IMG/VR virus record: IMGVR_UViG_3300047189_000028
From: a virus
Lineage: Duplodnaviria > Heunggongvirae > Uroviricota > Caudoviricetes
Length of the DNA stretch: 64,000 nucleotides
Direction: 5' to 3' (one strand)
Part shown: piece after piece, positions 1-64,000 of the stretch
Numbering within the stretch: position 1 is the first letter of the stretch
How the letters are laid out: each line of letters begins with the position of its first letter
Notes under the pieces: generated by a model
What the model was told of the DNA's origin: nothing
The model's input: the letters and a program-made list of their open reading frames with translations, nothing else
Databases searched by the model: none
Made by a program: the position numbers and the translations under genes

Positions 1-255
1 AAGACTTGGCATTCTGATGATTGATACCTTTCTTGGAGAGATGTAGTCGGCTTTGAATTCCTCTACTGTTTCCTCTTCTAAGAAAATATGTGCGTTTCTG
101 ATGCTTGGAGTCCACAACACTTGTGTTAAATATTCGGTTTTTGTTTCCAAGTTAAGAAAAAACCACTTCCCTTGATTCTTTCTCATTTCTATCATATACA
201 CATGGCTATGACTTTTTACCGTTGCTAACATATCATCTATCCACTGCTGATACAT
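1..255 (-). CDS. hypothetical protein, partial (C-terminus lies beyond window start)
   Basis: Open minus-strand frame from ATG at 255-253 (MYQQWIDDMLATVKSH...) runs off the window edge. The stop of the upstream gene overlaps its start (TAGTATG). Confidence 0.4.
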   Translation of the reverse strand, partial: MYQQWIDDMLATVKSHSHVYMIEMRKNQGKWFFLNLETKTEYLTQVLWTPSIRNAHIFLEEETVEEFKADYISPRKVSIIRMPSL

Positions 256-256
256 A

Positions 257-481
257 CTATACCTGTGTTACTTTAATTTCAGATTTCTTATTCTTCCTTG
301 ATACCTTGATTGATTCCATAGCATCAGTAGCAGCTGGTAGTGTTGCATACTTTTTTGCTTTGTCTTTCTTGGTTGTCCACACAAACTTGCCAGCATCACT
401 TATAATTTCTGATAGGTAGTACGTAGTTCCATTTTTGACGTATGTTACTGCCCATGCTATGCTCAAAGGTACGCCAAACAT
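257..481 (-). CDS. hypothetical protein (74 aa)
   Basis: ORF track; same strand as flanking operon. Confidence 0.4.
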   Translation of the reverse strand: MFGVPLSIAWAVTYVKNGTTYYLSEIISDAGKFVWTTKKDKAKKYATLPAATDAMESIKVSRKNKKSEIKVTQV

Positions 482-544
482 TATTTAGTGACCCCTCCAC
501 GTTTGTGTGCTTGTATTTATCGCACAGAAGGGTTTTTCTTGGAA

Positions 545-576
545 AATAAAAAAGCCTGCACGAGGCAGGCTTTTAT
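545..576. terminator. rho-independent terminator (bidirectional hairpin GCCTGC-acgag-GCAGGC flanked by A/T runs)
   Basis: Perfect 6-bp stem at 554-570. The T-run on the minus strand follows the stop of the 594..980 gene. Confidence 0.6.
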
Positions 577-593
577 CTAAAATTTAAGTAGGT

Positions 594-980
594 TTACTTG
601 TAAATTATGTGCGGTCCTTCCCGCTCCGCATCCCGTTTCAAATCACCAACGAGATTGATTCCGCTGAGAGCAGCTTGTTTGTCGTGGTTAGATGCTTTCT
701 TCAAATCAAGAACTTTTTTGTATGCAATTTCTGCGAGATCAAGCTGACCAGCTGTTAGCCCAATATTTCCCATCAGAAGAAATGCTGATGAGTATACTTC
801 GTCAGGAAGTCCTTTGACCTTGAATACTTCAAGATCCATCTTTGCAGCCTCTGTGAGGTGGTGCGCTTTGAACAGATCATCTGCTTTGATGAGATAAGCA
901 GTGGCCTTATCGAGAGGAGTTGGTTCAACAGCAACACAAACAGTCGAGGCAAGAATCAGCAGGAGTACTATTTTCTTCAT
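594..980 (-). CDS. secreted protein with N-terminal signal peptide (MKKIVLLLILASTVCVA)
   Basis: Start chosen at the internal ATG at 980 because GGAG lies 7 nt upstream. Hydrophobic N-terminus. Confidence 0.5.
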   Translation of the reverse strand: MKKIVLLLILASTVCVAVEPTPLDKATAYLIKADDLFKAHHLTEAAKMDLEVFKVKGLPDEVYSSAFLLMGNIGLTAGQLDLAEIAYKKVLDLKKASNHDKQAALSGINLVGDLKRDAEREGPHIIYK

Positions 981-1045
981 CAAGGTCTCCAATCGTGGGT
1001 AGATACAGAGTATCTACTCAGCCGAGACTTGCGACAACAAACGAA

Positions 1046-1465
1046 TTAGGGAATTGGAAGGGACAGCGCAGCAATAGCGTCTTCGGTCCGCCCGATCTCT
1101 ATTGGGTCGTGGAGAGATTCGACCCCATTGTCCCACTCAATGACCAGTCTGTAATTACCAGTGTTGTAGAACGAGCTGGCATAAACGAGAATCCAATCAA
1201 TATTCGTCACGACGCCGAGTGGGAACTTGTCGGGTATCTTTCGGGTGTAAAATACACGATCACCAACAGAGAAATTCGCTTTAGGTTGTTTCACTCTACT
1301 GGGACGAATTTCTCTGAGCTCCTCAGCAAAAAACGACTTCATTGTCGCACCATCTTCAGTGTATACATGGTATAGAACTTCACCGTGCGAACCTTCTGAT
1401 GTAGCAGTCACATAGCCTTCGCGGCCATCCGGAATACGAACATGATGTCCAACGATGAAGGTCAT
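1046..1465 (-). CDS. hypothetical protein (139 aa)
   Basis: ORF track; AAGGA 8 nt upstream of the ATG. Confidence 0.5.
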   Translation of the reverse strand: MTFIVGHHVRIPDGREGYVTATSEGSHGEVLYHVYTEDGATMKSFFAEELREIRPSRVKQPKANFSVGDRVFYTRKIPDKFPLGVVTNIDWILVYASSFYNTGNYRLVIEWDNGVESLHDPIEIGRTEDAIAALSLPIP

Positions 1466-1623
1466 GCGAACATCCTTTTGACACTAACCATCAATATCAT
1501 TACTGAAGTAGCAAGTCCTGCAATACAAAACAAGAATTGTGTGGAGGGGATCGCATTACCAATGGTATGAACCACCACCGCCAATGCGATTATTCCACCA
1601 ATTACTTTGTCGGTAGTGTCCAT
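1462..1623 (-). CDS. small membrane protein (53 aa)
   Basis: Start MDTTDKVIGGIIALAVVVH... is coupled to the upstream gene by a TAATG overlap. One predicted TM helix. Confidence 0.4.
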   Translation of the reverse strand: MDTTDKVIGGIIALAVVVHTIGNAIPSTQFLFCIAGLATSVMILMVSVKRMFA

Positions 1624-2039
1624 TACTTTGTCTCGATTCGTACGCAAGTTTTGTCCTTGAACGAACGATATGCCTGCTTGATAAACGAAGGTGGCTTCTG
1701 GTAGCTTCGTACTCGATGCCTCAGCCACAAAGTGCGAATGCCCCACACTACAAGAGCAACCACTGTAGCACCAGCAGTGCCTCCGCCAGCCTGGAGCATA
1801 ACTGTTGGTAGGTTGAAGTTGATCAGCAGATGAACAAGAAAGGCAAGACCACAGATTGCAAGAAAGGCTGCCCCTGCAAACAAAGCACAACCCAGTGCAC
1901 CAAGAAGAACTCCCTGTGCCACCTGCCTTACATAGAAGCAGATGTTGTTTTCGTCGGTTGCGCTCTCATCGTCGTGGAAGTCTCCGAGCTTGTAAGCAAG
2001 GAAATAATGCCACGACTTGCGGTTGATTGTGAATGTCAT
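1623..2039 (-). CDS. membrane protein (138 aa)
   Basis: ORF track; two hydrophobic helices (LLGALGCALFAGAAFLAICGLAFLV). Confidence 0.5.
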   Translation of the reverse strand: MTFTINRKSWHYFLAYKLGDFHDDESATDENNICFYVRQVAQGVLLGALGCALFAGAAFLAICGLAFLVHLLINFNLPTVMLQAGGGTAGATVVALVVWGIRTLWLRHRVRSYQKPPSFIKQAYRSFKDKTCVRIETK

Positions 2040-2050
2040 GGGATTCTCCC

Positions 2051-2674
2051 TTAACCGTTGCCGAACTGTTCAGCCTGGAACTGGTACTTGTTGTTAAAGT
2101 ACCCCATCAGAAAATCGAGGTCCTGCATGCGAGCATTCGACCACTTACCAGTCAGGTAGGAAAACGCCATCACCTTCTTGATATCTTCGATGCACTCACT
2201 GTCATCAGTCGGCATCAGCTCCAGAGCGGCGGACAGGTTAGCAGTGATGAACTCTTCGATCTCGTAGTCGAGCTGTTCCGTCAGAAGAATCTCAAGCTGT
2301 GACTGCTTGTGAGCAGCCGCAACCGTTGCCTCGATCGCGCCAGTGAGCTTCTTGTACTCTTCAGGAGTCAGATCGCTGTCGTCTTCGTCAAGCTCAGCGA
2401 AATCAATATCCGGAAAGTCCACAACCTGAACAGGTGCGGTCTTAGTGACGAGCTTGAAGCGCGATTCACTGACAGCCTGAACAGTGAACAAGCTGTCGAG
2501 CTTTGCTAGACGAAGGCAGAAGTTGGCAGACGCCTCGATGTTCTCGAGGGAGCTGAACGGATCGCGCAGCGTAATGGTGACGCACGTCTTGTTGACGCGA
2601 ATCTCCGCAGTGCCGTAGTAATCACGAATCGCGTTCTTGACGTACGTGTAGTCGATAAAGTCGGTGTCCAGCAT
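2051..2674 (-). CDS. acidic hypothetical protein (207 aa)
   Basis: ORF track; GGAG RBS; Asp/Glu-rich. Confidence 0.5.
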   Translation of the reverse strand: MLDTDFIDYTYVKNAIRDYYGTAEIRVNKTCVTITLRDPFSSLENIEASANFCLRLAKLDSLFTVQAVSESRFKLVTKTAPVQVVDFPDIDFAELDEDDSDLTPEEYKKLTGAIEATVAAAHKQSQLEILLTEQLDYEIEEFITANLSAALELMPTDDSECIEDIKKVMAFSYLTGKWSNARMQDLDFLMGYFNNKYQFQAEQFGNG

Positions 2675-2760
2675 TGTCAGTCTCCAATTAGTGAATTGAG
2701 GTTGTCAGTATACCACAACTTAACCCTATTAACAACAGATCAAAGAATTCTTTTCAGAGT

Positions 2761-3036
2761 TCACGCTGGCACTTTGACAGGATGTGCAGCTTCAAATTCA
2801 GCATACGTCATCGAATCACCGACGGCGCCTACGCCAGTTGCAATGAACGAACCACGAGACTTCGAGATTGCCTTGACGCCATTCTTTCGCTTGCGTCCGT
2901 CGAATTTACGAAACGTTGATTCCTGCCAACCTTGCCCTTTGCAGCCAAGACAGATTACCGCAGTTCCTTTTGCCTCGGCAAATCCACAATAAAGGCCAGT
3001 TCCGTTGCAAGAAACACATTCATGAATTACGTTCAT
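2761..3036 (-). CDS. small CxxC zinc-finger protein (91 aa)
   Basis: Internal ATG at 3036 with GGAG RBS. The N-terminal part of the listed ORF overlaps the neighbouring gene. CVSCNG...CLGCKG. Confidence 0.4.
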   Translation of the reverse strand: MNVIHECVSCNGTGLYCGFAEAKGTAVICLGCKGQGWQESTFRKFDGRKRKNGVKAISKSRGSFIATGVGAVGDSMTYAEFEAAHPVKVPA

Positions 3037-3037
3037 G

Positions 3038-3388
3038 TTAGTTACTCCCAGTTTCGCATACACAGTCGAGTAGATCAGCTTTCGATGTCCATTCGCCACA
3101 TTCCTTGCATTTCGTTTTGCACTCACAATCTTCTGTGAGTTCACCACACTTCCGGCACTCACCGTCTTCATTTTCACCCATTTCAAGAGCACATGGCTTG
3201 AGAGGGAAATCGTCCTGAATCTGGCCACAGTTCAGGCACCAGCTGAACTCAACATAGTCGCCACCACCGATCCCCATGTCACTTGGTAGGTAGCCGTCTT
3301 GTTCGTTTTCACCAATCGAGACAAAATGAAGGTCACTTGCCTTGCTGTTAACCGAAGCAATGCGATTGCTGCCACATTTGCATGTCAT
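3038..3388 (-). CDS. Cys-rich zinc-ribbon protein (116 aa)
   Basis: AGGAGAG RBS; multiple CxxC pairs. Confidence 0.5.
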   Translation of the reverse strand: MTCKCGSNRIASVNSKASDLHFVSIGENEQDGYLPSDMGIGGGDYVEFSWCLNCGQIQDDFPLKPCALEMGENEDGECRKCGELTEDCECKTKCKECGEWTSKADLLDCVCETGSN

Positions 3389-3390
3389 GA

Positions 3391-3789
3391 TTACTCTCCT
3401 GCGTTTGGAAATGGGTTGAGGTGACCAAGCCTGATCATCTCTTCATACTTGCGGAACAACCGATCGAACTTGCGGTGATACAACTGGTGTAGGCCAAGAA
3501 CAATGTTTGCAATCTCGTCCTTTGTCATTTCATCATCTTCCATTACCGCCTCAAACAGAACATCAAGATCGTCAGTAACATGCCATGCATCCATGATCTT
3601 GTCTTCTAGTGTGTCATTTGGACCAGCATTGACAATCTGCTGCTCAGCTGGTTTGATTTTTGCTGCAAGTTCATTTGCTGCAAGGACAAAGTCGACATTT
3701 GGTGGTTCGCCGTAACGATTGACACCTCGAGCAGCAAAGAATGTCAGAAGATCGTGGATCCGTTCTGCAGTGTGATCGTCGATGTTCAT
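3391..3789 (-). CDS. hypothetical protein (132 aa)
   Basis: ORF track; tightly packed operon. Confidence 0.5.
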   Translation of the reverse strand: MNIDDHTAERIHDLLTFFAARGVNRYGEPPNVDFVLAANELAAKIKPAEQQIVNAGPNDTLEDKIMDAWHVTDDLDVLFEAVMEDDEMTKDEIANIVLGLHQLYHRKFDRLFRKYEEMIRLGHLNPFPNAGE

Positions 3790-3989
3790 CGCTTGACCAC
3801 TTCAAATAGCTTCTCGATCATCTCTGAACGAACACGTTGTTCAGCGGTGTATAGTATGTGATCGGAAACGTTTCCTTTGACTGCAAGCACACACTTGATC
3901 ATGCGGATTGCATTGATCACGCACTCAACGTCGTCGTCTCTCATATCTTTCTCAAGAACGACGGTTAATGAATGAATTCGGTCTGTCAT
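3786..3989 (-). CDS. hypothetical protein (67 aa)
   Basis: ORF track; 4-nt overlap coupling. Confidence 0.4.
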   Translation of the reverse strand: MTDRIHSLTVVLEKDMRDDDVECVINAIRMIKCVLAVKGNVSDHILYTAEQRVRSEMIEKLFEVVKR

Positions 3990-3994
3990 AATAC

Positions 3995-4198
3995 TTACCT
4001 CGGAATGTCCTTCAGTGGCTCTTCACTCCTTGCCTCGACAATCAGCCTCATCAACTGAGCCTCGAGAATCAGAGCAGTTTCCTTTGCAGCAATGATCTCT
4101 TCGCGAGGGTTCTTTGCACCAACATCAAGCATTCGGAATGCTGTCGTTGATCCATACGCTCGCAGTAGCATTGAGTTCAGTTCACGCCTTGTAGCCAT
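3995..4198 (-). CDS. hypothetical protein (67 aa)
   Basis: ORF track. Confidence 0.4.
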   Translation of the reverse strand: MATRRELNSMLLRAYGSTTAFRMLDVGAKNPREEIIAAKETALILEAQLMRLIVEARSEEPLKDIPR

Positions 4199-4300
4199 AT
4201 ATCACCTATTGGGTCAGTAAACAAATAGACATCACAATAACGTACAGAAGAATGCCGATTGTGACATTCCTCCAAAAATGAAACGGTTCGACTGGTTCGC

Positions 4301-4519
4301 TCATCGGTGAACATCGTCACGAGGATTTGGCTTCTCGCCAGAAGCACCCCAGTACGCAAGACGAATCAGCTCACCATCAGACAGCATGCAATACTCTCGT
4401 GTACACGCAAGACGGCGAGCCTCACGAAGGATTCGATCACCTTCGGGCGTTTCCGCCTTTCGCCCCCACAACGCTCTCGTCTCTGGTTTCGTTTCGTCTA
4501 CGATTTTCATAATCTTCAC
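4301..4519 (-). CDS. hypothetical protein (72 aa)
   Basis: ORF track. Confidence 0.4.
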   Translation of the reverse strand: MKIMKIVDETKPETRALWGRKAETPEGDRILREARRLACTREYCMLSDGELIRLAYWGASGEKPNPRDDVHR

Positions 4520-4631
4520 CTTTCTCCTGAGCTAAGTCACACAGCGACCAATTTCCAATACCCCAAAATCATGTCCCCGATTGCTGTTACCATCATCACA
4601 ATTCTCTACGGTATCGCAGAGCCTTCGACAA

Positions 4632-4925
4632 TTACTTGCGAATAAACCTCTCGTAAACAATCATACCGATTATGCACAGTGGGATCACAATAAACCACAG
4701 TTTGATAATCAATACGAGTGCAAGTCCTGCGCCACATGCGGCGAGCATTAACATCCCACCGCCACTGAGTGTCTTCCAAAATCCCTTCCAGCCAGAATGA
4801 AATACCATTCCGCAAGCAAGCAGCGCTGGGATACCAAATATCACCCATAAGATTGACATACTACGATCTCCTTGTGATTTCAACTTCCCAACCATTCTGT
4901 TTGCAGAACTCTTCCACCCCTTCAA
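4632..4925 (-). CDS. membrane protein (97 aa, 2 TM)
   Basis: ORF track; hydrophobic helices. Confidence 0.45.
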   Translation of the reverse strand: MKGWKSSANRMVGKLKSQGDRSMSILWVIFGIPALLACGMVFHSGWKGFWKTLSGGGMLMLAACGAGLALVLIIKLWFIVIPLCIIGMIVYERFIRK

Positions 4926-5289
4926 CTGTCACGTTGGAAAAGAAGCAGTCAGCCCATTGCTCCTCATTCCCTTCGAATACTTCTCCGCCTTCCACGATAA
5001 TATCAAGCTTCGGCAGTGGCTCAACAAATTCAGGTTGTTCGTACAATGGCTGCCAATAACCCAAATACCGTTCAAGTGCCTCAACAATTGGCTTCAGTAC
5101 AACATCAATTGGAGGATGGTGACTCGTTGTATAGTACACAGGTGCGATTGCATTCGGCGCAGCGTTCATATACGCACTGACACCGATTGGTCGGTTGTGC
5201 TCATATAAGATTCGCTTCAAGCTCTCATACGTCTGACATAGTACGAATGCAGCCTGTTCCGGATTACCGTTATAGTTCATCTGCATCAA
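4861..5289 (-). CDS. hypothetical protein (142 aa)
   Basis: ORF track. Confidence 0.45.
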   Translation of the reverse strand: MMQMNYNGNPEQAAFVLCQTYESLKRILYEHNRPIGVSAYMNAAPNAIAPVYYTTSHHPPIDVVLKPIVEALERYLGYWQPLYEQPEFVEPLPKLDIIVEGGEVFEGNEEQWADCFFSNVTVEGVEEFCKQNGWEVEITRRS

Positions 5290-5588
5290 ACAATCTCCAT
5301 TGTTCTCTCAACGATTGCCCATTCGATGTTCGACCACACGGTGATATTACCATCCTTACCCTTGATCTTGAGATTGCCAAGCGTACACCACGTATTCCAT
5401 GGATTCGACCTTGTTCGGCTGATTACTTCCAAAATGTCACCTTCGCGGTATACTTCAACCGGTGTGACAAACGAATGTAACACCCTAATCTTGTCCCCAG
5501 CTTTTGGTAGACGTGCAGGTGTATCCATAGTAATCGACATTCGCTTATTGCCGGCGCCATAAGCCTTTCTGATGATACTGAATCTCAT
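5286..5588 (-). CDS. hypothetical protein (100 aa)
   Basis: ORF track. Confidence 0.45.
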   Translation of the reverse strand: MRFSIIRKAYGAGNKRMSITMDTPARLPKAGDKIRVLHSFVTPVEVYREGDILEVISRTRSNPWNTWCTLGNLKIKGKDGNITVWSNIEWAIVERTMEIV

Positions 5589-5589
5589 A

Positions 5590-5912
5590 AAGTCTCCAAG
5601 AAGTGAAACGTTGTCAGCGCGAGGAATCGAACCTCGAATTCAAATGCGTGTTAACCGTTGACACTACCCCAACAACGTCATAAACAAATTCGCGATGAGT
5701 TAGGCTCATAACTCCACCTGACGGTCGGCTGCATCTGAGTCAGGTACCCAAGCCTTTCGTATGCAGTTGATGGCTCGGCGTCAATTCGCGTTCAGTATGT
5801 GCTGGGGGTCGAAACCCAGACAGGCCGCTAAGCCTTACACTGTTAAAGTAGTGTTGCCTCCTTCAGTGCTACGGTTTCGAACCCATATAGCATCGTGGCC
5901 ACACACCGAACA
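5590..5912 (-). ncRNA. promoter-driven structured non-coding transcript (no ORF of 60 aa or more), containing tRNA-like T-arm motifs and nested hairpins
   Basis: ~320 nt lies between the promoter at 5919..5947 and the next CDS. It contains GGTTCGATTCC (rc of 5622-5632) and a GGTTTCGAACC nested hairpin (5864-5906). Confidence 0.3.
5612..5673 (-). other. tRNA 3'-half-like fragment (T-arm CGAGG-TTCGATT-CCTCG plus a 7-nt acceptor-like strand); incomplete, no anticodon arm
   Basis: A canonical T-stem/loop is seen in the reverse complement. Folding as a full 72-nt cloverleaf fails: only ~62 nt and no anticodon arm. Confidence 0.25.
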
Positions 5913-5918
5913 CAGGAC

Positions 5919-5947
5919 ACTATACCCCAAACATTTTATGATGTCAA
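5919..5947 (-). promoter_or_regulatory. sigma70-like promoter TTGACA-N17-TATAGT (reads leftward)
   Basis: rc: TTGACAtcataaaatgtttggggTATAGT. Confidence 0.5.
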
Positions 5948-6251
5948 ATTGGGTGGGGGACACCGTTTCGTTGGTAGCCAAACAATGCGAATACGGTGCT
6001 AGGAGTGGGTGGCAATGGCGGGTTGTAACGCCGATCGGGGTAACAGTAAATACACAATGCAAGAACAGCTGCTAACTCATTGATGGGATTGGGAGAAATT
6101 GGGTAGTCAGCTGTTGTGTGATTATTGGTCTGGTTGGGTGAGACTTTGCAAAAACGTTACACACCCTAGAGGTTCAAAAGGTCAACAATTAAATTTTTCC
6201 AATCCAAATCGAATCGATCGTGTCGATCATTCCCACAGGTAACCTGTTTTT

Positions 6252-6983
6252 ATGAATAAACGAAAGTCTAAGTACCCACCATATTCGCAAGCTCGTGCTA
6301 GTGCACTAGATTTACAGCTTAATTCCCGTGCTGATTACATCAAGTGGCATAAGGATACAAAATGCCAATACCTCCCTCGTTATCCTGAGCGTGTGTATAA
6401 GGAGTTTGTTTCGTGGAATGATTGGCTTGGGACTGCAAATGTGTTCAAAGGAGATGTTGTTAAGCCAGCGCGTCCTTTCTGGGATGCTGTCAAGTGGGCG
6501 CAGGACCATGCTGCTGTTCATAAGTTAGATACTATGGCTGATTGGTTACTGTGGGTGAAGGAACATGAGGAAGAATTGCCTACCGACATTCCACCCCGAC
6601 CCGATACACGTTATACCGAATGGTCGCAAATAGGGTGGAAGGGATGGTTAGGAACGGATGTTCGTGGACGACTCGCAGCTGCTAAGCAGTCAACAGCTTT
6701 GTTCGCTATTTGTTCTCACCACAACCTTCGTATGCCTGGTAACAAGTTTGCATTGATACAAGCTGAGCAGGGGGAGGCTCAGTTGTTGAATATCCTAAAG
6801 CAGGCAGGCGACTTGCGAGTCGTTCGTTGCTACAAAATGGATAATGAGTTGAAAGAGAAGGTTCACGAACTGTTAGCTCAGTACGGTCGTGACGAAGGGG
6901 ATGGATGGTTCATCCCAAATGTTAACAATGTTCTGTTTGAGCTTGATGGAATGCTTCAGGTGTACCGTGGAAGTGGGATGTAA
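6252..6983 (+). CDS. hypothetical Trp-rich protein (243 aa); lone plus-strand gene inside a minus-strand block
   Basis: ORF track. Repeated Y..W..WLGT motifs, and HNLR followed ~36 aa later by Tyr (weak recombinase-like pattern). Confidence 0.5.
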   Translation: MNKRKSKYPPYSQARASALDLQLNSRADYIKWHKDTKCQYLPRYPERVYKEFVSWNDWLGTANVFKGDVVKPARPFWDAVKWAQDHAAVHKLDTMADWLLWVKEHEEELPTDIPPRPDTRYTEWSQIGWKGWLGTDVRGRLAAAKQSTALFAICSHHNLRMPGNKFALIQAEQGEAQLLNILKQAGDLRVVRCYKMDNELKEKVHELLAQYGRDEGDGWFIPNVNNVLFELDGMLQVYRGSGM

Positions 6984-7117
6984 GTGGGATAGTTGTGGGA
7001 TCAAACTGGGATTGTGTGGGATGCTAGTGGCATGAACCTGAACAAACCTTACAAGACCGTATTGTATGTTCGATAGAGTGGGATAACAGTGGGATCAAAC
7101 TGGGATTGTGTGGGATT
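6974..7117. repeat. two arrays (6+4 copies) of heptamer GTGGGAT/CTGGGAT phased every 11-12 bp, including a 29-bp direct repeat GTGGGATCAAACTGGGATTGTGTGGGAT x2
   Basis: Read directly: copies start at 6974, 6985, 6996, 7007, 7018, 7028 and at 7079, 7090, 7101, 7111. Confidence 0.9.
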
Positions 7118-7430
7118 ACGCAATAGGCAATTGGTCAAATGGGACGAGTATTCCCAATGGATACAGCTTCTTGAACTCCAATGATGCCTTCAATTCAGTA
7201 TCAAATCGCTTTTGATGCTTGAAGAATGAGTAAATCCCCAGATTTTCCACATAGTTCGCGCGGACATAGATCGCCCACTTACCATCAATACCGAGCTTGA
7301 CTGACGCGACTGCCTTTGAATCTAGCATATTTCCCCGAAAAATGACGCCTGAGCTTGGAACACCAGGCGTGGTCACAAATGTAACACTTCCAATACGGGC
7401 ATATTTCAGCCCTAGACGTAGTTGTCTCAC
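7116..7430 (-). CDS. hypothetical protein (104 aa)
   Basis: ORF track. Confidence 0.45.
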   Translation of the reverse strand: MRQLRLGLKYARIGSVTFVTTPGVPSSGVIFRGNMLDSKAVASVKLGIDGKWAIYVRANYVENLGIYSFFKHQKRFDTELKASLEFKKLYPLGILVPFDQLPIA

Positions 7431-7682
7431 CCAAAATGGAGTGAGAGCACGGATATTTAGCTTCCAACAAATTTAGTTTCAGGTCAACCGGAGTGTTGTC
7501 TGTGTTATTTTGGCCGGATGGACGGATCGAAGACACGATCCCACCGTATTATCCCAAAAATTCGTGTTGACTACAACAGACTGCTCCTTTATGGGTGAGG
7601 CAAAAGGTGACGGTCAACAGCGCACACCCGTTGAACAGCACACCAAAGGAGACGATAATGCTATTGTCAGGAACCGAGTGTC

Positions 7683-7750
7683 AATTTTAGAAAATTTGAG
7701 ACAGCGTTCCGGGACTTGCTGGGCTCCCGTTTCGCGGCGTCGGTGGTCTT
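7683..7750. other. conserved intergenic element copy A (AATTTTAGA...ACAGCGTTCCGGGACTTGCTGGGC...)
   Basis: A 24/25-nt near-identical core is shared with 15890..15950. Confidence 0.7.
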
Positions 7751-7774
7751 TCCCTGTTTTTCTATTGTGGAGTG

Positions 7775-7803
7775 ATTATTGCCTGACCTAGTGTTGGGGT
7801 CAA
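7775..7803 (-). promoter_or_regulatory. possible sigma70-like promoter TTGACC-N17-AATAAT
   Basis: rc: TTGACCccaacactaggtcaggcAATAAT; weak -10. Confidence 0.3.
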
Positions 7804-7977
7804 CGTGTCACCGACCGAGCCAGTGCTCGCCGGAATACACTCTGATGCTCTTGTCAATCGCGTATACGACGATTGCAACTGGGTAGAGGACCCACGGAGC
7901 GACGATGACGATCGTCATCGTGATTGTGAACACCACCATTGCGAGTGCAATCCCGGAGTATACCAACAGTCGGAACA

Positions 7978-8250
7978 TCATGAGAGGCGCGGCGGCTTAC
8001 CTATTGTCTGGACCTTCGGCAGCTTGTCGGCAGGTAGCGGGGTGTACACGTCCTTCAGCGCTTCAGCGATCGTTGCCCGCGTATCGGAGGCATCCATCAC
8101 ACCGAGGCTGTTCAGCATTTGGAGTATCTGACCGGCCTGGCTCAGCAGCACGATCGCAAGGACCTTGCTGTCATATTCGCCAGCCATCTCATGGACCTTC
8201 TCGGTAATCTCACGGGTTACCGTGTTGAAGTGTTGCTTTTGAACATCCAT
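7978..8250 (-). CDS. hypothetical protein (90 aa)
   Basis: Internal ATG (MDVQKQH...) with GGAGATAACC RBS. Confidence 0.5.
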   Translation of the reverse strand: MDVQKQHFNTVTREITEKVHEMAGEYDSKVLAIVLLSQAGQILQMLNSLGVMDASDTRATIAEALKDVYTPLPADKLPKVQTIGKPPRLS

Positions 8251-8252
8251 GG

Positions 8253-8477
8253 TTATCTCCGAGAAGTGATTGCAGTATCCAGGGCCCACAACTTCGATGA
8301 AACCGTGCGGAGCTCTTCAGCTTCCCGGGTAGCGTGTTGGGGTGTGGGGCCGTTGCGAGTGCTTTGTAGCTCACTGATCTTCATGTTGATCAGACGATAT
8401 AGCCACCCCAGGTCCTGGTTGTTGAGTACCTTATCGGCTTCGATTGTCAGGCGAACATTTGCCATAGCTTTCCCCAT
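8253..8477 (-). CDS. hypothetical protein (74 aa)
   Basis: ORF track; first gene after the promoter at 8494..8522. Confidence 0.5.
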   Translation of the reverse strand: MGKAMANVRLTIEADKVLNNQDLGWLYRLINMKISELQSTRNGPTPQHATREAEELRTVSSKLWALDTAITSRR

Positions 8478-8493
8478 AGTTCTCCGTGCGTGT

Positions 8494-8522
8494 AGTTTAC
8501 CCTAAACCGAGGTTAAGGTCAA
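8494..8522 (-). promoter_or_regulatory. sigma70-like promoter TTGACC-N17-(TTTAGGG)TAAACT
   Basis: rc: TTGACCttaacctcggtttagggTAAACT. Confidence 0.45.
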
Positions 8523-8710
8523 CTGTGTGCCGCTCTATCCAGGATAGTGCTGGCAAGCTCATCTTCAGGCTTCAGAGCTTTGAACCGGCCGGTAAGCTCA
8601 GCCCGAACATGGTCCGGGAAGAACTTCGCAATGTCGGCTGCGGACATCTCTTCGACGACAATACTCGGTTCCTTCCGACGGTACGTGATGTTCCACTTCG
8701 GTTCAGCCAT
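8519..8710 (-). CDS. hypothetical protein (63 aa, MAEPKWNITYRR...)
   Basis: Start coupled (ATGGCTGA) to an upstream 41-aa membrane peptide ORF (8705..8828, AGGAGA RBS). Confidence 0.4.
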   Translation of the reverse strand: MAEPKWNITYRRKEPSIVVEEMSAADIAKFFPDHVRAELTGRFKALKPEDELASTILDRAAHS

Positions 8711-8837
8711 TGGGGCGTTTCCAATAGTTGCGGCTTGCCCACGCCTTGCCAATACTTTCGATTGCCTCAACGACGATGAGGACGATGAACAGAGTCATCC
8801 ACGGGTGGGCCATACACCAGGTAGTCATTCATTTCTC

Positions 8838-9257
8838 CTAGAGAGCGAGGCGGAGGCCGAGGCGGTAGTTGTGAACCGCATACCCGGTCTCAACACCTAT
8901 TGTAATGTATTCCCACGCCTTGATCAACCCCTTGGGTGCCCCACCATCAACCAGTTCATACGTAACGGCTGCGTGAAGCAGGTCGGTTGCGATGAAGTAG
9001 CCAACGACCTTGGCGTCTGATGGGTGCTTGCCGAGAATGAAGTTCGTTTCCTCGATCTTGCCAGGGTGGTGCTTGATATCAAGCGTCGTCAGCATGTCGA
9101 GGCCCGCGGCAGCGAAGTAGACGTACTCCTCCTTCGGCAGCGACTTCCAGAAGGGTTTGCACCACTGCGTGCACTTGGCTTCAGTGGTTTCGGTTTCCTG
9201 CGCCAGGGCAGCGGATGAGAAGGCAAGCAGCGCAAAAGCTGCGAGTAGATGCTTCAT
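8838..9257 (-). CDS. secreted/periplasmic protein with cleavable signal peptide (139 aa)
   Basis: MKHLLAAFALLAFSSAALAQ...; GGAGG RBS. Confidence 0.6.
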   Translation of the reverse strand: MKHLLAAFALLAFSSAALAQETETTEAKCTQWCKPFWKSLPKEEYVYFAAAGLDMLTTLDIKHHPGKIEETNFILGKHPSDAKVVGYFIATDLLHAAVTYELVDGGAPKGLIKAWEYITIGVETGYAVHNYRLGLRLAL

Positions 9258-9445
9258 TTGATTTCCTCCAAAAGTTCAATCGTGATGCGGACCCTGAAGG
9301 CGCGGTCGCCGAGGGTATTTCCTTTCGTAGCAGCCCGGGCGGCCTTCACCGTGATGATCTCCGGGAACTTGTGGTAGTCCTGGAAGAAGCCACCACGCTT
9401 CGTCATGATGACGGCCTTCTTCGAGTTGTCCAGAATGATGCTCAT
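9254..9445 (-). CDS. hypothetical protein (63 aa)
   Basis: ORF track; overlap coupling. Confidence 0.45.
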   Translation of the reverse strand: MSIILDNSKKAVIMTKRGGFFQDYHKFPEIITVKAARAATKGNTLGDRAFRVRITIELLEEIK

Positions 9446-10299
9446 GCGCGCCTCCGCAGTTGGGCGTAGTAAGTCGAAGCCGTGGTTTCCTTCATCCCGG
9501 CTTCCACGGCGCGGACGATGAACTGTCCACGGGTGAGGTGGCCGCCATACCGCGCCATGATCCCGACGGCGATGTCCTTGGAGCTCCGCGTGCCATCCAT
9601 AACCTTCTGCTTGAGCGCAGGCGGCAGCTTGCTCGGCGGAATGTGCTCGTCAGTGAACCGTACCGGGGTCTTCTGCTGAGCGGCCTCGCGCGCCTGTTCG
9701 TACGAGACCTGGCCGCGGTTCGCGATGAATCTGAGCTGACCGCGCTCACGACCGCAGCGCTTGCACGTGTAGAACGACTTGCCCGGGTTCATCAGCTCAT
9801 ACCGGCGCTGCTTGTTATGGCGCACGCTGCTGACAAACAGCGACTTGTTGCAGCACTTGCACTGGTACTCGAACTTCGTCTTGACGCGCACCTGGGCGTT
9901 CGTCGTGTCCATGTCGTGCGTGCGCTGCGGTTCCACACCGAAGATGTTCCGCATGATGTGCTTCCACGACGGGCCGTGAATGCTGCGCTTGGCGCGGCGC
10001 ATGCGGCCGTAGCGATCAAACCGGATGCCCTCGCTCTGGTTGTCACCATTCGCGGTGTCAATGCAGTGAGCGACTTCGTGGGCGATCGTCTCGCCGAAGT
10101 ATTCCTCGGGGTTCTCCATGAGGAGAATCGGGTTGAAGTCGACCGTATGCGTTCCCCGTGCAACGCCGGCCGTACGGCCGCGGAGGTCGAACTTGACGAG
10201 GGGAACGTTGTAGTGGCGGCCGGTCTTCTTCGTAGCCAAGGCAACGTAGCGCTTGACTTCGTTCTCGACGCGAGCTCGCATTTCAACTGGTACGTGCAT
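9442..10299 (-). CDS. SprT-like zinc metalloprotease with C-terminal zinc ribbon
   Basis: HEVAHC (HExxH) in the ETIAHEVAHCID context typical of SprT. CxxC...CxxC follows. GAGGAG RBS. Confidence 0.6.
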   Translation of the reverse strand: MHVPVEMRARVENEVKRYVALATKKTGRHYNVPLVKFDLRGRTAGVARGTHTVDFNPILLMENPEEYFGETIAHEVAHCIDTANGDNQSEGIRFDRYGRMRRAKRSIHGPSWKHIMRNIFGVEPQRTHDMDTTNAQVRVKTKFEYQCKCCNKSLFVSSVRHNKQRRYELMNPGKSFYTCKRCGRERGQLRFIANRGQVSYEQAREAAQQKTPVRFTDEHIPPSKLPPALKQKVMDGTRSSKDIAVGIMARYGGHLTRGQFIVRAVEAGMKETTASTYYAQLRRRA

Positions 10300-10364
10300 C
10301 TCTGTGCTCCTCTTGACGATGGAGACATTTTACCCCAAACCGGGGTCAACGCAACGGGTGTGTC

Positions 10365-10631
10365 CTACTGCTCCAGGACAAGAGCGAGGATTGGGCGATC
10401 GGTCTCTTCGTCGTGGATCTGAATGTAATCCACGCTTTCGCCCATGAAGTAGACGTCTTCGATCGTTAGGTTGTTCAGGAAGCCATTGGCGTTGAGAACA
10501 TCCAGGGTGAGCTGGTCATCCTCTGCGACGGCGAGATCGACGTCGATGCTGCCGACCTGGTGCTGGTCATTGACTTCCCAGCTACCGTTACGGTCCTGGA
10601 TCACATCGAGAGTGGTGACAGCGAATCGCAT
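10365..10631 (-). CDS. acidic hypothetical protein (88 aa)
   Basis: Internal ATG (MRFAVTT...) with AGGAGA RBS. Confidence 0.45.
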   Translation of the reverse strand: MRFAVTTLDVIQDRNGSWEVNDQHQVGSIDVDLAVAEDDQLTLDVLNANGFLNNLTIEDVYFMGESVDYIQIHDEETDRPILALVLEQ

Positions 10632-10687
10632 TTGAGTCTCCTGAAACGATGCGGGGAGGATACACCCTCCCCGCACCTGAGGTCAAC

Positions 10688-11746
10688 TCAGTTCAGCTTG
10701 CCGAAGAACGCCTTCTCGTGGTTGTCGAAGCTCGCATCACGCGGCTTGACAAAACGCGAAGCGTGCTGGGTCAGATCCTGATGGTTGAAGATGAAGTCAT
10801 TCGCCATCCGATCCAGGGCCAGTGCACTTGAACCTTCCGTCTCGCGCGTGTGCGTGCGGACCTCAGTGACGAGGTTGTACGCATCGAACAGTGAGAGATG
10901 GCCAGGAACCTGCGCACTCAGGCGCTTGTCCTTGAACACATTCTCACGATACACATTACCCATGTGCATCGACGGATCAGCCACCTGGATGATCGTACGA
11001 AGCTGGTCGTGCGCATCTTCACCCTGCATGGTCTGCTCGAAACGCTTACGAGCGTGGCTGGCAATCGCCTGAAGCTCACTCACCGTAGCGTACTGATCAC
11101 CCATGCCAGCGAGACGCTTCTTGACCATCCCATCGACCTTGTTCTGGATCTGAGCGTTCGCGATGTCGAGATGCTCCTCCCAGCGATTGATCAACGGGAT
11201 CTTCGTGTTCAGGAACGAAGTCACACCACGCATGCCGTTCTCACAGATCAGACGCCACAGCATGAACGCGCTGTTGACCGTCTTGACGAACGGGTTCCAT
11301 GAGAAGAGCAGTTCGGACTTGAACTCACCACCGTCGTTGTACTCAGGCACGACGATCTTCTGCTTCGACCACGACGTGCCGAGCGTGTAAGCGTGCGACG
11401 TCAGGTTGTCCTGAAGAGTCGTCGACAGCTCCTTCGCCTCGACAATGCCGATCACCTTGACGAGCTGCTTGATGCTCTCGTCTTCGTGAACGAAGCCAGC
11501 GTAGTTCCCGTAGCGGAAGTCAACCAGGACTCCCTCGACGAAGAAATACGTGCCACCACTCATCAGGGCTTCCAGCGCGCTGACATCCATCGTCTCGAGG
11601 TTCCGAGAAACCCGCGACTCCGGATCGAACACGTGCTTGTAGGTGTTGTTGACGACGATCGTCGCAACAGGAAAGTTCTTCGAGTTCCTCGAAGCCGTAA
11701 CGCGCACCTTCGCGTTACGAATCAGCTCATACCGTAACTTATGCAT
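10688..11746 (-). CDS. hypothetical protein (352 aa)
   Basis: Internal ATG (MHKLRYELIRN...) with GAGGAG RBS, downstream of the promoter at 11802..11830. Confidence 0.55.
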   Translation of the reverse strand: MHKLRYELIRNAKVRVTASRNSKNFPVATIVVNNTYKHVFDPESRVSRNLETMDVSALEALMSGGTYFFVEGVLVDFRYGNYAGFVHEDESIKQLVKVIGIVEAKELSTTLQDNLTSHAYTLGTSWSKQKIVVPEYNDGGEFKSELLFSWNPFVKTVNSAFMLWRLICENGMRGVTSFLNTKIPLINRWEEHLDIANAQIQNKVDGMVKKRLAGMGDQYATVSELQAIASHARKRFEQTMQGEDAHDQLRTIIQVADPSMHMGNVYRENVFKDKRLSAQVPGHLSLFDAYNLVTEVRTHTRETEGSSALALDRMANDFIFNHQDLTQHASRFVKPRDASFDNHEKAFFGKLN

Positions 11747-11801
11747 TTGAACTCCTCGTGTGCTGCCACAGCACGTTGGTTTAGATTCATCTGACCAGGA
11801 G

Positions 11802-11830
11802 AGTATCCCAGATCTGACCCTAGAGGTCAA
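11802..11830 (-). promoter_or_regulatory. sigma70-like promoter TTGACC-N17-GATACT
   Basis: rc: TTGACCtctagggtcagatctggGATACT. Confidence 0.45.
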
Positions 11831-11833
11831 CGC

Positions 11834-12061
11834 CTACAGTTTGTCCCTGAGGAGCAGATTGAGGTCGGCCAAAGCGTCCGTATTAACGATAAGGTCGGCG
11901 ATCGCCTCAGCATCTTCCCTGCTGAGTATGAGATCGTATTGATCGATCTTCTTGCGAATCAGTGCAGCAGTATCGACCACGAGGTCCGCAGTGATTGCGT
12001 CCTCCTCAGCTTCGTGGTACGTGCCGTCCTTTGCCTTCCACATTGTGATTCGTTCAGCCAT
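11834..12061 (-). CDS. hypothetical protein (75 aa)
   Basis: ORF track. Confidence 0.45.
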   Translation of the reverse strand: MAERITMWKAKDGTYHEAEEDAITADLVVDTAALIRKKIDQYDLILSREDAEAIADLIVNTDALADLNLLLRDKL

Positions 12062-12062
12062 G

Positions 12063-13262
12063 TCAGACTCCTATTGCGTCTCGAACGGGACCAGTCTCGC
12101 CATTTTCAGCTTCGCGGGCAAGACGACTGGCCTTGAGAAAGTCGTCCAGCGACAACGTCTTGATCTGAGCCTTCGCCTCAGCTAGCGTCATTCTCTTGAC
12201 CGAAGTCAAGTCCTGACCACTCTTGAAGATCGACTCAGGCTTGAATGCACCCTTACGATACACACCCTTCGTCGTCAAGTGCTTCAGAAGAGTCCGAAGC
12301 GCGATGTACGAGTCCAGCGTCTCAACACGACGAGTCATTCCGATTAGCCAAGCGATGGCGATCGTAAACTTCAAGCCAGTGTCGAATGTCTGCTTCACTT
12401 CGTTCGCGATGTTCGGCAGGTTGACAGTGCGAAGCTGAATCATCATGTCGTCGAGGCCAAGCGGCTCAATCGAATCGTAGCCGAACACATCAGACAACAC
12501 ACGACCAGCTTTCAGTGCGAATCCAAGATTGACGCACAGATGGTCGTCGACCTTGTCGAATTGAGTTTTGTCAGCTTCCTGGTGAATGTACGTGACCGAC
12601 GAATCATTCTCGACCTCGTCGTCGTTGCGAGTATCACCCTTCGCAGTCAACTGACGCTGGCCGATGTTGGTGAGCGTCTTCCAGATCGGCGGAGTCAATG
12701 CCATCTCACCAGTCTTCGGATAGAACGCAAGACATACTCGCTGTTCAAGTTCAGGCTTGTCGCCGAGAGCTGCGAGCTTGATCGCTTCGACCTTGACCTG
12801 GCGAAACTTCTTGTCACTTGACAGGACCTCAGCTTCTTTGAGGTTCTCTTCCGAAACGTGATACACGTATGAGCCATCGATGTACCAGTTACGATCCATC
12901 ATCAAGCTCTTGAGAATCTTGTCGGAGTTGACTTGTGAATCCGACTGCCACGTCACCTCGCCGAAAAGACCTTCCGTCTTCTCGCGACCGAGATTGCCGA
13001 GTGGATGACGTTCGAGACACACGACGTGGTCTTCGTAGAACGTCACAGCAGTGAGGACAGGCTTGATGTACTTCGTGATCCGATACTTCTTTGCGAAGTG
13101 CCGAGTGAGGTGGTACGGAATTCGGATCTTGCCGAACACTTCCTTGCCAGCCTGCTTGGAACGCTTGTCATCCAGGAACGTCAGCATGCCACCAAGAGCA
13201 CCACTGACCATCTTGATCTGCATGTGTTTCGTCACGAGCTTGGTAGCGTCGAACCGAATCAT
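12063..13262 (-). CDS. hypothetical protein (399 aa)
   Basis: ORF track; GGAGAGG RBS. Confidence 0.55.
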   Translation of the reverse strand: MIRFDATKLVTKHMQIKMVSGALGGMLTFLDDKRSKQAGKEVFGKIRIPYHLTRHFAKKYRITKYIKPVLTAVTFYEDHVVCLERHPLGNLGREKTEGLFGEVTWQSDSQVNSDKILKSLMMDRNWYIDGSYVYHVSEENLKEAEVLSSDKKFRQVKVEAIKLAALGDKPELEQRVCLAFYPKTGEMALTPPIWKTLTNIGQRQLTAKGDTRNDDEVENDSSVTYIHQEADKTQFDKVDDHLCVNLGFALKAGRVLSDVFGYDSIEPLGLDDMMIQLRTVNLPNIANEVKQTFDTGLKFTIAIAWLIGMTRRVETLDSYIALRTLLKHLTTKGVYRKGAFKPESIFKSGQDLTSVKRMTLAEAKAQIKTLSLDDFLKASRLAREAENGETGPVRDAIGV

Positions 13263-13331
13263 TAGTATATCCTCTCCGTTACTGTAGGAGCATCTTAGTT
13301 GAAATCGCGATCAGGGTCTAGCGTGTCACCG

Positions 13332-13577
13332 TTACTGTGACAGTGAACTCCTGGTGATTTTAACGCGAATGTTGCCGGTGGTATCAAATTCACCACCTGG
13401 TTCAACATTTAAGCCAAAACAGTAGGCTGTGTGTAGCGCAGATTTGATCTGTGCAATCACTTGCTGTTTGGCCTTCTGATCCTTTTTGCTCGTTCCATAC
13501 GAGAAGAACGGCACAGCGACGTCGATCTTGACGTTGACCACCGTTGCCTTATCTTTCTTGGGTTGATACTTCTTCAT
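13332..13577 (-). CDS. hypothetical protein (81 aa)
   Basis: ORF track. Confidence 0.45.
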   Translation of the reverse strand: MKKYQPKKDKATVVNVKIDVAVPFFSYGTSKKDQKAKQQVIAQIKSALHTAYCFGLNVEPGGEFDTTGNIRVKITRSSLSQ

Positions 13578-13600
13578 GATCGTCTCCGTACGTTATCAGG

Positions 13601-14749
13601 TTAGCGTCTGACCGGCGGGCCTCGAACGATCGTGTGTTCGACTTTCATCTCGTTGTGGTGGCTGACATAATCGAACTCCTGTTCGATCCAGTCACCGTGT
13701 CGCTTTGAGATCAACCGATGTCTCTCTGGAGTGCCGACAACGACAGTTGTGTCGAGGTTTCGACCACTGAGAGGGTTGACAAGCTCCCACACGCGACAAT
13801 CGCTGTCCGGACGTGAAGCACGACCAATCACCTGGTTCAGTTGTGGATACGAACCATACGACCTGCCGAGGAAGACATCAGTGCAGCCCTTAACATCAAC
13901 GCCCTCATTGATCTTGTTGCAGTTCAGCAGGAACTGGATCTCACCACGACTGAAGCGATTCAACGTCTCATCCAACTCTTTGTTGGATTGAGTTAGGATT
14001 GCGATGGATTTCTTCTTCATCTTCGAGAGGTACTCGTTGACTTCAACGACTTCCTTCTTCGTGCGGAAGAACATCATCGTCTGACCGAACTCGTTGCCGA
14101 ATCGGTCAAGGATCATCTTCGTCACAGGAACCTTATCCTGGTGAGGAGTGTCAACGATTGTGTTCAGATACGTCGGAGCCAACCAGCCTTCAGCGACACA
14201 CTGTTCGCGACTGATCGGAGCGACAATCGACTCGAACTTAATCAGCATGCCGTCTGCACGATCAGGAGTCGCAGTCAGGCCGAGAATCGGCTTCTTGCCG
14301 AGTCGGTCCAAGCGGAACTGAATCGTCTGCATTGCCTCGTGGTGTGCTTCATCGATACAAGCGACGTCCCACACGAGACCTTTCGGAATGTCCTGAAATG
14401 CTGAGTGAGCGAAGAACTTGACGTTCGACGCATCAGCGTACGCTTCTTCAGCCTGAGTCAACAGTCTGTGCTTGTGAGCGACAAACAGAAGACGAAGGTC
14501 CTTGCCAGGCTTGATTCCAAGCGCTTTGCGAATCCGATCGGACGAAAAGATCAGACCAGACGTGACAGTCTTGCCAGCGCCAGTCGGCAGTTCGACGAGG
14601 ATACGCTTGACACCACGTTCGAGAGCGTCTTCCACCTGATTGCAGGCAGCCTTCTGGTACCAGCGAATCTCCTTCTCGCCGTACATGATGACTTCGTCTT
14701 CACCACCATCAATGGCTTCGAAGTCTTCATTCTCGATTTCCTGGCTCAT
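13601..14749 (-). CDS. SF2 DEAD/DEAH-box helicase
   Basis: Walker A ELPTGAGKT, DEAH box IDEAHH, and motif LGLTATP. Start at the MSQEIEN ATG (GGGAGA 6 nt upstream). Confidence 0.7.
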   Translation of the reverse strand: MSQEIENEDFEAIDGGEDEVIMYGEKEIRWYQKAACNQVEDALERGVKRILVELPTGAGKTVTSGLIFSSDRIRKALGIKPGKDLRLLFVAHKHRLLTQAEEAYADASNVKFFAHSAFQDIPKGLVWDVACIDEAHHEAMQTIQFRLDRLGKKPILGLTATPDRADGMLIKFESIVAPISREQCVAEGWLAPTYLNTIVDTPHQDKVPVTKMILDRFGNEFGQTMMFFRTKKEVVEVNEYLSKMKKKSIAILTQSNKELDETLNRFSRGEIQFLLNCNKINEGVDVKGCTDVFLGRSYGSYPQLNQVIGRASRPDSDCRVWELVNPLSGRNLDTTVVVGTPERHRLISKRHGDWIEQEFDYVSHHNEMKVEHTIVRGPPVRR

Positions 14750-14773
14750 TAACATCTCTCCCGTTTGACGATA

Positions 14774-14802
14774 GTGGGATTATACTGGGATTCGAGTTGG
14801 AT
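14774..14802. repeat. phased heptamer array GTGGGAT-CTGGGAT-GTTGGAT (11-bp spacing) just upstream of the helicase start
   Basis: Read directly. Confidence 0.8.
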
Positions 14803-14815
14803 GCAACCGTCTGCC

Positions 14816-15100
14816 CTACTGGAGCGGGACCTCGTGGATCACCCACCAATCGTTCGGAAACTCGTAGCTGGTGTTGCGCAGGTTGACCTGGACGACAGGC
14901 GAACCCGCCTCCTTGAAGTCGACCTCGGTGATCTCGTACTGCTCTTCGGGATCATCCGCGGCATGCTCTGCAGCACATGCCTTGGCATGTGCGATTGCCT
15001 TGTCCCGCGTAGTGAACGCAGCACAGAAGCTATCGTGGAGGTCTGAGCAGCCGTACTCGATGATCCAGATAGTGGGATGCGAGTGGGATTCAGTAGTCAT
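14816..15100 (-). CDS. hypothetical protein (94 aa)
   Basis: Start MTTESHSHPTIW. The GTGGGAT repeats fall in codons 4-10; no alternative in-frame ATG. Confidence 0.4.
   Translation of the reverse strand: MTTESHSHPTIWIIEYGCSDLHDSFCAAFTTRDKAIAHAKACAAEHAADDPEEQYEITEVDFKEAGSPVVQVNLRNTSYEFPNDWWVIHEVPLQ
15071..15088. repeat. two phased GTGGGAT heptamers
   Basis: Read directly. Confidence 0.8.
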
Positions 15101-15322
15101 TGTTTTCTGCCCAGTTGCGGATGCCTTGCTGATCTCGCTCGTTGATCTCGCGGATCTCACCACCGACCTCGATTCCACCGTTCCACTCGATGAACGTCAG
15201 GGAGTTGCAGTACTCCTTTCGGTCCACCTTGATGGAGACATGGCACCACGTCGAGCCGTCCGACTCGGTCCCGAGGACCAGGTCGTAGTGCCTGTACTTG
15301 CCAGCGACTTCCTTGACTGTCA
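15090..15322 (-). CDS. hypothetical protein (77 aa, MTVKEVAGKYRHY...)
   Basis: Start ATG at 15322, immediately 3' of three ATCCCAC repeats in the mRNA sense. Confidence 0.45.
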
Positions 15323-15324
15323 TA

Positions 15325-15353
15325 GTGGGATCCTTGTGGGATGTGAGTGGGAT
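15325..15353. repeat. three phased GTGGGAT heptamers (11-bp spacing)
   Basis: Read directly. Confidence 0.85.
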
Positions 15354-15820
15354 CAGCGCGACATCGCGCGGAATTCCTTGAGCAGGTCCGCGCAAACATC
15401 CGCCCGTTCGAGGTTCTTCTCAACGGCCTCACGGATCTCCACGAGCTGGGCAGGAGTGGCACCGTTGGCGTACTTCTTGTCGTAGAACACCTCAGTGACA
15501 GCCTCATTGACCTGGTCGTTGAGGAAGTCCAGGCCCTTGTCGATCACCTCGATGCCTGTGGCGTCGAAGTAAATCGTCTCACCGACCTTCGCCTTCAGCT
15601 CTTTCGCGGCGATGACGAACCGCGTGGCGAACCCAACGCGACGGTTCATGTCCACGATGTCAGCGAGCGTCTCGTCACGGCGCGCCTGAGACACTTTGCA
15701 TGTGATGCTCTGGGCGAGTTCGACAATCATGTCGCCTTCGAAATCCCTGACGAACTCAACGGCCTCGATGAGCAACGCGATCGCAATGGGCGAACGCGGC
15801 GTGTACTGAGCACTACGCAT
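15353..15820 (-). CDS. hypothetical protein (155 aa)
   Basis: Internal ATG (MRSAQYTPRS...) with CAGGAGACAGCT RBS; first gene after the promoter at 15849..15876. Confidence 0.5.
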   Translation of the reverse strand: MRSAQYTPRSPIAIALLIEAVEFVRDFEGDMIVELAQSITCKVSQARRDETLADIVDMNRRVGFATRFVIAAKELKAKVGETIYFDATGIEVIDKGLDFLNDQVNEAVTEVFYDKKYANGATPAQLVEIREAVEKNLERADVCADLLKEFRAMSR

Positions 15821-15848
15821 AGCTGTCTCCTGTGTTAACGATTCGAGC

Positions 15849-15876
15849 AGTATACACGTCACCCTATTGAGGTCAA
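15849..15876 (-). promoter_or_regulatory. sigma70-like promoter TTGACC-N16-TATACT
   Basis: rc: TTGACCtcaatagggtgacgtgTATACT. Confidence 0.45.
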
Positions 15877-15889
15877 CGGCTAGTCCATA

Positions 15890-15950
15890 AGGAATTTTAG
15901 ACAACGTTCCGGGACTTGCTGGGCCACCGCGTCTCCGCGACTTCGAAGCC
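15890..15950. other. conserved intergenic element copy B (AATTTTAGACAACGTTCCGGGACTTGCTGGGC...)
   Basis: Near-identical to 7683..7750. Confidence 0.7.
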
Positions 15951-16045
15951 ATTATCGCGTTTTGGCTGGTACAGCTCAACGCCTCACCCGACAGGTTGAC
16001 CTCGAGTCTATAATCATTATGATGGCACCAACTTTCGGAGGCTCT

Positions 16046-16513
16046 ATGAACTTTGGACGCTGCAATCTTCCCTTCTCGACAATCGCTGGTATGGACAAGG
16101 CTATCGCATTCCTGCTGAGCCTTCCCAAGCCGACGCGTGGCTATCGCAGTTCGTACGCTGAAGAGTCTCCGACATACATCAAGGCCGACAAAGACCTCAT
16201 CTGCTCTGACTTCAACATCAAGGCGGACAAATGGGTTCGCCTTGTTCAGGACGCCCTCGACCATGCTGGTATCAAATACGAGCCAGTAGAGTCGCTGAAG
16301 TCAGGGCAATACACCAACGACGTGTTCATGATCGGTGACTACGCTGTATATGTGTGTTGCCTCAAGCGTGGTGGCAGAGGTGTCCTTGTTTGCGACAAGC
16401 AGCATGTCGCTTACATGCGTGATGATGACAAGACGACTCGTGCCAAGACCTCTGAGCGCGCGAAGGTCCTCTCGACACTCACCATTGAACAGAGACGCGC
16501 GTTGGGCATATAA
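16046..16513 (+). CDS. hypothetical protein (155 aa)
   Basis: ATG with GGAGGCTCT RBS; first gene of the plus-strand block. Confidence 0.5.
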   Translation: MNFGRCNLPFSTIAGMDKAIAFLLSLPKPTRGYRSSYAEESPTYIKADKDLICSDFNIKADKWVRLVQDALDHAGIKYEPVESLKSGQYTNDVFMIGDYAVYVCCLKRGGRGVLVCDKQHVAYMRDDDKTTRAKTSERAKVLSTLTIEQRRALGI

Positions 16514-16539
16514 TGCCTACACTGGTTCAGGAGAAGCAA

Positions 16540-16752
16540 ATGCCCGACTACCGCAAACCGATTCACTTTCGCAAGACGGATACCGATCCTCAGGTCGATA
16601 ACCGCGTCGGCGCAGTGCTTCAGTTCGAGTCGACCGATCGCGCACGCATCCAGGCCTGGCTTGACCGCGCTGCGGCAGCTGGCATCATCAAGAAGACGGT
16701 TGCCCGGCAGTACGATGCCAACATGGGCGGACCGGTTTGGTACATCCCGTAA
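16540..16752 (+). CDS. hypothetical protein (70 aa)
   Basis: Conserved leader GTTCAGGAGAAGCAAATG. Confidence 0.5.
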   Translation: MPDYRKPIHFRKTDTDPQVDNRVGAVLQFESTDRARIQAWLDRAAAAGIIKKTVARQYDANMGGPVWYIP

Positions 16753-16761
16753 GGAGTTGAC

Positions 16762-17184
16762 ATGAAGCACGCAACGATCCTCTCTCTTCGCGCCGCTACG
16801 GAGACGCAGCTGGCAGCAATTGCCCTGAAGATGGCCGAGGTGCACCCGACGACGTTCGAGAAGCTGCTCGTCGAGACCGTCGCGTTGACGCCGCCGCTTC
16901 GCACGTTCAACGTGAAGTGGGGTAATGACGCGTTCCAGGGGTTCGACGCCCACCTGACGAATGATCAGCTCCGCAAGTTCGCCGCGCGCAATGGCCCGAA
17001 CGACAAGGTCACGTGCATCAAGATGATTCGCGAAGAGCTCGGTATTGGTCTGAAGGAGGCGAAGGAGCTCAGCGAGAACCTCGAGTTCATGAAGGCGATC
17101 AACGCCGGCTGGATTTACCCCGGGACGAGCCAGACAATCGATGGCCGCTCGTACGAAGCCGTCTACGGCCACAGCCGTTACTAA
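16762..17184 (+). CDS. protein with ribosomal L7/L12 C-terminal-domain-like segment
   Basis: VTCIKMIREELGIGLKEAKELSENLEF closely parallels the bL12 CTD ([27 protein letters not shown]). Confidence 0.5.
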   Translation: MKHATILSLRAATETQLAAIALKMAEVHPTTFEKLLVETVALTPPLRTFNVKWGNDAFQGFDAHLTNDQLRKFAARNGPNDKVTCIKMIREELGIGLKEAKELSENLEFMKAINAGWIYPGTSQTIDGRSYEAVYGHSRY

Positions 17185-17211
17185 ACACAACAGAAGAGAA
17201 GGGAAACGACA

Positions 17212-17913
17212 ATGGTAGAATTCAACACGCCGATCACTCCTGAGCAGAAAGCATTTCTCGCTGCCAACAAGGAAGAACTCTGTCAGAAGGACAGTGGAAA
17301 GGCCATATGGCAGAACAGAGTGAAGAAGGCGGGCGAGGCATATGCCATTGCCAAGACGATACACGGCGAAACGAGCACGCACACGCTTGTCGCCAAGACC
17401 GCAGAAGACGAAGATGATGATGTTGATTCGACATTCCCCGACTGGCCGACATACCGGGATAATTTCATCCTGGACTGGATCGGAAGCCGGATCGTAGTAA
17501 CTGATAAGGAGGCTGACATGATTTTCGATCGTACCGCTGATGAGGCGCTCGCTGCTATCGAGCAGGGCGAGCAGAACCAGGCCGACGCTGATGCGCCGGT
17601 GGTTGACCCCGCACCGACTGTTGTGACTGTCACGATGGGTGATGTCCCGGCTGTCAAGCGTCGGGGCCGTCCGCCGGGCAGTGGCAAGAAGAGCGCGACT
17701 GGCGTCGTCAAGGCGACCAAGACCGTGAAGACGAAGACTCGCAAGGTCGCTGCGAAGAAGAAGAGCGGTGGCTCGGCTTCGGCGAAGGCGCAGGCGATCA
17801 TCGAGAAGTACGGCTCACGTGACTGGTCCCGCAAGGACATCATCACGAAGCTGCAGAATCAGCTCGGAATGGGTGCCGCGTACGCCGCGACTCTGTACCA
17901 GAAGTTCGCCTGA
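17212..17913 (+). CDS. AT-hook protein (RRGRPPGSGKK) with family-specific C-terminal domain
   Basis: AT-hook GRP motif. The C-terminus (KDIITKLQNQLGMGAAYAATLYQKFA) is shared with 18825..19379 and 28943..29332. Confidence 0.5.
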   Translation: MVEFNTPITPEQKAFLAANKEELCQKDSGKAIWQNRVKKAGEAYAIAKTIHGETSTHTLVAKTAEDEDDDVDSTFPDWPTYRDNFILDWIGSRIVVTDKEADMIFDRTADEALAAIEQGEQNQADADAPVVDPAPTVVTVTMGDVPAVKRRGRPPGSGKKSATGVVKATKTVKTKTRKVAAKKKSGGSASAKAQAIIEKYGSRDWSRKDIITKLQNQLGMGAAYAATLYQKFA

Positions 17914-17970
17914 CCGTGGAACTGAAGAGTGGGGAGGGGTAACCTCTCCCCACTTGTTCAGGAGAAGCAA

Positions 17971-18255
17971 ATGAATCTGACTGGCGCTCAGCTGAAGCAC
18001 GTGCTTCACAACATCTCGTACCCGGCATTCAATGTCTTGACGTCTCATCTGAGTCCGGACACTGAAAACTCGATTGCGAAGGGCATCCCGATGGCGTTCC
18101 TCTGGATTGTCCCTGGTATCAACCGGATACTTCCGGTTCGTGTTAAGTATCGTGGTCCTCGCCTTACGGCTCCAGGCAACACACGCGATTGGTTCGCGTG
18201 TAAGAATTCCTGCCTGAAGAAGGACGCAACAAGTTTCGCCATCTACCCGCGTTGA
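17971..18255 (+). CDS. hypothetical protein (94 aa)
   Basis: Conserved leader GTTCAGGAGAAGCAAATG after the hairpin at 17922-17947. Confidence 0.5.
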   Translation: MNLTGAQLKHVLHNISYPAFNVLTSHLSPDTENSIAKGIPMAFLWIVPGINRILPVRVKYRGPRLTAPGNTRDWFACKNSCLKKDATSFAIYPR

Positions 18256-18406
18256 CCCAATACGCGAGTTGATGGATACTTCCCGCAGCTTGGGAAGCTG
18301 ACAAATACCACCGAAAGGTGGAGATGGTAAGGCTGGGTAGATCGCCCGGAGTGTTTTGGCAGCGTATTGTGGTGGGGGCTGGCCAGGACGTTTTTTAGGA
18401 GTACCT

Positions 18407-18586
18407 CGTGGCTGAGAAGAAGTTGGAAATGACGGTTGGTGATCTCATCAAGCTGCTCGCTGGTGTGAACCCCAATGCGTTGATCGTCCACCAGGACGAA
18501 AATAGCGAGGAAGCAACTCCGCTCGTCGTTGATCAGATTGGAAAGACACGAGTTGTTCTGACATGGCATCCTGACTACACCCGATA
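18407..18586 (+). CDS. small hypothetical protein (GTG start)
   Basis: AGGAG 7 nt upstream of GTG; alternative ATG at 18428. Confidence 0.3.
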
Positions 18587-18598
18587 AAGGAAATTCAA

Positions 18599-18778
18599 GT
18601 GGCAAAGACGAATCGTCGTCCGAGTGATAAGCTCGAACGGAAGCAGCGCCTGGCTCAACGCCCTGTCCGCCAGGAAGATGAATTCAACGACCAGGATTGG
18701 CTCCGCGCGCTCGATGAGAGTGACGAAGAAGTCGCTGACGAGATCACGAGTCCGATCACCAACGCAGCCTATTGACCA
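18599..18778 (+). CDS. small acidic protein (GTG start, 59 aa)
   Basis: AAAGGAAATTCAAGTG. Confidence 0.3.
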
Positions 18779-18824
18779 TAAGGTCATAGAGAGCTAAGAT
18801 ACCCTCAACAGTTAGGAGAAGCCA

Positions 18825-19379
18825 ATGTTGAATGTATCGCAAGTCCTCACCCGCCTGAATATCAACGCAGACTCGCGCTGCGCTGCGGTGCAGGATGTAC
18901 GTCACCTGATTGAGTCCAGTGAGAATCCGATCGGTGCTGCAAAAGCAATCATCCACAACCTCATCAATACCGACTTCGTGTGCAACGATCCGATCGTTGC
19001 CAGAATGACTGCACAGCGCCTGGTCGACGAAGCAATCATCCTCGGTGATCGATACGACCCGGAACAGGCTCTCCTGAAGGCTGCGGAGAAGATTGCACAG
19101 GCGCGGATCGACTCGCCGTGGAGCTTCTACCGCGAATCATTCAGCACCGTCGAGACAAAGACGGAGCAGCGTGAAGGTGTTTCTGTTGAAGTCAAGACTG
19201 ACGGCAGCTTCAAGAAAGGGTCAAAGCAGATCCTCGCCAAGGCTCTGTACGAGAAGCATAAGGCTCTGTCCAACGCGGAGATCATCACGATCTTCATGAA
19301 GGAACTCGACATGAGCAAGCCAGGCGCCACCACCTACTTGTACAACGCGAAAAAGGGTGCGACAACCGCGGGTGGTTAG
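18825..19379 (+). CDS. member of paralogous family with conserved C-terminal domain
   Basis: Leader CAGTTAGGAGAAGCCAATG; C-terminus NAEIITIFMKELDMSKPGATTYLYNAKKG. Confidence 0.5.
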   Translation: MLNVSQVLTRLNINADSRCAAVQDVRHLIESSENPIGAAKAIIHNLINTDFVCNDPIVARMTAQRLVDEAIILGDRYDPEQALLKAAEKIAQARIDSPWSFYRESFSTVETKTEQREGVSVEVKTDGSFKKGSKQILAKALYEKHKALSNAEIITIFMKELDMSKPGATTYLYNAKKGATTAGG

Positions 19380-19394
19380 CTCCATAAATAGGAG

Positions 19395-19937
19395 ATGGCA
19401 AGCGGAACACCTCTCAAACGAATCTTCAATGAAGCAGGAGAACTGACACACAAGGAATGCCGAAAGTGTGATCAAATGCTCCCTATCAATAATTTCTATC
19501 ACAAATACACATCCACTAGGTATCAACACGATAAGTCAAACAATCGTTGCATTCCTTGTCAAAAGATCCAATGGCATGAGCAAGCGAAGAATCCCGAATC
19601 TCGCAAGCGTTGGTTGTTAAGCCGAATCCGTACTAAATGTAAGAAGGAAAGACTCCCATTCGATTTAACTATCGAAGACTTGGCAATACCAACGCACTGT
19701 CCTATTTTTGGAATACCTCTCGCCTTCGGTGTAAAGACTCCGTCTTCATATCGAGAAAAGAAAGGACAGGTGACGGTTCCTGATGACAGTCCGTCTGTTG
19801 ACAGAATCGTCCCTGAACTTGGGTACGTCAAGGGCAATATAGTAATTGTCAGCTATCGTGCTAATCTAATCAAGACAAACGCTAGCGTGACAGAGTTGAT
19901 TAAGGTGGCTGAGTTCTATAAGATGCTTACATCGTAA
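19395..19937 (+). CDS. HNH homing endonuclease (HNH_3 type) with N-terminal zinc finger
   Basis: C-terminal SPSVDRIVPELGYVKGNIVIVSYRANLIKTN matches the phage HNH_3 signature. CRKC...CIPC zinc finger. The gene is AT-rich relative to the GC-rich surroundings. Confidence 0.65.
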   Translation: MASGTPLKRIFNEAGELTHKECRKCDQMLPINNFYHKYTSTRYQHDKSNNRCIPCQKIQWHEQAKNPESRKRWLLSRIRTKCKKERLPFDLTIEDLAIPTHCPIFGIPLAFGVKTPSSYREKKGQVTVPDDSPSVDRIVPELGYVKGNIVIVSYRANLIKTNASVTELIKVAEFYKMLTS

Positions 19938-19951
19938 ACACAAAAGGCATT

Positions 19952-20266
19952 GTGATGTCCAGATCAGAAAGAATAATTGAGGCGCTGGGGGGTGTAATGG
20001 CTACCATACTACTCATCACATTGTGCTTCGTGTGTTTTGATGCGGCGTACTCACCAACCACATTCGAAGGGTTGGTTGTCCTATTTGAAGGCGCCAAGTT
20101 AATCTTCTTCGAGATCGTAGGGTTTGTCATTGTGGGTTTGATTCTTGGAATGGTTTGCAACGGATATGCAAATGTTTCAAGGAAGATTAAAGCAATGATT
20201 TTGGAGTATAATCAATGGGGACATAACGCTGGACTCTCGTGGTGGAAGTATAAGCTATTTGGTTGA
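19952..20266 (+). CDS. membrane protein (104 aa)
   Basis: ORF track; two TM helices. Confidence 0.45.
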   Translation: MMSRSERIIEALGGVMATILLITLCFVCFDAAYSPTTFEGLVVLFEGAKLIFFEIVGFVIVGLILGMVCNGYANVSRKIKAMILEYNQWGHNAGLSWWKYKLFG

Positions 20267-20286
20267 GTTTCAACTAAATATGCTTC

Positions 20287-20535
20287 ATGGAAACAAAAGC
20301 CCCTGAAGTAACAGTAATCCCAGCCGACTTCCTTGTCAACTGTGAGTTTCTCCCAGATGGTTCGGCTACCACAAATCAACAACTGTGGTTGAAGTCTTGG
20401 GCAGAAGTGGCTCAACTTCAAGTCGCTCAGGGAAAGATCAAGTTACAGGACGTAGCGGAATACGATCCCGAAACAGGACAGGTTCCGAACTCGTTCATCA
20501 AAGAAGTTTATCTGAAGAACAGAAAGGCACATTAA
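20287..20535 (+). CDS. hypothetical protein (82 aa)
   Basis: ORF track. Confidence 0.45.
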   Translation: METKAPEVTVIPADFLVNCEFLPDGSATTNQQLWLKSWAEVAQLQVAQGKIKLQDVAEYDPETGQVPNSFIKEVYLKNRKAH

Positions 20536-20771
20536 TGAGTGGATACGGTGGACCTGATGACGAAGCTCTCCGCGCGATGATTCGTGTTGAAGAGCAAGTT
20601 GCATTGGCAAGATCGATGCTCCCTTCAGGTCCTGGTTCATCCACTTGTCATGGATGTGGTCAGTTGATAGATGAGCGTCGTCGTAAGATATTTCCAGGTA
20701 CCCAGCACTGTGTCAAATGTTCTGAAGCCAATGCCGTATGGCCTAAGTACAAAGAGCCGTGGGCGACCTAA
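20535..20771 (+). CDS. TraR/DksA-family C4 zinc-finger protein
   Basis: CHGCGQLIDERRRKIFPGTQHCVKC has the typical TraR/DksA spacing; TAATG coupling. Confidence 0.55.
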   Translation: MSGYGGPDDEALRAMIRVEEQVALARSMLPSGPGSSTCHGCGQLIDERRRKIFPGTQHCVKCSEANAVWPKYKEPWAT

Positions 20772-20830
20772 GCGGTTGACCTTATCGTGCATTTCGCATA
20801 AGATGCCCCTAACAGTTCGGAGAGGATGTT

Positions 20831-21118
20831 ATGCATATCAAAGCCCGTGAAGTTGTAGTCAAAGTGGTCGACGAGATCAAGCTGACTCCGGAGCAGTGGG
20901 ATACGCGAGGCCACGGAACCGTTGGCTGGCGCGATCACATGGCGAAGATTCTCAACCTCCGCGTTCAGAAGCTCGCTCCTCAGTACAATGCTGTTGATTT
21001 CTACCAGAACCTGGCTCGCTTCGCTCACGAAATCGGATACGGCGAAGCGCACGTTGTTGCCGCAGTCACCGAACGCGTGTACAACGTCAAGCTGGACTTC
21101 GAGAGCGAGGCTGCGTGA
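20831..21118 (+). CDS. hypothetical protein (95 aa)
   Basis: Leader CAGTTCGGAGAGGATGTTATG. Confidence 0.5.
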   Translation: MHIKAREVVVKVVDEIKLTPEQWDTRGHGTVGWRDHMAKILNLRVQKLAPQYNAVDFYQNLARFAHEIGYGEAHVVAAVTERVYNVKLDFESEAA

Positions 21119-21321
21119 ATCTCAAGCTCATGTCAATCGAAGGGCTTATGACTCGCCAGAGCGAGATCAAAGTTCAAATCGATAAGGTGGAAGGCCGTAT
21201 TCACAAGCCTCCTCCGTTCACGTACTACAATCCGCGAGATGACCTCAGCCTTGCCTCTGAACTCCACAAGTACCTCAAAGAGATCGAAACCGAACTCTGC
21301 AACAGGAATGATGTAACATGA
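21115..21321 (+). CDS. hypothetical protein (GTG start, 68 aa)
   Basis: GTGA overlap coupling. Confidence 0.4.
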   Translation: MNLKLMSIEGLMTRQSEIKVQIDKVEGRIHKPPPFTYYNPRDDLSLASELHKYLKEIETELCNRNDVT

Positions 21322-21554
21322 AACGCAGGATCACCGACTACTATCATGTTGACGACGGCGTTGTCGTCCTCAACAAGACGACTGCCAATGGTGTGCCGTA
21401 CAACGAGGAGAAGTTCCTTGCTGAATGTGCAAACCTCGAGGCACTGCTCGCTCAGCACAGAGCCAAGGCAATCGCCGAAGGTAAGTGGCCGCCGACACCC
21501 AGCCGCTTCGTTGATCATAACGTCAGAAAAGAGGATGCTCTCCCCATCAAGTAG
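21318..21554 (+). CDS. hypothetical protein (78 aa)
   Basis: ATGA overlap coupling. Confidence 0.45.
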   Translation: MKRRITDYYHVDDGVVVLNKTTANGVPYNEEKFLAECANLEALLAQHRAKAIAEGKWPPTPSRFVDHNVRKEDALPIK

Positions 21555-21563
21555 GAGACCTCT

Positions 21564-21863
21564 GTGACAAGCAAGCTTCAGCAATTCATCGATCAGAACA
21601 AGCTCTACCAGAACGAGGGTGAGCGTGGTGTGTCGAACCTCTGCAAGATCGTTGCGGGGCTCGGCTACAACGATCCGATGTACTTCGGTCAGCTCTCGCA
21701 GGGTGGCAAAGTTGGTGACCTCCTGGAGTTCCTCCAGGATAATCCTGGTGCGATCACGGCAATCCTCGAATGGATCGAAGAGACCAATGTCCCCGAGTGG
21801 GATGAGGCTCTCAGCGAGCAGATCATCGAGGAAGACGATGAGGACGAGGAAGGCGATGAGTAA
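21564..21863 (+). CDS. hypothetical protein with poly-acidic C-terminus (EEDDEDEEGDE)
   Basis: GTG start after GTAGGAGACC. Confidence 0.45.
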   Translation: MTSKLQQFIDQNKLYQNEGERGVSNLCKIVAGLGYNDPMYFGQLSQGGKVGDLLEFLQDNPGAITAILEWIEETNVPEWDEALSEQIIEEDDEDEEGDE

Positions 21864-22122
21864 GTACCGCGTCAGCCTCTTCACCCACTGCGCCGAGACG
21901 AAGTGCTTCACAGCAGAGGCCTCAGAACTCGAGGGTGGACCGAGCCCAACAATCACTCTGGTTAGTGATGGGGGCAACGAAGCGACGTTCGCTCGTATTG
22001 GTGTCGAGAGAAGCAATGACGAAGACGATGAGATCATCGCCTGGACGTATCGTCCTGCCGCTGAGTCTCTTGATCGCAACCCACGCCTTGCTGGATACTC
22101 CTTGACATTGTTCAACGACTGA
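21856..22122 (+). CDS. hypothetical protein (88 aa)
   Basis: ATG (MSKYRVS...) overlapping the previous stop. Confidence 0.45.
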   Translation: MSKYRVSLFTHCAETKCFTAEASELEGGPSPTITLVSDGGNEATFARIGVERSNDEDDEIIAWTYRPAAESLDRNPRLAGYSLTLFND

Positions 22123-22131
22123 GGAAGTACC

Positions 22132-22380
22132 ATGCGCGTTGTCGAAGGCGACTTCAAGTTCGACGAAGACGAGTGCGAACTCCTTGGCTTCTTCCTCAGT
22201 GATGGTCGCAAAGTCATCGAGTACGATGGCTGCGATTGGAAAGAAAACCCAGGCGACATCCTCGTCAAGCTCGCGAAGAGGCTCGTCAAACTTGGCACCG
22301 ATGACCACGAGCTCCTCGAGATCGCTGATGGGTCAGACACGTTGTGGTATGGCATCGTTCCTGTGAAGGTGTCCCCATGA
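22132..22380 (+). CDS. hypothetical protein (82 aa)
   Basis: TGAGGAAGTACCATG. Confidence 0.45.
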   Translation: MRVVEGDFKFDEDECELLGFFLSDGRKVIEYDGCDWKENPGDILVKLAKRLVKLGTDDHELLEIADGSDTLWYGIVPVKVSP

Positions 22381-22652
22381 AGATCACCAAAGCCAAGGCG
22401 AAGGTCGAGTTCTGTGTCGAGACCTCGTACCCAGCACAGTACTACTCGATTGAGCATGACGAAGCCATCGAGAAGCTCGCCAAGAAGTTCAAGGGCGAGC
22501 GCACTGGTGCCGGCATGGGTTTCGGTTACCGCGACAACGGTTTTTCATTTGCCAATGAAGTCACACGCGCTGCATTCGTCGGCGCCCTCACGAAAGCTCA
22601 GAAGACGCTGAAGGTCAGTAAGTGCTACCTGAGCGTTTACATCAACGACTAG
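22377..22652 (+). CDS. hypothetical protein (91 aa)
   Basis: ATGA coupling. Confidence 0.45.
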   Translation: MKITKAKAKVEFCVETSYPAQYYSIEHDEAIEKLAKKFKGERTGAGMGFGYRDNGFSFANEVTRAAFVGALTKAQKTLKVSKCYLSVYIND

Positions 22653-22679
22653 TGGGATGACAGTGGGATCCAACTGGGA
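22651..22679. repeat. three phased heptamers GTGGGAT-GTGGGAT-CTGGGAT upstream of a plus-strand gene
   Basis: Read directly; 12- and 11-bp spacing. Confidence 0.85.
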
Positions 22680-22693
22680 TAGGAGTGACATTC

Positions 22694-22981
22694 ATGGCTA
22701 AGGCTAAGAAGTTCAAGATGGACGCCAACTATGTTGTGCGCAGCCTCGCCGAGACGTTCACCGATATGGACGGGGACGAGAAGGAACTCAAGAGGATCCT
22801 GAAGGAAGCCAACGCGGCTGGAGTGGACTTCAAGAAGATCGCCATGACGCTGAAAGGCGAGATGGAACAGGATTACGGCTGGGAGATCAACGACGCCAGA
22901 ACGATGGGTCGCCTGCTGAAGCCATATGGGATCAAGACGTTCAAGGTCACGTTTTCCGTTGACGAAGAAATGGAGTTCTAA
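22694..22981 (+). CDS. hypothetical protein (95 aa)
   Basis: GATAGGAGTGACATTCATG. Confidence 0.5.
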   Translation: MAKAKKFKMDANYVVRSLAETFTDMDGDEKELKRILKEANAAGVDFKKIAMTLKGEMEQDYGWEINDARTMGRLLKPYGIKTFKVTFSVDEEMEF

Positions 22982-22982
22982 C

Positions 22983-23186
22983 ATGAAGACTCCCAAAGAG
23001 ATGACGACGATGCAACTGAACCGGGAAGTCCTCGCCCTGAGGATCCTCGAAGCCAGTCTGGAAGAGTGCATGGCTGAGCCTGGCTTCCGTGATGCCAAGT
23101 CCGAAGAATGCCTGGCCAACACCAAGGCATCGCTGACCACGGCTCAGCGCGAACTGGAGCGTCGCGTCAAAGCCAGCCGAGGATAA
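22983..23186 (+). CDS. hypothetical protein (67 aa)
   Basis: ATG 2 nt after the previous stop. Confidence 0.4.
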   Translation: MKTPKEMTTMQLNREVLALRILEASLEECMAEPGFRDAKSEECLANTKASLTTAQRELERRVKASRG

Positions 23187-23255
23187 GCGTCTCAGCTGAG
23201 ACGTTGACCCCAACCCGTAGTCAGGCGAAGATACGCCATCGATTAGGAGATCACA

Positions 23256-23549
23256 ATGCTCTCGAAAGCCAAGATACTGGAAATCGCGTCGAAGATCACC
23301 GACCAGGATGAGCTGGCACAGATCACCGCGCATTTCCTCCTTCGTTCAACGAAGGAAATCAACCTGGAAATGTCCAAGGACAAAGGCAACGACAGCGAGA
23401 CACGCGCCAACTGCATCCTCACACTGATCGATGAGAGCGAACTCATCGGTTCATGTCAAGACGGTGTCTACCAGATGATGACGGAAGAATTCTTCGATGA
23501 CGTCAGTCGCCATATGGTCGAGGTTGCGGGACAGTACATCACCAAGTAG
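23256..23549 (+). CDS. hypothetical protein (97 aa)
   Basis: TTAGGAGATCACAATG. Confidence 0.5.
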   Translation: MLSKAKILEIASKITDQDELAQITAHFLLRSTKEINLEMSKDKGNDSETRANCILTLIDESELIGSCQDGVYQMMTEEFFDDVSRHMVEVAGQYITK

Positions 23550-23557
23550 GAGTTCCC

Positions 23558-23833
23558 GTGGCCAAAGACATCATCAAGTTCGGCGACTACGTTCAGACTG
23601 ACCGCCACGGTTACCGTGGCCGCGTCTACAAGTTCGAGCGCCTGACCAACGCCGACCAGGCGTGGGTCGATGGACAGAGCCTCAAGGTAACGATTGAGGA
23701 CATTCAAGGCGAGTGGGTCGGGATCCTCGTCCATGATGGTGGAGCAGTCTTGACGCCGATCGCGTCCTGCCGTAAGATCCCAACCATCAAGGATTTCAAA
23801 CATCACTGCGCGAAGGAGCACTTCGGTGCATAA
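23558..23833 (+). CDS. hypothetical protein (GTG start, 91 aa)
   Basis: GTAGGAGTTCCCGTG. Confidence 0.45.
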   Translation: MAKDIIKFGDYVQTDRHGYRGRVYKFERLTNADQAWVDGQSLKVTIEDIQGEWVGILVHDGGAVLTPIASCRKIPTIKDFKHHCAKEHFGA

Positions 23834-23836
23834 CCA

Positions 23837-24037
23837 ATGAACGCAATCCGCAAATTCCTCTCGAATAGCCTTAACGTTGTCGTTTGCATCGTTATCGTCC
23901 TCACGATAACGGGTCTGATCAACCTGACTGCCGCTTTCTTCATTCTCCTGCTGACTGTCCTGTTCCACATAGAGGATCATTTGCGTAGGATCCTCACAGT
24001 CGTCAGCAAGCCGGAGAAGGATAATGCAGGTTCGTGA
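23837..24037 (+). CDS. small membrane protein (66 aa)
   Basis: ORF track; two TM helices. Confidence 0.45.
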   Translation: MNAIRKFLSNSLNVVVCIVIVLTITGLINLTAAFFILLLTVLFHIEDHLRRILTVVSKPEKDNAGS

Positions 24038-24218
24038 TCTACTGAACGCTCTCGTCGGCGTGCCGCCGGACACTGAAGTTGTCCTCGTCAAAGTTGATGG
24101 GCACGACAATCCGTTCACCGACGGCAACTTCACCATCTCGAAAGGTCGCACCAACGAAATGGGTGACTTCCTTGATAAAGATGACGAGGAAGGTGATAGT
24201 GTCATACTGATCGGCTAA
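24024..24218 (+). CDS. hypothetical protein (64 aa)
   Basis: ORF track. Confidence 0.4.
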   Translation: MQVRDLLNALVGVPPDTEVVLVKVDGHDNPFTDGNFTISKGRTNEMGDFLDKDDEEGDSVILIG

Positions 24219-24229
24219 CGGAGAGATCG

Positions 24230-24550
24230 ATGTACACGCACTCACGCGAAGTGTCGAAAGGCCAACAGGACGTCAACTACGTCGAGCTTGGCGAAATCGA
24301 GCAGAATGGTAAGTCTGTGAAAGTCAAGATTGACATTCGCAGCAATGCGTACAAGTTCCTGTGCCATGCTTGTGTGTACCTTTGGTCGCCCGTCGACCTC
24401 AAGTGGAATCTCGCGTATGCGATCGACCCAATGACGATGGCGACGGCTGAAGGGTTGTGCTACCAACCCTTCCACAAGTCACCAACTGTGCGCGACTTCA
24501 ATCTCGACCGCGAGACGCTGGTCAGACAGGTGAACTTCATCCTCAGCTGA
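24230..24550 (+). CDS. hypothetical protein (106 aa)
   Basis: ORF track. Confidence 0.45.
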   Translation: MYTHSREVSKGQQDVNYVELGEIEQNGKSVKVKIDIRSNAYKFLCHACVYLWSPVDLKWNLAYAIDPMTMATAEGLCYQPFHKSPTVRDFNLDRETLVRQVNFILS

Positions 24551-24584
24551 CCTATACTCTCCCTACCAAGTGAGGAGAACGAAT

Positions 24585-24830
24585 ATGAGTGGTGTGATCG
24601 CAACTGGTCCGGTCGGCACGAAGATTTTCCAGCTCCTGGCTGTCAAAGGTGCACTGCGCCTCGAGAGCCTCGGGATGAAGCACAGCAAGATCCGCAGCCT
24701 GCGCAAGGTATGGGCACTCGAGATGGGGCTGAAGGCGAATGCTAAGTACCCGGAGATCCTTGCGAAGATCGAAGAGAAGCTCACCGAGCTGAAGAACGAT
24801 CCGCGCGGGACAGGGATCGAGGCACTGTAG
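24585..24830 (+). CDS. hypothetical protein (81 aa)
   Basis: Conserved leader CTCCCTACCAAGTGAGGAGAACGAATATG. Confidence 0.5.
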   Translation: MSGVIATGPVGTKIFQLLAVKGALRLESLGMKHSKIRSLRKVWALEMGLKANAKYPEILAKIEEKLTELKNDPRGTGIEAL

Positions 24831-24881
24831 ACCCTAAGGTGGGGAGGGCGTATGCTCTCCCCATCAGTTAGGAGATCAGCC

Positions 24882-25097
24882 ATGAGCGAGCGCGACCCGT
24901 ACCAGACGATGGATCCCCGCGAAGAGTTCGAACAGCTTCACCACGACCACCTCGAGCGCGACTGCGACGAGGAGTTTATCCCGGAGCAGACCGATGAGAT
25001 CGACGACGAAGACATCAACGAAGGCGACATCGACAGTTGGGACGACGGCCAGCCCGACGAAGCGCAGGAGTGGCACGACTTCGACCCCGACTGCTAA
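24882..25097 (+). CDS. extremely acidic small protein (71 aa, Asp/Glu ~40 percent); DNA-mimic-like
   Basis: Leader CAGTTAGGAGATCAGCCATG. Confidence 0.5.
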   Translation: MSERDPYQTMDPREEFEQLHHDHLERDCDEEFIPEQTDEIDDEDINEGDIDSWDDGQPDEAQEWHDFDPDC

Positions 25098-25371
25098 GAT
25101 CACTCTCACGGTCTATTACGAGGCCTACGAGCGCTACGGCAGTGGAGGCACTGGAAAGCGAACGTACACCGGTACCGAGCTAACCGTCCTTCAGAACATC
25201 GCCGACCGCCACTCGTATGGCCGTCGAACCGAAGAGGATCTCGACGAGGGGCAGGTGTTGACACCAAAGCTCGTTTGGGATAGTATCCAGGAACTGAATG
25301 GCGATGGGTGCGACTACATCATCGACATCGTTGTTGGCAAGGGCAAGAAGTATCGAGGGCCAAAGAAATGA
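24994..25371 (+). CDS. hypothetical protein; start unresolved. The only in-frame ATG is 103 nt inside the preceding acidic gene.
   Basis: Frame stays open from 24994. No ATG/GTG/TTG between 25097 and the conserved body (KITLTVYYEAY...). Possible +1 frameshift fusion or a non-canonical start. Confidence 0.3.
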   Translation: MRSTTKTSTKATSTVGTTASPTKRRSGTTSTPTAKITLTVYYEAYERYGSGGTGKRTYTGTELTVLQNIADRHSYGRRTEEDLDEGQVLTPKLVWDSIQELNGDGCDYIIDIVVGKGKKYRGPKK

Positions 25372-25619
25372 GCAGACATATCCTTCGACAGGTCTCTGGT
25401 GTGCTCGAGGAGCTCGTCGAGATGGCGACCGAGAGTATGCAGACATCATCGCAAGGCCTCGCCGGTGAGGCACTTGCGCGGTGGCGCGATGAGCGCAACG
25501 GCCGACTGAACAACCTCGTGCAGCTTTACTGCGCGCACAAGGTGGCAGACGAAGTGTCGACGCTCGACAGTACATTGACCGACGTGGGCAAGCAGATCGA
25601 GTACCTACGGCCGGTCTAA
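25368..25619 (+). CDS. hypothetical protein (83 aa)
   Basis: ATGA coupling. Confidence 0.45.
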   Translation: MSRHILRQVSGVLEELVEMATESMQTSSQGLAGEALARWRDERNGRLNNLVQLYCAHKVADEVSTLDSTLTDVGKQIEYLRPV

Positions 25620-25727
25620 ACGGCGACCGAGTAGGCGTGACGTTCGCGCCGAAACAGTAGGGGACAGCCTGGTAGACGTCTACCGGGCTTTCCGCTATGC
25701 TTTCCCTACCAAGTGAGGAGAGCCGCA

Positions 25728-26096
25728 ATGAGCATCGTAACCCGCGCCACGCTGATGGATCTTCTGAAAGATGAGAAGAAGCGTCCCCATGTGATCGGAC
25801 GCGCGCTGGTTGCCTTGTTCGAACATCAGACGCGGACCGAACAGGCCGCTAATCATACGCAGGTCCACAATTACGTTGGCTTCAGCAGCAGCGATGCCCG
25901 CGATGGCAGCATCACCGCGAAGTACTACCTCAAGCACAAGACGCTCCTTCCCTGGCAGATCGACAACTGGATGAAGGACTTCCGGGGGTTCCCGCGGATC
26001 ACCAAGTACGTCCGCCAGCTAAATGCTGCTGCTGAAGCGAAGGCTGCAGCCAGGCGCCCGGCGATCATCCCAATGGACCCGGACCGCGGCTACTAG
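25728..26096 (+). CDS. hypothetical protein (122 aa)
   Basis: Conserved leader TTCCCTACCAAGTGAGGAGAGCCGCAATG. Confidence 0.5.
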   Translation: MSIVTRATLMDLLKDEKKRPHVIGRALVALFEHQTRTEQAANHTQVHNYVGFSSSDARDGSITAKYYLKHKTLLPWQIDNWMKDFRGFPRITKYVRQLNAAAEAKAAARRPAIIPMDPDRGY

Positions 26097-26125
26097 TTGA
26101 CACCAAAGTGGGATTAGGGTATCAT
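26097..26125 (+). promoter_or_regulatory. sigma70-like promoter TTGACA-N17-(TAGGG)TATCAT
   Basis: TTGACAccaaagtgggattagggTATCAT; the ATG lies 20 nt downstream. Confidence 0.5.
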
Positions 26126-26145
26126 TCCCACAATAGGAGAAGCAC

Positions 26146-26337
26146 ATGACTGCGTGGGACTGGGTGATTGCATTATTCATTGGCTACTGGGTAGTCACAT
26201 GGATTTGGATCAAGGGAACCGATCCGCTGTCATCGAGCTTCTTCCACGTGTTGTGGATCATCATCAAGATCCCGTTGTTCTTGTGTGGTGGCTTCGTCAT
26301 CTTCGCACTGTTGTGTGGTTCATCGTCAAGGAGCTGA
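26146..26337 (+). CDS. small membrane protein (63 aa)
   Basis: TAGGAGAAGCACATG. Confidence 0.5.
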   Translation: MTAWDWVIALFIGYWVVTWIWIKGTDPLSSSFFHVLWIIIKIPLFLCGGFVIFALLCGSSSRS

Positions 26338-26339
26338 AC

Positions 26340-26534
26340 ATGATCAATATCGACGTCACGTTTCCGTACACCGGGAAGACTCGCACGTTCCGCAGCATCC
26401 GCCGTGTCGCCAAGATGCTGAGCGGCAACGGTACCGCGTCAGGTGGCCTCCGCAGCAACATCGAGCGCAAGGCTCGCAATGCACTGTACGGCACCAAGCC
26501 GACGACCGTCCGTCGCAACAGCGTGTATGGCTAA
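26340..26534 (+). CDS. hypothetical protein (64 aa)
   Basis: CAAGGAGCTGAACATG. Confidence 0.45.
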   Translation: MINIDVTFPYTGKTRTFRSIRRVAKMLSGNGTASGGLRSNIERKARNALYGTKPTTVRRNSVYG

Positions 26535-26733
26535 GCGAGTCGTCCACTACCTGCCGGATGAGGTCACGCAGATATTCATCGGCATGGGCGCTCTCGTCAA
26601 GCCAGTCGACCACGAGAGCGATCTCGTCTCGAACAAGAAATACGTCCTCACATCTGTTGTCATCAAGTGTGATGATGACGGATCCTTCGAAACTCTGAAC
26701 TCTCTCTATGTACCAATCAGACAGGTGAACTAA
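26527..26733 (+). CDS. hypothetical protein (68 aa)
   Basis: Overlap coupling. Confidence 0.45.
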   Translation: MAKRVVHYLPDEVTQIFIGMGALVKPVDHESDLVSNKKYVLTSVVIKCDDDGSFETLNSLYVPIRQVN

Positions 26734-26957
26734 TGAACGATTTTCTTCCCAAGGTGCTCGCCGCCCTCTTGATCATCATCGGCGTCGTCGCCGCTGTGTC
26801 AATCTTCGGCCTGCTCCTGGCTTGGCCGGTCAAGTGGTGCTGGAACTACACGATGCCGTACCTGTTCGCCCTCAAGGAGATCTCCTGGGGTCAGGCATGG
26901 TGCCTCAACTTCCTCAGTGGAATGCTGATCAAGTCAACGCTCTCAACGAGCAAGTAA
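26733..26957 (+). CDS. small membrane protein (74 aa)
   Basis: ORF track. Confidence 0.45.
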   Translation: MNDFLPKVLAALLIIIGVVAAVSIFGLLLAWPVKWCWNYTMPYLFALKEISWGQAWCLNFLSGMLIKSTLSTSK

Positions 26958-27024
26958 CGGGACACGCTAGGGGACCTAGGCTGTGGGATCAGGGATGATC
27001 CCTCCACAGTAACGAGGAGCAAGC

Positions 27025-27390
27025 ATGTACTCACGATCAGATCGACTTCGCCACTCGTGGGCGATCCTCCCGGCAACGATGGAGCTGTGGGGCAAGAAGA
27101 AGATCACGGTAGCTGAGTGCGTTTCCGTGTGGGACGAGGGCACAGTCTACGTGTGTGAGAACGAGCAGGGAAGGATCTGCTTCGTCCAGAGCTGCGGTGT
27201 TGACATCCAGGGCAAGGAGCCGATTGGATCGCGCCACGCCACTCACCACGACCAGACGCTTGTCTCGAAGGGCTTCTACAAGATCATCAATTACGTCGAG
27301 TACCGCAAGCAGGCTGACGGCACTGTGGCACTCAAGTCTGACCTGCCTTTCGACCGCAACCTCAAGGCAAGTCTCGCAGTTTTCAAGTGA
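27025..27390 (+). CDS. hypothetical protein (121 aa)
   Basis: TAACGAGGAGCAAGCATG. Confidence 0.5.
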   Translation: MYSRSDRLRHSWAILPATMELWGKKKITVAECVSVWDEGTVYVCENEQGRICFVQSCGVDIQGKEPIGSRHATHHDQTLVSKGFYKIINYVEYRKQADGTVALKSDLPFDRNLKASLAVFK

Positions 27391-27405
27391 TCTCCTTGGT
27401 AGTTG

Positions 27406-27432
27406 GGGTGGACCGCACACACCCCTTTTTTC
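27406..27432 (+). terminator. rho-independent terminator GGGGTG-gaccgcaca-CACCCC plus T6
   Basis: Read directly; followed immediately by the promoter at 27434..27462. Confidence 0.65.
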
Positions 27433-27433
27433 G

Positions 27434-27462
27434 TTGACCCTAACGTAGGAACACAGTATACT
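27434..27462 (+). promoter_or_regulatory. sigma70-like promoter TTGACC-N17-TATACT feeding the conserved leader
   Basis: TTGACCctaacgtaggaacacagTATACT. Confidence 0.55.
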
Positions 27463-27488
27463 CTCCCTACCAAGTGAGGAGACGGACA

Positions 27489-28031
27489 ATGAACCAGACA
27501 GTACGTGAGATCATGACCGACAAGGTGAACGGCGCTACGTTCATCGGTCTTGACACCGAAACCGCTGTGACGCTGAAGGGTGGAAAGAGCAATCCTCTTC
27601 AAGGCCGAGTCACGAAAGTCACCATCCGTTCGAATGTGATGGTGTTCCAGAACAAGCACACGAACGCCTACGAGAACATGGTCAATCGCCGTCTCGTCGA
27701 AGAGGGCAAAGATCCGAACAGCTTCCAGGTTGGTCCTCGTGCATGGGGCACTCGCGAGAAGGGCACGCCGTTCGTCACGCACAACGGCAACGAATACCTC
27801 GAAGTGATCTTCCTGAAATGCGGCGACGTCCACTATCGTGTCGATGGTGTCGTCACTCCGAAGTCGCAGATTCCTGGCCTGCCTGAGTCGAGTCAGGAGG
27901 CGCATCAAGGTGGACTTGACCAGAAAGTGATCATCCGGACTTTCGCGGTCGAGAGCATTCTGGCGATCACGATCGACAAGACGACTCACATCGTCAGCGA
28001 GCGTGCTCTGGCTCTGCAGCAGGTTGCTTGA
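27489..28031 (+). CDS. hypothetical protein (180 aa)
   Basis: Conserved leader CTCCCTACCAAGTGAGGAGACGGACAATG. Confidence 0.55.
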   Translation: MNQTVREIMTDKVNGATFIGLDTETAVTLKGGKSNPLQGRVTKVTIRSNVMVFQNKHTNAYENMVNRRLVEEGKDPNSFQVGPRAWGTREKGTPFVTHNGNEYLEVIFLKCGDVHYRVDGVVTPKSQIPGLPESSQEAHQGGLDQKVIIRTFAVESILAITIDKTTHIVSERALALQQVA

Positions 28032-28080
28032 ACTGAATCAGGGGAGAGCGTAAGCTCTCCCCAACGGTTAGGAGAGCATC

Positions 28081-28371
28081 ATGAAGTCGACGGAAGTTCA
28101 CGAAGCGCTGGTTGGTCTGGTAGACGCAGTCAGCAAGAAAGGTGATGTGTTCACCGTCCGCCGCGGGTTCTTCTACACGCACGGGATGACCTCTGAGAAG
28201 TTGTGGCACGCGATCCAGAGACGGTTCCCCAACGCGGTCCTCGTTGAGCACACCGACCAGTGGAAAAGCTTCCGCGGTGGTGCCGACTTGCGCAACTCGT
28301 CACACTTCTGCGTCAAGTTCACGCTCGCCCAGGTGGTCAGTGCTGGTGAACATCTCCGCGGCGGAGTGTAA
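28081..28371 (+). CDS. hypothetical protein (96 aa)
   Basis: A 9-bp-stem hairpin with GTAA loop (28038-28059) followed by AACGGTTAGGAGAGCATCATG. Confidence 0.5.
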   Translation: MKSTEVHEALVGLVDAVSKKGDVFTVRRGFFYTHGMTSEKLWHAIQRRFPNAVLVEHTDQWKSFRGGADLRNSSHFCVKFTLAQVVSAGEHLRGGV

Positions 28372-28399
28372 GCTCCCTCCAACGGTTAGGAGAACAGCG

Positions 28400-28717
28400 A
28401 TGAGCCAGGCAACGATCCGACTTCTCGTGAACTCATGCGCCCGGGTGTTCCCGCGGTACAAGGATGACCAGGTCCAGGCTGAAGCCGCCCGACTGTATCT
28501 CAACGCCGGTGGGTACATCACCGCGTGCACGCTGGAGACCAGCGAGGTTGGCAAGGCTGCTGCTGAAGAGATGTTCGACCTGACGAACAATCCCTCACGC
28601 AATGACGAGCGCGACACACGATACGGCAGCGGTGGGCGGTCGGTGTCGAGTGGCGACATCATCACGGTCGATGGCGTTGACTACCTCTGCTGCAGCATCG
28701 GATGGTTGCAGCTGTGA
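28400..28717 (+). CDS. hypothetical protein (105 aa)
   Basis: AACGGTTAGGAGAACAGCGATG. Confidence 0.5.
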   Translation: MSQATIRLLVNSCARVFPRYKDDQVQAEAARLYLNAGGYITACTLETSEVGKAAAEEMFDLTNNPSRNDERDTRYGSGGRSVSSGDIITVDGVDYLCCSIGWLQL

Positions 28718-28893
28718 GCAAGCAGCGCAAGCCCGACAACGGTCCCGAGTGGTTCCAAAAGGCCTTCGCCAAGGCCGCCCACAAAGACGACTGGGGTGTT
28801 GAGTGCATGTATGGGTACGCGGCATGGCGGCTCGTCAAGCTCGCTCTCCGGCGCCAGCGGATGTCAGACCGAAGGATCCCAACACCCTCGTAG
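28702..28893 (+). CDS. hypothetical protein (63 aa; start uncertain between ATG 28702 and GTG 28714)
   Basis: ORF track. Confidence 0.3.
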   Translation: MVAAVSKQRKPDNGPEWFQKAFAKAAHKDDWGVECMYGYAAWRLVKLALRRQRMSDRRIPTPS

Positions 28894-28942
28894 GCCTGTA
28901 CGACTTGGTCAGCTATAATCTCCTCACAGTAAGGAGAGCGGC

Positions 28943-29332
28943 ATGGAACTGAGCGAGATCAAAGTCTACCGAATCAATGACCAGGTTGTCTGGCGGGCCG
29001 GTCAGCCGATCGCCGACCTTGAGGCGATCATCAACCGCAAGCTCCCCACCCCCGGCATCCGCCCGTACCAGGCCGCCGCAGTCGCCCAGATCGCCAGCCA
29101 GCCGACCGCCTCGATAGAGATGCCGGCCGGCGCCGGCAAGAGCATCCCCACCCCAGTCCGCACGGCAGCCGCTAAGGGTGGTAGCAAGAAGGAGCAGGCG
29201 ATAGCGATCTACCGCAACATGGCCGGCGCTAGCAAGGCTGAGATCATCCAGGCATTCATCACTCAGCTGAGCATGAGTGCTGCCGGTGCGAGCACATACT
29301 ACTACACAGCTAAGGCTGCTGTTGTCTCCTAA
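28943..29332 (+). CDS. member of paralogous family with conserved C-terminal domain
   Basis: C-terminus KAEIIQAFITQLSMSAAGASTYYYTAKAA; CAGTAAGGAGAGCGGCATG. Confidence 0.5.
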   Translation: MELSEIKVYRINDQVVWRAGQPIADLEAIINRKLPTPGIRPYQAAAVAQIASQPTASIEMPAGAGKSIPTPVRTAAAKGGSKKEQAIAIYRNMAGASKAEIIQAFITQLSMSAAGASTYYYTAKAAVVS

Positions 29333-29373
29333 CCTACATTAGGGTAAGCTCTCTACATCTACTGGAGACTACT

Positions 29374-29598
29374 ATGCGACTGCGAGACATACTGAAGCAT
29401 AAGGTGGTAGGCAATGCGCACCACGACATGCCTCTGCTCAATGCGATTGATGCGTACGTGATGAACAAGCGTACGCCTACGGCCGGCAAGCTCCAGGCGC
29501 TCGCCAAGATGGACAGCGTGATGGGGTTGCAGCCTCCTGCGAACCCTGAGTACGCTCTCAAGGTCTACCTTGCGACGCGTGCGGAGGACTTCGCCTAG
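29374..29598 (+). CDS. hypothetical protein (74 aa)
   Basis: ORF track; last gene of the plus block. Confidence 0.45.
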   Translation: MRLRDILKHKVVGNAHHDMPLLNAIDAYVMNKRTPTAGKLQALAKMDSVMGLQPPANPEYALKVYLATRAEDFA

Positions 29599-29699
29599 CA
29601 TACTGTGGTGGGTGATGTGGGTGTACGGGACTGACCCGGGCACCCAAAAACAAGATCGAGGTCCCTTCGACTCGACAGACACGCTTGACCTGGCGTAGC

Positions 29700-29840
29700 C
29701 AACGAATTTAATTTTTTGACCCAATCGCCAAATCCTAAAAAATAATCTATTACCGCACAAAAATTTGAAATCCAAGTTCTACCCGTACAAAAATTTTTAC
29801 ACACGCCAAAATACGCGTGGTCAAAAATTTTTACACGCTA
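29700..29840. repeat. AT-rich zone with three direct repeats (C)ACAAAAATTT(TT)ACAC spaced ~32 bp, at the convergence of the plus and minus transcription blocks
   Basis: Read directly: copies at 29756, 29786, 29819; also two TTGACC copies and ACGCGT. Confidence 0.7.
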
Positions 29841-30037
29841 TTTTTGGAGATACAAATTCAATTTCCGTAAGAAATCCTGGACATCCAACAAGATATACCC
29901 ACTAGCTTCCCTCTGCAACCACGAATGACAGGTTTGTTCGTGGTCAAAATGCTTGCAATCATATTTCTGTGTTAGGGTATTATAGAAAGCGGTAGTCCAA
30001 CCGCGTGCCCTATCACATTTCCACACATAAGCGAAGA

Positions 30038-30346
30038 TCATGAGCCAGCAAAGACTTGTTCAAGCCATTTACGCGGTAGTTCCTTCTTGTCAGCCGCCCA
30101 ATAAGCGTTCCAATTGGCATACCCGGGCGGTGTTACTGCATGGAGCTTGGACTGCTGATCGCGTGTTAGCTCTTCATTATGACCGCAAATCGAACATTTC
30201 CCTGTAAAAACGATCTCAACGTCCTTGGCTTCGAGCAAATAAGGACCACCACCGAAGCAACCGCAACCGGAGTGGGAGTTTCCTAGTCCGTGTGGATTGA
30301 TAGCATATCCTGGAATTAGGTCAATATCACATTTGGGGCATTTCAT
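30038..30346 (-). CDS. zinc-ribbon protein (102 aa)
   Basis: CPKC...CGC...CSIC. Confidence 0.5.
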   Translation of the reverse strand: MKCPKCDIDLIPGYAINPHGLGNSHSGCGCFGGGPYLLEAKDVEIVFTGKCSICGHNEELTRDQQSKLHAVTPPGYANWNAYWAADKKELPRKWLEQVFAGS

Positions 30347-30573
30347 ATTTGCGTTCCTGGTGGAGAAGTGTCAACACACACTATTGTGAACTTGATAATA
30401 CCATTCTTCTTCAATACGGCGACGTTTTCAGGAGAGGTTAATTCCTCGTAAAATGCATTACGCGCCTCAATACACTTTTCGTGTGTCATAGGAGAAAGAC
30501 CATTTGCAAATTCCTGGCCATTAGGATATTGGGGTGAGAACATGAGGATCAAAAGGACGAAGTGTTCTAACAT
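30343..30573 (-). CDS. hypothetical protein (76 aa)
   Basis: ORF track. Confidence 0.4.
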   Translation of the reverse strand: MLEHFVLLILMFSPQYPNGQEFANGLSPMTHEKCIEARNAFYEELTSPENVAVLKKNGIIKFTIVCVDTSPPGTQI

Positions 30574-30581
30574 AGTAGCTC

Positions 30582-30896
30582 CTATCTCGTCTTTGATAAA
30601 TCTCGGTTGTTTCTAAAAAGGAATGCCTGAATCACCCATGCTAAATTCGCGGTGACAGTGACGAGTGTGCCAAAAAACGCGTAGTGAGCATGGAGGTGCC
30701 AAAGAAAGAATGCACTATAGCATCCTGCCGCCATGAAGTATATATTTGTCCACCAGTTAACGCCACTTACATGGCGGTCTTTGTGTAAACGTACGACATT
30801 GCTCCAGTTGAGAACTCCACCTATCCCACTGATTATTGCTGCTAAGATGTCAGCATTGAAATCCATTATGTTAACTTCTCCGCTGTTGATCGCCAC
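30582..30896 (-). CDS. membrane protein (104 aa)
   Basis: ORF track; hydrophobic helices. Confidence 0.45.
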   Translation of the reverse strand: MAINSGEVNIMDFNADILAAIISGIGGVLNWSNVVRLHKDRHVSGVNWWTNIYFMAAGCYSAFFLWHLHAHYAFFGTLVTVTANLAWVIQAFLFRNNRDLSKTR

Positions 30897-31183
30897 TGAT
30901 GGAGATCAAAAGCGTGCCTTGCTTGTGCGAGGACGGACTCAACTGAACTCCCATACCAAACGTAACTGCCAATCGGTGTATTTGGATAGATCTGAAGTGT
31001 CCAAATAGAGTTTAGCTCCCTCATAAGACGCAGTTGACCACTATCAACATCTGCAAACTTGTGTGGGTTGTCTTCAATGTGCTCTGCTGCAGTTGTGTAA
31101 TCTGTGGCATGATCATTATATGTCAAATGAATTGAGTTTGCCTTCAGGCCACGAAACCAGTTGTAGTCGGTGATAATCTTCAT
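30866..31183 (-). CDS. hypothetical protein (105 aa)
   Basis: ORF track. Confidence 0.45.
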   Translation of the reverse strand: MKIITDYNWFRGLKANSIHLTYNDHATDYTTAAEHIEDNPHKFADVDSGQLRLMRELNSIWTLQIYPNTPIGSYVWYGSSVESVLAQARHAFDLHQWRSTAEKLT

Positions 31184-31389
31184 GACTTCTTTCCAGACTT
31201 GCCAACCGTTGATAGCTTGCGGCGCTGCTTGAAGTTACCGTTACGATGAACGAACACTGCACGGTTCGTTGTTGCAATCAGCTTCTTAGTTGCCCTTTTG
31301 CATAGAGGGCACTTGATCTTGTCTTCGAACTTAGCAAGTTCAGTAAAAACGTGCTTGCACTTCTTGCATTGATATTCATACAGCGGCAT
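31180..31389 (-). CDS. FmdB-family zinc-ribbon protein
   Basis: MPLYEYQCKKCKH...CPLCK is the YEYxCxxC signature. Confidence 0.5.
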   Translation of the reverse strand: MPLYEYQCKKCKHVFTELAKFEDKIKCPLCKRATKKLIATTNRAVFVHRNGNFKQRRKLSTVGKSGKKS

Positions 31390-31390
31390 G

Positions 31391-31726
31391 TCAATCTCTC
31401 TTGTATTGTGTAAGTAGTTTGTTAAGGACTTCAGGTGTCTCTGAATCGATTTCGGTCAAAAACTGGTTATCTTCGTTCTGATTTTCTTCATTAACAAGGT
31501 ACTGCATGTAGCTTATGCTTGACTCTAGCTCGCGGGCAAATGACTGGTTATCGTCAATTTCAATTTCATCAACAATGAAAACCTTATGGTGATTTTCACG
31601 AAAGTACTCTGCATTATCTGTAATCCAAGGTGCTGACTGCTCTGCCTTCTCACGAGTTGAGAATATACCAGTTGCGTATGCTCCACCTTCGTATGGACAA
31701 TAGATTCCAGCGATAAACACTTTCAT
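31391..31726 (-). CDS. hypothetical protein (111 aa)
   Basis: ORF track. Confidence 0.45.
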   Translation of the reverse strand: MKVFIAGIYCPYEGGAYATGIFSTREKAEQSAPWITDNAEYFRENHHKVFIVDEIEIDDNQSFARELESSISYMQYLVNEENQNEDNQFLTEIDSETPEVLNKLLTQYKRD

Positions 31727-31908
31727 TGTTTGCTAACCTTTGCCTTACACGCAGAACAAGGAGTATTCTTTTTAGTAAACGCTTTGCGGAGGATTTGGAT
31801 AACAGCAATCACCGCAGCAATGATGATAAGACCAACCGTAACGTTTTCATACACAGAGTAACCAGTTAGCATGTTAGTCCAGTGTGAAGTGAGTTGTCTC
31901 TGATTCAA
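31723..31908 (-). CDS. small membrane protein (61 aa)
   Basis: ORF track. Confidence 0.4.
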   Translation of the reverse strand: MNQRQLTSHWTNMLTGYSVYENVTVGLIIIAAVIAVIQILRKAFTKKNTPCSACKAKVSKQ

Positions 31909-32398
31909 TCTGCTTTGTTAGCTCAACAATATCATCAAATGACATACGTTCTGGATTGTCTGCTGTTTTGTAGATAGCGCTGTTCTTTTCAGCCTCAATA
32001 CACTCACAACTAATAACCCACGAGCGATCTTGTGTTGATTTACGAATGACGCTATCAGCGTACTCCGCAACGTACTCCGCAAGTCCCTCACAGCTGATCA
32101 ATGGGAATGTTCTCAGTGCAACGTGGCCGAGCTTTTCCAGCTTACGGAATGTTCCAACCATTGGATCATCTGCTTGTAGAATCACAGTGTGATCAAACCA
32201 GTATTCAAGCTTTCGCTTGATCTCTCTCATGATTCCACCGAAGTCGACAACGAATCCTTGCTTATCTAGGTTCTTGCAACCGAAGACAAACTTGAATGAA
32301 CGGTCGTATCCATGAAGTAGGTAGCAATCGCTATCACTACGATGATTGCGGTAGGCACATGGGCCAAGCTCTTTGAAATATTTTGTTGACGTATACAT
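31874..32398 (-). CDS. QueD/PTPS-like T-fold protein (second paralog)
   Basis: CYLLHGY...GFVVDFGGIMREIKRKLEYWFDHTVIL matches the PTPS/QueD pattern C..HGH...G.v.DF..l......lDH..l. The third His is replaced by Tyr. Confidence 0.5.
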   Translation of the reverse strand: MYTSTKYFKELGPCAYRNHRSDSDCYLLHGYDRSFKFVFGCKNLDKQGFVVDFGGIMREIKRKLEYWFDHTVILQADDPMVGTFRKLEKLGHVALRTFPLISCEGLAEYVAEYADSVIRKSTQDRSWVISCECIEAEKNSAIYKTADNPERMSFDDIVELTKQIESETTHFTLD

Positions 32399-32421
32399 TA
32401 TAGTTATTCCTTATCCGTATG

Positions 32422-33063
32422 TTATAATTGTACCATCCACGAGCGGCCGAATGCAACAGCTTTATCACCAAACGAATCGATGACCGCCTTAATCACGCTT
32501 GGCCAACCTATTTGCCCATCTGCATCAGCAACGAAATCATCACCGGCGAGGATTCCGCCTTTTTTGATTTTAGGTTCCCATGCTTGAATATCAGCCTTGA
32601 CACTATTGTAATCGTGGGCCGCATCAAGGTATACAAAATCAAGGGAATGATTTGCATACAGGTTTGCTGCCTGGACAGATGTGCTGTGGATAACGGTAAT
32701 GTGATCTTTAACAGGGACAATGTTCTCAATAAACAATCGCTGTGCCTCTTTACAAGGCATTAAAAATATCTCCTTGTGTCGAGAGAACGTTTCACGGAGC
32801 ATTGGATCTGTTGCAATAAGAAAATCAGCAAGGTCAGGACAAGGATTGTATCCTTCCTCTGCCCACGAATCAACACAGTCGAATTTGATTTGTTTTCCTG
32901 AGTTTATGATTTCAACTGCCATGAACGCAGCAGATCTACCCTTCCATGAACCAACTTCTACAAAATGAGAACCAGTGGGGAAACGCTCAACAGCCATCTT
33001 GTAGATGTCGTCAAACCCAAACCAAGCATCACCAAATTTTTCGTCTTTGTAGAAGTGTTCCAT
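32422..33063 (-). CDS. class I SAM-dependent methyltransferase (TylF/CmcI-like, Methyltransf_24-like)
   Basis: Motif I HFVEVGSWKGRSA, an acidic loop FDFVYLDAAHDY, and GGILAGDD. Start uncertain: ATG 33063, or 33147 with overlap. Confidence 0.55.
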   Translation of the reverse strand: MEHFYKDEKFGDAWFGFDDIYKMAVERFPTGSHFVEVGSWKGRSAAFMAVEIINSGKQIKFDCVDSWAEEGYNPCPDLADFLIATDPMLRETFSRHKEIFLMPCKEAQRLFIENIVPVKDHITVIHSTSVQAANLYANHSLDFVYLDAAHDYNSVKADIQAWEPKIKKGGILAGDDFVADADGQIGWPSVIKAVIDSFGDKAVAFGRSWMVQL

Positions 33064-33073
33064 CCAATATTTA

Positions 33074-33370
33074 CTACATCCTTGGCCAAGGTTTGCAAGG
33101 AAGAATCTCAGATTCTGGAGGTTGAGTGACACCCTGCAGCCAATCATATGCGATCGCCTTTTCTTCTTCGTTCATCAACCCTGTGGGCATAACCGGACCA
33201 TACGCATGATTAAGCAACGTCTTGAGGTTAAAAGCAAACTGCTTTGCCTCTTCGACATTCATTGAAATTTTGATCTTGTCATCAGGAGACTCAGTCATTA
33301 CAACTGCTTTATCAAAAGCACGGAGATGTTTCTGGACCCATTCAATCAGTTCACGACTTGGGGGTGGCAT
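33074..33370 (-). CDS. hypothetical protein (98 aa)
   Basis: Internal ATG (MPPPSREL...) with AGGAAATTCAA RBS. Confidence 0.45.
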   Translation of the reverse strand: MPPPSRELIEWVQKHLRAFDKAVVMTESPDDKIKISMNVEEAKQFAFNLKTLLNHAYGPVMPTGLMNEEEKAIAYDWLQGVTQPPESEILPCKPWPRM

Positions 33371-33878
33371 TTGAATTTCCTGAGTTAGGGGCAATTAGCC
33401 CATTTGCAACAAACAATGCTTGAACATCAACCATAGCGGCCTGATAACCGTCGACATATCCCTGACGATACCCATTGACATATCCTTCCTGTATTCCAGC
33501 CTTGAATACACGAATGTCACGGTTCGCTTCATCGACAACCTTTTCTTGATTCGCATTATGATCTGTCACTGCCTGCTTTGTCAATGCTGGCAGCGTCTCA
33601 CCAAGAAGTTTTGATAATCCAGGTTCTCTTACAACCTTAATCATTTGCGAGGGGAGGAGTTCAACAAGCAAATCTTTTCCATGTTCACCAATCACTGCTG
33701 TGATGAATCCAGTTGCTCCCTGCCTACGGATCGTTCCCTTCTTTCCATGCCAATCTGGGTGTGTTGGGGCATTGATCGTAATGAAGTCACCTACTTCGAA
33801 GTTACTCACTGTCCCACCACTTTGTGAATCGGTTCCAGAAAGAAGGCTCAACATAGCTTTCCATATTTTCTTGAACAT
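33351..33878 (-). CDS. hypothetical protein (175 aa; N-terminus overlaps the upstream ORF, start uncertain)
   Basis: ATG MFKKIW with AAGGAATCTCC RBS. Confidence 0.4.
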   Translation of the reverse strand: MFKKIWKAMLSLLSGTDSQSGGTVSNFEVGDFITINAPTHPDWHGKKGTIRRQGATGFITAVIGEHGKDLLVELLPSQMIKVVREPGLSKLLGETLPALTKQAVTDHNANQEKVVDEANRDIRVFKAGIQEGYVNGYRQGYVDGYQAAMVDVQALFVANGLIAPNSGNSNATPKS

Positions 33879-34191
33879 TTGGAGATTCCTTCGTCTGTTC
33901 TGACGATGCAGAGTACTTCTTGCCGTTGACAAAAATCTCATCGTCTTCGATCACAATCGAAATTCCCTCACTCTTACCAACACTAAGGTCGATTTTCTGA
34001 CCGTTGATCGTTCCCTTGATCGATGCACCTGTTGGCTTCATGTCATCGAACATAATATCAACTTCATCGAACACTTTGTCCATCTCAACGAACGTTGAGT
34101 TTATATCGAGGAACACTTGATCCATCGATGCACTAATCTTGTCCATTGACTTTGATAGGCGTTCTGTTGCTTTGTTGAGATTATCATTCAT
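33802..34191 (-). CDS. hypothetical protein (129 aa)
   Basis: ORF track. Confidence 0.45.
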   Translation of the reverse strand: MNDNLNKATERLSKSMDKISASMDQVFLDINSTFVEMDKVFDEVDIMFDDMKPTGASIKGTINGQKIDLSVGKSEGISIVIEDDEIFVNGKKYSASSEQTKESPNVQENMESYVEPSFWNRFTKWWDSE

Positions 34192-34481
34192 GGCTTGAAC
34201 TCAAATACTTTTGCACCGTATGCTTCCATAGCAAATCCCGTGACACCATTGTGGACATGAACAACTCGTCCATATCGCTTGTGGATCTTGACAACGGTGC
34301 CAAGATCAATTGCGAAGCTCAGCTCAATGAGAGCGCCGAGCGGAAGTGCCATTCCTTCTGTCTTGATTGCAACACCACTTGCAGATAAATTGACTGCCTG
34401 GCACATCTTCGAGTCTTTCCCCTCGGGTCGGACATGTACACGAGTTTTCGCGCGGTGGCGAGTATGAAGACGTCGTTCCAT
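34188..34481 (-). CDS. PilZ-domain protein (c-di-GMP-binding-like)
   Basis: RRLHTRHR (RxxxR) followed by NLSASG (D/NxSxxG) with ~20-aa spacing. Start at MERRLH (GGAGG 9 nt upstream). Confidence 0.5.
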   Translation of the reverse strand: MERRLHTRHRAKTRVHVRPEGKDSKMCQAVNLSASGVAIKTEGMALPLGALIELSFAIDLGTVVKIHKRYGRVVHVHNGVTGFAMEAYGAKVFEFKP

Positions 34482-34495
34482 TTTTACTTCCTCCG

Positions 34496-34753
34496 TCATA
34501 TCACACCATGTACCTTCCAGTACGAAAGGATTGCGACAGTAGCGCCGACAGAAATCACCGTTGTCAAAAACAGGATTGCATACGCCCACTTCTTGAACTT
34601 TGCAAATCCTTTGTAAATTTTTGGAATATCAAGTTCTTTACAAATGAACCCGAACATCCAGTTAACAACTGCAATCTGTGCGATCGTAACAACTGATAAT
34701 GCAGACACTAGTGTGCCAGCCGTGTAAATCCAATTCAGTGTCTCGTGGCTCAT
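34496..34753 (-). CDS. membrane protein (85 aa)
   Basis: ORF track. Confidence 0.45.
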   Translation of the reverse strand: MSHETLNWIYTAGTLVSALSVVTIAQIAVVNWMFGFICKELDIPKIYKGFAKFKKWAYAILFLTTVISVGATVAILSYWKVHGVI

Positions 34754-35088
34754 AGATGTTCCTTGATCTTCTCGATCTTCGCCTCAGCGTCTTCGTACCG
34801 TTTCTTGTACTCTACGAGACGAGCATTCAGTATTTCGATGTCGCTTTGCAACTTTGCAATCGTCACCGCTGTAACGCCATGCTGTTGATCAAGTGCAGTA
34901 TAATGCTCACGAATTGCTGTCAAGTGCTGCTCAATTGGATTTGGGATTGCTACAGGGATTCGAGATCCAATCGTCACCGTTCTATATCCAGATGATACCA
35001 TCGGAGCTGAAGCGTCAGGGGCTGGATGATGCCAGGTCATCCCACCATTCTCACTCCACCAACCATCTTCACGCACTTGTCGAGACAT
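34750..35088 (-). CDS. coiled-coil protein (112 aa)
   Basis: First gene after the promoter at 35108..35136. Confidence 0.5.
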   Translation of the reverse strand: MSRQVREDGWWSENGGMTWHHPAPDASAPMVSSGYRTVTIGSRIPVAIPNPIEQHLTAIREHYTALDQQHGVTAVTIAKLQSDIEILNARLVEYKKRYEDAEAKIEKIKEHL

Positions 35089-35107
35089 AAGTTTACCTCT
35101 GGTGAAG

Positions 35108-35136
35108 ATTATACCCTAACATAGGAAAAAGATCAA
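35108..35136 (-). promoter_or_regulatory. sigma70-like promoter TTGATC-N17-(TTAGGG)TATAAT
   Basis: rc: TTGATCtttttcctatgttagggTATAAT. Confidence 0.55.
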
Positions 35137-35945
35137 CGAGGACCATTAGACACTGTTCCCTTCTTCATAACCTTTGCTTTAATAGCATCACAGTCTGCTT
35201 TGATTTTTGAATCCAGCTGTTTGTGATGCCACTCAATCTCTTTCATTTTATCGTTTAATGTTTTGGTCATGTAATCATACGTCTGCTTATTAGCATCAGG
35301 CTTTGGTTTCTCTTCAGCATTCTCAATCATTGTGCATGCATCACGGAACATCAGCTCTGTATCAACGTGCTGCATATCAACGTGCTGGAAGTCTGGATAG
35401 CGAACAGTCAGTGTTCCCATGATTTTCTTTCCAGCCTGATTGAACCACACAAGGTTCAACGATAGAACATCTCTGTGATCATATGTGTTTGGCTGCATCA
35501 GGATTGCTTGTACCCAAGGATACTTTGTATTGATTTTGTACAATAGCGCAAGTCCCATTGGGTTCTCAAACTGGTGTGCATTCTGATATGATGAGGATGT
35601 AACACCACCAGCGCCACCATTCCCTCCTCCGCCTTGTGCAAAGGAAGTACTATTTCCACCATTTCTGAATGACGGTGGTGGAGCAGTATGCGGTTTCTGA
35701 CCGTTAAGCATTTTCGCTTTTACATCACTCCAGTTCTCAAACACTTCACTTGCTTTAATCTGCTCTGCGCGTGCTGCATTATTCTTGAACACTGTTTTAA
35801 TCAATGTCTCATAGTTCAGCTTTGGTATAGACAACTTCGGCAGCGAAAACTTCAGGCTGACATCTTTCAGCTTTGTCTTGTAATGGTCAGCAGCAAGCGC
35901 AATGGCGCCTGCACCAACAACACCAACATAAATCTGGAGTAACAT
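35133..35945 (-). CDS. membrane-anchored protein with Gly/Ser-rich linker (270 aa)
   Basis: N-terminal TM; GGGGNGGAGG low-complexity linker. Confidence 0.5.
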   Translation of the reverse strand: MLLQIYVGVVGAGAIALAADHYKTKLKDVSLKFSLPKLSIPKLNYETLIKTVFKNNAARAEQIKASEVFENWSDVKAKMLNGQKPHTAPPPSFRNGGNSTSFAQGGGGNGGAGGVTSSSYQNAHQFENPMGLALLYKINTKYPWVQAILMQPNTYDHRDVLSLNLVWFNQAGKKIMGTLTVRYPDFQHVDMQHVDTELMFRDACTMIENAEEKPKPDANKQTYDYMTKTLNDKMKEIEWHHKQLDSKIKADCDAIKAKVMKKGTVSNGPR

Positions 35946-36445
35946 TATTTTACACCAGCAACAACCATTGGCTTCTTCTTTCGTGGCTTTGCCTTCTTCG
36001 TATCATGAAGGCTGTCTTCAATCAACGTGCAAGCCTTGCGCCATGGATCACCTGTCGTTTGATCAAACGGTCCCTGCATCTTCTTGCCAGCAAAATTCTT
36101 CCATGTCATCAGTTTCAACTTCTCGTTGATCTTAACATCAGCAAAACCGTAGCGGAGGTTCAGTCTGTCAACAAGCGGTATTGTCTTGTCTGCAATCTTC
36201 TTGGTAATCGTAATTTCTGTTGTCTTCGATTCCCAAACCGGTGTCTTCGATTCCCAAACCGGTGCTTTTGTTGGAGGATTGTATGCGTTCGAACGGTCAT
36301 AATCACCAACAGATGGTGAACCAGGAATCAGTCCTGTCAAGTTGATCCAATCTTTCACTCTTTTGGAAACAGTAGCCCAACCGTAGTGTTGGATCACAAT
36401 AAACGCTGCTATTGCAATGATGCCTAGAAGGTATATGAAAATCAT
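35945..36445 (-). CDS. membrane-anchored protein with tandem peptide repeat KAPVWESKTPVWESKT
   Basis: 21-bp direct DNA repeat at 36224-36265; N-terminal TM. Confidence 0.5.
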   Translation of the reverse strand: MIFIYLLGIIAIAAFIVIQHYGWATVSKRVKDWINLTGLIPGSPSVGDYDRSNAYNPPTKAPVWESKTPVWESKTTEITITKKIADKTIPLVDRLNLRYGFADVKINEKLKLMTWKNFAGKKMQGPFDQTTGDPWRKACTLIEDSLHDTKKAKPRKKKPMVVAGVK

Positions 36446-36639
36446 TTTGTCACCTCTTTAATCCAGTCAGTCAATTTGCGTCCTGTCAATGCTTGGAACA
36501 ATAGCGAACTGAAAAGGCTGTTGATTCCGATGAATGCAACCGCAACGAGTATCCATCCAAGAGCATGCGGAGCAAGTATCATCATTAGGATGATAAACCA
36601 CAATGCAACAACGGCTGTAAATGCAAGTTTGGGGCTCAT
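36442..36639 (-). CDS. small membrane protein (65 aa)
   Basis: ORF track. Confidence 0.45.
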   Translation of the reverse strand: MSPKLAFTAVVALWFIILMMILAPHALGWILVAVAFIGINSLFSSLLFQALTGRKLTDWIKEVTK

Positions 36640-36977
36640 TAGTGTACACTCGGAAATGGTTGGTCATCTTCAAACTCTTCAAGATCATCTTCGTGGCTTT
36701 CGACAGGATCAAACAGGTCTACAAAGAAGTGATAAACTTCTTCGTTTTCTGATTCGAGAAGTTCAATCACTTGGTCAAACATGAATTCGCGAAGTGCGCC
36801 TTTGACGTCCTCTTCAAGCTCCTCAACATCATCGATAGTGATCTGACCAGCAGTGTCAGCGTTTGAATTATACGCATCAACAAGCTGTTGAATATCTGCA
36901 TCATCAAACTCGACTTCAATCTTGAATGCCATGTTTGCTCTCCTGTAAAATTCATGCAGTGTAATAACGCCTCGCAT
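36639..36977 (-). CDS. acidic protein (112 aa)
   Basis: ORF track; Asp/Glu-rich. Confidence 0.5.
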   Translation of the reverse strand: MRGVITLHEFYRRANMAFKIEVEFDDADIQQLVDAYNSNADTAGQITIDDVEELEEDVKGALREFMFDQVIELLESENEEVYHFFVDLFDPVESHEDDLEEFEDDQPFPSVH

Positions 36978-37280
36978 TTCACCTGGACTCTTGCAAACTA
37001 GACACCATTTGCAAGATTTCCGGACGGCATCGTTGTAGGTGTCTTATTCTACCCGAGACTTCGTTCCATCGAACTACCATTGGTAGCCCAGAGTTCCTCG
37101 TAGATCAGGTCTCCATTGACGATTACACTGCCGAATGATTTTACCATTTGGCGAGACAATGTTCAAGGGTATAAAAGAGTAGAGCACCAAAGACCCAATC
37201 GGGGGACAGATTTATTGGGTAATATAAAACGGCGGCTCAAAAACTTAGCTCTCTAATACGGTCTAAACTATGGAAAAGAA

Positions 37281-37310
37281 AAACCCTCCGGCGAAGGAGG
37301 GTTTATATAG
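37281..37310. terminator. bidirectional rho-independent terminator CCCTCC-ggcgaa-GGAGGG with flanking A/T runs
   Basis: Read directly; downstream of the minus gene 37334..37924. Confidence 0.6.
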
Positions 37311-37333
37311 GGTCGAAAAGTTGAGAATACTGA

Positions 37334-37924
37334 TTAGGCTAGGCTCATTTCGCCTGCAGCCTTGTTGGCTGCAGCTAGACGTGTTGGGTCCATTTCAATT
37401 TTATTCATACCACCATGTTGCTGAACATTTGGTGTTGCTTTTGGTGCATTAGGATTCTGAGGAACGAATACTTGAACTTGACCTGCAACAATCTTGTCGG
37501 CAAGTGCTTTGTCAATTGAGTTAATATGTGCTAGTGCTGCATCTAGTTGCTGTGCATTTGCTACAACATAACCAGGAGCTGGTGGGGTGTGCATTCCGCT
37601 TGCCTGCTTGGCATCTTCAACACGACCTGTTGCTGGGTTGTACATCAACTGAATACGGCCTGTCATTGCATTTGTTCCACCTGGACCCTTAGGTGGAGGT
37701 GTGACTTGTTGAGGCTTAGCTACGCCAGGTTGTGGTTGGAATTCAACGGAACCAGGTGCTGGCTTTCCAGAAGCTACGTCCTGTTGATAGTATGCGGTTT
37801 CGCGTAGGCCGAGACGCTTTTCAAGAGAGATTGTCTCTTCGAACTGTTCAATCTTCTCAACGAGAGAATGAATGTGATTGTGGTAAGACTTAATGTCTTC
37901 AGTAATCTGTTTTAACAAATCCAT
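37334..37924 (-). CDS. Pro/Gln-rich hypothetical protein (196 aa)
   Basis: ORF track. Confidence 0.5.
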   Translation of the reverse strand: MDLLKQITEDIKSYHNHIHSLVEKIEQFEETISLEKRLGLRETAYYQQDVASGKPAPGSVEFQPQPGVAKPQQVTPPPKGPGGTNAMTGRIQLMYNPATGRVEDAKQASGMHTPPAPGYVVANAQQLDAALAHINSIDKALADKIVAGQVQVFVPQNPNAPKATPNVQQHGGMNKIEMDPTRLAAANKAAGEMSLA

Positions 37925-37981
37925 GCGTACGCTCCATAAAAGTCATAGGGTTATCCAGTGACTATTTATGGAGGAACTTTA

Positions 37982-38293
37982 TCAGACGCCGAGATTCGCG
38001 CAATCAACGCAGAGAGAGAAAGCAAACAACGCATTAGCCAGCTCATGCCACACTGACTGGTCCATATCGTATCTCTGCCCCTTTCCGAAATTGACGGTAA
38101 CAAGACCAGGATAGTTGTTCTTTTTCATGTGGTTGAGGTTGGCGGAGATCGACCGAAGATTGTCGTTGTCCTGTACCTTCACAGTGATCGTTTCAGAACG
38201 ACCACCGGTGATAAAACTGCCGACGCGAAACACCGAAAGAATGATGTCTGCTGTGCTCGGGCCAGTCTTGTGCAAACAAAGTACTTCTGTCAT
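37982..38293 (-). CDS. hypothetical protein (103 aa)
   Basis: First gene after the promoter at 38325..38353. Confidence 0.5.
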   Translation of the reverse strand: MTEVLCLHKTGPSTADIILSVFRVGSFITGGRSETITVKVQDNDNLRSISANLNHMKKNNYPGLVTVNFGKGQRYDMDQSVWHELANALFAFSLCVDCANLGV

Positions 38294-38324
38294 AAATCTC
38301 TCCCAAACTGCGAACCTAGAGACG

Positions 38325-38353
38325 ATTATACCCTAATTACATTTTAGGGTCAA
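38325..38353 (-). promoter_or_regulatory. sigma70-like promoter TTGACC-N17-(TTAGGG)TATAAT
   Basis: rc: TTGACCctaaaatgtaattagggTATAAT. Confidence 0.6.
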
Positions 38354-38639
38354 CAGGTGTAATTGGAAATAGGTGAGCGGGACGAACACTGACGATTGGT
38401 GCTGGATCTGACCACGGATCGCATGGCTGCCCGTACAAGAAACGTTTGCGTTGGGCGATTGTAATAGTTACTTTCTGAGGTGTAAACCTCAGTGCTGTAC
38501 CAAGAACGATATCGATAAATCCATTCTTTGAGGCGGAATAGCCATACGACTTTCCAAGCTCAATGGGATTGCCAAGCGCATCTTCCATCTTGATTGGATC
38601 TCTCATTTGTGATCTCCAAGTCGGCGCTCGACCTGCCAT
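38337..38639 (-). CDS. hypothetical protein (100 aa)
   Basis: ORF track; preceded by an ATGA-coupled ~54-aa ORF at 38640..38768. Confidence 0.45.
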   Translation of the reverse strand: MAGRAPTWRSQMRDPIKMEDALGNPIELGKSYGYSASKNGFIDIVLGTALRFTPQKVTITIAQRKRFLYGQPCDPWSDPAPIVSVRPAHLFPITPVDPKM

Positions 38640-38756
38640 GCCTCAATAATTAGACCAGAAGCACGCTGCGAGCTGGATCGAGCAAAAGGAAGGTCACCTT
38701 TGTCAATAGCTTCAATCGCGTGCCAAAGTTCTTCCTGAGCCTGCTTCAGTAGTTCA

Positions 38757-39044
38757 TCAGGCGCCATTAATCACCTTGATCTGACTGTATGGAATCGCGA
38801 GCACATACTGTGCATTGCGATCACCACCATTCTCACCGCCGAACAATGCGTAGCCTTCCTCGGCCATACGAACGGCAAGTGGCTTTTTCGCCGCCTCAAC
38901 AACCATTGTCTTGACGACAAGTGGATCAATCAACGATGCGGTGAAGTTGAAATCCTTGCGAGTTGTCCAATCGACAACTTCCGCATCCTTATTCGGCAGT
39001 AGCTTAACGAGCTTGCCGGTAGTGCCTTTGGCAACATGATACAT
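38757..39044 (-). CDS. hypothetical protein (95 aa)
   Basis: ORF track. Confidence 0.45.
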   Translation of the reverse strand: MYHVAKGTTGKLVKLLPNKDAEVVDWTTRKDFNFTASLIDPLVVKTMVVEAAKKPLAVRMAEEGYALFGGENGGDRNAQYVLAIPYSQIKVINGA

Positions 39045-39047
39045 AGT

Positions 39048-39305
39048 TTAATCCTTTACGGACTTGGAGGTGAAGTCGAAGTAGCTCTGAGCTTTCTGCT
39101 TGCGAGCAACACGCGGGCGGGGAATACGAACATCGGGATAGTTGGTCAGATCGTCCCACGTCTTGCGGTTCCTTTCGCGCGTATTCGCTACCAGACGAGC
39201 GTGTGCCGCTTCAGCTTCACGATTGCGATTGCGAATGTAACGGAGAAGGACGAATAGCCCAACAATGAAAATGACGGCTAAACCAACAGTAAACCCAGTA
39301 TTCAT
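39048..39305 (-). CDS. membrane-anchored basic protein (85 aa)
   Basis: First gene after the promoter at 39344..39372. Confidence 0.5.
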   Translation of the reverse strand: MNTGFTVGLAVIFIVGLFVLLRYIRNRNREAEAAHARLVANTRERNRKTWDDLTNYPDVRIPRPRVARKQKAQSYFDFTSKSVKD

Positions 39306-39343
39306 AACTCACCTCGTACGCATAAAGTCTCATGCTAGGTGAA

Positions 39344-39372
39344 ATTATACCCTAAGTCTATTGATTTGTCAA
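39344..39372 (-). promoter_or_regulatory. consensus sigma70 promoter TTGACA-N17-(TTAGGG)TATAAT
   Basis: rc: TTGACAaatcaatagacttagggTATAAT. Confidence 0.65.
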
Positions 39373-39373
39373 C

Positions 39374-39562
39374 CTAATTTTTACGTTTGGAAATAAGGGA
39401 GCACTTTTCGATTACTTTGCCAAGAGTTGCTATCTCTTGATCGGACGAAGGCTCGTTAGCAATGCGGACCATTTGCTTGACCGCTGTGCCGAGAATTTCT
39501 TTGATTTCACTTTCGGAAAACTCAACTATGTGAGTTCGTTCCGCTTTTACCTGTGTCGCCAT
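39374..39562 (-). CDS. hypothetical protein (62 aa)
   Basis: ORF track. Confidence 0.4.
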   Translation of the reverse strand: MATQVKAERTHIVEFSESEIKEILGTAVKQMVRIANEPSSDQEIATLGKVIEKCSLISKRKN

Positions 39563-40016
39563 CGCTTGCCTTCTCTTTTATTTCTACCATCAAGCCTGCA
39601 TATGCTATGAAGTAAAATCCAATAGCCTGCTTTACGTTTGACCTTCTGATCACAGTTCTTGGAAAAAACATTACCAGCGAACCAAGTAGCATGACGATGA
39701 CCATTAGAAGTATATATGGGATCCCAGTGTTAAAAACAACCAAAGCTCCAAGTAGGAACAATAGAAGCTGCAACACGAACGTGATTCCACCGTACCAAAG
39801 GCACGCCTTGTTCCATTCTTCGAGGATTGGGAGACGTTCTTTTTGCAAATCCCGCGCCTCATCAGGATGCGCGTTGTTGAGTAGAGCTGGACGAAACGTC
39901 TCTTTCAGCCAAGGGATTAGAATATCCAGATGGTGGTGGAGATTTGCGTTTAGTGCTGATGCAATCGTGATTATGACGAATAGACCAGTATAGGCCAACC
40001 AGAAATTTAGTAGCAT
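39522..40016 (-). CDS. multi-pass membrane protein (164 aa)
   Basis: ORF track; four hydrophobic segments. Confidence 0.5.
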   Translation of the reverse strand: MLLNFWLAYTGLFVIITIASALNANLHHHLDILIPWLKETFRPALLNNAHPDEARDLQKERLPILEEWNKACLWYGGITFVLQLLLFLLGALVVFNTGIPYILLMVIVMLLGSLVMFFPRTVIRRSNVKQAIGFYFIAYAGLMVEIKEKASDGDTGKSGTNSHS

Positions 40017-40035
40017 ATCTCCTCGTGTAAAAATG

Positions 40036-40066
40036 CCGCCCCCTTTCGGGGGCGGTTGCTCCTGTC
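40036..40066 (-). terminator. rho-independent terminator GCCGCCCCC-tttc-GGGGGCGG, T-run on the minus strand
   Basis: Directly after the rIIB stop. Confidence 0.6.
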
Positions 40067-40087
40067 TGGGAAAACTAGGAGCGAAAC

Positions 40088-41287
40088 TTAGTACGGAATG
40101 TCGTCGCCGAAGTCTTCGTCATCATCATTCATGTCGGCATCGAGCTGAGTGTGGTGCGGACGTCCGCCCTTCAGTGTACCATGCTCATGTAGATTGGCAA
40201 GATGGGTTGGATGTGGAGCAGTTGGATCGGCAGGCTTTGCACTTGCATCCTTCCAACCATATCCACCAGTTGACTTGCGATCGCCCTTAAGTACACGACG
40301 AATTGCGCTTGGAGTAACCATCGCCCACTTAGCAGCCTCCTCTACACTATGGAAGCAATCGATTACTTCACCATCAGAGGTATCAATTGCTTCGATTGGA
40401 CACTCGTTGTTGTCATCAGACTCAACAGCTGCAGCAGTAGCAACTTGATCATTGTCAAACTCATTCTGCTCGTCGTCGAAGTCATACTCGTCCTCGTCAT
40501 CCACCGGTGCCTTGTAGTTGTCCGAAGGCTGGAACGACCCCTCAAGCGGCTTCTCGTTCTTGTGCTCAAGTTCACCAATCACCTCGTAGCGGCAAGTACG
40601 ACCCTTCGTGTCGTTGTAGTCAGCAGGAATCGCAACAACATCAGCAGGGTTGATCTTGAGGATCACCGTGCGATTGCCCGAATCGTTGCCGAAATGCTGG
40701 AGATACTCACGCGAGCAGAAGTGCAAGCCAGCTGAACAGGTCTGCTTCGGATCTTCGTTGACCTGGTTGCGCTCCATTTCGACAACCGTACCGATCGCAT
40801 TGCTCATCGTGCCGGTGTAACAATCGGTGTAGTTGTTGCGAACACGCTTGTAAGAGAGGAAGTGACCATCTTCAGTGATAGGCAGCTTGCCCTTCTCGAG
40901 GAAGCCGTACAGTTCATTCACCGCACGGAAGCTCGGATTCTGCTGAAGGTTCGAAAGGAAGTTGCACATCGGTTCGATGTCAAACCCTTCATTCGCCATC
41001 GCAACGATGCGATCGGTCAGTGTGTTGTGAATCGGCTTGTCGTTGTAGTACACAACACCAGCCTTGAGTTCGACGTTCTTGACACCGCGCTTTGTGACCT
41101 TCTCGATCTTGGCCTTCACTGCCGCAACCGGAACAGCGAGCTTACGAGCCTTCTCAAACTGCTTCGCGTTGAGTGCTTCGATGATCTCGTTGTAGCGAGG
41201 GTTGGTAGGATAGACGGTAGTCGTTTCACCATTTGCAAAGGAAATCGTGAGATGATCCTTTGACTTCATATATGCTTCTGCAGTCAT
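40088..41287 (-). CDS. rIIB: rIIB-like protein
   Basis: The central region (ITEDGHFLSYKRV...CSAGLHFCSREYLQHFG...NPADVVAIPADYNDTKGRTCRYEV) parallels T4 rIIB (ITEDGYFYAWKVV...CSRGLHVCSKSYIRHFG...DYNDAKMRTCQYEV). It sits immediately downstream of rIIA. Confidence 0.8.
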   Translation of the reverse strand: MTAEAYMKSKDHLTISFANGETTTVYPTNPRYNEIIEALNAKQFEKARKLAVPVAAVKAKIEKVTKRGVKNVELKAGVVYYNDKPIHNTLTDRIVAMANEGFDIEPMCNFLSNLQQNPSFRAVNELYGFLEKGKLPITEDGHFLSYKRVRNNYTDCYTGTMSNAIGTVVEMERNQVNEDPKQTCSAGLHFCSREYLQHFGNDSGNRTVILKINPADVVAIPADYNDTKGRTCRYEVIGELEHKNEKPLEGSFQPSDNYKAPVDDEDEYDFDDEQNEFDNDQVATAAAVESDDNNECPIEAIDTSDGEVIDCFHSVEEAAKWAMVTPSAIRRVLKGDRKSTGGYGWKDASAKPADPTAPHPTHLANLHEHGTLKGGRPHHTQLDADMNDDDEDFGDDIPY

Positions 41288-41290
41288 GTG

Positions 41291-43525
41291 TTAACTCCTG
41301 TCGATGAGTTCAATGTAGTCGAACAAAACAGTCAAATCCTTTCCGCTGGAGTAACTGATGCTGCTAATATAGCTGAACATCGGATACACCTTGAATGCGT
41401 TGTCGTCAAAATATCCTGGAACCTTATTATCAAACAAACCAAGGCCCAAGTCCACATTTATTTGCCTGATGAACCTGACCATACGGCCAACCTTGCCAAA
41501 CTTTGCATGATCTTCAATGAGAGGCAGTACCGCTACCCTGAAAGCAGAATCCTTGTCAAGTTTCTGAACAAGTTTGACGAAATCGGAAGTGCTCTTTTCG
41601 GTGCAGCGAGTCTTGATTCCGTGTGCATCGCTCGTACGCTCGATTGCATCGAAGTAGTGAACCGCAGTGTCATATCCCTTAACAACTTCCTTGAGGACGT
41701 CGAAGAGATTGACCCAGTTCTCATTCTTCTTGATCTTACCGATCGCCTGCGAACCAAAACCGTAAATGTCCTTAACACTGTAATCAGTCTTGAGGTGCTT
41801 GTTGATCAGATCGATCGCAACCACGAAGTTGCCTTCGACATCACTGATCTTCCAGTTTACGTTCTCCAGAACACCATTCTTCATGAACGACACATGCGCG
41901 CCGTTCTGAAGGTGGAAGTAAAGGCCACCCTTCTCGAGGTCGATTGTAGGCGTACGCTTCCAAACGATGTACGGATTGTACTTACCTTGAATGCCACTGA
42001 ACTGAAAGATCGGAAGTTCGTTCTTGTACGAACCACGAGCACGTTCAGGAATCGGTGCATCCTTGCTAGTAAGCAAGAAATTGACATTGCCGAGCTCCTG
42101 GCGCAGGCGGGTTAGCTCAGTCAGGTAGTGCTGCTCAGTCCACACTTCTTTCTTGAGCATCTTTTGACCGCTCGGATCGTACACGACCTCTTCGAAATCC
42201 TTCTTGGGGCGAATAACGATCGCAGTCGGAGCATGCTGACCGTATGCCTTGTTGGCACGACGGACCCACTCCATCGCACGAGCAACACCACCAACCGGCA
42301 GATCGTTGTAGAATACAACGATATGTGACTCAGGTGTGACACCACTACCAAACGTCTTGCGCTTGACCGTGCGTCCTTCTTTTCCATGTGTCTGCTCAAA
42401 TACCGAAATCTCGTGACCAGTCAGCGAACCAACCTGCAGAGTGCCACCAATCTTGACGTACTCCCGAATCTGTGTGTTGGTCGTTTCTTTGACGAATTCC
42501 TTGAATAGGTTGCGGTTGCCAAAAATCTGTTCAGCAACCGTGTGGAGCTGAATCATGACATCCCAAAACGGCTTGTCTTTGAGAGCTTCAACTTGATCCT
42601 CAACCGACTTGAGAACACCCGCGCGGACAGCCTTGATCTTCTCGATCAGTGCAGCCTTCGAGCGATCATCGTAACGAATTTCCTCACGGTTGGCAGCAAC
42701 CTCAAGATCGCCGATGTCGAAGAATCCGACAATGTGTGCGTTCTCAAGGATCTTCGTGTCGCTTGCGCTGAGCTCCAGCTTGCTGATGTCAACCTTGTAG
42801 GCGACGTTGCCCTGTACTGCAGTCATTTTGCTGTAGTCGCCAGCGAAGTTCTTTTCGAACATCTTCCAACCTTCGCCCTCGAGGCGCTCTTTGGAAACCT
42901 CCGGCCACGAGAAATTGTGTGAACCAACAACTTCCGGCTTAATCGGGAACCAGCGAAGTGCCTTTGCAGTCTTTTCACTGAACACATACCAGTCGCTAGC
43001 AGCAACTGTAATACGAACTTCAAGACCATTGTGCTCATCAGTGTTGATCTCACCGAGACGAGCGATCGACGGAACACCATCTTCGTTAATGAACGCGGAG
43101 TATGTGCGGCGCATTCCATTGAAGCGTGACACAACCTCGAAAGCCTTTGTGTAACTGAACGGACTCTTCGATCCGAGGCCGAGAGCACCAATGAACGCGT
43201 TGCTGTTTGACTTCGTGGAATCAAAATACGTGGTGTAGAGCTGCATGACGTCTTCGTCAGACAAGCCAGTACCGAAATCACGAACGTGGAACCACGGCTC
43301 TAGTGAATTCGGAAGGTGAATCTCAAACGCCTGATCAGCATTGCCAGCTGCGACGTGCGCATCCCAGGCATTGCAAGACAGTTCGCGGACAATCGCAAGT
43401 TTCGGGTCGGTATAGAGGCCGGATGATAGAATGTCAAAGGCCTTGGCAGTCGTCTTGATACTGAACGCCCGTTCGGACGCAACACCAAATCGCTCAATAT
43501 CATTACGTTCGGTATGAAGTTTCAT
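41291..43525 (-). CDS. rIIA: rIIA-like protein (histidine-kinase-like ATPase fold)
   Basis: N-terminus AFSIKTTAKAFDILSSGLYTDPKLAIVRELSCNAWDAH and FIGALGLGSKSPFSYT closely match T4 rIIA ([20 protein letters not shown]...VRELITNMIDAH; FIGGFGLGSKSPFSYT). Confidence 0.85.
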   Translation of the reverse strand: MKLHTERNDIERFGVASERAFSIKTTAKAFDILSSGLYTDPKLAIVRELSCNAWDAHVAAGNADQAFEIHLPNSLEPWFHVRDFGTGLSDEDVMQLYTTYFDSTKSNSNAFIGALGLGSKSPFSYTKAFEVVSRFNGMRRTYSAFINEDGVPSIARLGEINTDEHNGLEVRITVAASDWYVFSEKTAKALRWFPIKPEVVGSHNFSWPEVSKERLEGEGWKMFEKNFAGDYSKMTAVQGNVAYKVDISKLELSASDTKILENAHIVGFFDIGDLEVAANREEIRYDDRSKAALIEKIKAVRAGVLKSVEDQVEALKDKPFWDVMIQLHTVAEQIFGNRNLFKEFVKETTNTQIREYVKIGGTLQVGSLTGHEISVFEQTHGKEGRTVKRKTFGSGVTPESHIVVFYNDLPVGGVARAMEWVRRANKAYGQHAPTAIVIRPKKDFEEVVYDPSGQKMLKKEVWTEQHYLTELTRLRQELGNVNFLLTSKDAPIPERARGSYKNELPIFQFSGIQGKYNPYIVWKRTPTIDLEKGGLYFHLQNGAHVSFMKNGVLENVNWKISDVEGNFVVAIDLINKHLKTDYSVKDIYGFGSQAIGKIKKNENWVNLFDVLKEVVKGYDTAVHYFDAIERTSDAHGIKTRCTEKSTSDFVKLVQKLDKDSAFRVAVLPLIEDHAKFGKVGRMVRFIRQINVDLGLGLFDNKVPGYFDDNAFKVYPMFSYISSISYSSGKDLTVLFDYIELIDRS

Positions 43526-43564
43526 CGTAGCTCCTGTAATACTGTTTTCCCAGACAGTGAGGAG

Positions 43565-43593
43565 ATTATACGAGATTAGGGTCTAAATGTCAA
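43565..43593 (-). promoter_or_regulatory. sigma70-like promoter TTGACA-N17-TATAAT upstream of rIIA
   Basis: rc: TTGACAtttagaccctaatctcgTATAAT. Confidence 0.55.
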
Positions 43594-43841
43594 CGCTTAT
43601 TTGATGCGTATTTTTTCGCTCTTTCTTCGAAGCGCTTTTTGAGATTAATGTGATAACGCTCGAGAATTGCACCAGGTGTGAAGCAAACTTTGCCGGCGCC
43701 TTCGAGTTGAGTGAGTTGATCCAGATAGAATAAATGAACGAGAGGCATTACCCTGCAACCTTTGGAGTAATAGAATGCCACATCGTCGACAGTAATTCGA
43801 CTTAGGTGCTTTCCTTTATTATTTGGAGGCACCGAGGACAT
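43590..43841 (-). CDS. hypothetical protein (83 aa)
   Basis: ORF track. Confidence 0.45.
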   Translation of the reverse strand: MSSVPPNNKGKHLSRITVDDVAFYYSKGCRVMPLVHLFYLDQLTQLEGAGKVCFTPGAILERYHINLKKRFEERAKKYASNKR

Positions 43842-43846
43842 ACAAT

Positions 43847-44158
43847 TTAGCCGCCGAACTTCTTAATGTAGGCACGCATGAGTCGTGCTACGGTAGCTTG
43901 CAGTACTCGCTTGGGTGCAGTTTCAAAACCTGCAACATCTTCGAGTGCCATTCCTGCGGCGTCTTGAACATCCATCAAGCTACCGCGTACCTTTGCGTCT
44001 TCAATCATTTCCTTCATGTAGTCTGCTAGCATCTCAACTTGTTCGTCATCAAGATGTGTAGGATCCATATTTTCGGAAACTTGCTTAATAGCTTCTGTGA
44101 CTGGGTCCTTTTCCTTTAGAGAATTGTTTATATCTTTGATCAGTTTCATATTATCCAC
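43847..44158 (-). CDS. acidic hypothetical protein (103 aa)
   Basis: ORF track. Confidence 0.45.
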   Translation of the reverse strand: MDNMKLIKDINNSLKEKDPVTEAIKQVSENMDPTHLDDEQVEMLADYMKEMIEDAKVRGSLMDVQDAAGMALEDVAGFETAPKRVLQATVARLMRAYIKKFGG

Positions 44159-44172
44159 CTGGTAATGTTGCG

Positions 44173-44358
44173 TTAGTCACGATGAAGCTCTTTCTTCCAC
44201 TCATGCTTTTGGCGATGACGTGGAGCAGTTGGGCCTGTTTTATCTTGATGTACACCAGCACCTGCGCGTTGCGCATGCTTAGCCACGAAGTTACGATCAC
44301 GCAATTTAGGCATGGTCATCTTCATGATTTTGTGTACTTCTTGTAAAAGGCTCATCAT
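44173..44358 (-). CDS. small basic protein (61 aa)
   Basis: ORF track. Confidence 0.4.
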   Translation of the reverse strand: MMSLLQEVHKIMKMTMPKLRDRNFVAKHAQRAGAGVHQDKTGPTAPRHRQKHEWKKELHRD

Positions 44359-44373
44359 AATCTCCTATTGAGA

Positions 44374-45018
44374 TTATTTATCCGATCTGGTGTAAGAGCT
44401 CCGACTCTTCGGTGTTTCAAACCAGTCGACCCTTGATACCTGCACATTTAGCGGTTTCATCTTTTCTTCGACAATTTGATAAATCCACTGAGCAAAGTGT
44501 TCAGAGGTGGGTAGGAATGTCGTGATAAAGAACCCTTCAAAGAATTCGCGCTCAACCCCCGACATTTTTGATACGTCAATTACATAGCCAATCGGACGAA
44601 CATGCAGGTCGTTAGCATACACAGGAACCGCATCGAGTTCTTTTTCACTGGTTGTGTTCAAAGGCTGTCGAGGGACGAATCCTGCTAAATATGGTTCGCC
44701 GCCAATCATTGGATTTGGCTTCCATGTTGGTTCGAGGTTAACAATATTGTTGAACCACGGATCATTCACATCGATAATGAATTTGTGATCGAGGTATTTG
44801 TTGAAGAATGTATTCAACCAACCCAAGTGCTTGAAGTCAGTTACCATTCCACGCTCGAGCTTGTCGCTCTCTAAGAACACATGAACTGTCGCCCCGTGAC
44901 CGTGAAGAAATCTACACTTGCATGAACTGTCGCCCGCCTCGCAAAACTCTTTCCTGAGTTGCTGGCTCCAAACACGATGTCCGTAACAGAAAGAAAATTG
45001 TTTGTCAATCGCCCACAT
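44374..45018 (-). CDS. queD: QueD/PTPS-family T-fold enzyme (6-carboxytetrahydropterin synthase-like), long form
   Basis: FSFCYGHRV...CRFLHGHGATVHVFL...GMVTDFKHL...YLDHKFI matches the QueD signature (C-x-HGH zinc ligands, GxVxDF, LDH). Confidence 0.6.
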   Translation of the reverse strand: MWAIDKQFSFCYGHRVWSQQLRKEFCEAGDSSCKCRFLHGHGATVHVFLESDKLERGMVTDFKHLGWLNTFFNKYLDHKFIIDVNDPWFNNIVNLEPTWKPNPMIGGEPYLAGFVPRQPLNTTSEKELDAVPVYANDLHVRPIGYVIDVSKMSGVEREFFEGFFITTFLPTSEHFAQWIYQIVEEKMKPLNVQVSRVDWFETPKSRSSYTRSDK

Positions 45019-45089
45019 TGTTATTCTCCAAAGAAAAAGGTCGTAGACCCGTAGGATCCACGACCTTTCTCATATTGTCAAGCAAACCC

Positions 45090-45662
45090 TTAGAATGAAT
45101 GGACGTATCCAACACCCCAAGTGTGGTAATTGCTATCGCCGTGTTCACGTGCGATTTTTGCAGTCAGCTGATTAGTTGGTGTGAACTTGTAACCAACCTG
45201 AAGGCTATTCTCGACTGTGCGATACTTGTTGCCTTCACCAATGTCTGTCTCGTTGAACGGTGTACGTAGGCGACTCGTTGCCTTCAACTGAATCTGCTTC
45301 GTGACATCGTACTTGAGACCACCCTCAACTACGTAGTAGTCAAAGTTTGAAGTTGCCTTGCTTTTGTAACCAACAGCGCCAGCAACGTATGGCGTCAAGC
45401 CATGAAAGTTGGTGATGTTGTAGGCTCCACGAAGCTGGAATAAGCCTTCGTGCTTCGATGGATCATGAACAATTTCATTTTCCATACGGCCTTCTACGGC
45501 GAACTTGCCGATGTTGTCACCAACTGTGACGCCATATACATCATGCTGTTCCGCAACGCCGACCTTCTGCTTGCTCGAATAATCGAAACCAGCATAGTCA
45601 CCAGCCATTGCCGTCCCGACAAGTAGCATGCTCGCACATAAACCAATGATAACATTTTTCAT
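45090..45662 (-). CDS. outer-membrane beta-barrel protein (Ail/Lom/OmpX-like)
   Basis: Signal peptide, alternating beta-strand pattern, C-terminal ...GVGYVHSF ending in Phe. Confidence 0.55.
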   Translation of the reverse strand: MKNVIIGLCASMLLVGTAMAGDYAGFDYSSKQKVGVAEQHDVYGVTVGDNIGKFAVEGRMENEIVHDPSKHEGLFQLRGAYNITNFHGLTPYVAGAVGYKSKATSNFDYYVVEGGLKYDVTKQIQLKATSRLRTPFNETDIGEGNKYRTVENSLQVGYKFTPTNQLTAKIAREHGDSNYHTWGVGYVHSF

Positions 45663-45792
45663 AAGACTCCCTTTGGGTTAAATAAACGGGTGCCATTCTC
45701 CAATGTCCGGTAAAGAAAGTCAAGAGGATAAAAAGGGGCCTAGATGTAAATAGCCGCGCGGGGGTCATCCGCTACTCCTGCATGGAGCAGTG

Positions 45793-46119
45793 ATGAAGAG
45801 ACTCTTGGTTGTGATGTTGTTGATGGTATCTGGTTCCGCGTTCGCTGAATCTTCTCTGTTTGAAAAAATGCAAATGTGTACGTTTTATGCTACAAAAGTA
45901 ACCGAGCTTACGGTTTACGCAAAGGCGCTGAACGTCGATCAAATTAAAACTTTTGAAATCATTGTCCAAGAAAACGTTGATAACGTTACTTCGCCCAGTG
46001 TTAAACAATCAATCGCTTTCCTTGGTGACATTGCTTGGCGCAATCGTGAACAATCCCCCGTCGACGTTGGTATGGCTGTATATGCTAATTGTTTTGAAAA
46101 GACAGGAACTAAAACGTAG
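45793..46119 (+). CDS. secreted small protein (signal peptide MKRLLVVMLLMVSGSAFA)
   Basis: Plus-strand gene divergent from the OMP gene; GGAGCAGTGATG RBS. Confidence 0.5.
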   Translation: MKRLLVVMLLMVSGSAFAESSLFEKMQMCTFYATKVTELTVYAKALNVDQIKTFEIIVQENVDNVTSPSVKQSIAFLGDIAWRNREQSPVDVGMAVYANCFEKTGTKT

Positions 46120-46864
46120 TAACAGTACTCGTTTTCCAAGTTGAACGATCCACTGCACGCTTTAATTTACGAGCACCAGGATTTGTGCGACCTGTACGAT
46201 CGGGACCGTGTGCTTCTGTAATCATTCGCTGAGCTTGAATCTGTGACCAACCCTGCTGTGCATTTGGAATGTTTACTGGGAACTGGCTTAGGTAGCCACC
46301 AGGAAGCATTGTTGGATATGGACCTTGCAAGTGTCCACCGAAGTCCCACTTGTTACCTGGCATCGAGCGTTGAAAGTAAGCTGGTAGAACGAAGTCTGAC
46401 ATCAACACATTATCGATCTGATAGCCAAACTTATCATCTTCAACAGCATCGCAGTTCTCAAATGCATACAAGTAGCCTGTTGTGTTTGTTGTCTGAAGAA
46501 ATACTGTTAAATTGATCTCTGGATCGCCAAGCATTTCCAACAGTTCATGACTTGCTGTTACTGACCATTCCAATCCGTACTTGAGATCTGTTTTGCAGAA
46601 TACCTTTCCGATTGGAAGGCCTGCTGGTGTCAACTCATGATACCCTAAAGCACCTGCTGTATCGCTGTCGTCTAACAATACTAACCACCAATGCATTGAA
46701 TCTGGAGTTTGGCCTTTTGGAACGAACGTCAAATCAGCGTCAATCCCCCAAGCTGGTGCGAAGTCTCGGTGTACTTGGACTTGCATAGCTGCAACTACAG
46801 GTTGGGCTTGGACGTCTGTTACACACGTTGTCTGGTTGATGACTGAAATCTTGATGTTGGCCAT
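46109..46864 (-). CDS. hypothetical protein (251 aa)
   Basis: Internal ATG (MANIKIS...) with AGGAGAATTTC RBS. Confidence 0.5.
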   Translation of the reverse strand: MANIKISVINQTTCVTDVQAQPVVAAMQVQVHRDFAPAWGIDADLTFVPKGQTPDSMHWWLVLLDDSDTAGALGYHELTPAGLPIGKVFCKTDLKYGLEWSVTASHELLEMLGDPEINLTVFLQTTNTTGYLYAFENCDAVEDDKFGYQIDNVLMSDFVLPAYFQRSMPGNKWDFGGHLQGPYPTMLPGGYLSQFPVNIPNAQQGWSQIQAQRMITEAHGPDRTGRTNPGARKLKRAVDRSTWKTSTVTTF

Positions 46865-46931
46865 GAAATTCTCCTGATTTTGACCCCAATATTTATGGGT
46901 CAAAGGAGAATTTTAGGGTTCTATAGTAGAA

Positions 46932-47387
46932 TCAACGCTTATCGTTTGGAGTACCTATTCCAAATTTCTTTCTGTTCTTGTCGAAGTAGTCTGTGTTGAT
47001 CCATCTGTATGGATTATCGCGGTGTGTTTCGACTACACTCTTGAACAAAGGCGAATAGATTCGACGGAACTGTTCCTCAACATCCCACTCGTAGTGCTTT
47101 CGCTTTTCGTAGTCTACATCGTGATCGTTAAACAACACACGATTCGCGACTTCAGTCTTAGGGCATATAATCCAAAGTTCGCCCATATTCCAATAATCAC
47201 CACCAGTACATCCATATGGTTCTGTGTACCAGTGTGTTTGAACAGCAACACACGTTTTGATTTTGTGAATGCCTTTGCAGGCTACACAACGAAACAGTTT
47301 GTTCGCTTGTGCTTCTTTTAACTTACCACGAAGGGTTGCAACAACACCTTCAGCCTGTACAAGATCACGTTCTATAGTTTTGCTCAT
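46932..47387 (-). CDS. hypothetical protein (151 aa)
   Basis: ORF track; ATGA-coupled to an upstream 50-aa membrane ORF. Confidence 0.5.
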   Translation of the reverse strand: MSKTIERDLVQAEGVVATLRGKLKEAQANKLFRCVACKGIHKIKTCVAVQTHWYTEPYGCTGGDYWNMGELWIICPKTEVANRVLFNDHDVDYEKRKHYEWDVEEQFRRIYSPLFKSVVETHRDNPYRWINTDYFDKNRKKFGIGTPNDKR

Positions 47388-47540
47388 TTGTTCATCCAGT
47401 CATTACCAGTCCACTTATTATAATAGTACCGAATAGTTTGAAGGATACCAACAATCAGAATAAACCCCCCGAACATTTTAAGTGCGAGGATGATCTGGTC
47501 GGATGTGGTATACACATCATAACTAGAGTCAATCATTTGA
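47388..47540 (-). CDS. small membrane peptide (50 aa, MIDSSYDVYTTSDQIILALKMFGGFILIVGILQ...)
   Basis: Found by eye; ATGA overlap with the next gene. Confidence 0.35.
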
Positions 47541-47952
47541 TATTTTCCTGTTCCTTGATCAACCGAATAGCAGCGCGAACAACTGGCTTGTGCAAGTCAC
47601 GACCCACTGCATCGAACTCATCAACTGTCATCCATCTAACTTCTTCAGTCTCGTCACATGGATCACCAAACAAGTCTTTATCTTTGATCTTTGCAACGTG
47701 CACCGTTGTACGGCCAAGGAATGTTCCTAAGTCGTGTGCTTCAATGATATTTCCAGTGAATAGGCCAAGCTCTTCACCAGCCTCACGAAGGCCTGCCTCA
47801 AGGGCTGATTCACCTTCTTCGTGCTTTCCTTTTGCGATCTGGAATGTGTCACCACCGAACTTCGGGTCGGATGGTCGCATGAACAGCATCTTGATCTGTC
47901 CGTCTTCAACGATATATGGGATTACGCCCGAACGATCTACTTTCTTCGACAT
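47533..47952 (-). CDS. Nudix hydrolase
   Basis: Complete Nudix box GKHEEGESALEAGLREAGEELGL (GX5EX7REUXEEXGU). Confidence 0.7.
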   Translation of the reverse strand: MSKKVDRSGVIPYIVEDGQIKMLFMRPSDPKFGGDTFQIAKGKHEEGESALEAGLREAGEELGLFTGNIIEAHDLGTFLGRTTVHVAKIKDKDLFGDPCDETEEVRWMTVDEFDAVGRDLHKPVVRAAIRLIKEQENIK

Positions 47953-48006
47953 AGTATTCTTCCTCTTTGTAGAGATGATACTAGTACTTATGTGTGAAGA
48001 AAAGGG

Positions 48007-48216
48007 TTAGTCGACTGGCTTGAAATACTCCATTACGGTTTCCATCGCGTCGAGTAATCGAACATTACGCCCTAAATCTTCGAGTTGATGTTGGGGTAAC
48101 TTACGCTTACGTTTGAGACCTTTGGTCTCTTCTTGTAGTAGCTCACGATAGTACACAAGTGAATCGTACACTATGCGATCTGCTACCTCAGCATCAATTG
48201 TGATCTTCATTTCCAT
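48007..48216 (-). CDS. hypothetical protein (69 aa)
   Basis: ORF track. Confidence 0.4.
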   Translation of the reverse strand: MEMKITIDAEVADRIVYDSLVYYRELLQEETKGLKRKRKLPQHQLEDLGRNVRLLDAMETVMEYFKPVD

Positions 48217-48953
48217 TACTGATTCGCTGATGCGCCGCCAGTTCCTGATGTAGTGAGCGGCGGTAGATTACGACGAGCGCCATCCCAGTCAACATTTGTA
48301 CACCACTTCATAGCTTCACCAGATAAATTTTCTGAGTGGCAGAATCCGCTGACAATACCAGCAATCTGTTCAATACGAGCACGAACAATCTTCATGCGTT
48401 CTGTAGCTCGTGTCCACGCTTCCGCATTAACAGTAGATAGTTTGTTGAGTTCCGCAAGGCGAGCATTCTGCTTTACAATTACAGCATTAACAGGATCAAC
48501 ATTCTGGTGATTCCACTGTACTGTGTAATTAGCCCACCACTGCTTATTGCGCTCAAACTGTGCTTCTAGTTCGGCTTTCCAATTAATGCAATGGTTGTAT
48601 CCGTCCATTTCCTTATCACGATCAAACTGACGGTTGCATTGAGCATTATACTGAGCAGCTTGTTCGTTTTGCTTCTGTTCTACAGGGACACGAACAGTTG
48701 TAACTACATTAGTCTTTGCAACTTCAAGTGCAGCAAGTTTTTGCTTCTGATCATCTACATACACCTTCGCTTCCTTTTTATAGTTGGCGTCATTGGTGAG
48801 TGTATTCTGAATTGTTGTTGTTAGACCTGGAACTTCTGTAGCAAGGGTTCCCATCTCAGACGAGAGTCCCTGAACTTGTGCAAGCTGACCAGGAGGTTCA
48901 GCAAATGCAACAGATGTAATAGCAAGTAAGTATATTGTGGCTAAGTATTTCAT
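48216..48953 (-). CDS. secreted protein with signal peptide (245 aa)
   Basis: Start at MKYLATIYLLAITSVAFA. Confidence 0.5.
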   Translation of the reverse strand: MKYLATIYLLAITSVAFAEPPGQLAQVQGLSSEMGTLATEVPGLTTTIQNTLTNDANYKKEAKVYVDDQKQKLAALEVAKTNVVTTVRVPVEQKQNEQAAQYNAQCNRQFDRDKEMDGYNHCINWKAELEAQFERNKQWWANYTVQWNHQNVDPVNAVIVKQNARLAELNKLSTVNAEAWTRATERMKIVRARIEQIAGIVSGFCHSENLSGEAMKWCTNVDWDGARRNLPPLTTSGTGGASANQ

Positions 48954-49357
48954 ATTGTCACCTTGAGACAAACTCGTTGTCTAACAGCTTCGAGGGTTTG
49001 GGTTGCAGGAGGTCCGGTAATAGTTTTCCAGCTGGTATCACCAACTTCAATTTCATTGCTATCGAGATCAATAAACGACAATCGTCGAGCACGGCCTTCG
49101 CCTGTATGACAATTGACTTCGAACAAGGAAAGAATAGTGCCAATCTGTTTGCCGTTGAAAGAGAATGGATTTATGTAGAACGTCATTACATTAAAGCCGT
49201 TGAAATCACCATCAACAATTAGACGAGCATCATCAAGCATGATCGATGTGAGTCCATTTGGACCTTGCGTCTTTCCGACTTCAACCCAATGTTGGTAAGT
49301 CTTGGCAAATGCTGACGTTGAAAGTAAAAGAGCAAAAAATGTGGCTAATATTTTCAT
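48950..49357 (-). CDS. secreted protein with signal peptide (135 aa)
   Basis: MKILATFFALLLSTSAFA. Confidence 0.5.
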   Translation of the reverse strand: MKILATFFALLLSTSAFAKTYQHWVEVGKTQGPNGLTSIMLDDARLIVDGDFNGFNVMTFYINPFSFNGKQIGTILSLFEVNCHTGEGRARRLSFIDLDSNEIEVGDTSWKTITGPPATQTLEAVRQRVCLKVTI

Positions 49358-49366
49358 GCGGATAGT

Positions 49367-49561
49367 TTACCCGATTCTTGCTCGCACGACAACATCATCC
49401 GCATTGACCTGTATATTATAGCGATTTGGGTGCTGGTAATCGGTATCCCAGCGGTTTGCGCGTCGATCCAGATACGTATAACAGAAAGAGGAGTTCTGTT
49501 CCGCTAAAAGCTTGATTGCCTCTTCAATGTGCAATCCAATCAGTGTTTGTGGATCAATCAT
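49367..49561 (-). CDS. hypothetical protein (64 aa)
   Basis: ORF track. Confidence 0.4.
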   Translation of the reverse strand: MIDPQTLIGLHIEEAIKLLAEQNSSFCYTYLDRRANRWDTDYQHPNRYNIQVNADDVVVRARIG

Positions 49562-49758
49562 ATTATCCTGCTATAAATCCTGCTGAGGTTGCATTTGTTG
49601 CACCTGCCTTGCTGATCTGGTGTGAGTTGTGCCCACGTAAGAGCACCCGGTGCTGCCTGTGCTTCGTACATTGCTTGCGCTCGTGCAACGGGATCATCCA
49701 TATGTAGCTGTTTGCACAACGTCATCTTCGCCAACAAATAAACGAACACGATTTGCAT
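49558..49758 (-). CDS. hypothetical protein (66 aa)
   Basis: ORF track. Confidence 0.4.
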   Translation of the reverse strand: MQIVFVYLLAKMTLCKQLHMDDPVARAQAMYEAQAAPGALTWAQLTPDQQGRCNKCNLSRIYSRII

Positions 49759-49909
49759 TGTATCCTAAACTGTTGTGCCAGATGTTTTTTGAGATGAGAA
49801 TATATTCAACCCCAACATCCTCAAGTGTGGCAATTGCGTCTTTGAAATTTATACCAACGAAGCACTCAAGTTCTTCGTTTGGCTCGATTGTACCTTGATC
49901 ATCACTCAT
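49694..49909 (-). CDS. hypothetical protein (71 aa)
   Basis: ORF track. Confidence 0.4.
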   Translation of the reverse strand: MSDDQGTIEPNEELECFVGINFKDAIATLEDVGVEYILISKNIWHNSLGYNANRVRLFVGEDDVVQTATYG

Positions 49910-49955
49910 TGTCCCACTCCAATTCTGTTATCGGTCTTGTCGTCGATACTGCCCA

Positions 49956-50324
49956 TTAGAAATTGCTATTTGAAAGCGATGCTGCGTACTTCGTGTTCGA
50001 CAGATTCCAATGCTGCTTCCAATTCCAGTTGTCGTCAACATAGTTTGAAAATTGCTGCTGGTCAAGTTCGACTATTGGATCGACATCCATTTCAAGCATA
50101 CGGATTACCATGTTGTATTCGCCTGTGTGGTCTTGGGGAGCTTGCTCAAAGAAAGCTACAACAACCTTCTTTCCACTTTTGAGAAGCTTGAGGTTTTCTT
50201 CAAGAATACGTATGCATTCTTTGCGGTAGCCTTCGAAAGCTTCTTCATAAACTGAATGATGGTTGTCGCGATTCTTCTTAATTGTCGCCAACAGTTCTTT
50301 CTTATCTACTTTAATTGAGTGCAT
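49956..50324 (-). CDS. hypothetical protein (122 aa)
   Basis: ORF track. Confidence 0.45.
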   Translation of the reverse strand: MHSIKVDKKELLATIKKNRDNHHSVYEEAFEGYRKECIRILEENLKLLKSGKKVVVAFFEQAPQDHTGEYNMVIRMLEMDVDPIVELDQQQFSNYVDDNWNWKQHWNLSNTKYAASLSNSNF

Positions 50325-50332
50325 GTTATTCC

Positions 50333-50563
50333 TTATTTAATTCCAAAATGTTTTTTGATCATTTGCATTGCTGCAAGTCGACCGTATTCTTCGTTCATTG
50401 AAGTGAGGTCATCTGATGGGTCGAGCACCTTGAGGCACTCTTCAACAACCAGTTCACCAAACTTTTCTTCCCATACCCACGGCACAGGACCATCGCTGTC
50501 CTTGTAGGTTTCACAACAATGGTCAAATGCTTGTGTTGCAAGTTCACGAATCTTTGTGTTCAT
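50333..50563 (-). CDS. hypothetical protein (76 aa)
   Basis: ORF track. Confidence 0.45.
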   Translation of the reverse strand: MNTKIRELATQAFDHCCETYKDSDGPVPWVWEEKFGELVVEECLKVLDPSDDLTSMNEEYGRLAAMQMIKKHFGIK

Positions 50564-51495
50564 TAGGTACCTACACCATTTCCAAACACACTGTTCTGGA
50601 TACGGTGGCAGTAAATGTATCCTTTATCGATACACATTTGTGCTACCTTCGCTGCAATCTCTTGTTGCTGTTCTTCCGTACAAGCTACTGGCATAATGTA
50701 TACGTCAGCATCTCGTGGAACACCAACCCCATAATATTCTTCCATTGCGTTTTCAACTTCTCTAAAGTCTACTTCATATGGGCCACAAACGAACTTGAAA
50801 TACTGTTCTGTATACAGACGACCGATTACAGCCGTTGGATGTGCTGGATCAGTTGCGTATAAAATTTGCTTTCGAGCAATCTCTGGACGAATAGCATCCT
50901 TCCAAATCTCACCACTACCAGAAATCTTTGGTGAGTTGCTCCAAATAAATCTAATCTGGCTAACAAGTGTCTGCTTGTGGGATGCCCACTCGTATAATGC
51001 TGTTAGGTCTTTATCGCGCATTGGAGCAGCACAGTTTGTTTCAATCAGAACCGTACGCATACCATGCTGATACAGTTCCTCGAGAATAGGAATCCAGAAC
51101 TTGAGTCGGATTGTAGGCTCACCCCCTGTTAGTGATAAAATGACTCGTTTGCCAGTTACTGGATTTTGGAAAGTGTTGTGTGGAAGTACTTTTAATACTT
51201 CAGCGGCAAGTGCCTTTTCATCTCCTTGCCCCCACATATGTGCGAACTTAGGATTGACAGCATATTGACTATCGCATCCTTTGTGGATAAGTGGAATGTC
51301 TTGAAGTGTCTTGAAATCTTCTGGCTCAAAATTTAGTGTTGCATACCCATCACTTTCAATAGCTTTTGTTGGATTGTTAAATCCACGACATTGAAAGTTG
51401 CAACGAGCGAAACGAATATAAACTGTTGGGTGCCCGGCATATTTGGCTTCACCTTCAATAGACATAAAGATTTCAGACCATTCATACTTTGCCAT
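50563..51495 (-). CDS. queE: QueE-like radical-SAM enzyme (7-carboxy-7-deazaguanine synthase family) with non-canonical Cys spacing
   Basis: N-terminus EIFMSIEGEAKYAGHPTVYIRFARCNFQC follows the QueE hallmark EIF.SIQGEG...P.VFIRF.GCN. The canonical CxxxCxxC is replaced by CNFQC plus a distal Cys. Confidence 0.55.
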   Translation of the reverse strand: MAKYEWSEIFMSIEGEAKYAGHPTVYIRFARCNFQCRGFNNPTKAIESDGYATLNFEPEDFKTLQDIPLIHKGCDSQYAVNPKFAHMWGQGDEKALAAEVLKVLPHNTFQNPVTGKRVILSLTGGEPTIRLKFWIPILEELYQHGMRTVLIETNCAAPMRDKDLTALYEWASHKQTLVSQIRFIWSNSPKISGSGEIWKDAIRPEIARKQILYATDPAHPTAVIGRLYTEQYFKFVCGPYEVDFREVENAMEEYYGVGVPRDADVYIMPVACTEEQQQEIAAKVAQMCIDKGYIYCHRIQNSVFGNGVGT

Positions 51496-52369
51496 TTAAT
51501 ATTTTCCTTAGTTGATCGGGTGTTTGAACAAACAGAAAATTTTCGTTTAATTCCTTAACCCAACTTATCTTTTTTTGAAGTCTTGATTTATACACTTCCG
51601 TTTTAATTCCTGAAACTTCTATCCATAATTGTACCTCAGGAATATAGAAATCACAAGTGTGATTTGTTGTACTTTGAGGGTATCGTTTTTGGTGTTCAAA
51701 CGACAACCCATTATTTTTACAAGCCTCTTGAACTACAGTATAACAAGCACTTTCAAGTATTGACCTAAATGTAATACCATTAACAGTGGTTGGTGTTCCA
51801 AATTTAGATCTGCATTTTGGACATCCAGTTGCTCTTTTTCCATGTAGTTTCGTTGGTTTTGCTTTCCACGAGTATAAGCAATATTCACATTTTACGGTAA
51901 TAGGAACATGAGATCCACAATAGTTTCCCACTCTTACAATTCCACGCTGTGCCTTTTTGAGTTTTGTATCAAATTGCTCATTAGTTAATAGGGTATTAAA
52001 AGCACAAGTGGGACATCCTTGTCTGGCAGAAATATGTTTGTTTGGTGTTATTGAAAAGGGTCCATGAAATTTACATTCGACCAATATAGGACGCAATGCT
52101 GAAGAATATTTTGTGTTTGTGTAATCATAGGTGGTTCCATGAATGCTCTTAGCTTTAGAGATGAATTCATCGGTAGTTAGTTTAATTGAGCCGGCACATT
52201 TTGGACACCCTGTCTTTTGATTTATTATTTTGAAGGGGGTAGTAGTCCAACAATGATCGCAGATGAGACACTTAAACTTTGTGGGTTTGCTAACAAAGGT
52301 AAATTCTTCAACAACTTGAATTTTTCGCTTTGTTAATATATAATCAATCTGCTTTTTTGTCCTGCTCAT
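51482..52369 (-). CDS. freestanding homing-endonuclease-like protein: multiple GCPxC zinc ribbons plus C-terminal Vsr/DUF559-like nuclease motif
   Basis: Repeated GCPKC/GCPTC; C-terminal CDFYIPEVQLWIEVSG resembles the Vsr/DUF559 core (D..iP....iEvDG). Start MSRTKKQ with AGGAGAGACACG RBS. Confidence 0.5.
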   Translation of the reverse strand: MSRTKKQIDYILTKRKIQVVEEFTFVSKPTKFKCLICDHCWTTTPFKIINQKTGCPKCAGSIKLTTDEFISKAKSIHGTTYDYTNTKYSSALRPILVECKFHGPFSITPNKHISARQGCPTCAFNTLLTNEQFDTKLKKAQRGIVRVGNYCGSHVPITVKCEYCLYSWKAKPTKLHGKRATGCPKCRSKFGTPTTVNGITFRSILESACYTVVQEACKNNGLSFEHQKRYPQSTTNHTCDFYIPEVQLWIEVSGIKTEVYKSRLQKKISWVKELNENFLFVQTPDQLRKILNGKV

Positions 52370-52437
52370 CGTGTCTCTCCTATAAATAGTATTTATAAGT
52401 AATGTGCGATAAGTTGGACACAACAATAAGGGTTATA

Positions 52438-53934
52438 ATGAGAAAGAAAGTAACGATAAACAAATCAACATTTGATGTTCCAGCCTTTTCACAAAACGAG
52501 ATTAAAAACGAAGGTAAGGTATACACTCCTGATGTGGTAACTCAGGATATTGTCGCTCGCTTTCCATATTTTGTTGATCCAAGTCGTGTTGTTGCTGATC
52601 CGTCTTGTGGTCAAGGTAATTTACTTCGTGTTGTGTTTCAACACCGACTTACGCAAACCAAGTCAGCGGATCAAGCATTTGAAAATATTAGAGGATTTGA
52701 GCTTGATCCGGTTGGTGTTCAAAGGGCTCACGAATATTTTATTGAAGAGGGTGTTTCAAAAAAACTCGTAAAGCAGAATATTGTTCAATGTAACACACTA
52801 GAACGCTACACTAAGTACACTGGAACAATTGATGATGTACTTGGAAATCCACCATATGTTAGATCGCCGGGTAATCTTCCGGCTTCAATTACAATGAACG
52901 ATAACTTAGTGGATGCGTTCTTTCAGGTTGGTATGGAATTATTGAAGCCTGGTAACGACCATCACCTTGTGTACATCGTACAGGATTCGTTTATTACAAA
53001 TGAAATTTCACCATTGCGTGAATATTTTCAACAGTTTAATATTAAGACGCTTGAACATCGTTTTGATTACTCACAAGCATTTCGTCGTCACGACATTGCT
53101 GTAGATATTGCTCTTGTTGAACTAACTAAGGGACCACAACAAGAATTTGTTGATGTTAGTAGACACATTCCATTCAAAATGCCAGCAGCATCCTTTCAAA
53201 CGAAAGAAAAATGGTTAATATATCCTTCCGTCATCAATGATCTTGCGGTTAAGCTTGGATCGGTTGGATACCCTCTGTCTTCTTTATGTACTATTAAGAA
53301 AGGACGAACAGTAAACCAGAATGGTGCTGTGCCAGCATCTTACGGAAGCACAACATTTAGTAAGAAAAAAACTAAGGAATTTAGTATTCCGGTGTTGAGC
53401 GAACCAAACACAGGTTATTTTTTTCCTGAAAGTCTAACGCCATTAGTTTTTGGCAAGTCAGTTGATAAGGTAATAGATAAACCGTTTGAACCTTTTGTTG
53501 TATTACCATACTTTACAAGTAAATTTCGGTTCTGTCTTATTGAACAAGACCTACTTACGACTCCATTGCTCTATACACTATCAGGTCCCAATGTAAAGTG
53601 GTTACTTCCTATTCTTAATTGCTCAGCAGTTGATTTTATGATCCGGTATCACACAAAGAGTCGTGACACTGGATACGAATTTAAGAGTTCAACATTTGAT
53701 AGGATTATCATTCCTACACTTGATTCTAAGGGAAGAAAACAAATGCTCCACCTCGTAGAGCTTGTTCGTTCTGGAAAGATAAGTAAAGAAGACTGTGATC
53801 GCTATGTAATGGATAATGTCTTCAAGTTATCCAAAGAAGAACAGGAACTAATTGAAAAATGTAAGGTCTTCTGGTTTAAGAAGAATGTCAAGACTTTACT
53901 TGCTGATCCTGATTTTTTAGCGACATTATCTTAG
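52438..53934 (+). CDS. gamma-class N6-adenine DNA methyltransferase with C-terminal target-recognition region
   Basis: Motif X VYTPDVV, motif I ADPSCGQGNLL, motif IV GNPPY, in that order. Confidence 0.7.
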   Translation: MRKKVTINKSTFDVPAFSQNEIKNEGKVYTPDVVTQDIVARFPYFVDPSRVVADPSCGQGNLLRVVFQHRLTQTKSADQAFENIRGFELDPVGVQRAHEYFIEEGVSKKLVKQNIVQCNTLERYTKYTGTIDDVLGNPPYVRSPGNLPASITMNDNLVDAFFQVGMELLKPGNDHHLVYIVQDSFITNEISPLREYFQQFNIKTLEHRFDYSQAFRRHDIAVDIALVELTKGPQQEFVDVSRHIPFKMPAASFQTKEKWLIYPSVINDLAVKLGSVGYPLSSLCTIKKGRTVNQNGAVPASYGSTTFSKKKTKEFSIPVLSEPNTGYFFPESLTPLVFGKSVDKVIDKPFEPFVVLPYFTSKFRFCLIEQDLLTTPLLYTLSGPNVKWLLPILNCSAVDFMIRYHTKSRDTGYEFKSSTFDRIIIPTLDSKGRKQMLHLVELVRSGKISKEDCDRYVMDNVFKLSKEEQELIEKCKVFWFKKNVKTLLADPDFLATLS

Positions 53935-54799
53935 CTGTAATTGTATTGACATAGAATTCGCGGAGTGTTTCACCTTCCATAAAGCCTTTTGAAATATCGT
54001 GAATGTCAACCGGACGAAGAATTCGTTTCTGTTCAAATGTAGTAGTTGGATCGTTATCCAACGCTTTCTGTTCTTCAATAGAGAACTCTACATATGCGTT
54101 TGCGATATGATAGTACGATTTATCAAGCATTGTTTGGAGGAAGCTGAGATCATAACCAATCCAGGACACAAACAAATCATCAAGTTCGCCCTTAGTACCA
54201 ACACTCTTACCTGATACCATTGAAAAGCGTTCCGTAATATTCTGTAGTTCACTAATGCGTTTGTTTTCTTCGTGAAAAATATTTGTTGTTTTATAGGTGA
54301 TTCGGATATCCTCATTACCTGACTTTTTCTTGCGAGGGTGAATAACCTTTAACTCAGGTCCAAAATCTTTCAGAATTGACTGAACCCACTTTAACAGGAG
54401 TTTATCTAATGCTTGTGATCTTGAACTGTTCTTACCTTTGCTGGCACCCTTTTGAACGGAAGCAATATATGCCCATTCCTCAATGAATCCGCGAGGAACT
54501 GTGGTTGAGTATGCTCTAACATCATCAAACAACTTCAATTCTTTGGCTGCAGCCTTGACCTTGTCAAATTCTGAGTCTGCTACCAACACAACATATAGAC
54601 AACAATTTAGACTATCAACTTCGTATACAGATTTCAGCACTTCTTTATCAAAAGGAGCATCTTCAAAATCAATAATAGCAATATCGTGTTTTTTGTTTTT
54701 GGGTTGAATCACGAAACTAATCTGAACATCGCCTATAGTATATCGCTTCCAAGAGCGAGGACGACGACCTAAGTTACAGGGAGTGATTGTAGCAGTCAT
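53888..54799 (-). CDS. hypothetical protein convergent with the MTase; candidate restriction endonuclease
   Basis: Own TTGACT-N16-TATAAT promoter. Convergent 3'-overlapping arrangement with the MTase. No recognisable catalytic motif. Confidence 0.3.
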   Translation of the reverse strand: MTATITPCNLGRRPRSWKRYTIGDVQISFVIQPKNKKHDIAIIDFEDAPFDKEVLKSVYEVDSLNCCLYVVLVADSEFDKVKAAAKELKLFDDVRAYSTTVPRGFIEEWAYIASVQKGASKGKNSSRSQALDKLLLKWVQSILKDFGPELKVIHPRKKKSGNEDIRITYKTTNIFHEENKRISELQNITERFSMVSGKSVGTKGELDDLFVSWIGYDLSFLQTMLDKSYYHIANAYVEFSIEEQKALDNDPTTTFEQKRILRPVDIHDISKGFMEGETLREFYVNTITAKIMSLKNQDQQVKS

Positions 54800-54828
54800 A
54801 TAACACCAACTATTGTTTAGATAGAAGA

Positions 54829-54856
54829 ATTATACCCTAATGATACTAAAAGTCAA
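54829..54856 (-). promoter_or_regulatory. sigma70-like promoter TTGACT-N16-(TTAGGG)TATAAT
   Basis: rc: TTGACTtttagtatcattagggTATAAT. Confidence 0.55.
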
Positions 54857-54860
54857 CCAA

Positions 54861-55055
54861 TTATTCTTTCTTTATAAAGATTAAATTTAACACATTCGTA
54901 ATGTGGCCTTCGTGGATGTGGGTTTGTGTGGGAACTACAAATTGAAGTTCATAGCCAGCGTCAATCAATGATGTAACATGTTGCTCATTTGCGGTAATGT
55001 GTTGACGATCGTTTGTTCCGATTACTAAATGCTTAAATTTTGTTTGTTGTGACAT
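54861..55055 (-). CDS. small hypothetical protein (64 aa), weakly QueE C-terminus-like
   Basis: AGGAGAAAGAT RBS. ITANEQHVTSLIDAGYELQF loosely parallels QueE CTEEQQQEIAAKVAQMCIDKGYIYCH. Confidence 0.35.
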   Translation of the reverse strand: MSQQTKFKHLVIGTNDRQHITANEQHVTSLIDAGYELQFVVPTQTHIHEGHITNVLNLIFIKKE

Positions 55056-55067
55056 ATCTTTCTCCTG

Positions 55068-55112
55068 TTATTTAATACTCATAAACACTTCAGACCATTC
55101 GTACTTAGCCAT
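55068..55112 (-). pseudogene. truncated queE paralog 5' remnant (14 codons, MAKYEWSEVFMSIK then stop)
   Basis: 12/14 residues identical to the intact QueE N-terminus; ~80 percent nt identity. Confidence 0.55.
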
Positions 55113-55291
55113 TAGACCACATCCTTCTTTTTAATCGTTCCACATTGCTCGCATTGTAGAACGTATCGTGTTCCAACTTTACATAATTCACCACCATCTT
55201 CTGGATGGCGATAAACTTTAAACACAGTCTCATCAATGGTTTTCCACTTATGAGCGTGTCCAAAAAGTAGTAGTTGAATTACTTTCCACAT
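55112..55291 (-). CDS. small zinc-ribbon protein (59 aa)
   Basis: TAATG coupling with the upstream gene; CKVG...CEQCG. Confidence 0.35.
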   Translation of the reverse strand: MWKVIQLLLFGHAHKWKTIDETVFKVYRHPEDGGELCKVGTRYVLQCEQCGTIKKKDVV

Positions 55292-55695
55292 TACAAAATT
55301 TCCTGAATCTTACTCACAACTTCGTCAAGTGAATTGACAATTGTTGTAGAGTGATAGATTAACCATGGTGATAGTCTTGCATCCCTTGATGTCCATACCA
55401 CAACTGGAATACCAAGCGTCCAAGCATAGAATACTTCCATACTTGTACCAACTGATGGCTTGTCGTAGTTTACGAGAACAATATCACAGTTACGGATATC
55501 ACGCTTATCAAGATCAACAATCTCACGATAATTGGAAAGTTCTTTACCACGATAGTCCCTCTTCATTGGATCTACGGAAGCAGGAAAATGTATCTTTACT
55601 ACTTCGCGCCAATTCCTTGCTTCTTCATTCGTGCAGCCATTAATAGGACCACACAAATAAACTTTAATTGTTTCCGGATTCATTTCAATCTCCAC
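55291..55695 (-). CDS. nucleoside 2-deoxyribosyltransferase / DNPH1(Rcl)-family protein
   Basis: KVYLCGPI...D...GTSMEVFYAWTLGIPVVVW matches the family pattern (YLAGP...GTAMELGYA.ALGKPV) with the catalytic Glu in GTSME. Confidence 0.55.
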   Translation of the reverse strand: MEIEMNPETIKVYLCGPINGCTNEEARNWREVVKIHFPASVDPMKRDYRGKELSNYREIVDLDKRDIRNCDIVLVNYDKPSVGTSMEVFYAWTLGIPVVVWTSRDARLSPWLIYHSTTIVNSLDEVVSKIQEIL

Positions 55696-55898
55696 ATCGC
55701 ATTTGTGGGGTCAATCTTACACTAGCTGACATAGGAGGGGCAAGGGTCCTCTCCGTTATGTGGTTGTCTTGCTTACAAAAGGGGCAACAAATTCCCTTAG
55801 GGACATAGTTCAAGTCTGTTGTTGCGTAACTCCACCAATTCTTACATTCGGAGCATGTGAAGTGAAATATTGTTTCTTTGTTATATTGTATTGCCATA

Positions 55899-56462
55899 TT
55901 ACCTCTTTGGCGGTTTCTTTTTAAGGAATGCCTTAAATTTCTTCTCCATCTTTTCTTTCCACTCACTACTATGTCGTCCACGCTTACCGAACAGTTCGCG
56001 AGCATCTGCCAATAGAACACCAGCTTCGTGGTATGCTTGTTCCCATTGCTTTCCAGGTTCCATAATATGTTTTAACTTATTGTTCTCTTCTTTTGTTACG
56101 TAATGAACATGACAATACTTGTCAACAATTGTTTTGACTTCTTCAAACGTTGGGGAGCGACCTTCACCAAACGTTGCCAGAATAAGCGTAACGATTTCTT
56201 CACCACCACGCTGTCTTGAGTGGTAATGATCTTCGCTGTGTCGAAACTTGGCACTATGTAGCTTCTTCTTAATCGCCGTTTGACTTGCCTTTCCGGTCCA
56301 TACACTTGGCATGTCGTGGATCATGTTCGCGTAATCACGACCGACACCTTTGAAGTCTTCAAATAAGACACGCTCAAGAGGTCGCTCGTGACGGAGCAAG
56401 TATTGCGAGTGAGATTCTACAGATTCAAACACCTTACGGAGCTTGGTCTCGTAATTTGACAT
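55899..56462 (-). CDS. hypothetical basic protein (187 aa)
   Basis: ORF track. Confidence 0.45.
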   Translation of the reverse strand: MSNYETKLRKVFESVESHSQYLLRHERPLERVLFEDFKGVGRDYANMIHDMPSVWTGKASQTAIKKKLHSAKFRHSEDHYHSRQRGGEEIVTLILATFGEGRSPTFEEVKTIVDKYCHVHYVTKEENNKLKHIMEPGKQWEQAYHEAGVLLADARELFGKRGRHSSEWKEKMEKKFKAFLKKKPPKR

Positions 56463-56561
56463 GTACTCTCTCTATTGTTATTCTTCTTCTCGAAGAGATT
56501 CTTGTCAGGCTATATTACATCAACGAAACATCACCTTCAACGAGTAGAGTATTTATGCAAT

Positions 56562-56598
56562 AAAAAAAGGGGTGCGTGAGAATCTCCCACGCACCCCT
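56562..56598 (-). terminator. strong rho-independent terminator GGGGTGCGTG-loop-CACGCACCCC plus T7 on the minus strand
   Basis: Read directly; after the SPFH gene stop. Confidence 0.7.
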
Positions 56599-56624
56599 AA
56601 GGTTATAGAACCTTCTGGTTGATC

Positions 56625-57866
56625 TTACTTCTTATCACCAGCCTTTACAGATAGATCAAGATTCAAATCTTTGGCAGCCTTGGCTGTCATGATTTCCATA
56701 AACGTCTGTGCACCATTTGCACCAGCACCCGAACCACCACCAAACACTGTGTTTGGTACGATGTTACCCTGGTACTTGGCAAACGCGTCTGCCCACGCAG
56801 ACTGCACTTCCTTGTATGTCTCAAGCTTCTGCGTCAACGCGCCGTCAGCATTAATGACAAGACGCTTCTTTTCAGCATCGCCCTGTCCTTCGAGAATCTG
56901 TTGCTGCTTGTAAGCTTCAGCCTGCTGAGCTGCAAGGATCGCAACCTGCTTGTTCTTCTCGGCAAGAGCAATTTCCTTCGCGTTGATTGTTTCCTGTTCC
57001 CACTTTGCCTTCGCGGCGTTGGCTTCACCCTGCTTAGCAGTTGTGATCGCATCCTGTTCAGCACGACGAGCGTTCGCCTGTGAAATCTGAACCTGAGTCG
57101 TCGCCTTCTGTCGCTCAGCAATCTGACCTTCGACAATATCGTTGTAGCGAATCTTGTTGATCGTTACAGGATACAGACGAATGCCGTGATCAGTAATCTG
57201 CGACGGAGCTGAACGAGCAGGATGACCATCAGTACCCACAACGATCTCAACAATCTTTGCTTCCTTGTCGGTGTTGGTCAGCGGATCGTGCTGAATAACA
57301 CTCTTCGTGTGAGTCAGGTACGGACCATTGACGAGCTGGTCATCAATGTACTGAGGGATCTCAGGACGACGTTCAGCGGACGATTCCGTTGACGACATCG
57401 TAGGACCGACAGTGTAAACAACCTTCTCAATCATTGGACGAATCAGCTGCTGCTCAATAGCTTCGAAGCTACCGAACTCGCGATGGATCTGGATCACCTT
57501 TGCAGTGTCGAGTGGCATATCCCACGAAACGACGCCGGATAAGTGCGCAGTACCACCATCGTTAAATCGAGTCTCAATCGACTCATCGACCTTACTGCCC
57601 TGATCCTTCGAAGAGCTGAAGGAATACTGAGCACGACGAGGATACTTCGTGTACTTGCCGAATCCCAACCACTTCCAGCCAGAGTCCGTGTATACGGAAA
57701 GACTGCCGCTGACTGGGCTCTGGACAACCATGATCTCATGAGCATCCACGTTTTCATACATATTCATCGCCATGACCGGAATACCGATCACTACGACCGC
57801 TGCCACCACGATTCCAAGAATGCCGAATCGGGAAAGAAGCGAAGTGCGACCTTCAGTTGTAGACAT
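56625..57866 (-). CDS. SPFH/band-7 domain membrane protein with long C-terminal coiled coil
   Basis: N-terminal TM, band-7-like core, Ala/Gln-rich coiled coil. Confidence 0.55.
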   Translation of the reverse strand: MSTTEGRTSLLSRFGILGIVVAAVVVIGIPVMAMNMYENVDAHEIMVVQSPVSGSLSVYTDSGWKWLGFGKYTKYPRRAQYSFSSSKDQGSKVDESIETRFNDGGTAHLSGVVSWDMPLDTAKVIQIHREFGSFEAIEQQLIRPMIEKVVYTVGPTMSSTESSAERRPEIPQYIDDQLVNGPYLTHTKSVIQHDPLTNTDKEAKIVEIVVGTDGHPARSAPSQITDHGIRLYPVTINKIRYNDIVEGQIAERQKATTQVQISQANARRAEQDAITTAKQGEANAAKAKWEQETINAKEIALAEKNKQVAILAAQQAEAYKQQQILEGQGDAEKKRLVINADGALTQKLETYKEVQSAWADAFAKYQGNIVPNTVFGGGSGAGANGAQTFMEIMTAKAAKDLNLDLSVKAGDKK

Positions 57867-57892
57867 AATATAACTCCTGTGTTATTGAAAAA

Positions 57893-58183
57893 TCAAGACT
57901 TCTGTTCAGGCTGCGTAGGAGCAGTCTCAACAGATGTTGGGTGCAGGGCGGCCTGCCTCTCGGCGAGTTTCTGTTTGAGAGAAACAACTGTAGATTCAAG
58001 CTCTGTGTCATCAAGCTGTGCTGTGACTTCCTGCTTTTCAGCGAGAAGTGCCGTACGTGACTTGCGAAACATTGGGAACAGAATCGTTCCGGTGAGTAGC
58101 GGAGCTAGTACCTGAGTGATGACAAAAGCAAGACCGAGGACAATCAAAAGCAATCTGAAAAATAAAAGCGCGGCCATATTCAT
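57893..58183 (-). CDS. small membrane protein upstream of the SPFH gene (NfeD-like operon position)
   Basis: TM helix plus coiled coil; TTAGGAGAATGAATATG RBS; operon partner of SPFH. Confidence 0.45.
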   Translation of the reverse strand: MNMAALLFFRLLLIVLGLAFVITQVLAPLLTGTILFPMFRKSRTALLAEKQEVTAQLDDTELESTVVSLKQKLAERQAALHPTSVETAPTQPEQKS

Positions 58184-58248
58184 TCTCCTAAAATAGAGGG
58201 GAGCAAATGCTCCCCTCTATTATCAATCAAACGACTTATCGAGTCAAC

Positions 58249-59178
58249 TTACTTCTTTGTAGGAGTAACGACCGGGATTTCGTACCAAGGCAGAACACCA
58301 TGGTCATTCGCATCAACCGACTGCCAGTTCGGCGAACCGCTGTCCTGAAGCTCAGCAACGTGCGTCACGAAGCAGTCACGGAAGTGCTTCTGAGCAAGGA
58401 CTTTGGCAGGCGTGCTGTACTTGCGTGTCAGCAAGGTAGCAATCGGAGCCAGAGTCTTGAGTGGGCCGCTCGTGATACCAGGATAGTTGATCGTAGCTGG
58501 ACGATACACACCACTAACACGGCTAGCAATTGACTCACCAATCGGAAGGATCTTGACTTCACCACGAGCAAACTTCGTGATGTTCGGCAGAGGAGCCGCA
58601 CCCACGAAAATTGCAGCAGCAATGTCGCCGCTCTTCAGAGCAGCAATCACCTGGTCACCAGTGTCGTAAGGAACAACGGTGAACCCACCCTCGCCCTGAC
58701 CCTGCAGAATGCGTGCCGTATAGACACCACCACCAGCAGCACCGACCCTGTAGCCACGCACATCAGCGAGGCTGTTAAACTGCGCCTTGCCAAAGCTGAA
58801 CGTACCGTTCTGACCAGTCTTCGACTCAACAAGAGCGATCACATGGATCGGCTCAGGGTAGAGAGCGACGAGCGTCTGGAACTTCGCATACGAACTGTCA
58901 GCCTGCGCATTGGCAAAGTAGACGTCGCTGTGAAGGAATGCGGCCTGTGCCTTGTTATTCACGAGAGCGTCGAGGTTACCAGGCGCGCCGCCGGTCACGC
59001 CGCGAGCCTGCTGAATGTTGAAATCGTCTGTCGAACAGACACCGATAATCTCACTCAGCATCTTCTGATACGTACCGCTTGAACTATCTGCAGCAATCGT
59101 GATGCTGCTGCCGTTGTCGTCCGCGAAGGCCGCAGTCGACAGAGCGACGAGGAACAATGATGCAATAAACTTCTTCAT
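58249..59178 (-). CDS. periplasmic solute-binding protein, TAXI-family TRAP-receptor-like
   Basis: Signal peptide. ITIAADSSSGTYQKM...AAFLHSDVYFA...YPEPIHVIAL...VRGYRVGAAGGGVYTARIL...GDIAAAIFVGAAP...VKILPI follows the TAXI pattern. Confidence 0.55.
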   Translation of the reverse strand: MKKFIASLFLVALSTAAFADDNGSSITIAADSSSGTYQKMLSEIIGVCSTDDFNIQQARGVTGGAPGNLDALVNNKAQAAFLHSDVYFANAQADSSYAKFQTLVALYPEPIHVIALVESKTGQNGTFSFGKAQFNSLADVRGYRVGAAGGGVYTARILQGQGEGGFTVVPYDTGDQVIAALKSGDIAAAIFVGAAPLPNITKFARGEVKILPIGESIASRVSGVYRPATINYPGITSGPLKTLAPIATLLTRKYSTPAKVLAQKHFRDCFVTHVAELQDSGSPNWQSVDANDHGVLPWYEIPVVTPTKK

Positions 59179-59215
59179 ATAAAACTCCTATCTATCAGTT
59201 GTGGTAAAACTAAAC

Positions 59216-59356
59216 TCAATTGATCCGAAGACCGCCATCTTGCGATGTGCTTACTGGCGGGCTGTCCTCGGAGTTATTACTTCCACCTTTTAGCAGGAAC
59301 ACTCCCACTGCAAGGGCCAAGAGCAACAGCAAAGTTGCGATTATTCGAAATTTCAT
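59216..59356 (-). CDS. small membrane/lipoprotein-like peptide (46 aa)
   Basis: ATGA-coupled to the upstream gene; hydrophobic N-terminus. Confidence 0.3.
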   Translation of the reverse strand: MKFRIIATLLLLLALAVGVFLLKGGSNNSEDSPPVSTSQDGGLRIN

Positions 59357-60114
59357 TTGCGAGCGACTCCTACACGCGTCTTGTCCGTGAAAGACGCCTC
59401 GATTACATTAGACGTCTGGTGAGTCAAAGCAGGCGTTGCATCAGTGTCATCAGGACCACTGAGTGCAGCAGCCGTCTCGAGTTCAGCAAACGCACGGTTC
59501 ATGGATGTGTACACAGCATCGACAGCTGTATCCGCCTTGAGCTTCTCGTAGAGATCACCAGTATCCATTCCAGCAGCCTTATTGGCAGCCTGAGCGGCCT
59601 GTGACATCTCCCAATAAGCCTTCATCTCGTCGAGCTTTGCATCACCTTCGTTGAGTGAATGCTCGGCATCACGAAGAGCCTGATACTTACGCTTGACGAG
59701 TTCGGTCATAGCAGCGAGCTGAGCTTCAAACTCAGGTGCACGTGCTGGAAACTTTTTCTTGAAGCCGTCAACCTTCGTTGCAAAGTTCTTCGCAGCAGTG
59801 GCGGCAGTTGTGACGTTTTCCTTAAAGGACTCGAAAGCCTTGCGCTTTTCGATCAGGAGATTTGTCAATGTCTCGATTGGATTGACCATCGCTTCAGAGA
59901 CAATTGCCTTGACCTTCCAGTTGGCAAACTTCATTGAAACAACTGGAGCGAGGTTGATAATCGCAACACCTACAACAGCTGCAAGTGCAAGGCCAATCAA
60001 GCCTTTAACGGCGAGGAACACGAACGGTGAGATCACCGCCGCACCAACGAGGCCGAGACCCCACTTGGCATACTTGGCGATCTTGTCGCGCTTGACATTG
60101 ATATCATCAGACAT
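59353..60114 (-). CDS. membrane protein with extended coiled-coil domain (253 aa)
   Basis: Two N-terminal TM helices followed by an alpha-helical Ala/Lys/Glu-rich region. Confidence 0.5.
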   Translation of the reverse strand: MSDDINVKRDKIAKYAKWGLGLVGAAVISPFVFLAVKGLIGLALAAVVGVAIINLAPVVSMKFANWKVKAIVSEAMVNPIETLTNLLIEKRKAFESFKENVTTAATAAKNFATKVDGFKKKFPARAPEFEAQLAAMTELVKRKYQALRDAEHSLNEGDAKLDEMKAYWEMSQAAQAANKAAGMDTGDLYEKLKADTAVDAVYTSMNRAFAELETAAALSGPDDTDATPALTHQTSNVIEASFTDKTRVGVARK

Positions 60115-60128
60115 ATAAAACTCCTAAA

Positions 60129-60620
60129 TTAGTCGGAAGAAGAACTTGAATCGGAACTACTGTCGCTCGACGAATAATCATTTGTGTCGCTCGACGAATA
60201 ATCATTTCGGTCAGCATTGTCCTCAATTTGGGGCGAAGAATCAACAACTGGTGAACCATTGGCATCCCAACTTCCACTTGCACCCGCACCAGAAAACTGA
60301 CCGCCACCACCTACAAACGCAGGTGCGTCATCAGTCTGTGTATTCCGGTTGTCCGAGCTGTTCAGTAAGTTGTCAACCAGCATAGCCGTTGTTAATGTTG
60401 AGACTAGACCATCATCTTCGTCGCGAACATAACCTGGTGGATTGATACGACGATTCGGAAACGTATATGGTCCTACCGCGCCAACAGTTGAGAGATGGGG
60501 TGCCAACTTGATTTTGTTCGCTGTATTCAGTCTGCGTTTTGCTCGGTAATGAAGAATCAGTACAGCAACACAAACGAGGCTGACACTTAGTGAAATCAAA
60601 AACCAAAAATTGGTATCCAT
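60129..60620 (-). CDS. membrane-anchored protein with Ser/Asp-rich low-complexity C-terminus and tandem repeat DYSSSD
   Basis: 21-bp direct DNA repeat at 60163-60208. Confidence 0.45.
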   Translation of the reverse strand: MDTNFWFLISLSVSLVCVAVLILHYRAKRRLNTANKIKLAPHLSTVGAVGPYTFPNRRINPPGYVRDEDDGLVSTLTTAMLVDNLLNSSDNRNTQTDDAPAFVGGGGQFSGAGASGSWDANGSPVVDSSPQIEDNADRNDYSSSDTNDYSSSDSSSDSSSSSD

Positions 60621-60684
60621 TTTTCAACTCCTATAAAGAGGGGCGCACGGAGCGCCCTCTTTATTTTGTTGCCCACCAGTTTGA

Positions 60685-61212
60685 TTAGGCCTTTTCGCGC
60701 CAGATCATCAACGTCTTCGAAGTCTTGTCCTTCTTGACCTTGACAGTACCGCCGCCAACAGTATCAAAGCGCTTACTCTGACGCAGGACAGCGATTGAAA
60801 CGCCGTGCGTCTTGGCAAACTCGTCTGCATTTGTTGGGGAGGCTGGGATCGAAGAGAAAGCCTGAGTGATCTTATCACCCTTGCGGCCACGCTTCTTCTG
60901 TTCGCGAACCTTAGCCGTTGCGGTCTCAGGTGCTGCCTTTGTGGAAGTAACTGTTGGCTTCGTACGAACCGGAGCCTTTGTGGTCGTTACCGTCGTCGAT
61001 TCGTCACTGGCTTCGCTTGAAGCGAACAGAGTGCCATATGAACCAACATCAAGTGTATTCGAAAGACTGAACACACCGGCCTTTAGCTGATTGCGTGCAA
61101 CATCAAGCTCAGGCTGAGTGATGCCGAACGCTTCACAAGCCTGCTCGTCTGTTGGCTTGTAATGATTGATCAATGTCAATCGATCATTCCATGTAAATGA
61201 CTTACCTTTCAT
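60685..61212 (-). CDS. AT-hook (KKRGRKG) protein, putative DNA-binding
   Basis: RGRKG AT-hook-like; HTH-like FGITQPELDVARNQL. Confidence 0.45.
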   Translation of the reverse strand: MKGKSFTWNDRLTLINHYKPTDEQACEAFGITQPELDVARNQLKAGVFSLSNTLDVGSYGTLFASSEASDESTTVTTTKAPVRTKPTVTSTKAAPETATAKVREQKKRGRKGDKITQAFSSIPASPTNADEFAKTHGVSIAVLRQSKRFDTVGGGTVKVKKDKTSKTLMIWREKA

Positions 61213-61307
61213 ATTAAAACCTCATTGTGAATGTGATGGAGATTACCTCCCCATGGTGAACACTATACCGTTATCCCTAAACTTTGTCAACCATAATCGT
61301 GAAAACA

Positions 61308-61679
61308 CTACTTTTTTGGGAATTTGACGACCGAAGGCTCGCCCTGTTGATTGAGAACTTCCTCAGGATTCTGCAAGGTTTGCTGAAATTCCTTGACCCC
61401 AATCCAGAACATTTCAACCATACGATTCATGCGAGCAGTCGGATCTTTGAAGTTGCGCAGTTCTTGTTGAATGCGCCAATTGAACGCGTGAGCTCTTTGC
61501 TGGCGTTCAGGGGTGAGAGTTGAAATGTACTCTTCCATGATTTCTTTCACCTTCGCTTCCGCTGCGACAGGATCAGTATCGAATAACGTACTAAGTTCAT
61601 CAAATGTTACATTCATCAAGGTACTCCTAGGGGAGATATTAATGAGGCGAACGAATAACTTAAGTACATCTTCTTTCAT
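61308..61679 (-). CDS. hypothetical protein (123 aa)
   Basis: ORF track. Confidence 0.45.
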   Translation of the reverse strand: MKEDVLKLFVRLINISPRSTLMNVTFDELSTLFDTDPVAAEAKVKEIMEEYISTLTPERQQRAHAFNWRIQQELRNFKDPTARMNRMVEMFWIGVKEFQQTLQNPEEVLNQQGEPSVVKFPKK

Positions 61680-61897
61680 TCAATGGTACAGAGGATCACA
61701 CCTCTGTTGCCGAGTTGAACTCGTGGTGCAAGTCCATAGCCTTCCAATAGCTTGACTAGTTCATTGCGAATCACTCCATGACCAACAATAAACTCAGCAT
61801 CTTCTGTCTTGCGTGAAGAGCGAATCGATCCAACAACATCTTCAGCATCACAAAGTGCTTCGTGAAGTCTAAAAGCGTGATAGTCGCGACGAATCAT
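61676..61897 (-). CDS. Smr-domain-like small protein
   Basis: DYHAFRLHEAL...FIVGHG...LEGYG loosely follows the Smr pattern (DLHG..v.eA...iItGkG). Confidence 0.35.
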   Translation of the reverse strand: MIRRDYHAFRLHEALCDAEDVVGSIRSSRKTEDAEFIVGHGVIRNELVKLLEGYGLAPRVQLGNRGVILCTIE

Positions 61898-62155
61898 TTA
61901 GTTCACCGGAAAGAGAACAACGCAACGCTTCTTCTTGAGGATTTTCTTCCATTCGGCTTCATCCATGCCAGCGGCATCTGCGGTCCATTCGGTTGAGTAG
62001 ACTTCTCCTGACCACGTAGTGTCAGGAATATAGACGGAGTTGGTATAGACATCCGAAAGAGGAGAGTATCCATTGCCTTCGCTATCTTTCTGAAGGATTA
62101 CGTCGGCGTCTTGCTTGCATTCAAGCAAGGCTGCAATCAATGCTTTGACTTTCAT
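61898..62155 (-). CDS. hypothetical protein (85 aa)
   Basis: ORF track. Confidence 0.4.
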   Translation of the reverse strand: MKVKALIAALLECKQDADVILQKDSEGNGYSPLSDVYTNSVYIPDTTWSGEVYSTEWTADAAGMDEAEWKKILKKKRCVVLFPVN

Positions 62156-62605
62156 TTACAGCTCCCAAGGAAATTCAATCCAGTTTGCATCTTTCGGAAT
62201 CGTCTGCCAAATATAGTCTGGTGTGATTACAGCGCCTTCCTTATGATAAAGAGCAGCCGTTCGAACTACATTTCCGTTCAGACGATAAAACTTGTCGACT
62301 TCTTTCATAGTATACCCTGAATCACAGATATCGTCAACGATTAGGATATCCCACGTGATTGGGAACTCTGGCAACACATTTTCGTACTCTTTATACTCTC
62401 CGTTTCCTTTCTTTGATGAGTATGACACTGGAAACATTTTGACCTGGAGCAGATGTGACATAATTACGGCGGGAACTAGGCCACCACGCGCAAGGCCAAT
62501 AATCGCTTTTGGCTTGTAGTTGGTATCTTGTGACACTTTAATTGAAAGGAACGCAGCCCCCTTCTCTACTTGTGTCCACGATGGATGTACTAATGTTGCT
62601 TTCAT
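62156..62605 (-). CDS. gpt: xanthine-guanine phosphoribosyltransferase (Gpt)-like type I PRTase
   Basis: IIGLARGGLVPAVIM, PRPP loop ILIVDDICDSGYT and C-terminal NWIEFPWEL parallel E. coli Gpt (IIAVSRGGLVPGALL; FIVIDDLVDTGGT; TWIEQPWDM). Confidence 0.65.
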   Translation of the reverse strand: MKATLVHPSWTQVEKGAAFLSIKVSQDTNYKPKAIIGLARGGLVPAVIMSHLLQVKMFPVSYSSKKGNGEYKEYENVLPEFPITWDILIVDDICDSGYTMKEVDKFYRLNGNVVRTAALYHKEGAVITPDYIWQTIPKDANWIEFPWEL

Positions 62606-62979
62606 TTCTTTACAATCCCCATCGCACGGTCATACGCGTCATGTGCATTTCTGCCTTTTCCTTCGTTTGCAACTTCTTCATATACACACCAGAACGGCGA
62701 TAGATCAAGCATTCCACTCCAACGCATTGCCACACAATGGAGCGAACCACCATAGTTCTTTGGAGCAGGTGGCATTGCCTCATCTAACACAATCAAGGTT
62801 GGATCACCATAACGACGAACTGCTTCTCTAAAAATTGGTAACCTGTCTGGTTGAAAGTTCGTAACACCTGTTCCACCTTCTGTCCAGTGCTTCATAATAA
62901 TGTTCTTCATGGTCCAATTCCTTTCATTGCTCGTTCGTAGCTTTCGTTTGGATTTTCTTTCTTTGCTCTTGAGTTGCAA
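62602..62979 (-). CDS. hypothetical protein (start possibly at internal MKNIIMKHW)
   Basis: ORF track. Confidence 0.4.
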   Translation of the reverse strand: MQLKSKERKSKRKLRTSNERNWTMKNIIMKHWTEGGTGVTNFQPDRLPIFREAVRRYGDPTLIVLDEAMPPAPKNYGGSLHCVAMRWSGMLDLSPFWCVYEEVANEGKGRNAHDAYDRAMGIVKK

Positions 62980-63110
62980 TAGATGATATATTGCTCAATG
63001 TGTTTAATCGCCTCAGCAAGGGATGTAACCTGAGCATCTCTCAACATAGTATTAACCTTATGAGCTGAAACTGCATCGTGATAATCTTGACTGTCCTTGC
63101 TGTGATTCAT
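62907..63110 (-). CDS. hypothetical protein (67 aa)
   Basis: ORF track. Confidence 0.4.
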   Translation of the reverse strand: MNHSKDSQDYHDAVSAHKVNTMLRDAQVTSLAEAIKHIEQYIIYCNSRAKKENPNESYERAMKGIGP

Positions 63111-63751
63111 TAACTGATTGCCTTGGTGAAAATCTTGCGAACGATGCGCGCGGACTCCAGCGCCTGCTCAGCATCCGTGAGTGCATTGTGGTCGCCACGA
63201 TGTTCGAAACCAACGGCTTCAAACAGGTCGTCGCTGTTGTACGTCATAAACGTTGCGAAGCCGATTGAGTTCGTATCGTAATGGCGATTGCCGAACTTGA
63301 GCGGCACCCCATGACGACGGAATAGATCGCGGAAGAATGGCATATCAAACGTGTGAACATTGTGACCAAGGCAGCGAATATTGCCTGTTGGTCCCCAATA
63401 CTTCAAAATCATCTCACCCATCTGAACAACAGCATCTTCTTCATCAACACCGTTCTTTTCTAAGTAGGCTTGTGTCAACCCGTGGATCTGTTCGGCGCGA
63501 GTTCCCCACTGTGAGTCAGCCTTTTGCTGCTTCTTGCTTGTTGGATTCCATTTGATCTCAACATACATCTTCTCAATTGGCTTTAGTGTCGTGCTATCAG
63601 CGACAATTAGTCCCCAAGACACAGCCTGGTGACGTTCACCAGTGTCTGGATTGTGAGTAGGATCGTCCTGGTTTGTGCACAGGCCTGTTGTTTCGCAATC
63701 CATTGCGAGTAGGTATTGGAAGTAGCCACGTGGTTTGTTATCTTTTGCCAT
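63110..63751 (-). CDS. DEDDh 3'-5' exonuclease (DnaQ/RNase T-like)
   Basis: Exo I LAMDCETTGL, Exo II HNVHTFDMPF, Exo III HNALTDA. Confidence 0.65.
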   Translation of the reverse strand: MAKDNKPRGYFQYLLAMDCETTGLCTNQDDPTHNPDTGERHQAVSWGLIVADSTTLKPIEKMYVEIKWNPTSKKQQKADSQWGTRAEQIHGLTQAYLEKNGVDEEDAVVQMGEMILKYWGPTGNIRCLGHNVHTFDMPFFRDLFRRHGVPLKFGNRHYDTNSIGFATFMTYNSDDLFEAVGFEHRGDHNALTDAEQALESARIVRKIFTKAIS

Positions 63752-63986
63752 TTTGTTCTCTTTTTTGTTTTGCCTTGATCAATGCCTCTTCCAGTTGCTC
63801 GACAGCACTAGGCCACGAACCATCAAGAATTGCTTGGTTTACATTTGCATCCATACCTTCGTTGCAATACTGTTCATAGAATTGTTCCATGAACTCTCTG
63901 TCAGCCGGCGCAGGGATCGCCGAAATGATTCGCATGTACGTGCGCCCCTGTGTGCAAATCTTACAATCGCAACGACCGGCCATCAC
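63738..63986 (-). CDS. hypothetical protein (82 aa)
   Basis: ORF track. Confidence 0.4.
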   Translation of the reverse strand: MMAGRCDCKICTQGRTYMRIISAIPAPADREFMEQFYEQYCNEGMDANVNQAILDGSWPSAVEQLEEALIKAKQKREQNGKR

Positions 63987-64000
63987 TTACTCATGTGTGG

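Follow-up and report, generated by a model that had tools for sequence, protein, structure and literature searches.

The DNA analyzed here, a window of 64 kb, is one piece of the genome of an uncultivated T4-like jumbo phage, which encodes RIIA and RIIB and whose relatives range from 180 to 350 kb in genome size. It carries some of the genes of what is predicted to be a phage system of a known type, in which every guanine of the DNA is replaced by 7-deazaguanine. All seven open reading frames listed by an initial annotation were recovered where it had placed them, all on the minus strand, and Pfam and PHROG profile matches bear out the superfamilies that it had named for the seven proteins. 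These genes are given below together with an inserted block and a synteny anchor.

31874..32398, minus strand: QueD (CPH4 synthase), phage type, CxxLHGY motif; PF01242 (PTPS), E 5.5e-12
32422..33147, minus strand: SAM methyltransferase; Methyltransf_24, E 5e-17
44374..45018, minus strand: second QueD/PTPS paralog, canonical CxxxHGH motif, insertion of ~90 aa; PF01242, E 7e-25
47533..47952, minus strand: Nudix hydrolase, intact Nudix box; PF00293, E 4e-11
50563..51495, minus strand: QueE-like radical-SAM enzyme (CDG synthase); PHROG 'QueE-like radical SAM', full length, E 6e-40
51482..54799, mixed strands: inserted block of three genes separating NDT from QueE; Pfam and PADLOC matches
51482-52426, minus strand: HNH/DUF4379 endonuclease-like gene of the inserted block
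52402-53934, plus strand: N6-adenine DNA methyltransferase of the inserted block
53888-54799, minus strand: 303-aa ORF of the inserted block
55291..55695, minus strand: DNPH1/nucleoside 2-deoxyribosyltransferase (NDT)-family protein; PF05014, E 2e-12
62156..62605, minus strand: Gpt-like purine phosphoribosyltransferase (PRTase); PF00156, E 5e-17
63110..63986, minus strand: RNase T-like exonuclease and an 82-aa ORF, the synteny anchor; PF00929

The two T-fold proteins both match the PHROG 'QueD-like' family (E ~1e-31). The one at 31874..32398 is the ortholog of the sole QueD of phages phiST, immuto, StAshley and BUCT-ZZ01 (phmmer 1e-18 to 1e-27), with which it has the CxxLHGY motif in common, and QueD of this type is found in 108 phage records. 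The paralog at 44374..45018 reads CRFLHGH at the motif, and is homologous to the QueD found in Campylobacter CP220-like phages, Pseudomonas PA5oct-like phages and a Vibrio jumbo phage. The QueE is 51% identical to the protein annotated as QueE in Xanthomonas phage X1 and 70-78% identical to that of the relatives; its cluster cysteines are arranged as C32-x3-C36-x37-C74, followed by DSQY, and the NCBIfam QueE models cover only the first 30 residues of the protein, with a score far under the cut-off.

In the relative L015, only two small genes come between NDT and QueE, and Nudix follows QueE. Counterparts of the three genes of the inserted block were sought in L012 and L015 and none was found, the position being occupied in L012 by an unrelated DUF7487 gene. 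The NDT-like protein, which is likely an accessory gene of the system, keeps the catalytic Glu and a DNPH1-like CGPING loop and is 80-86% identical to its counterparts in relatives; its homologs lie within 7-deazaguanine clusters in Aminobacter phage Erebus, where the gene stands between QueD and FolE, and in Edwardsiella phage ZHS. The Nudix hydrolase, possibly another accessory gene, is 70-78% identical to that of relatives, adjoins QueE in L015 and lies one gene from it in L022, and its homologs in isolated phages belong to jumbo phages with no evident 7-deazaguanine context. For the methyltransferase, the start of which may be 33147 as well as the 33063 first annotated, no link to the 7-deazaguanine system was found.

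The Gpt-like PRTase is an accessory gene of DpdA3-type systems. Among solved structures it comes closest to archaeal purine PRTases and to E. coli XGPRT (PDB 1vdm, 4z1o, 1a95), the top NCBIfam model is a xanthine PRTase at 56.6 bits (cut-off 138), and the Gpt residues D88/D89, D92, K115 and W134 are kept. Homologs occur in 14 of 50,697 phage records, compared with the 108 that have the CxxLHGY-type QueD, and 12 of these, spread over four independent lineages, belong to 7-deazaguanine phages. The gene adjoins FolE, QueE or QueD in BUCT-ZZ01, StAshley, immuto and L021, and DpdA3 lies within 7 kb of it in all six metagenomic contexts, while one fecal phage scaffold carries the PRTase with no detectable 7-deazaguanine genes. 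The initial annotation had grouped these salvage genes with the 7-deazaguanine genes, and the grouping exceeds chance, as both the PRTase and the NDT-like gene recur within or beside FolE/QueD/QueE clusters in several unrelated lineages, and are conserved together with QueE and Nudix in the lineage of the window phage itself. A functional tie of the PRTase and the NDT-like protein to the 7-deazaguanine genes is supported. The purine-salvage genes are specific companions of 7-deazaguanine systems, of which no mention was found in the searchable literature; the main text of Cui 2023 (PMC10516641) does not mention a phosphoribosyltransferase.

As the initial annotation had noted, no DpdA, QueC or FolE is detectable within the window, either when every called ORF was compared with Pfam and PHROG or by tblastn and phmmer with proteins from six phages and from relatives, which gave no match to DpdA, DpdA3, DpdL, FolE, FolE2 or QueC-like proteins; a DpdA3 profile HMM found nothing in the window at E<=10. 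The step from this absence to a system independent of DpdA was, however, contradicted by the relatives. Directly upstream of the exonuclease-PRTase block, each of the syntenic relatives examined has a dUTPase/DCD-like gene, DpdA3 and DpdL, the last two at 1.6-3.4 kb upstream of the PRTase. The order in L012, L014, L015 and L022 is DpdL, DpdA3, DCD-like, small ORF, exonuclease, PRTase, with the following positions:

L012: DpdL 5877-6290, DpdA3 6554-7363, PRTase 10001-10465
L014: DpdL, DpdA3 and PRTase arranged as in L012
L015: DpdL 4348-4725, DpdA3 4670-5527, PRTase 7111-7560
L022: DpdA3 homolog upstream of the PRTase

The PRTases of these relatives are 44-76% identical to that of the window, with one more, at 90%, placed among them by inference, and the exonuclease anchor is 69-74% identical. 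The DpdL homologs bear the published LxxxHRHxF signature of DpdL, which has been proposed as the CDG decarboxylase (Cui 2023, PMC10516641). A profile HMM of the relatives' DpdA3 matches the DpdA3 of immuto (6e-17) and phiST (2e-12), and an AlphaFold model (pLDDT 95) matches TGT structures with probability 1.0. MazG-like pyrophosphatases and P-loop nucleotide kinases are encoded in DpdA3 clusters as well, and in L012 a FolE2 (PF02649) lies by DpdL and DpdA3 and is adjoined by a dNK/AAA_28 kinase.

By synteny, DpdA3 would lie ~0.5-1.5 kb past the window end (base 64000). The PRTase that is 90% identical to that of the window is on a 4,790-bp contig, as is a DpdA3 homolog, and in ten cases a PRTase homolog and a DpdA3 homolog are on contigs of equal length in bp. 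For the 74,841-bp source contig no DpdA3 match appeared among the best 120 of 897, and this contig may end before DpdA3 or the gene may be absent. The initial annotation had regarded a DpdA-QueC-FolE cluster elsewhere in the genome, joined to canonical specificity of the Gpt-like and Nudix enzymes, as contrary to its proposal; the relatives come close to this in spirit, with DpdA3 and, in one case, FolE2. No QueC was found in the window or in the ~17-20 kb examined per relative, an absence which is expected for a system of the DpdL (decarboxylase) type.

On this sequence evidence, the phage is predicted to carry a phiST-type DpdA3/DpdL system that replaces dG by 2'-deoxy-7-deazaguanosine (dDG). 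GTP would be converted by a FolE2 encoded outside the window, and the QueD at 31874-32398, perhaps also that at 44374-45018, would yield 7-carboxy-7-deazaguanine (CDG) together with QueE (50563-51495). Just outside the window, DpdL would decarboxylate CDG to 7-deazaguanine, and the TGT-fold DpdA3 would swap this base for guanine, with complete replacement of dG by dDG as the predicted end state. The PRTase, the NDT-like protein and perhaps the Nudix enzyme would be co-evolving accessory enzymes that manage purine traffic. To this account as a whole, system and accessory enzymes together, we give an even chance.

For these accessory enzymes we prefer the recycling of guanine, which both the base exchange and dGMP would supply, via GMP into GTP, the substrate of FolE. 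This is favored because phages whose final bases differ share one PRTase family (dDG in phiST and formyl-dPreQ1 in immuto; Cui 2023, PMC10516641), StAshley being a PRTase-bearing phage with a QueC-encoding pathway; because the residues of Gpt that contact N7 and O6 (D92, K115) are kept; and because the PRTase repeatedly adjoins FolE, the GTP-consuming entry enzyme. Against it, hydrolysis of dGMP by a DNPH1-like enzyme, or of dGTP by the Nudix, would defeat its purpose if dGTP has to be incorporated first.

A doubtful course, though one of appreciable weight, amends the model of the initial annotation and places the modification before replication. The PRTase would put ribose phosphate on CDG or 7-deazaguanine, as TubE does, or, in a variant, the NDT-like enzyme or DpdA3 would swap the base at the deoxynucleoside or deoxynucleotide level; kinases would phosphorylate the product up to the triphosphate, dGTP would be cleared by Nudix, MazG or dUTPase-like enzymes, and the polymerase would write 7-deazaguanine directly, with DpdA3 auxiliary or acting on mononucleotides. 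Full base replacement is typical of pre-replicative systems (T4 hmC, S-2L Z). In the DpdA3 phages that were measured, dG was undetectable by LC-MS, that is, fully replaced, and DpdA3 activity on DNA has never been demonstrated, the assays having failed (Cui 2023, PMC10516641). The same paper, in a passage citing Crippen, places the ADG nucleoside in the cytoplasm of CP220-infected cells, and the modified-dGTP route, which the initial annotation had called undescribed, goes back to 2019, as a passage of Hutinet 2019 (PMC6884629), citing Crippen 2019, proposes it. A PRTase acting on CDG has been demonstrated in tubercidin synthesis, where TubE belongs to a QueC-less cluster with a decarboxylase and a Nudix enzyme (PMC6112128); a purine PRTase can thus be CDG-specific, which counts against the guanine reading. 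Given the MazG/PRA-PH-like pyrophosphatases and the dNMP or P-loop kinases in DpdA3 clusters, a nucleotide-pool mechanism fits at least as well, and the kinase by FolE2 in L012 and the DNPH1-like features of the NDT-like protein point the same way; kinases and MazG are, however, common in phage replication modules, where their adjacency may be incidental. Moreover, nearly all PRTase contexts examined contain the TGT-fold DpdA3, and enzymes of the TGT type exchange bases in polynucleotides; the N7-protonating residue is invariant in the PRTase family; this one family would have to take differently substituted bases, unless tailoring happens later on nucleotides or DNA; and 7-deaza-GTP made at the ribonucleotide level would enter RNA too.

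It is improbable that the PRTase, the NDT-like gene and the Nudix gene serve ordinary nucleotide metabolism, with no particular tie to 7-deazaguanine, and lie close because replication and nucleotide genes of phages tend to cluster. Their spacing of 3-30 kb in the window, the context of the Nudix homologs in isolated phages, the PRTase-bearing fecal scaffold and several NDT-like homologs in phages with no known or checked 7-deazaguanine genes, such as PhiCh1, would agree with it, but the rarity of the PRTase and its concentration in 7-deazaguanine phages, often directly adjacent to the pathway genes, the constant proximity of DpdA3, the place of the NDT-like gene in Erebus and the gene order of L015 all argue otherwise. 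Least probable by far is that QueD and QueE merely raise the supply of queuosine-tRNA precursor for the host and leave the phage DNA unmodified, an option raised by Hutinet 2019 (PMC6884629) for phages with pathway genes but no DpdA; DpdA3 and DpdL stand beside the block in relatives, preQ0 cannot be made given the lack of QueC, and measured phages with the same gene set have dG fully replaced (Cui 2023, PMC10516641).

The phage PRTase resembles E. coli Gpt and the archaeal PRTases in its type I fold signature and its PRPP motif, DDxxD(S/T)G, and it has residues equivalent to the catalytic Asp92, Lys115 and Trp134, but its family differs from Gpt in the purine pocket, where D140 is replaced by E in 67 of 67 proteins and Q137 by F in 64 of 67. 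With the 2-aminoadenine (Z) logic of PurZ/MazZ/DatZ, only the concept is shared, namely that pool-shaping enzymes accompany complete base replacement. Near DpdA3 clusters there are genes of the MazG/PRA-PH-like, dUTPase-like and Nudix kinds, but the phage system lacks a PurZ-like synthetase and has no demonstrated dGTPase or dGMP hydrolase, and it possesses the base-exchange enzyme DpdA3.

In the tubercidin pathway of Streptomyces, TubC/A/B lead to CDG, TubE is the CDG-PRPP phosphoribosyltransferase, TubF the decarboxylase and TubG a Nudix enzyme (PMC6112128). This pathway is likewise QueC-less and stops at CDG, and it too combines a purine PRTase of the PF00156 family with a decarboxylase and a Nudix hydrolase; TubE has 194 aa and the phage PRTase, of the short Gpt/archaeal type, ~150 aa. 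On the other hand, the tubercidin decarboxylase is of the UbiD family and that of the phage system is the T-fold DpdL, the product is a free nucleoside antibiotic, its GMP-reductase step has no phage counterpart, and the phage systems add the TGT-fold DpdA3.

Finally, the phiST system (Cui 2023, PMC10516641) has the CxxLHGY-subtype QueD and QueE with no QueC, like the window phage, and the relatives have a DpdL with the same motif and a DpdA3 of the same family. It also encodes a homologous Gpt-like PRTase (CGPG_00045), and an NTP-pyrophosphatase-like gene lies by DpdA3 or DpdL in both. However, phiST is a 79-kb Cbastvirus (a Cellulophaga phage) and not a T4-like jumbo phage, and in the window phage the genes are scattered by insertions, with DpdA3 and DpdL not within the window. 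FolE2 replaces FolE in one relative, the window phage has a second QueD paralog, of the Campylobacter-phage type, and a QueE of the long CX3CX37C type, and in its lineage the DNPH1/NDT-like gene and Nudix are conserved with QueE.

The seven genes from which the initial annotation had assembled a nucleotide-level route of 7-deazaguanine modification are all real ORFs on the minus strand of the window, and family searches confirmed the superfamily stated for each of them:

31874-32398, minus strand, QueD-like T-fold protein
32422-33147, minus strand, TylF-like methyltransferase
44374-45018, minus strand, QueD-like T-fold protein
47533-47952, minus strand, Nudix hydrolase
50563-51495, minus strand, QueE-like radical-SAM protein
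55291-55695, minus strand, DNPH1/NDT-like protein (NDT)
62156-62605, minus strand, Gpt-like phosphoribosyltransferase (PRTase)

The absence of DpdA, QueC, and FolE from the window was likewise confirmed by Pfam/PHROG scans, by tblastn and phmmer searches with reference proteins, and by a DpdA3 family HMM. Family HMMs and tblastn were added to the Pfam-negative scans because Pfam cannot detect DpdA3, and no DpdA3 was found within the window by either (HMM E<=10). Neither QueC nor a PAPS-reductase-like match was found in the window or in the 17-20 kb viewed in each relative, and the pathway would therefore stop at 7-carboxy-7-deazaguanine (CDG), while the GTP cyclohydrolase step could be served by a host enzyme. 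The methyltransferase was rejected as a component of the pathway, given that its homologs occur in cyanophages and mycobacteriophages, without any connection to 7-deazaguanine.

No nucleotide-level relatives of the window were recovered by megablast among 50,697 phage records, and viral and metagenomic contigs searched for exact 40-mers gave no match. A 74,841-bp JGI contig encodes a protein with 100% identity to its PRTase, and the Logan run SRR35915816 contains short fragments with proteins identical to those of the window. Given that syntenic relatives are found on contigs of 178, 241, and 347 kb, as well as on a MAG contig with the T4 major capsid protein Gp23, the window is from an uncultivated lineage of T4-like jumbo phages. 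It also encodes homologs of RIIA (41291-43525) and RIIB (40088-41287), the latter with a C-terminal extension matching the NUMOD/HTH-like DNA-binding modules of homing endonucleases, and most of its other ORFs have no family match in the Pfam/PHROG scans.

One other feature of the window is a block of approximately 55% G+C (8000-30000) in a phage with approximately 44% G+C elsewhere, in which the high-GC3 genes diverge from approximately 16.4 kb, lying on the minus strand at 8.8-16.3 kb and on the plus strand at 16.5-29.3 kb. This block may have been acquired horizontally, or it may be an early region that evolves differently. Nearly all of its genes are ORFans, with these exceptions:

9442-10299, SprT-like protein
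13601-14755, DEAH/ResIII helicase
19395-19937, HNH-like gene of low GC

The initial annotation had proposed an undescribed pathway that dispenses with DpdA, and this proposal is not supported for the lineage, given that the relatives carry DpdA3 just upstream of the PRTase, in a position that falls past the end of the window. The arrangement can be followed in L015, one of three syntenic metagenomic relatives with flanking genes examined here, whose PRTase, QueE, NDT, and Nudix proteins are 76%, 78%, 80%, and 70% identical, respectively, to those of the window:

Gene order in L015
4348-4725, DpdL, first in the order
4670-5527, DpdA3
5536-6090, dUTPase/DCD-like gene, followed by one small ORF
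6295-6939, RNase T-like exonuclease
7111-7560, PRTase
12925-13317, NDT, downstream of the PRTase and followed by two small ORFs
13778-14695, QueE
14768-15184, Nudix

Two further genes of L015, the closest relative, are missing from the window, that is, a second radical-SAM gene right after the Nudix gene (15181-16050; PHROG 27142, 4e-99) and an HD_4 phosphohydrolase (9670-10284).

The DpdL-DpdA3 pair is also found 2.6-4 kb upstream of the PRTase in L012 (a 347-kb scaffold) and L014 (a 178-kb contig), and a DpdA3 homolog occupies the same position in L022, the MAG contig, where no DpdL was detected. In these four relatives, DpdA3 lies 1.6-3.4 kb upstream of the PRTase. A DpdL homolog is present in L014, and the DpdL signature LxxxHRHxF reads LRDTHRHVF in L012 and LRDLHRHIF in L015. 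An HMM trained on 120 homologs of the relatives' 265-285-aa protein matches the DpdA3 of the phages immuto (6e-17) and phiST (2e-12), and the top PDB matches of the AlphaFold model of this protein (pLDDT 95.4) are solely tRNA-guanine transglycosylases, which confirms a TGT fold for the predicted structure. An X1-type DpdA had no match linked to the contigs of the relatives in a large protein collection, so the lineage uses DpdA3 and not the X1/BUCT-ZZ01 type. L012 also carries a FolE2 (PF02649, E 3e-51) approximately 9 kb upstream of the PRTase, beside a dNK/AAA_28 kinase.

In the window itself, an 82-aa ORF ending at 63986 is, by synteny, the last gene before the dUTPase-like gene, and DpdA3 is therefore expected at approximately 64.5-65.4 kb, roughly 0.5 kb beyond the end of the window. 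The longest contigs of ten PRTase homologs are equal in size to those of ten DpdA3 homologs. A PRTase 90% identical to that of the window is found on a Logan contig of 4,790 bp, and the DpdA3 homolog P0189 is likewise found on a contig of 4,790 bp. By synteny, the phage of the window very probably encodes both DpdA3 and DpdL, and this is not put more strongly because no DpdA3 match on a 74,841-bp contig was present among the best 120 of 897 matches.

The surroundings of DpdA3 in the relatives also include GGDEF-EAL genes, which are found in all four relatives within a few kb of DpdA3 or the PRTase, upstream in L012, L014, and L015, and on the downstream side of the PRTase in L022. A PilZ-domain protein is encoded in the window itself (34188-34589), and c-di-GMP signalling genes appear to be a feature of this lineage of jumbo phages:

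L012 2861-4294, GGDEF-EAL protein
L014 1818-3848, GGDEF-EAL protein
L015 1931-3319, GGDEF-EAL protein
L022 8321-10717, GGDEF-EAL protein

The QueD and QueE needed to make CDG, as required by systems of the DpdA3/DpdL type (Cui 2023), are present in the window. The phages phiST, immuto, StAshley, and BUCT-ZZ01 each have a single QueD, to which the smaller T-fold protein (31874-32398) is orthologous (phmmer 1e-18 to 1e-27). It has the motif CxxLHGY in common with them (CYLLHGY in the window), and for this reason its reading as a DpdL-like decarboxylase was rejected. In this subtype, which is the only QueD in phages with fully modified DNA, a Tyr takes the place of the final His in the CxxxHGH signature of QueD, a residue described as a zinc ligand. 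The other T-fold protein (44374-45018) has the canonical CxxxHGH (CRFLHGH) and an insertion of approximately 90 residues, and clusters with QueD proteins from Campylobacter CP220-like and Pseudomonas PA5oct-like phages; the DpdL signature is found in neither of the two. The QueE-like protein has a full-length match to the PHROG QueE and shares 51% identity with that of Xanthomonas phage X1, with radical-SAM cysteines at C32-x3-C36-x37-C74 followed by DSQY, and falls below the NCBIfam equivalog cut-offs. The Campylobacter phages, 15 of the 119 phage records matched, have a QueE of this subfamily and no other, and their DNA carries dADG (Cui 2023, PMC10516641).

The PRTase reached 56.6 bits against the NCBIfam xanthine-guanine PRTase equivalog NF006613, which has a cut-off of 138, aligns with both E. 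coli Gpt and archaeal purine PRTases, and is, as judged from its sequence, a type I purine PRTase rather than a Gpt equivalog. In an alignment of 67 family members (P0001-P0063 and four isolate phages) with E. coli Gpt, the PRPP motif, the catalytic Asp (Gpt D92, invariant), and the 6-oxopurine contacts K115 and W134, whose roles are known from XGPRT and HGPRT structures, are all kept, and the purine pocket differs in D140, replaced by E in 67/67, and Q137, replaced by F in 64/67. These two changes could mark an altered base specificity.

Homologs of this PRTase were found by tblastn in only 14 of the 50,697 phage records, i.e., five phiST-group Cellulophaga phages, four immuto Flavobacterium phages, two Brevundimonas phages, Synechococcus phage BUCT-ZZ01, and two fecal scaffolds. 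No dG was detected in the phiST-group and immuto phages, which have one modified nucleoside instead (Cui 2023, PMC10516641). In the phiST phage, the PRTase adjoins a DNMK-like kinase and lies three genes from RNR, and the DpdA3 cluster includes a P-loop kinase and a MazG-like gene, while the Tara contigs L019 and L020 carry the PRTase, RNR, and DpdA3. The order of the genes in other PRTase-bearing loci is as follows:

Gene order around the PRTase
BUCT-ZZ01: QueE, PRTase, hypothetical, QueD, FolE, glycosyltransferase-like, X1-type DpdA, DpdL
StAshley: dNMP kinase, FolE, PRTase; QueC, QueD, QueE, and a weak DpdA3-like protein 8 kb off
immuto: QueD, hypothetical, QueE, two hypotheticals, PRTase, FolE, DUF4494, PRA-PH/MazG-like, hypothetical, DpdA3, hypothetical, DpdN, kinase, QueF
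L021: kinase, PRTase, hypothetical, QueD, FolE; further on NT5C, DpdN, kinase, DpdA3, QueF

The sole exception is the fecal scaffold MT835497 (55.7 kb), which has a PRTase homolog at E of about 1e-17 to 1e-19 and no detectable QueD, QueE, FolE, or DpdA3. The presence of a 7-deazaguanine pathway in four of the five independent PRTase lineages is far beyond chance, because the CxxLHGY type of QueD is found in only 108 phage records (~0.2% of the total). The context of a cluster with FolE, QueD, and QueE, similar to that of the TubE/ToyH-type PRTases, occurs in four phage lineages, and this rare Gpt-like PRTase is almost exclusively a companion of 7-deazaguanine phages, mostly those with DpdA3.

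A second gene of this kind encodes the DNPH1/NDT-like protein, which keeps the catalytic Glu and has an N-terminal loop (CGPING) nearer to that of DNPH1 (GSIRGG) than to that of NDT (GAGWF). The protein is short, lacks the NDT-type C-terminal tail, and has no PDB sequence match. Among its 14 phage matches, the best is in Edwardsiella phage ZHS (43% identity), in the order QueC, FolE, DpdA, three hypotheticals, NDT, and DNA polymerase genes, and Aminobacter phage Erebus has the order QueE, hypothetical, QueC, QueD, NDT, FolE, two hypotheticals, and DpdA. The salvage enzymes had all been assigned to the pathway, and this assignment stands for the PRTase and the NDT, which recur in 7-deazaguanine clusters, whereas the Nudix hydrolase is linked only by being conserved and by lying next to QueE in L015 and L022, and its homologs in isolated phages lend no support to a 7-deazaguanine link. 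The Nudix box is intact, and the best PDB matches are ADP-ribose pyrophosphatases (E 2.5e-4). The close link between the 7-deazaguanine clusters of phages and these two genes, for the Gpt-like PRTase and the DNPH1/NDT-like protein, appears to be new, with nothing on it found in the literature searched; the term “phosphoribosyl” is nowhere in the main text of Cui 2023 (PMC10516641), though phiST and immuto carry the PRTase.

The dispersal of the gene set in the window is due in part to a block inserted between NDT and QueE (51482-54799), which contains an HNH/DUF4379 endonuclease-like gene, a type II/Eco57I N6-adenine DNA methyltransferase encoded on the other strand, and an ORF of 303 aa that weakly matches the N-terminal part of a type IIG restriction enzyme. 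All three are without a counterpart in both L012 and L015, and the block could be a mobile or restriction-modification-like cassette. Two other genes lie between the PRTase and NDT:

56625-57866, lipoprotein-like gene (PHROG 11908/200)
58249-59178, TAXI-family TRAP solute-binding-protein-like gene

MazG/PRA-PH-like NTP pyrophosphatases and P-loop/dNMP kinases also recur in DpdA3 clusters:

MazG/PRA-PH-like or kinase genes
phiST: 46381-46860, 47175-47762, 27602-28210
immuto: 21338-21862
StAshley: 13941-14606
L021: 6439-6993, 11215-11769

The phiST gene between DpdA3 and DpdL, CGPG_00066, has been treated as of unknown function and matches AAA_18 kinase models.

Based on the knowledge of these families and on Cui 2023, the core pathway would begin with the conversion of GTP by FolE2 or a host FolE, after which QueD would make CPH4, QueE would make CDG, DpdL would turn CDG into 7-deazaguanine, and DpdA3 would install this base in place of guanine, yielding DNA with 2'-deoxy-7-deazaguanosine (dDG) that would resist restriction. 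As each exchange would free one guanine and use one GTP-derived base, the Gpt-like enzyme, together with host or phage kinases, could close the guanine loop at the cost of PRPP, and the DNPH1-like enzyme could supply further guanine from dGMP. This core pathway with guanine recycling by the accessory enzymes is the reading we prefer, with roughly even confidence, given that it leaves each enzyme in the usual role of its family, that one PRTase family serves phages with differing final bases, that the adjacency of the PRTase and FolE is repeated, and that the residues contacting N7 and O6 are kept.

On the other hand, the systems of complete replacement (DpdA3-type) may act on the nucleotide pool rather than on finished DNA, as a guanine counterpart of the Z-genome strategy. 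In this case, the Gpt-like PRTase would put the base on a sugar phosphate, as TubE does, or DpdA3 or the NDT-like enzyme would exchange the guanine of dGMP or dG, the kinases of the cluster would phosphorylate the product, and the polymerase would incorporate the 7-deaza nucleotide, while MazG, dUTPase-like or Nudix enzymes and DNPH1-like enzymes would remove dGTP and dGMP, and the PRTase would return guanine to GTP. TubE demonstrates that a purine PRTase can be specific for CDG, in a cluster with a decarboxylase and a Nudix enzyme and no QueC (PMC6112128), kinases and MazG-like genes recur in DpdA3 clusters, and a 7-deaza nucleoside has been seen in infected cells, according to an account relayed in Cui 2023 (PMC10516641). 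In addition, the DpdA3 phages that have been measured show complete replacement, and DpdA3 is the family tied to 100% replacement, yet it is not known to act on DNA (Cui 2023, PMC10516641). This reading appears less probable than guanine recycling. The initial annotation had presented its pathway as undescribed; a route through modified dGTP was already proposed in 2019, in a passage of PMC6884629, and the ability of a PRTase to act on CDG was already known in 2018 (PMC6112128).

According to Cui 2023 (PMC10516641), every 7-deazaguanine phage has a DpdA, and insertion is post-replicative. The gene set of the window is, as such, ordinary; what it provides is the extension of the probable dDG-type system to uncultivated jumbo phages of a widespread lineage, and an accessory-gene association that makes the mechanism of complete guanine replacement directly testable. 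The system is very probably of the DpdA3/DpdL kind and is closest to that of phiST, from which it differs in its jumbo-phage host, in the FolE2 found in one relative where phiST has a FolE, in its two QueD paralogs and long QueE subtype, and in the conserved DNPH1-like and Nudix genes.

Follow-up and report, generated by a model that had tools for sequence, protein, structure and literature searches.

In an uncultured phage with rIIA and rIIB genes, queE is directly preceded by a ~3.6-kb segment that is best explained as horizontally acquired DNA in a variable slot. We give a probability of about 0.55 to the reading that recombination between diverged phages brought in this insert, with a probable restriction-modification (R-M) pair and an endonuclease-like gene, most likely through one-sided repair triggered by a break. 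The features discussed below, in coordinates of the 64-kb stretch of DNA that was analysed (the window), are:

50563..51495, minus strand: intact queE, encoding a radical SAM enzyme of 310 aa that resembles 7-carboxy-7-deazaguanine synthase; native gene flanking the insert on the right
51454..51496: right copy of a 43-nt direct repeat, at the 5' end of intact queE
51482..52369, minus strand: free-standing homing-endonuclease-like gene, 295 aa from the likely ATG at 52369, with an AGGAG ribosome-binding site ahead
52438..53934, plus strand: gamma-class N6-adenine DNA methyltransferase, 498 aa from the likely ATG at 52438
53888..54799, minus strand: 303-aa partner, candidate PD-(D/E)XK restriction endonuclease, convergent with the methyltransferase gene (47-nt overlap)
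54829..54856, minus strand: sigma-70-like promoter consensus (TTGACT-16-TATAAT), with the 303-aa gene 30 nt downstream
54861..55055, minus strand: orphan ORF, 64 aa, with an AGGAG ribosome-binding site, inside the repeat-bounded insert
55068..55112, minus strand: truncated queE 5' remnant, 14 codons and a stop (left repeat copy at 55071-55113)
55112..55291, minus strand: 59-aa gene, PHROG 8294 (phrog_8294, E 3.8e-13); native, left-hand side of the insert
55291..55695, minus strand: nucleoside 2-deoxyribosyltransferase-family gene (Pfam PF05014, E 2.3e-12); native flank

Compared with syntenic relatives, the segment is an insertion, as the initial annotation had proposed. Both flanks are syntenic in the relatives L009, L011 and L012 (QueE 79%, 78% and 76% identical), each of which has other small ORFs in the slot and no match to 51515-55100. 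On the left-hand side, the 59-aa product has 56% aa identity to L009 7150-7341 and the 55291..55695 product 79% to L011 7145-7534, both located upstream of queE there. These are the closest relatives compared, at just 76-79% QueE identity, and neither a true empty-site allele nor a donor was seen. We read the segment as an insertion because syntenic relatives are without it, because 51496-55067 has the lowest GC of any 3572-nt segment in the 64 kb (the minimum falls at 51501, and 0.1% of such segments are equally low), and because its methyltransferase gene is the only plus-strand gene of the stretch. The GC drop had been called sharp; it is real, and moderate (0.366 in 51496-55067 vs 0.430 in the 5 kb to the left and 0.478 in the 5 kb to the right). 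The two genes past the far boundary (55112-55695) are likewise fairly AT-rich, at GC 0.38-0.39.

That the island and the queE duplicate are artefacts of metagenome assembly is extremely improbable. The source is a metagenome contig, and assemblers can be misled by repeats, but an independent Logan assembly (SRR35915816, locus L004) covers both junctions and shows 100% identity over 7466 nt, a 43-nt repeat at 84% is too short and too diverged for a misjoin, and reading frames as well as ribosome-binding sites are coherent.

The insert contains four genes: the endonuclease-like gene, the methyltransferase, the convergent 303-aa gene and the orphan 64-aa ORF, which has no family-library match and no homologue in any locus retrieved. 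The native queE next to it appears, by full-length similarity, to encode a QueE of a viral clade: it matches PHROG 2076 'QueE-like radical SAM domain' over residues 3-309 (E 6e-40), and every one of its 491 homologues at E<1e-40 aligns at full length (100% coverage), while the NCBIfam bacterial QueE models match in the N-terminal ~30 residues alone, with scores below their cut-offs. Over the first ~180 residues, aa identity is 87% with L009 and 86% with L011, and among about 120 homologues (51-100% identity) the N-terminus MAKYEWSEVFMSIEGEA hardly varies. The 64-kb window also has a QueD-like PTPS gene and a NUDIX gene, and none of DpdA, QueC or FolE was detected in it with queries from Xanthomonas phage X1 and Stenotrophomonas phage Moby, so that placing the island 'inside a DNA-modification locus' is only weakly true.

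At the far boundary of the insert lies a second queE start. The minus strand from 55112 to 55068 reads ATGGCTAAGTACGAATGGTCTGAAGTGTTTATGAGTATTAAATAA, encoding MAKYEWSEVFMSIK and then a stop; the peptide has the family-consensus sequence MAKYEWSEVFMSI, and the ATG of the remnant overlaps the TAA of the 59-aa gene upstream. A repeat search independently returned the two starts, at 51454-51496 and 55071-55113, as the region's longest direct repeat (43 nt, 36/43 or 84% identical, spacing 3617 nt). The remnant shares 35 of the first 42 nt of queE, with the runner-up 42-mer on either strand of the window reaching 24/42, which bears out its description as a diverged queE 5' remnant; relatives have a single queE start. 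Over 13 codons the two starts have 6 nt differences, with Val/Ile as the lone amino acid change. The resident start has minority codons for Ile9 (ATC), Tyr4 (TAT) and Ser12 (TCT), departing from the consensus at positions 12, 25, 27, 34 and 35. The remnant has the family-consensus Val9 and is closer to L009 (32/33 nt) than to the resident copy, and Ser12 is AGT, too, in the functional queE alleles of L023 and L024. Because the starts differ mostly at synonymous sites, their codon pattern identifies them as two diverged functional alleles, and two diverged alleles in turn indicate recombination between phages. The donor's copy may be either one, the remnant or the resident.

This pattern bears on the idea that an R-M unit inserted itself 'with long target duplication', both queE starts then deriving from one target and the endonuclease gene having nested later. 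Furuta et al. 2010 (PMC2853133) document bacterial R-M units of <20 kb that lack any other mobility gene and lie between direct target duplications of >30 bp, 46 bp being one example, and the 3.6-kb insert, its 43-nt repeat and the single occurrence of the repeated sequence in relatives are in keeping with this precedent. The published duplications are nearly identical, however (44-46 of 46; PMC2853133), while the copies here are at 84% and differ by synonymous or conservative changes (P 6e-4 under random change; 0.013 counting the first 33 nt alone), a pattern that would not be expected of a non-coding remnant decaying in place. With the remnant also fitting the alleles of other phages better than the resident gene, we hold such self-insertion to be distinctly improbable.

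The methyltransferase has the motif order X (VYTP), I (DPSCGQG), IV (NPPY) and a Pfam N6_Mtase match above the cut-off of that model (E 6.5e-10; Eco57I 6.8e-8), confirming the gamma-class N6-adenine assignment made earlier. The AdoMet motif I and the catalytic motif IV, whose NPPY predicts N6-adenine as the target, are those of a type II R-M methyltransferase. PADLOC gives MTase_II (3e-16), and a profile built from 13 homologues finds M.BseCI (7qw5) at 7e-9, along with type I HsdM proteins. N- and C-terminal halves are about equally conserved in the family, and the conserved C-terminal half is presumably the target-recognition domain.

The methyltransferase gene and its partner are linked, separate genes that are inherited jointly: they are adjacent in 7/7 contexts, six of them convergent (18-47 nt overlap) and one tandem. 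The R-M geometry noted from the first thus belongs to a conserved two-gene module. A promoter for the convergent gene had also been noted, and TTGACT-16-TATAAT (54856-54829, 11/12 matches) is the best site in 51300-55800, in a region whose count of promoter-like sites is not above that of shuffled sequence. Among the seven partners, ED...ExK and other residues are invariant despite 29-47% mutual identity; the conserved acidic and Lys residues lie on a beta-hairpin, and the order of secondary-structure elements agrees with the PD-(D/E)XK core. These features suggest nuclease activity for the partner, and the methyltransferase with its ~300-aa PD-(D/E)XK-like protein is most likely a type II R-M pair, in which methylation would label the phage genome as self, leaving the partner to cut host or competitor DNA that lacks the mark.

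The suggestion that the 303-aa protein is a restriction endonuclease gains from this strict linkage and from ED...ExK; it gains nothing from database comparison, in which no sequence library recognises the family, a PDB-sequence profile search gave nothing and Foldseek nothing significant. Possibly, though we consider it doubtful, the protein is instead a regulator, a DNA-binding accessory or a methylation-independent nuclease with another role, for example in host-DNA degradation or recombination, with the methyltransferase an orphan-like phage anti-restriction enzyme. Besides the empty searches, this would suit the uncoupling of partner identity from methyltransferase identity (79% against 30% in L014; r = -0.1) and the restriction of the pair family to phage-like contigs (one of them binned into a Methylomonas MAG, and no match among GenBank phages), since solitary methyltransferases are common in phages. 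Restriction enzymes, however, typically diverge faster than their own methyltransferases; linkage that holds through two arrangements, with 3' ends overlapping in six of seven cases, and acidic and Lys residues on a beta-hairpin as in PD-(D/E)XK enzymes argue for the R-M reading.

The product of the third gene, which lies next to queE, combines three treble-clef zinc modules of the CxxC type with a PD-(D/E)XK/Vsr-like domain at its C-terminus. Pfam matches are DUF4379 (1e-8) and DUF723 (6e-5); its assignment as a nuclease rests on PHROG matches (559 'HNH endonuclease', 1.7e-31; 681, 1.1e-26), weak PADLOC PD-DEXK matches (8.5e-5 and 1.2e-3) and motif alignment. The label zinc-ribbon/Vsr(DUF559)-like endonuclease survives as a homing-endonuclease-family gene beside queE, without Pfam DUF559 or Vsr at E<=0.1. 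Its TGA (51484-51482) lies 11 nt within queE, giving a 14-nt gene overlap, rather than 11 nt before the queE ATG as first recorded. By tblastn the family occurs at 1574 places in 839 phage records, in unrelated phages and often in multiple copies; homologues in Enterococcus phage iF6 lie between terL fragments. The gene is absent from the relatives L009, L011, L012 and L003, and no close homologue was found beside any other queE. Such patchy presence in a neighbourhood of conserved genes is what a free-standing homing endonuclease gene would be predicted to have. In an alignment with five homologues D240, E251, G254 and K267 are conserved. Because a segment of ~15 residues is missing from the nuclease domain, including the 'GxxH' His kept by 5/5 of the homologues, the enzyme may be inactive or already degenerate.

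Can the pair travel without this gene? It occurs in six other contexts, and the endonuclease gene is absent from 6/6. In L017 a recurrent promoter/stem-loop element borders the pair on either side, in 64-nt copies that are 92% identical, and the cassettes of L015 and L022 are similarly bracketed; short-homology recombination can therefore move the pair with no endonuclease. Applied to the present insert, this would mean a single crossover in the ~40-nt ultra-conserved queE 5' end, from a donor segment already bounded by queE-start repeats and either circularised by looping out or borne on a fragment of a concatemer; truncated and intact copies would be donor/recipient hybrids, and the endonuclease gene a passenger or later arrival. 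The near-invariant queE N-terminus does offer homology common to otherwise diverged phages, the three cassettes fit the PeSL-mediated module shuffling of T4-type phages (PMC2839356, PMC4122927), and both the absence of the endonuclease elsewhere and its possible degeneracy point the same way. We nevertheless think this unlikely: the origin of the first truncated copy is left unexplained, 40 nt at ~84% is a poor substrate for homologous recombination unless stimulated by a break, and an endonuclease gene overlapping the queE start exactly is the expected look of a queE-directed homing gene.

In the reading we prefer, recombination between two diverged phages would have delivered the insert through one crossover within queE, a gene that scarcely varies in its first ~40 nt throughout this viral family, and one illegitimate junction at about codon 13-14. 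What was left behind would be a second, truncated queE start from another allele. The trigger would most likely be a double-strand break near the queE start, followed by 'one-sided' repair from an endonuclease-carrying donor. The initial annotation had seen the duplicate as a homing footprint, with the remnant as donor-derived flank. The two-allele duplicate and recombination between phages stand; clean homologous recombination during homing leaves no duplicate, which needs either one illegitimate junction ('one-sided' double-strand-break repair, PMC2988022) or single-crossover integration, and under one-sided repair the remnant would be the recipient's own queE start. The illegitimate junction is ~40 nt into queE; this position and the departures of the resident allele from the consensus give indirect support to putative cleavage of the endonuclease-less allele close to the insertion point, with spread by gene conversion. 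T4 offers documented cases of one-sided homing in which junctions are illegitimate (PMC2988022), and free-standing endonucleases mobilise the DNA flanking them (PMC2790892). By this account the endonuclease would cleave queE, and the four genes would have moved in a single event. Counted against it are the lack of the endonuclease in the six other contexts of the pair, the lack of a close homologue beside any other queE, the loss of the His, the bracketed cassettes of L017, L015 and L022, and the distance of the closest relatives, with neither an empty site nor a donor among them. An R-M system riding on a homing cassette, as first proposed, becomes one possibility, and this single-cassette reading is unproven, since none of the pair's other copies has the endonuclease as a neighbour.

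We regard the insert as a natural example of known processes, not a new kind of system. (i) Like the free-standing seg/mob homing endonuclease genes of T4-type phages, known for intronless homing, marker exclusion, one-sided homing and trans-homing of neighbouring DNA (PMC2988022, PMC2790892, PMC2330249), the endonuclease gene lies between conserved genes, abuts a highly conserved target-like gene, is patchy among relatives and would have moved neighbouring DNA along, with one illegitimate junction as in T4 one-sided double-strand-break repair. Unlike those genes (GIY-YIG, HNH), it combines zinc-finger modules with a PD-(D/E)XK/Vsr-like domain and misses the conserved His segment, and its cargo would be a whole R-M pair. 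(ii) As in orthodox type II R-M systems of the M.BseCI and M.TaqI type, motifs X-I-IV are followed by a C-terminal recognition domain, and a separate ~300-aa partner is convergent with overlapping 3' ends; the candidate partner has the conserved ED...ExK on a beta-hairpin as do PD-(D/E)XK enzymes of the NgoMIV/BsaWI/SgrAI structural group. It differs in having no sequence similarity to any catalogued restriction-enzyme family and in the pair being found in phage-like contigs only. (iii) The R-M inserts of Furuta et al. (PMC2853133) share the small size, the >30 bp direct repeat of a local target and the lack of a transposase or integrase; size and repeat (3617 nt and 43 nt) agree provided that the partner is a restriction gene, whereas near-identity of the copies does not (two alleles at 36/43 or 84%, with the remnant closer to L009 at 32/33). 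A lytic-type phage genome as host and the presence of an endonuclease gene are further differences. (iv) With the PeSL cassettes in the hyperplastic regions of T4-type phages (PMC2839356, PMC4122927) the insert shares a variable slot and exchange via short conserved sequences, and repeated promoter/stem-loop elements surround the R-M pair in L017, L015 and L022; unlike in those intergenic regulatory cassettes, the short conserved sequence here is the coding 5' end of queE.

The island lies between two copies of the queE 5' end, and the text below refers to the following features:

50563..51495, minus strand, intact resident queE
51454-51496, resident copy of the queE 5' end
51496-55067, the insert
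51482..52369, minus strand, endonuclease gene
52438..53934, plus strand, methyltransferase gene
53888..54799, minus strand, gene for the 303-aa partner of the methyltransferase
54861..55055, minus strand, 64-aa ORF
55071-55113, second copy of the queE 5' end
55112..55068, minus strand, truncated queE start (remnant)

GC content is 0.366 in 51496-55067 vs 0.430 and 0.478 in the 5-kb flanks, and this stretch is the GC minimum for its length over the whole 64 kb. A QueE search yielded 491 viral-type homologues, and contexts were taken for three of the four closest (L009, L011 and L012, with 79%, 78% and 76% identity). In all three, synteny with the window holds to the left and right of the insert, the shared genes including NMT1-like, Band_7, 187-aa, nucleoside deoxyribosyltransferase or 59-aa, then queE, 122-aa and NUDIX. 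None of the three has a counterpart of 51515-55100; the island described by the initial annotation is missing from each of these syntenic relatives. Relative to them, 51496-55067 is an insertion. The slot upstream of queE is variable, since the small ORFs immediately upstream of the gene differ among L009, L011 and L012. Kinship of the 64-aa ORF to these small ORFs in L011 and L012 was considered and dropped, there being no BLASTP similarity. An identical stretch is present on a 74.8-kb JGI contig, and an independent Logan assembly of SRR35915816 is 100% identical over 7466 nt; thus the insert junctions are not artefacts of a single assembler.

The window encodes rIIA (41291-43525) and rIIB (40088-41287), along with many small genes on one strand and the viral-type queE. 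The 399-aa ORF at 40088-41287 had drawn a sub-threshold NUMOD-like match as a possible second homing-endonuclease gene, and was ruled out because it is rIIB. The closest GenBank phages are Xanthomonas phages X1 and BUDD (QueE identity 51%) and the closest IMG/VR contig reaches 58%; at the DNA level, GenBank phages gave no match to 50000-57000 (megablast) or 55112-55695 (blastn). GC content within the contig is 0.55-0.58 in 8000-30000 vs 0.43-0.45 in 30000-56000. A solute-binding protein gene of NMT1/TAXI type (58249-59178, minus strand; Pfam NMT1_3, E 7e-9; GC 0.55; 87% aa identity to L009) is an unusual auxiliary gene within a phage region, and L012 has a TelA/TerC/TerD cluster in its place. 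A 111-aa ORF (55685-56020, minus strand), with a weak zinc-ribbon match (DUF7836, E 2e-4), overlaps the 187-aa gene at its end, was uncalled by the gene caller on the Logan contig, and may not be a real gene.

The initial annotation placed the insert in a DNA-modification locus, a label that we judge generous: in the 64 kb it would amount to just queE, a PTPS gene of QueD-like type and a NUDIX gene; DpdA, QueC and FolE were not detectable there with the proteins of Xanthomonas phage X1 and Stenotrophomonas phage Moby as queries. Two genes upstream of queE lies a gene of the nucleoside 2-deoxyribosyltransferase family (55291-55695, minus strand; Pfam PF05014, E 2e-12), kept in L011 with 79% aa identity. 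It is a candidate for a DpdA-independent path to 7-deazaguanine DNA, since Hutinet et al. 2019 (PMC6884629) left open such a path through 'undetected 2'-deoxyribosyltransferases'.

The diverged queE remnant that had been reported at the far boundary of the insert is real. The minus-strand ORF 55112..55068 has 14 codons (MAKYEWSEVFMSIK) and then a stop, and its ATG shares nucleotides with the TAA that ends the 59-aa gene upstream. Compared with the initial 42 nt of queE it is identical at 35/42 positions, and unrelated 42-mers from both strands of the window reach 24/42 at best; an independent repeat search agrees, finding no direct repeat in the region longer than the two queE starts (43 nt, 84% identity, 3617-nt spacing). 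The N-terminal 17 residues in this QueE family (MAKYEWSEVFMSIEGEA) are nearly invariant across ~120 homologues, and at residue 9 the remnant has the consensus Val and the resident gene the minority Ile. A start of consensus type is found in the remnant and in L009 (...GAAGTGTTTATG... in L009), and the resident start reads ...GAAATCTTTATGTCT...; across 13 codons, remnant and resident differ at six nucleotides with Val/Ile as the sole residue change, a pattern with a chance of 6e-4 under random substitution (0.013 counting the first 33 nt only). One of these differences is a Ser codon switch, AGT vs TCT. AGT is also used at this position by functional queE alleles of two IMG/VR loci (L023 and L024), and no resident-type start (Ile9 with a TCN Ser12) was found in IMG/VR. 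L009 matches the remnant at 32/33 nt and the resident copy at 30/33. With differences that are synonymous or conservative, both copies diverged while parts of working genes, and we read the duplicate as a record of recombination between two diverged phages, not of in-place duplication with later decay. Insertion with 'long target duplication', as for bacterial R-M units (PMC2853133), would fit the geometry, but does not fit copies that represent two alleles and differ in a way shaped by selection.

Family-library matches identify the methyltransferase as a gamma-class N6-adenine enzyme, and a profile of 13 of its homologues hits M.BseCI (7e-9) as well as HsdM subunits of type I systems. Its motifs and its tail-to-tail overlap with the 303-aa gene (47 nt) are as first annotated, and a promoter-like TTGACT-16-TATAAT site lies upstream of the latter gene. 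The 303-aa protein has no match in Pfam, PHROGs or NCBIfam, and its family comprises about 13 clusters at 50% identity among 1.84 billion representative proteins. Neither protein of the pair found a tblastn match in GenBank phages, no member of the 303-aa family was found in IMG/VR, and among 185,579 species genomes the family occurs on one short contig, binned into a Methylomonas MAG and again paired with the methyltransferase. The two genes are adjacent wherever context is visible (seven pairs). In the window and in the loci L006/L007, L014, L015/L016, L017/L018 and L022 they converge and overlap by 18-47 nt, and in L005 they are tandem. These contexts are phage-like, with genes for baseplate hub, DNA helicase and HNH endonuclease nearby and GC content from 0.25 to 0.44. 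This probable R-M pair was uncatalogued until now, and is known only from phage-like DNA.

Identities among the seven pairs, 44-79% for methyltransferases and 29-47% for partners, are uncorrelated (r = -0.1, 21 pairwise comparisons). Between L014 (25-2443) and the window (52438-54799), the methyltransferases are 79% identical and the partners just 30%. Such uncoupled divergence would reflect either much faster evolution of the partner or reshuffling of both genes between modules.

All seven partners keep D39, Y69, K121, D132, E163, D164, E178, K180, E190 and E238. A first structure model from three sequences (pLDDT 63) gave meaningless Foldseek matches and was discarded; its replacement, from AlphaFold2 on a 14-sequence alignment, has pLDDT 86. 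In this model D164 falls just before strand 166-169 and E178-x-K180 lies within strand 172-182. Around them stand helix 103-142 and strand 150-153 on one side and helix 185-203 and strand 209-214 on the other, the element order of a PD-(D/E)XK core. PADLOC matches the protein to the nuclease end of one type IIG model (1e-4), a match that other family members do not share. The proposal that the 303-aa protein is a restriction endonuclease draws on the conserved pairing, the conserved residues and the order of model elements; Foldseek of the model against PDB gave nothing significant, and the family profile had no match among PDB sequences. We regard the partner as a putative nuclease with moderate support, and the two genes as a probable type II R-M pair.

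The endonuclease ORF does not end 11 nt before queE, as first annotated; its stop lies 11 nt inside queE, for a 14-nt overlap. The protein combines three treble-clef modules of CxxC type (DUF4379, DUF723) with a C-terminal domain that contains DFY...IEVSG, and belongs to PHROG 559 and 681. Members of its family are present in 839 phage records of GenBank, often multicopy, annotated as homing, HNH or VSR endonuclease. Placement between gene fragments is typical of homing-endonuclease genes. In Enterococcus phage iF6 (MT909815.1, 579-4996), two 'VSR endonuclease' homologues separate a 95-aa terminase fragment from the main large-terminase gene, as if they had split a terminase gene. At residues ~254-267 the window protein lacks ~15 residues, including the His of 'IE(F/Y)xGxxH' kept by 5/5 aligned homologues, and it may be degenerate or inactive as a nuclease. 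In the other contexts examined, no endonuclease homologue accompanies the R-M pair, and none was found near queE in the relatives. IMG/VR holds no close homologue and JGI metagenome contigs no close relative, giving only three partial matches (43-47%) on unrelated AT-rich contigs.

No duplicate results from clean homing. Here the genes run in the order 59-aa gene, queE(1-~42), junction, 64-aa ORF, 303-aa gene, methyltransferase, endonuclease and full queE; because this is the order expected from homology on the queE side only, one-sided break repair at the queE start is favoured, and our analysis makes it the most likely origin. A recipient phage broken near its queE start would have been repaired from a donor homologous on the queE side only, with the opposite end joined illegitimately. 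The remnant would then be the recipient's own queE start, the reverse of the donor flank first proposed. 'One-sided' events with microhomology junctions are documented in T4 homing (PMC2988022), as is mobilisation of neighbouring DNA by free-standing endonucleases (PMC2790892). An alternative of similar form, with no role for the endonuclease, is single-crossover integration of a repeat-bounded cassette via the conserved queE start. It gains weight from promoter/stem-loop elements that recur on both sides of the same R-M pair in L017, L015 and L022; the bracketing copies in L017 (6893-6956 and 9386-9449) are 64 nt long with 92% identity, and the element occurs at least 5 times in 15 kb.

That a homing endonuclease targeting the queE 5' end spreads the uncatalogued R-M pair as cargo between lytic phages, leaving the truncated queE start as a homing scar, we consider unlikely (probability roughly 0.2). 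The initial annotation is confirmed as an observation, with all of its listed elements present, and partly supported as an interpretation. Our verdict is a mosaic insert, a probable R-M pair plus a possibly decaying homing-endonuclease gene at a conserved gene start, with a two-allele recombination scar.

Were the cargo reading true, a selfish endonuclease would be spreading through phage populations a weapon that cuts DNA, aimed at the host's DNA or at co-infecting phages. If the 303-aa family are restriction enzymes, they form a new endonuclease family with a conserved methyltransferase partner, so far only in phage-like DNA, and would bring a new specificity and a further case of R-M in lytic phages. 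The insert also makes the queE start a concrete candidate target, open to testing, for a zinc-finger/Vsr-like homing-endonuclease family that is widespread among phages, and the two-allele duplicate is a clear natural footprint of recombination between diverged phages at a conserved coding stretch of very short length. Current concepts are not challenged by any of this; the main value lies in the candidate restriction-enzyme family and the testable target. Among known systems, the variable slot upstream of queE resembles the hyperplastic regions of T4-type phages, and the elements recurring around the R-M pair in L017, L015 and L022 resemble the PeSL cassettes of such phages (PMC2839356, PMC4122927). 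The geometry is like that of bacterial R-M long target duplication (PMC2853133), from which the arrangement differs in that its two copies are different alleles.
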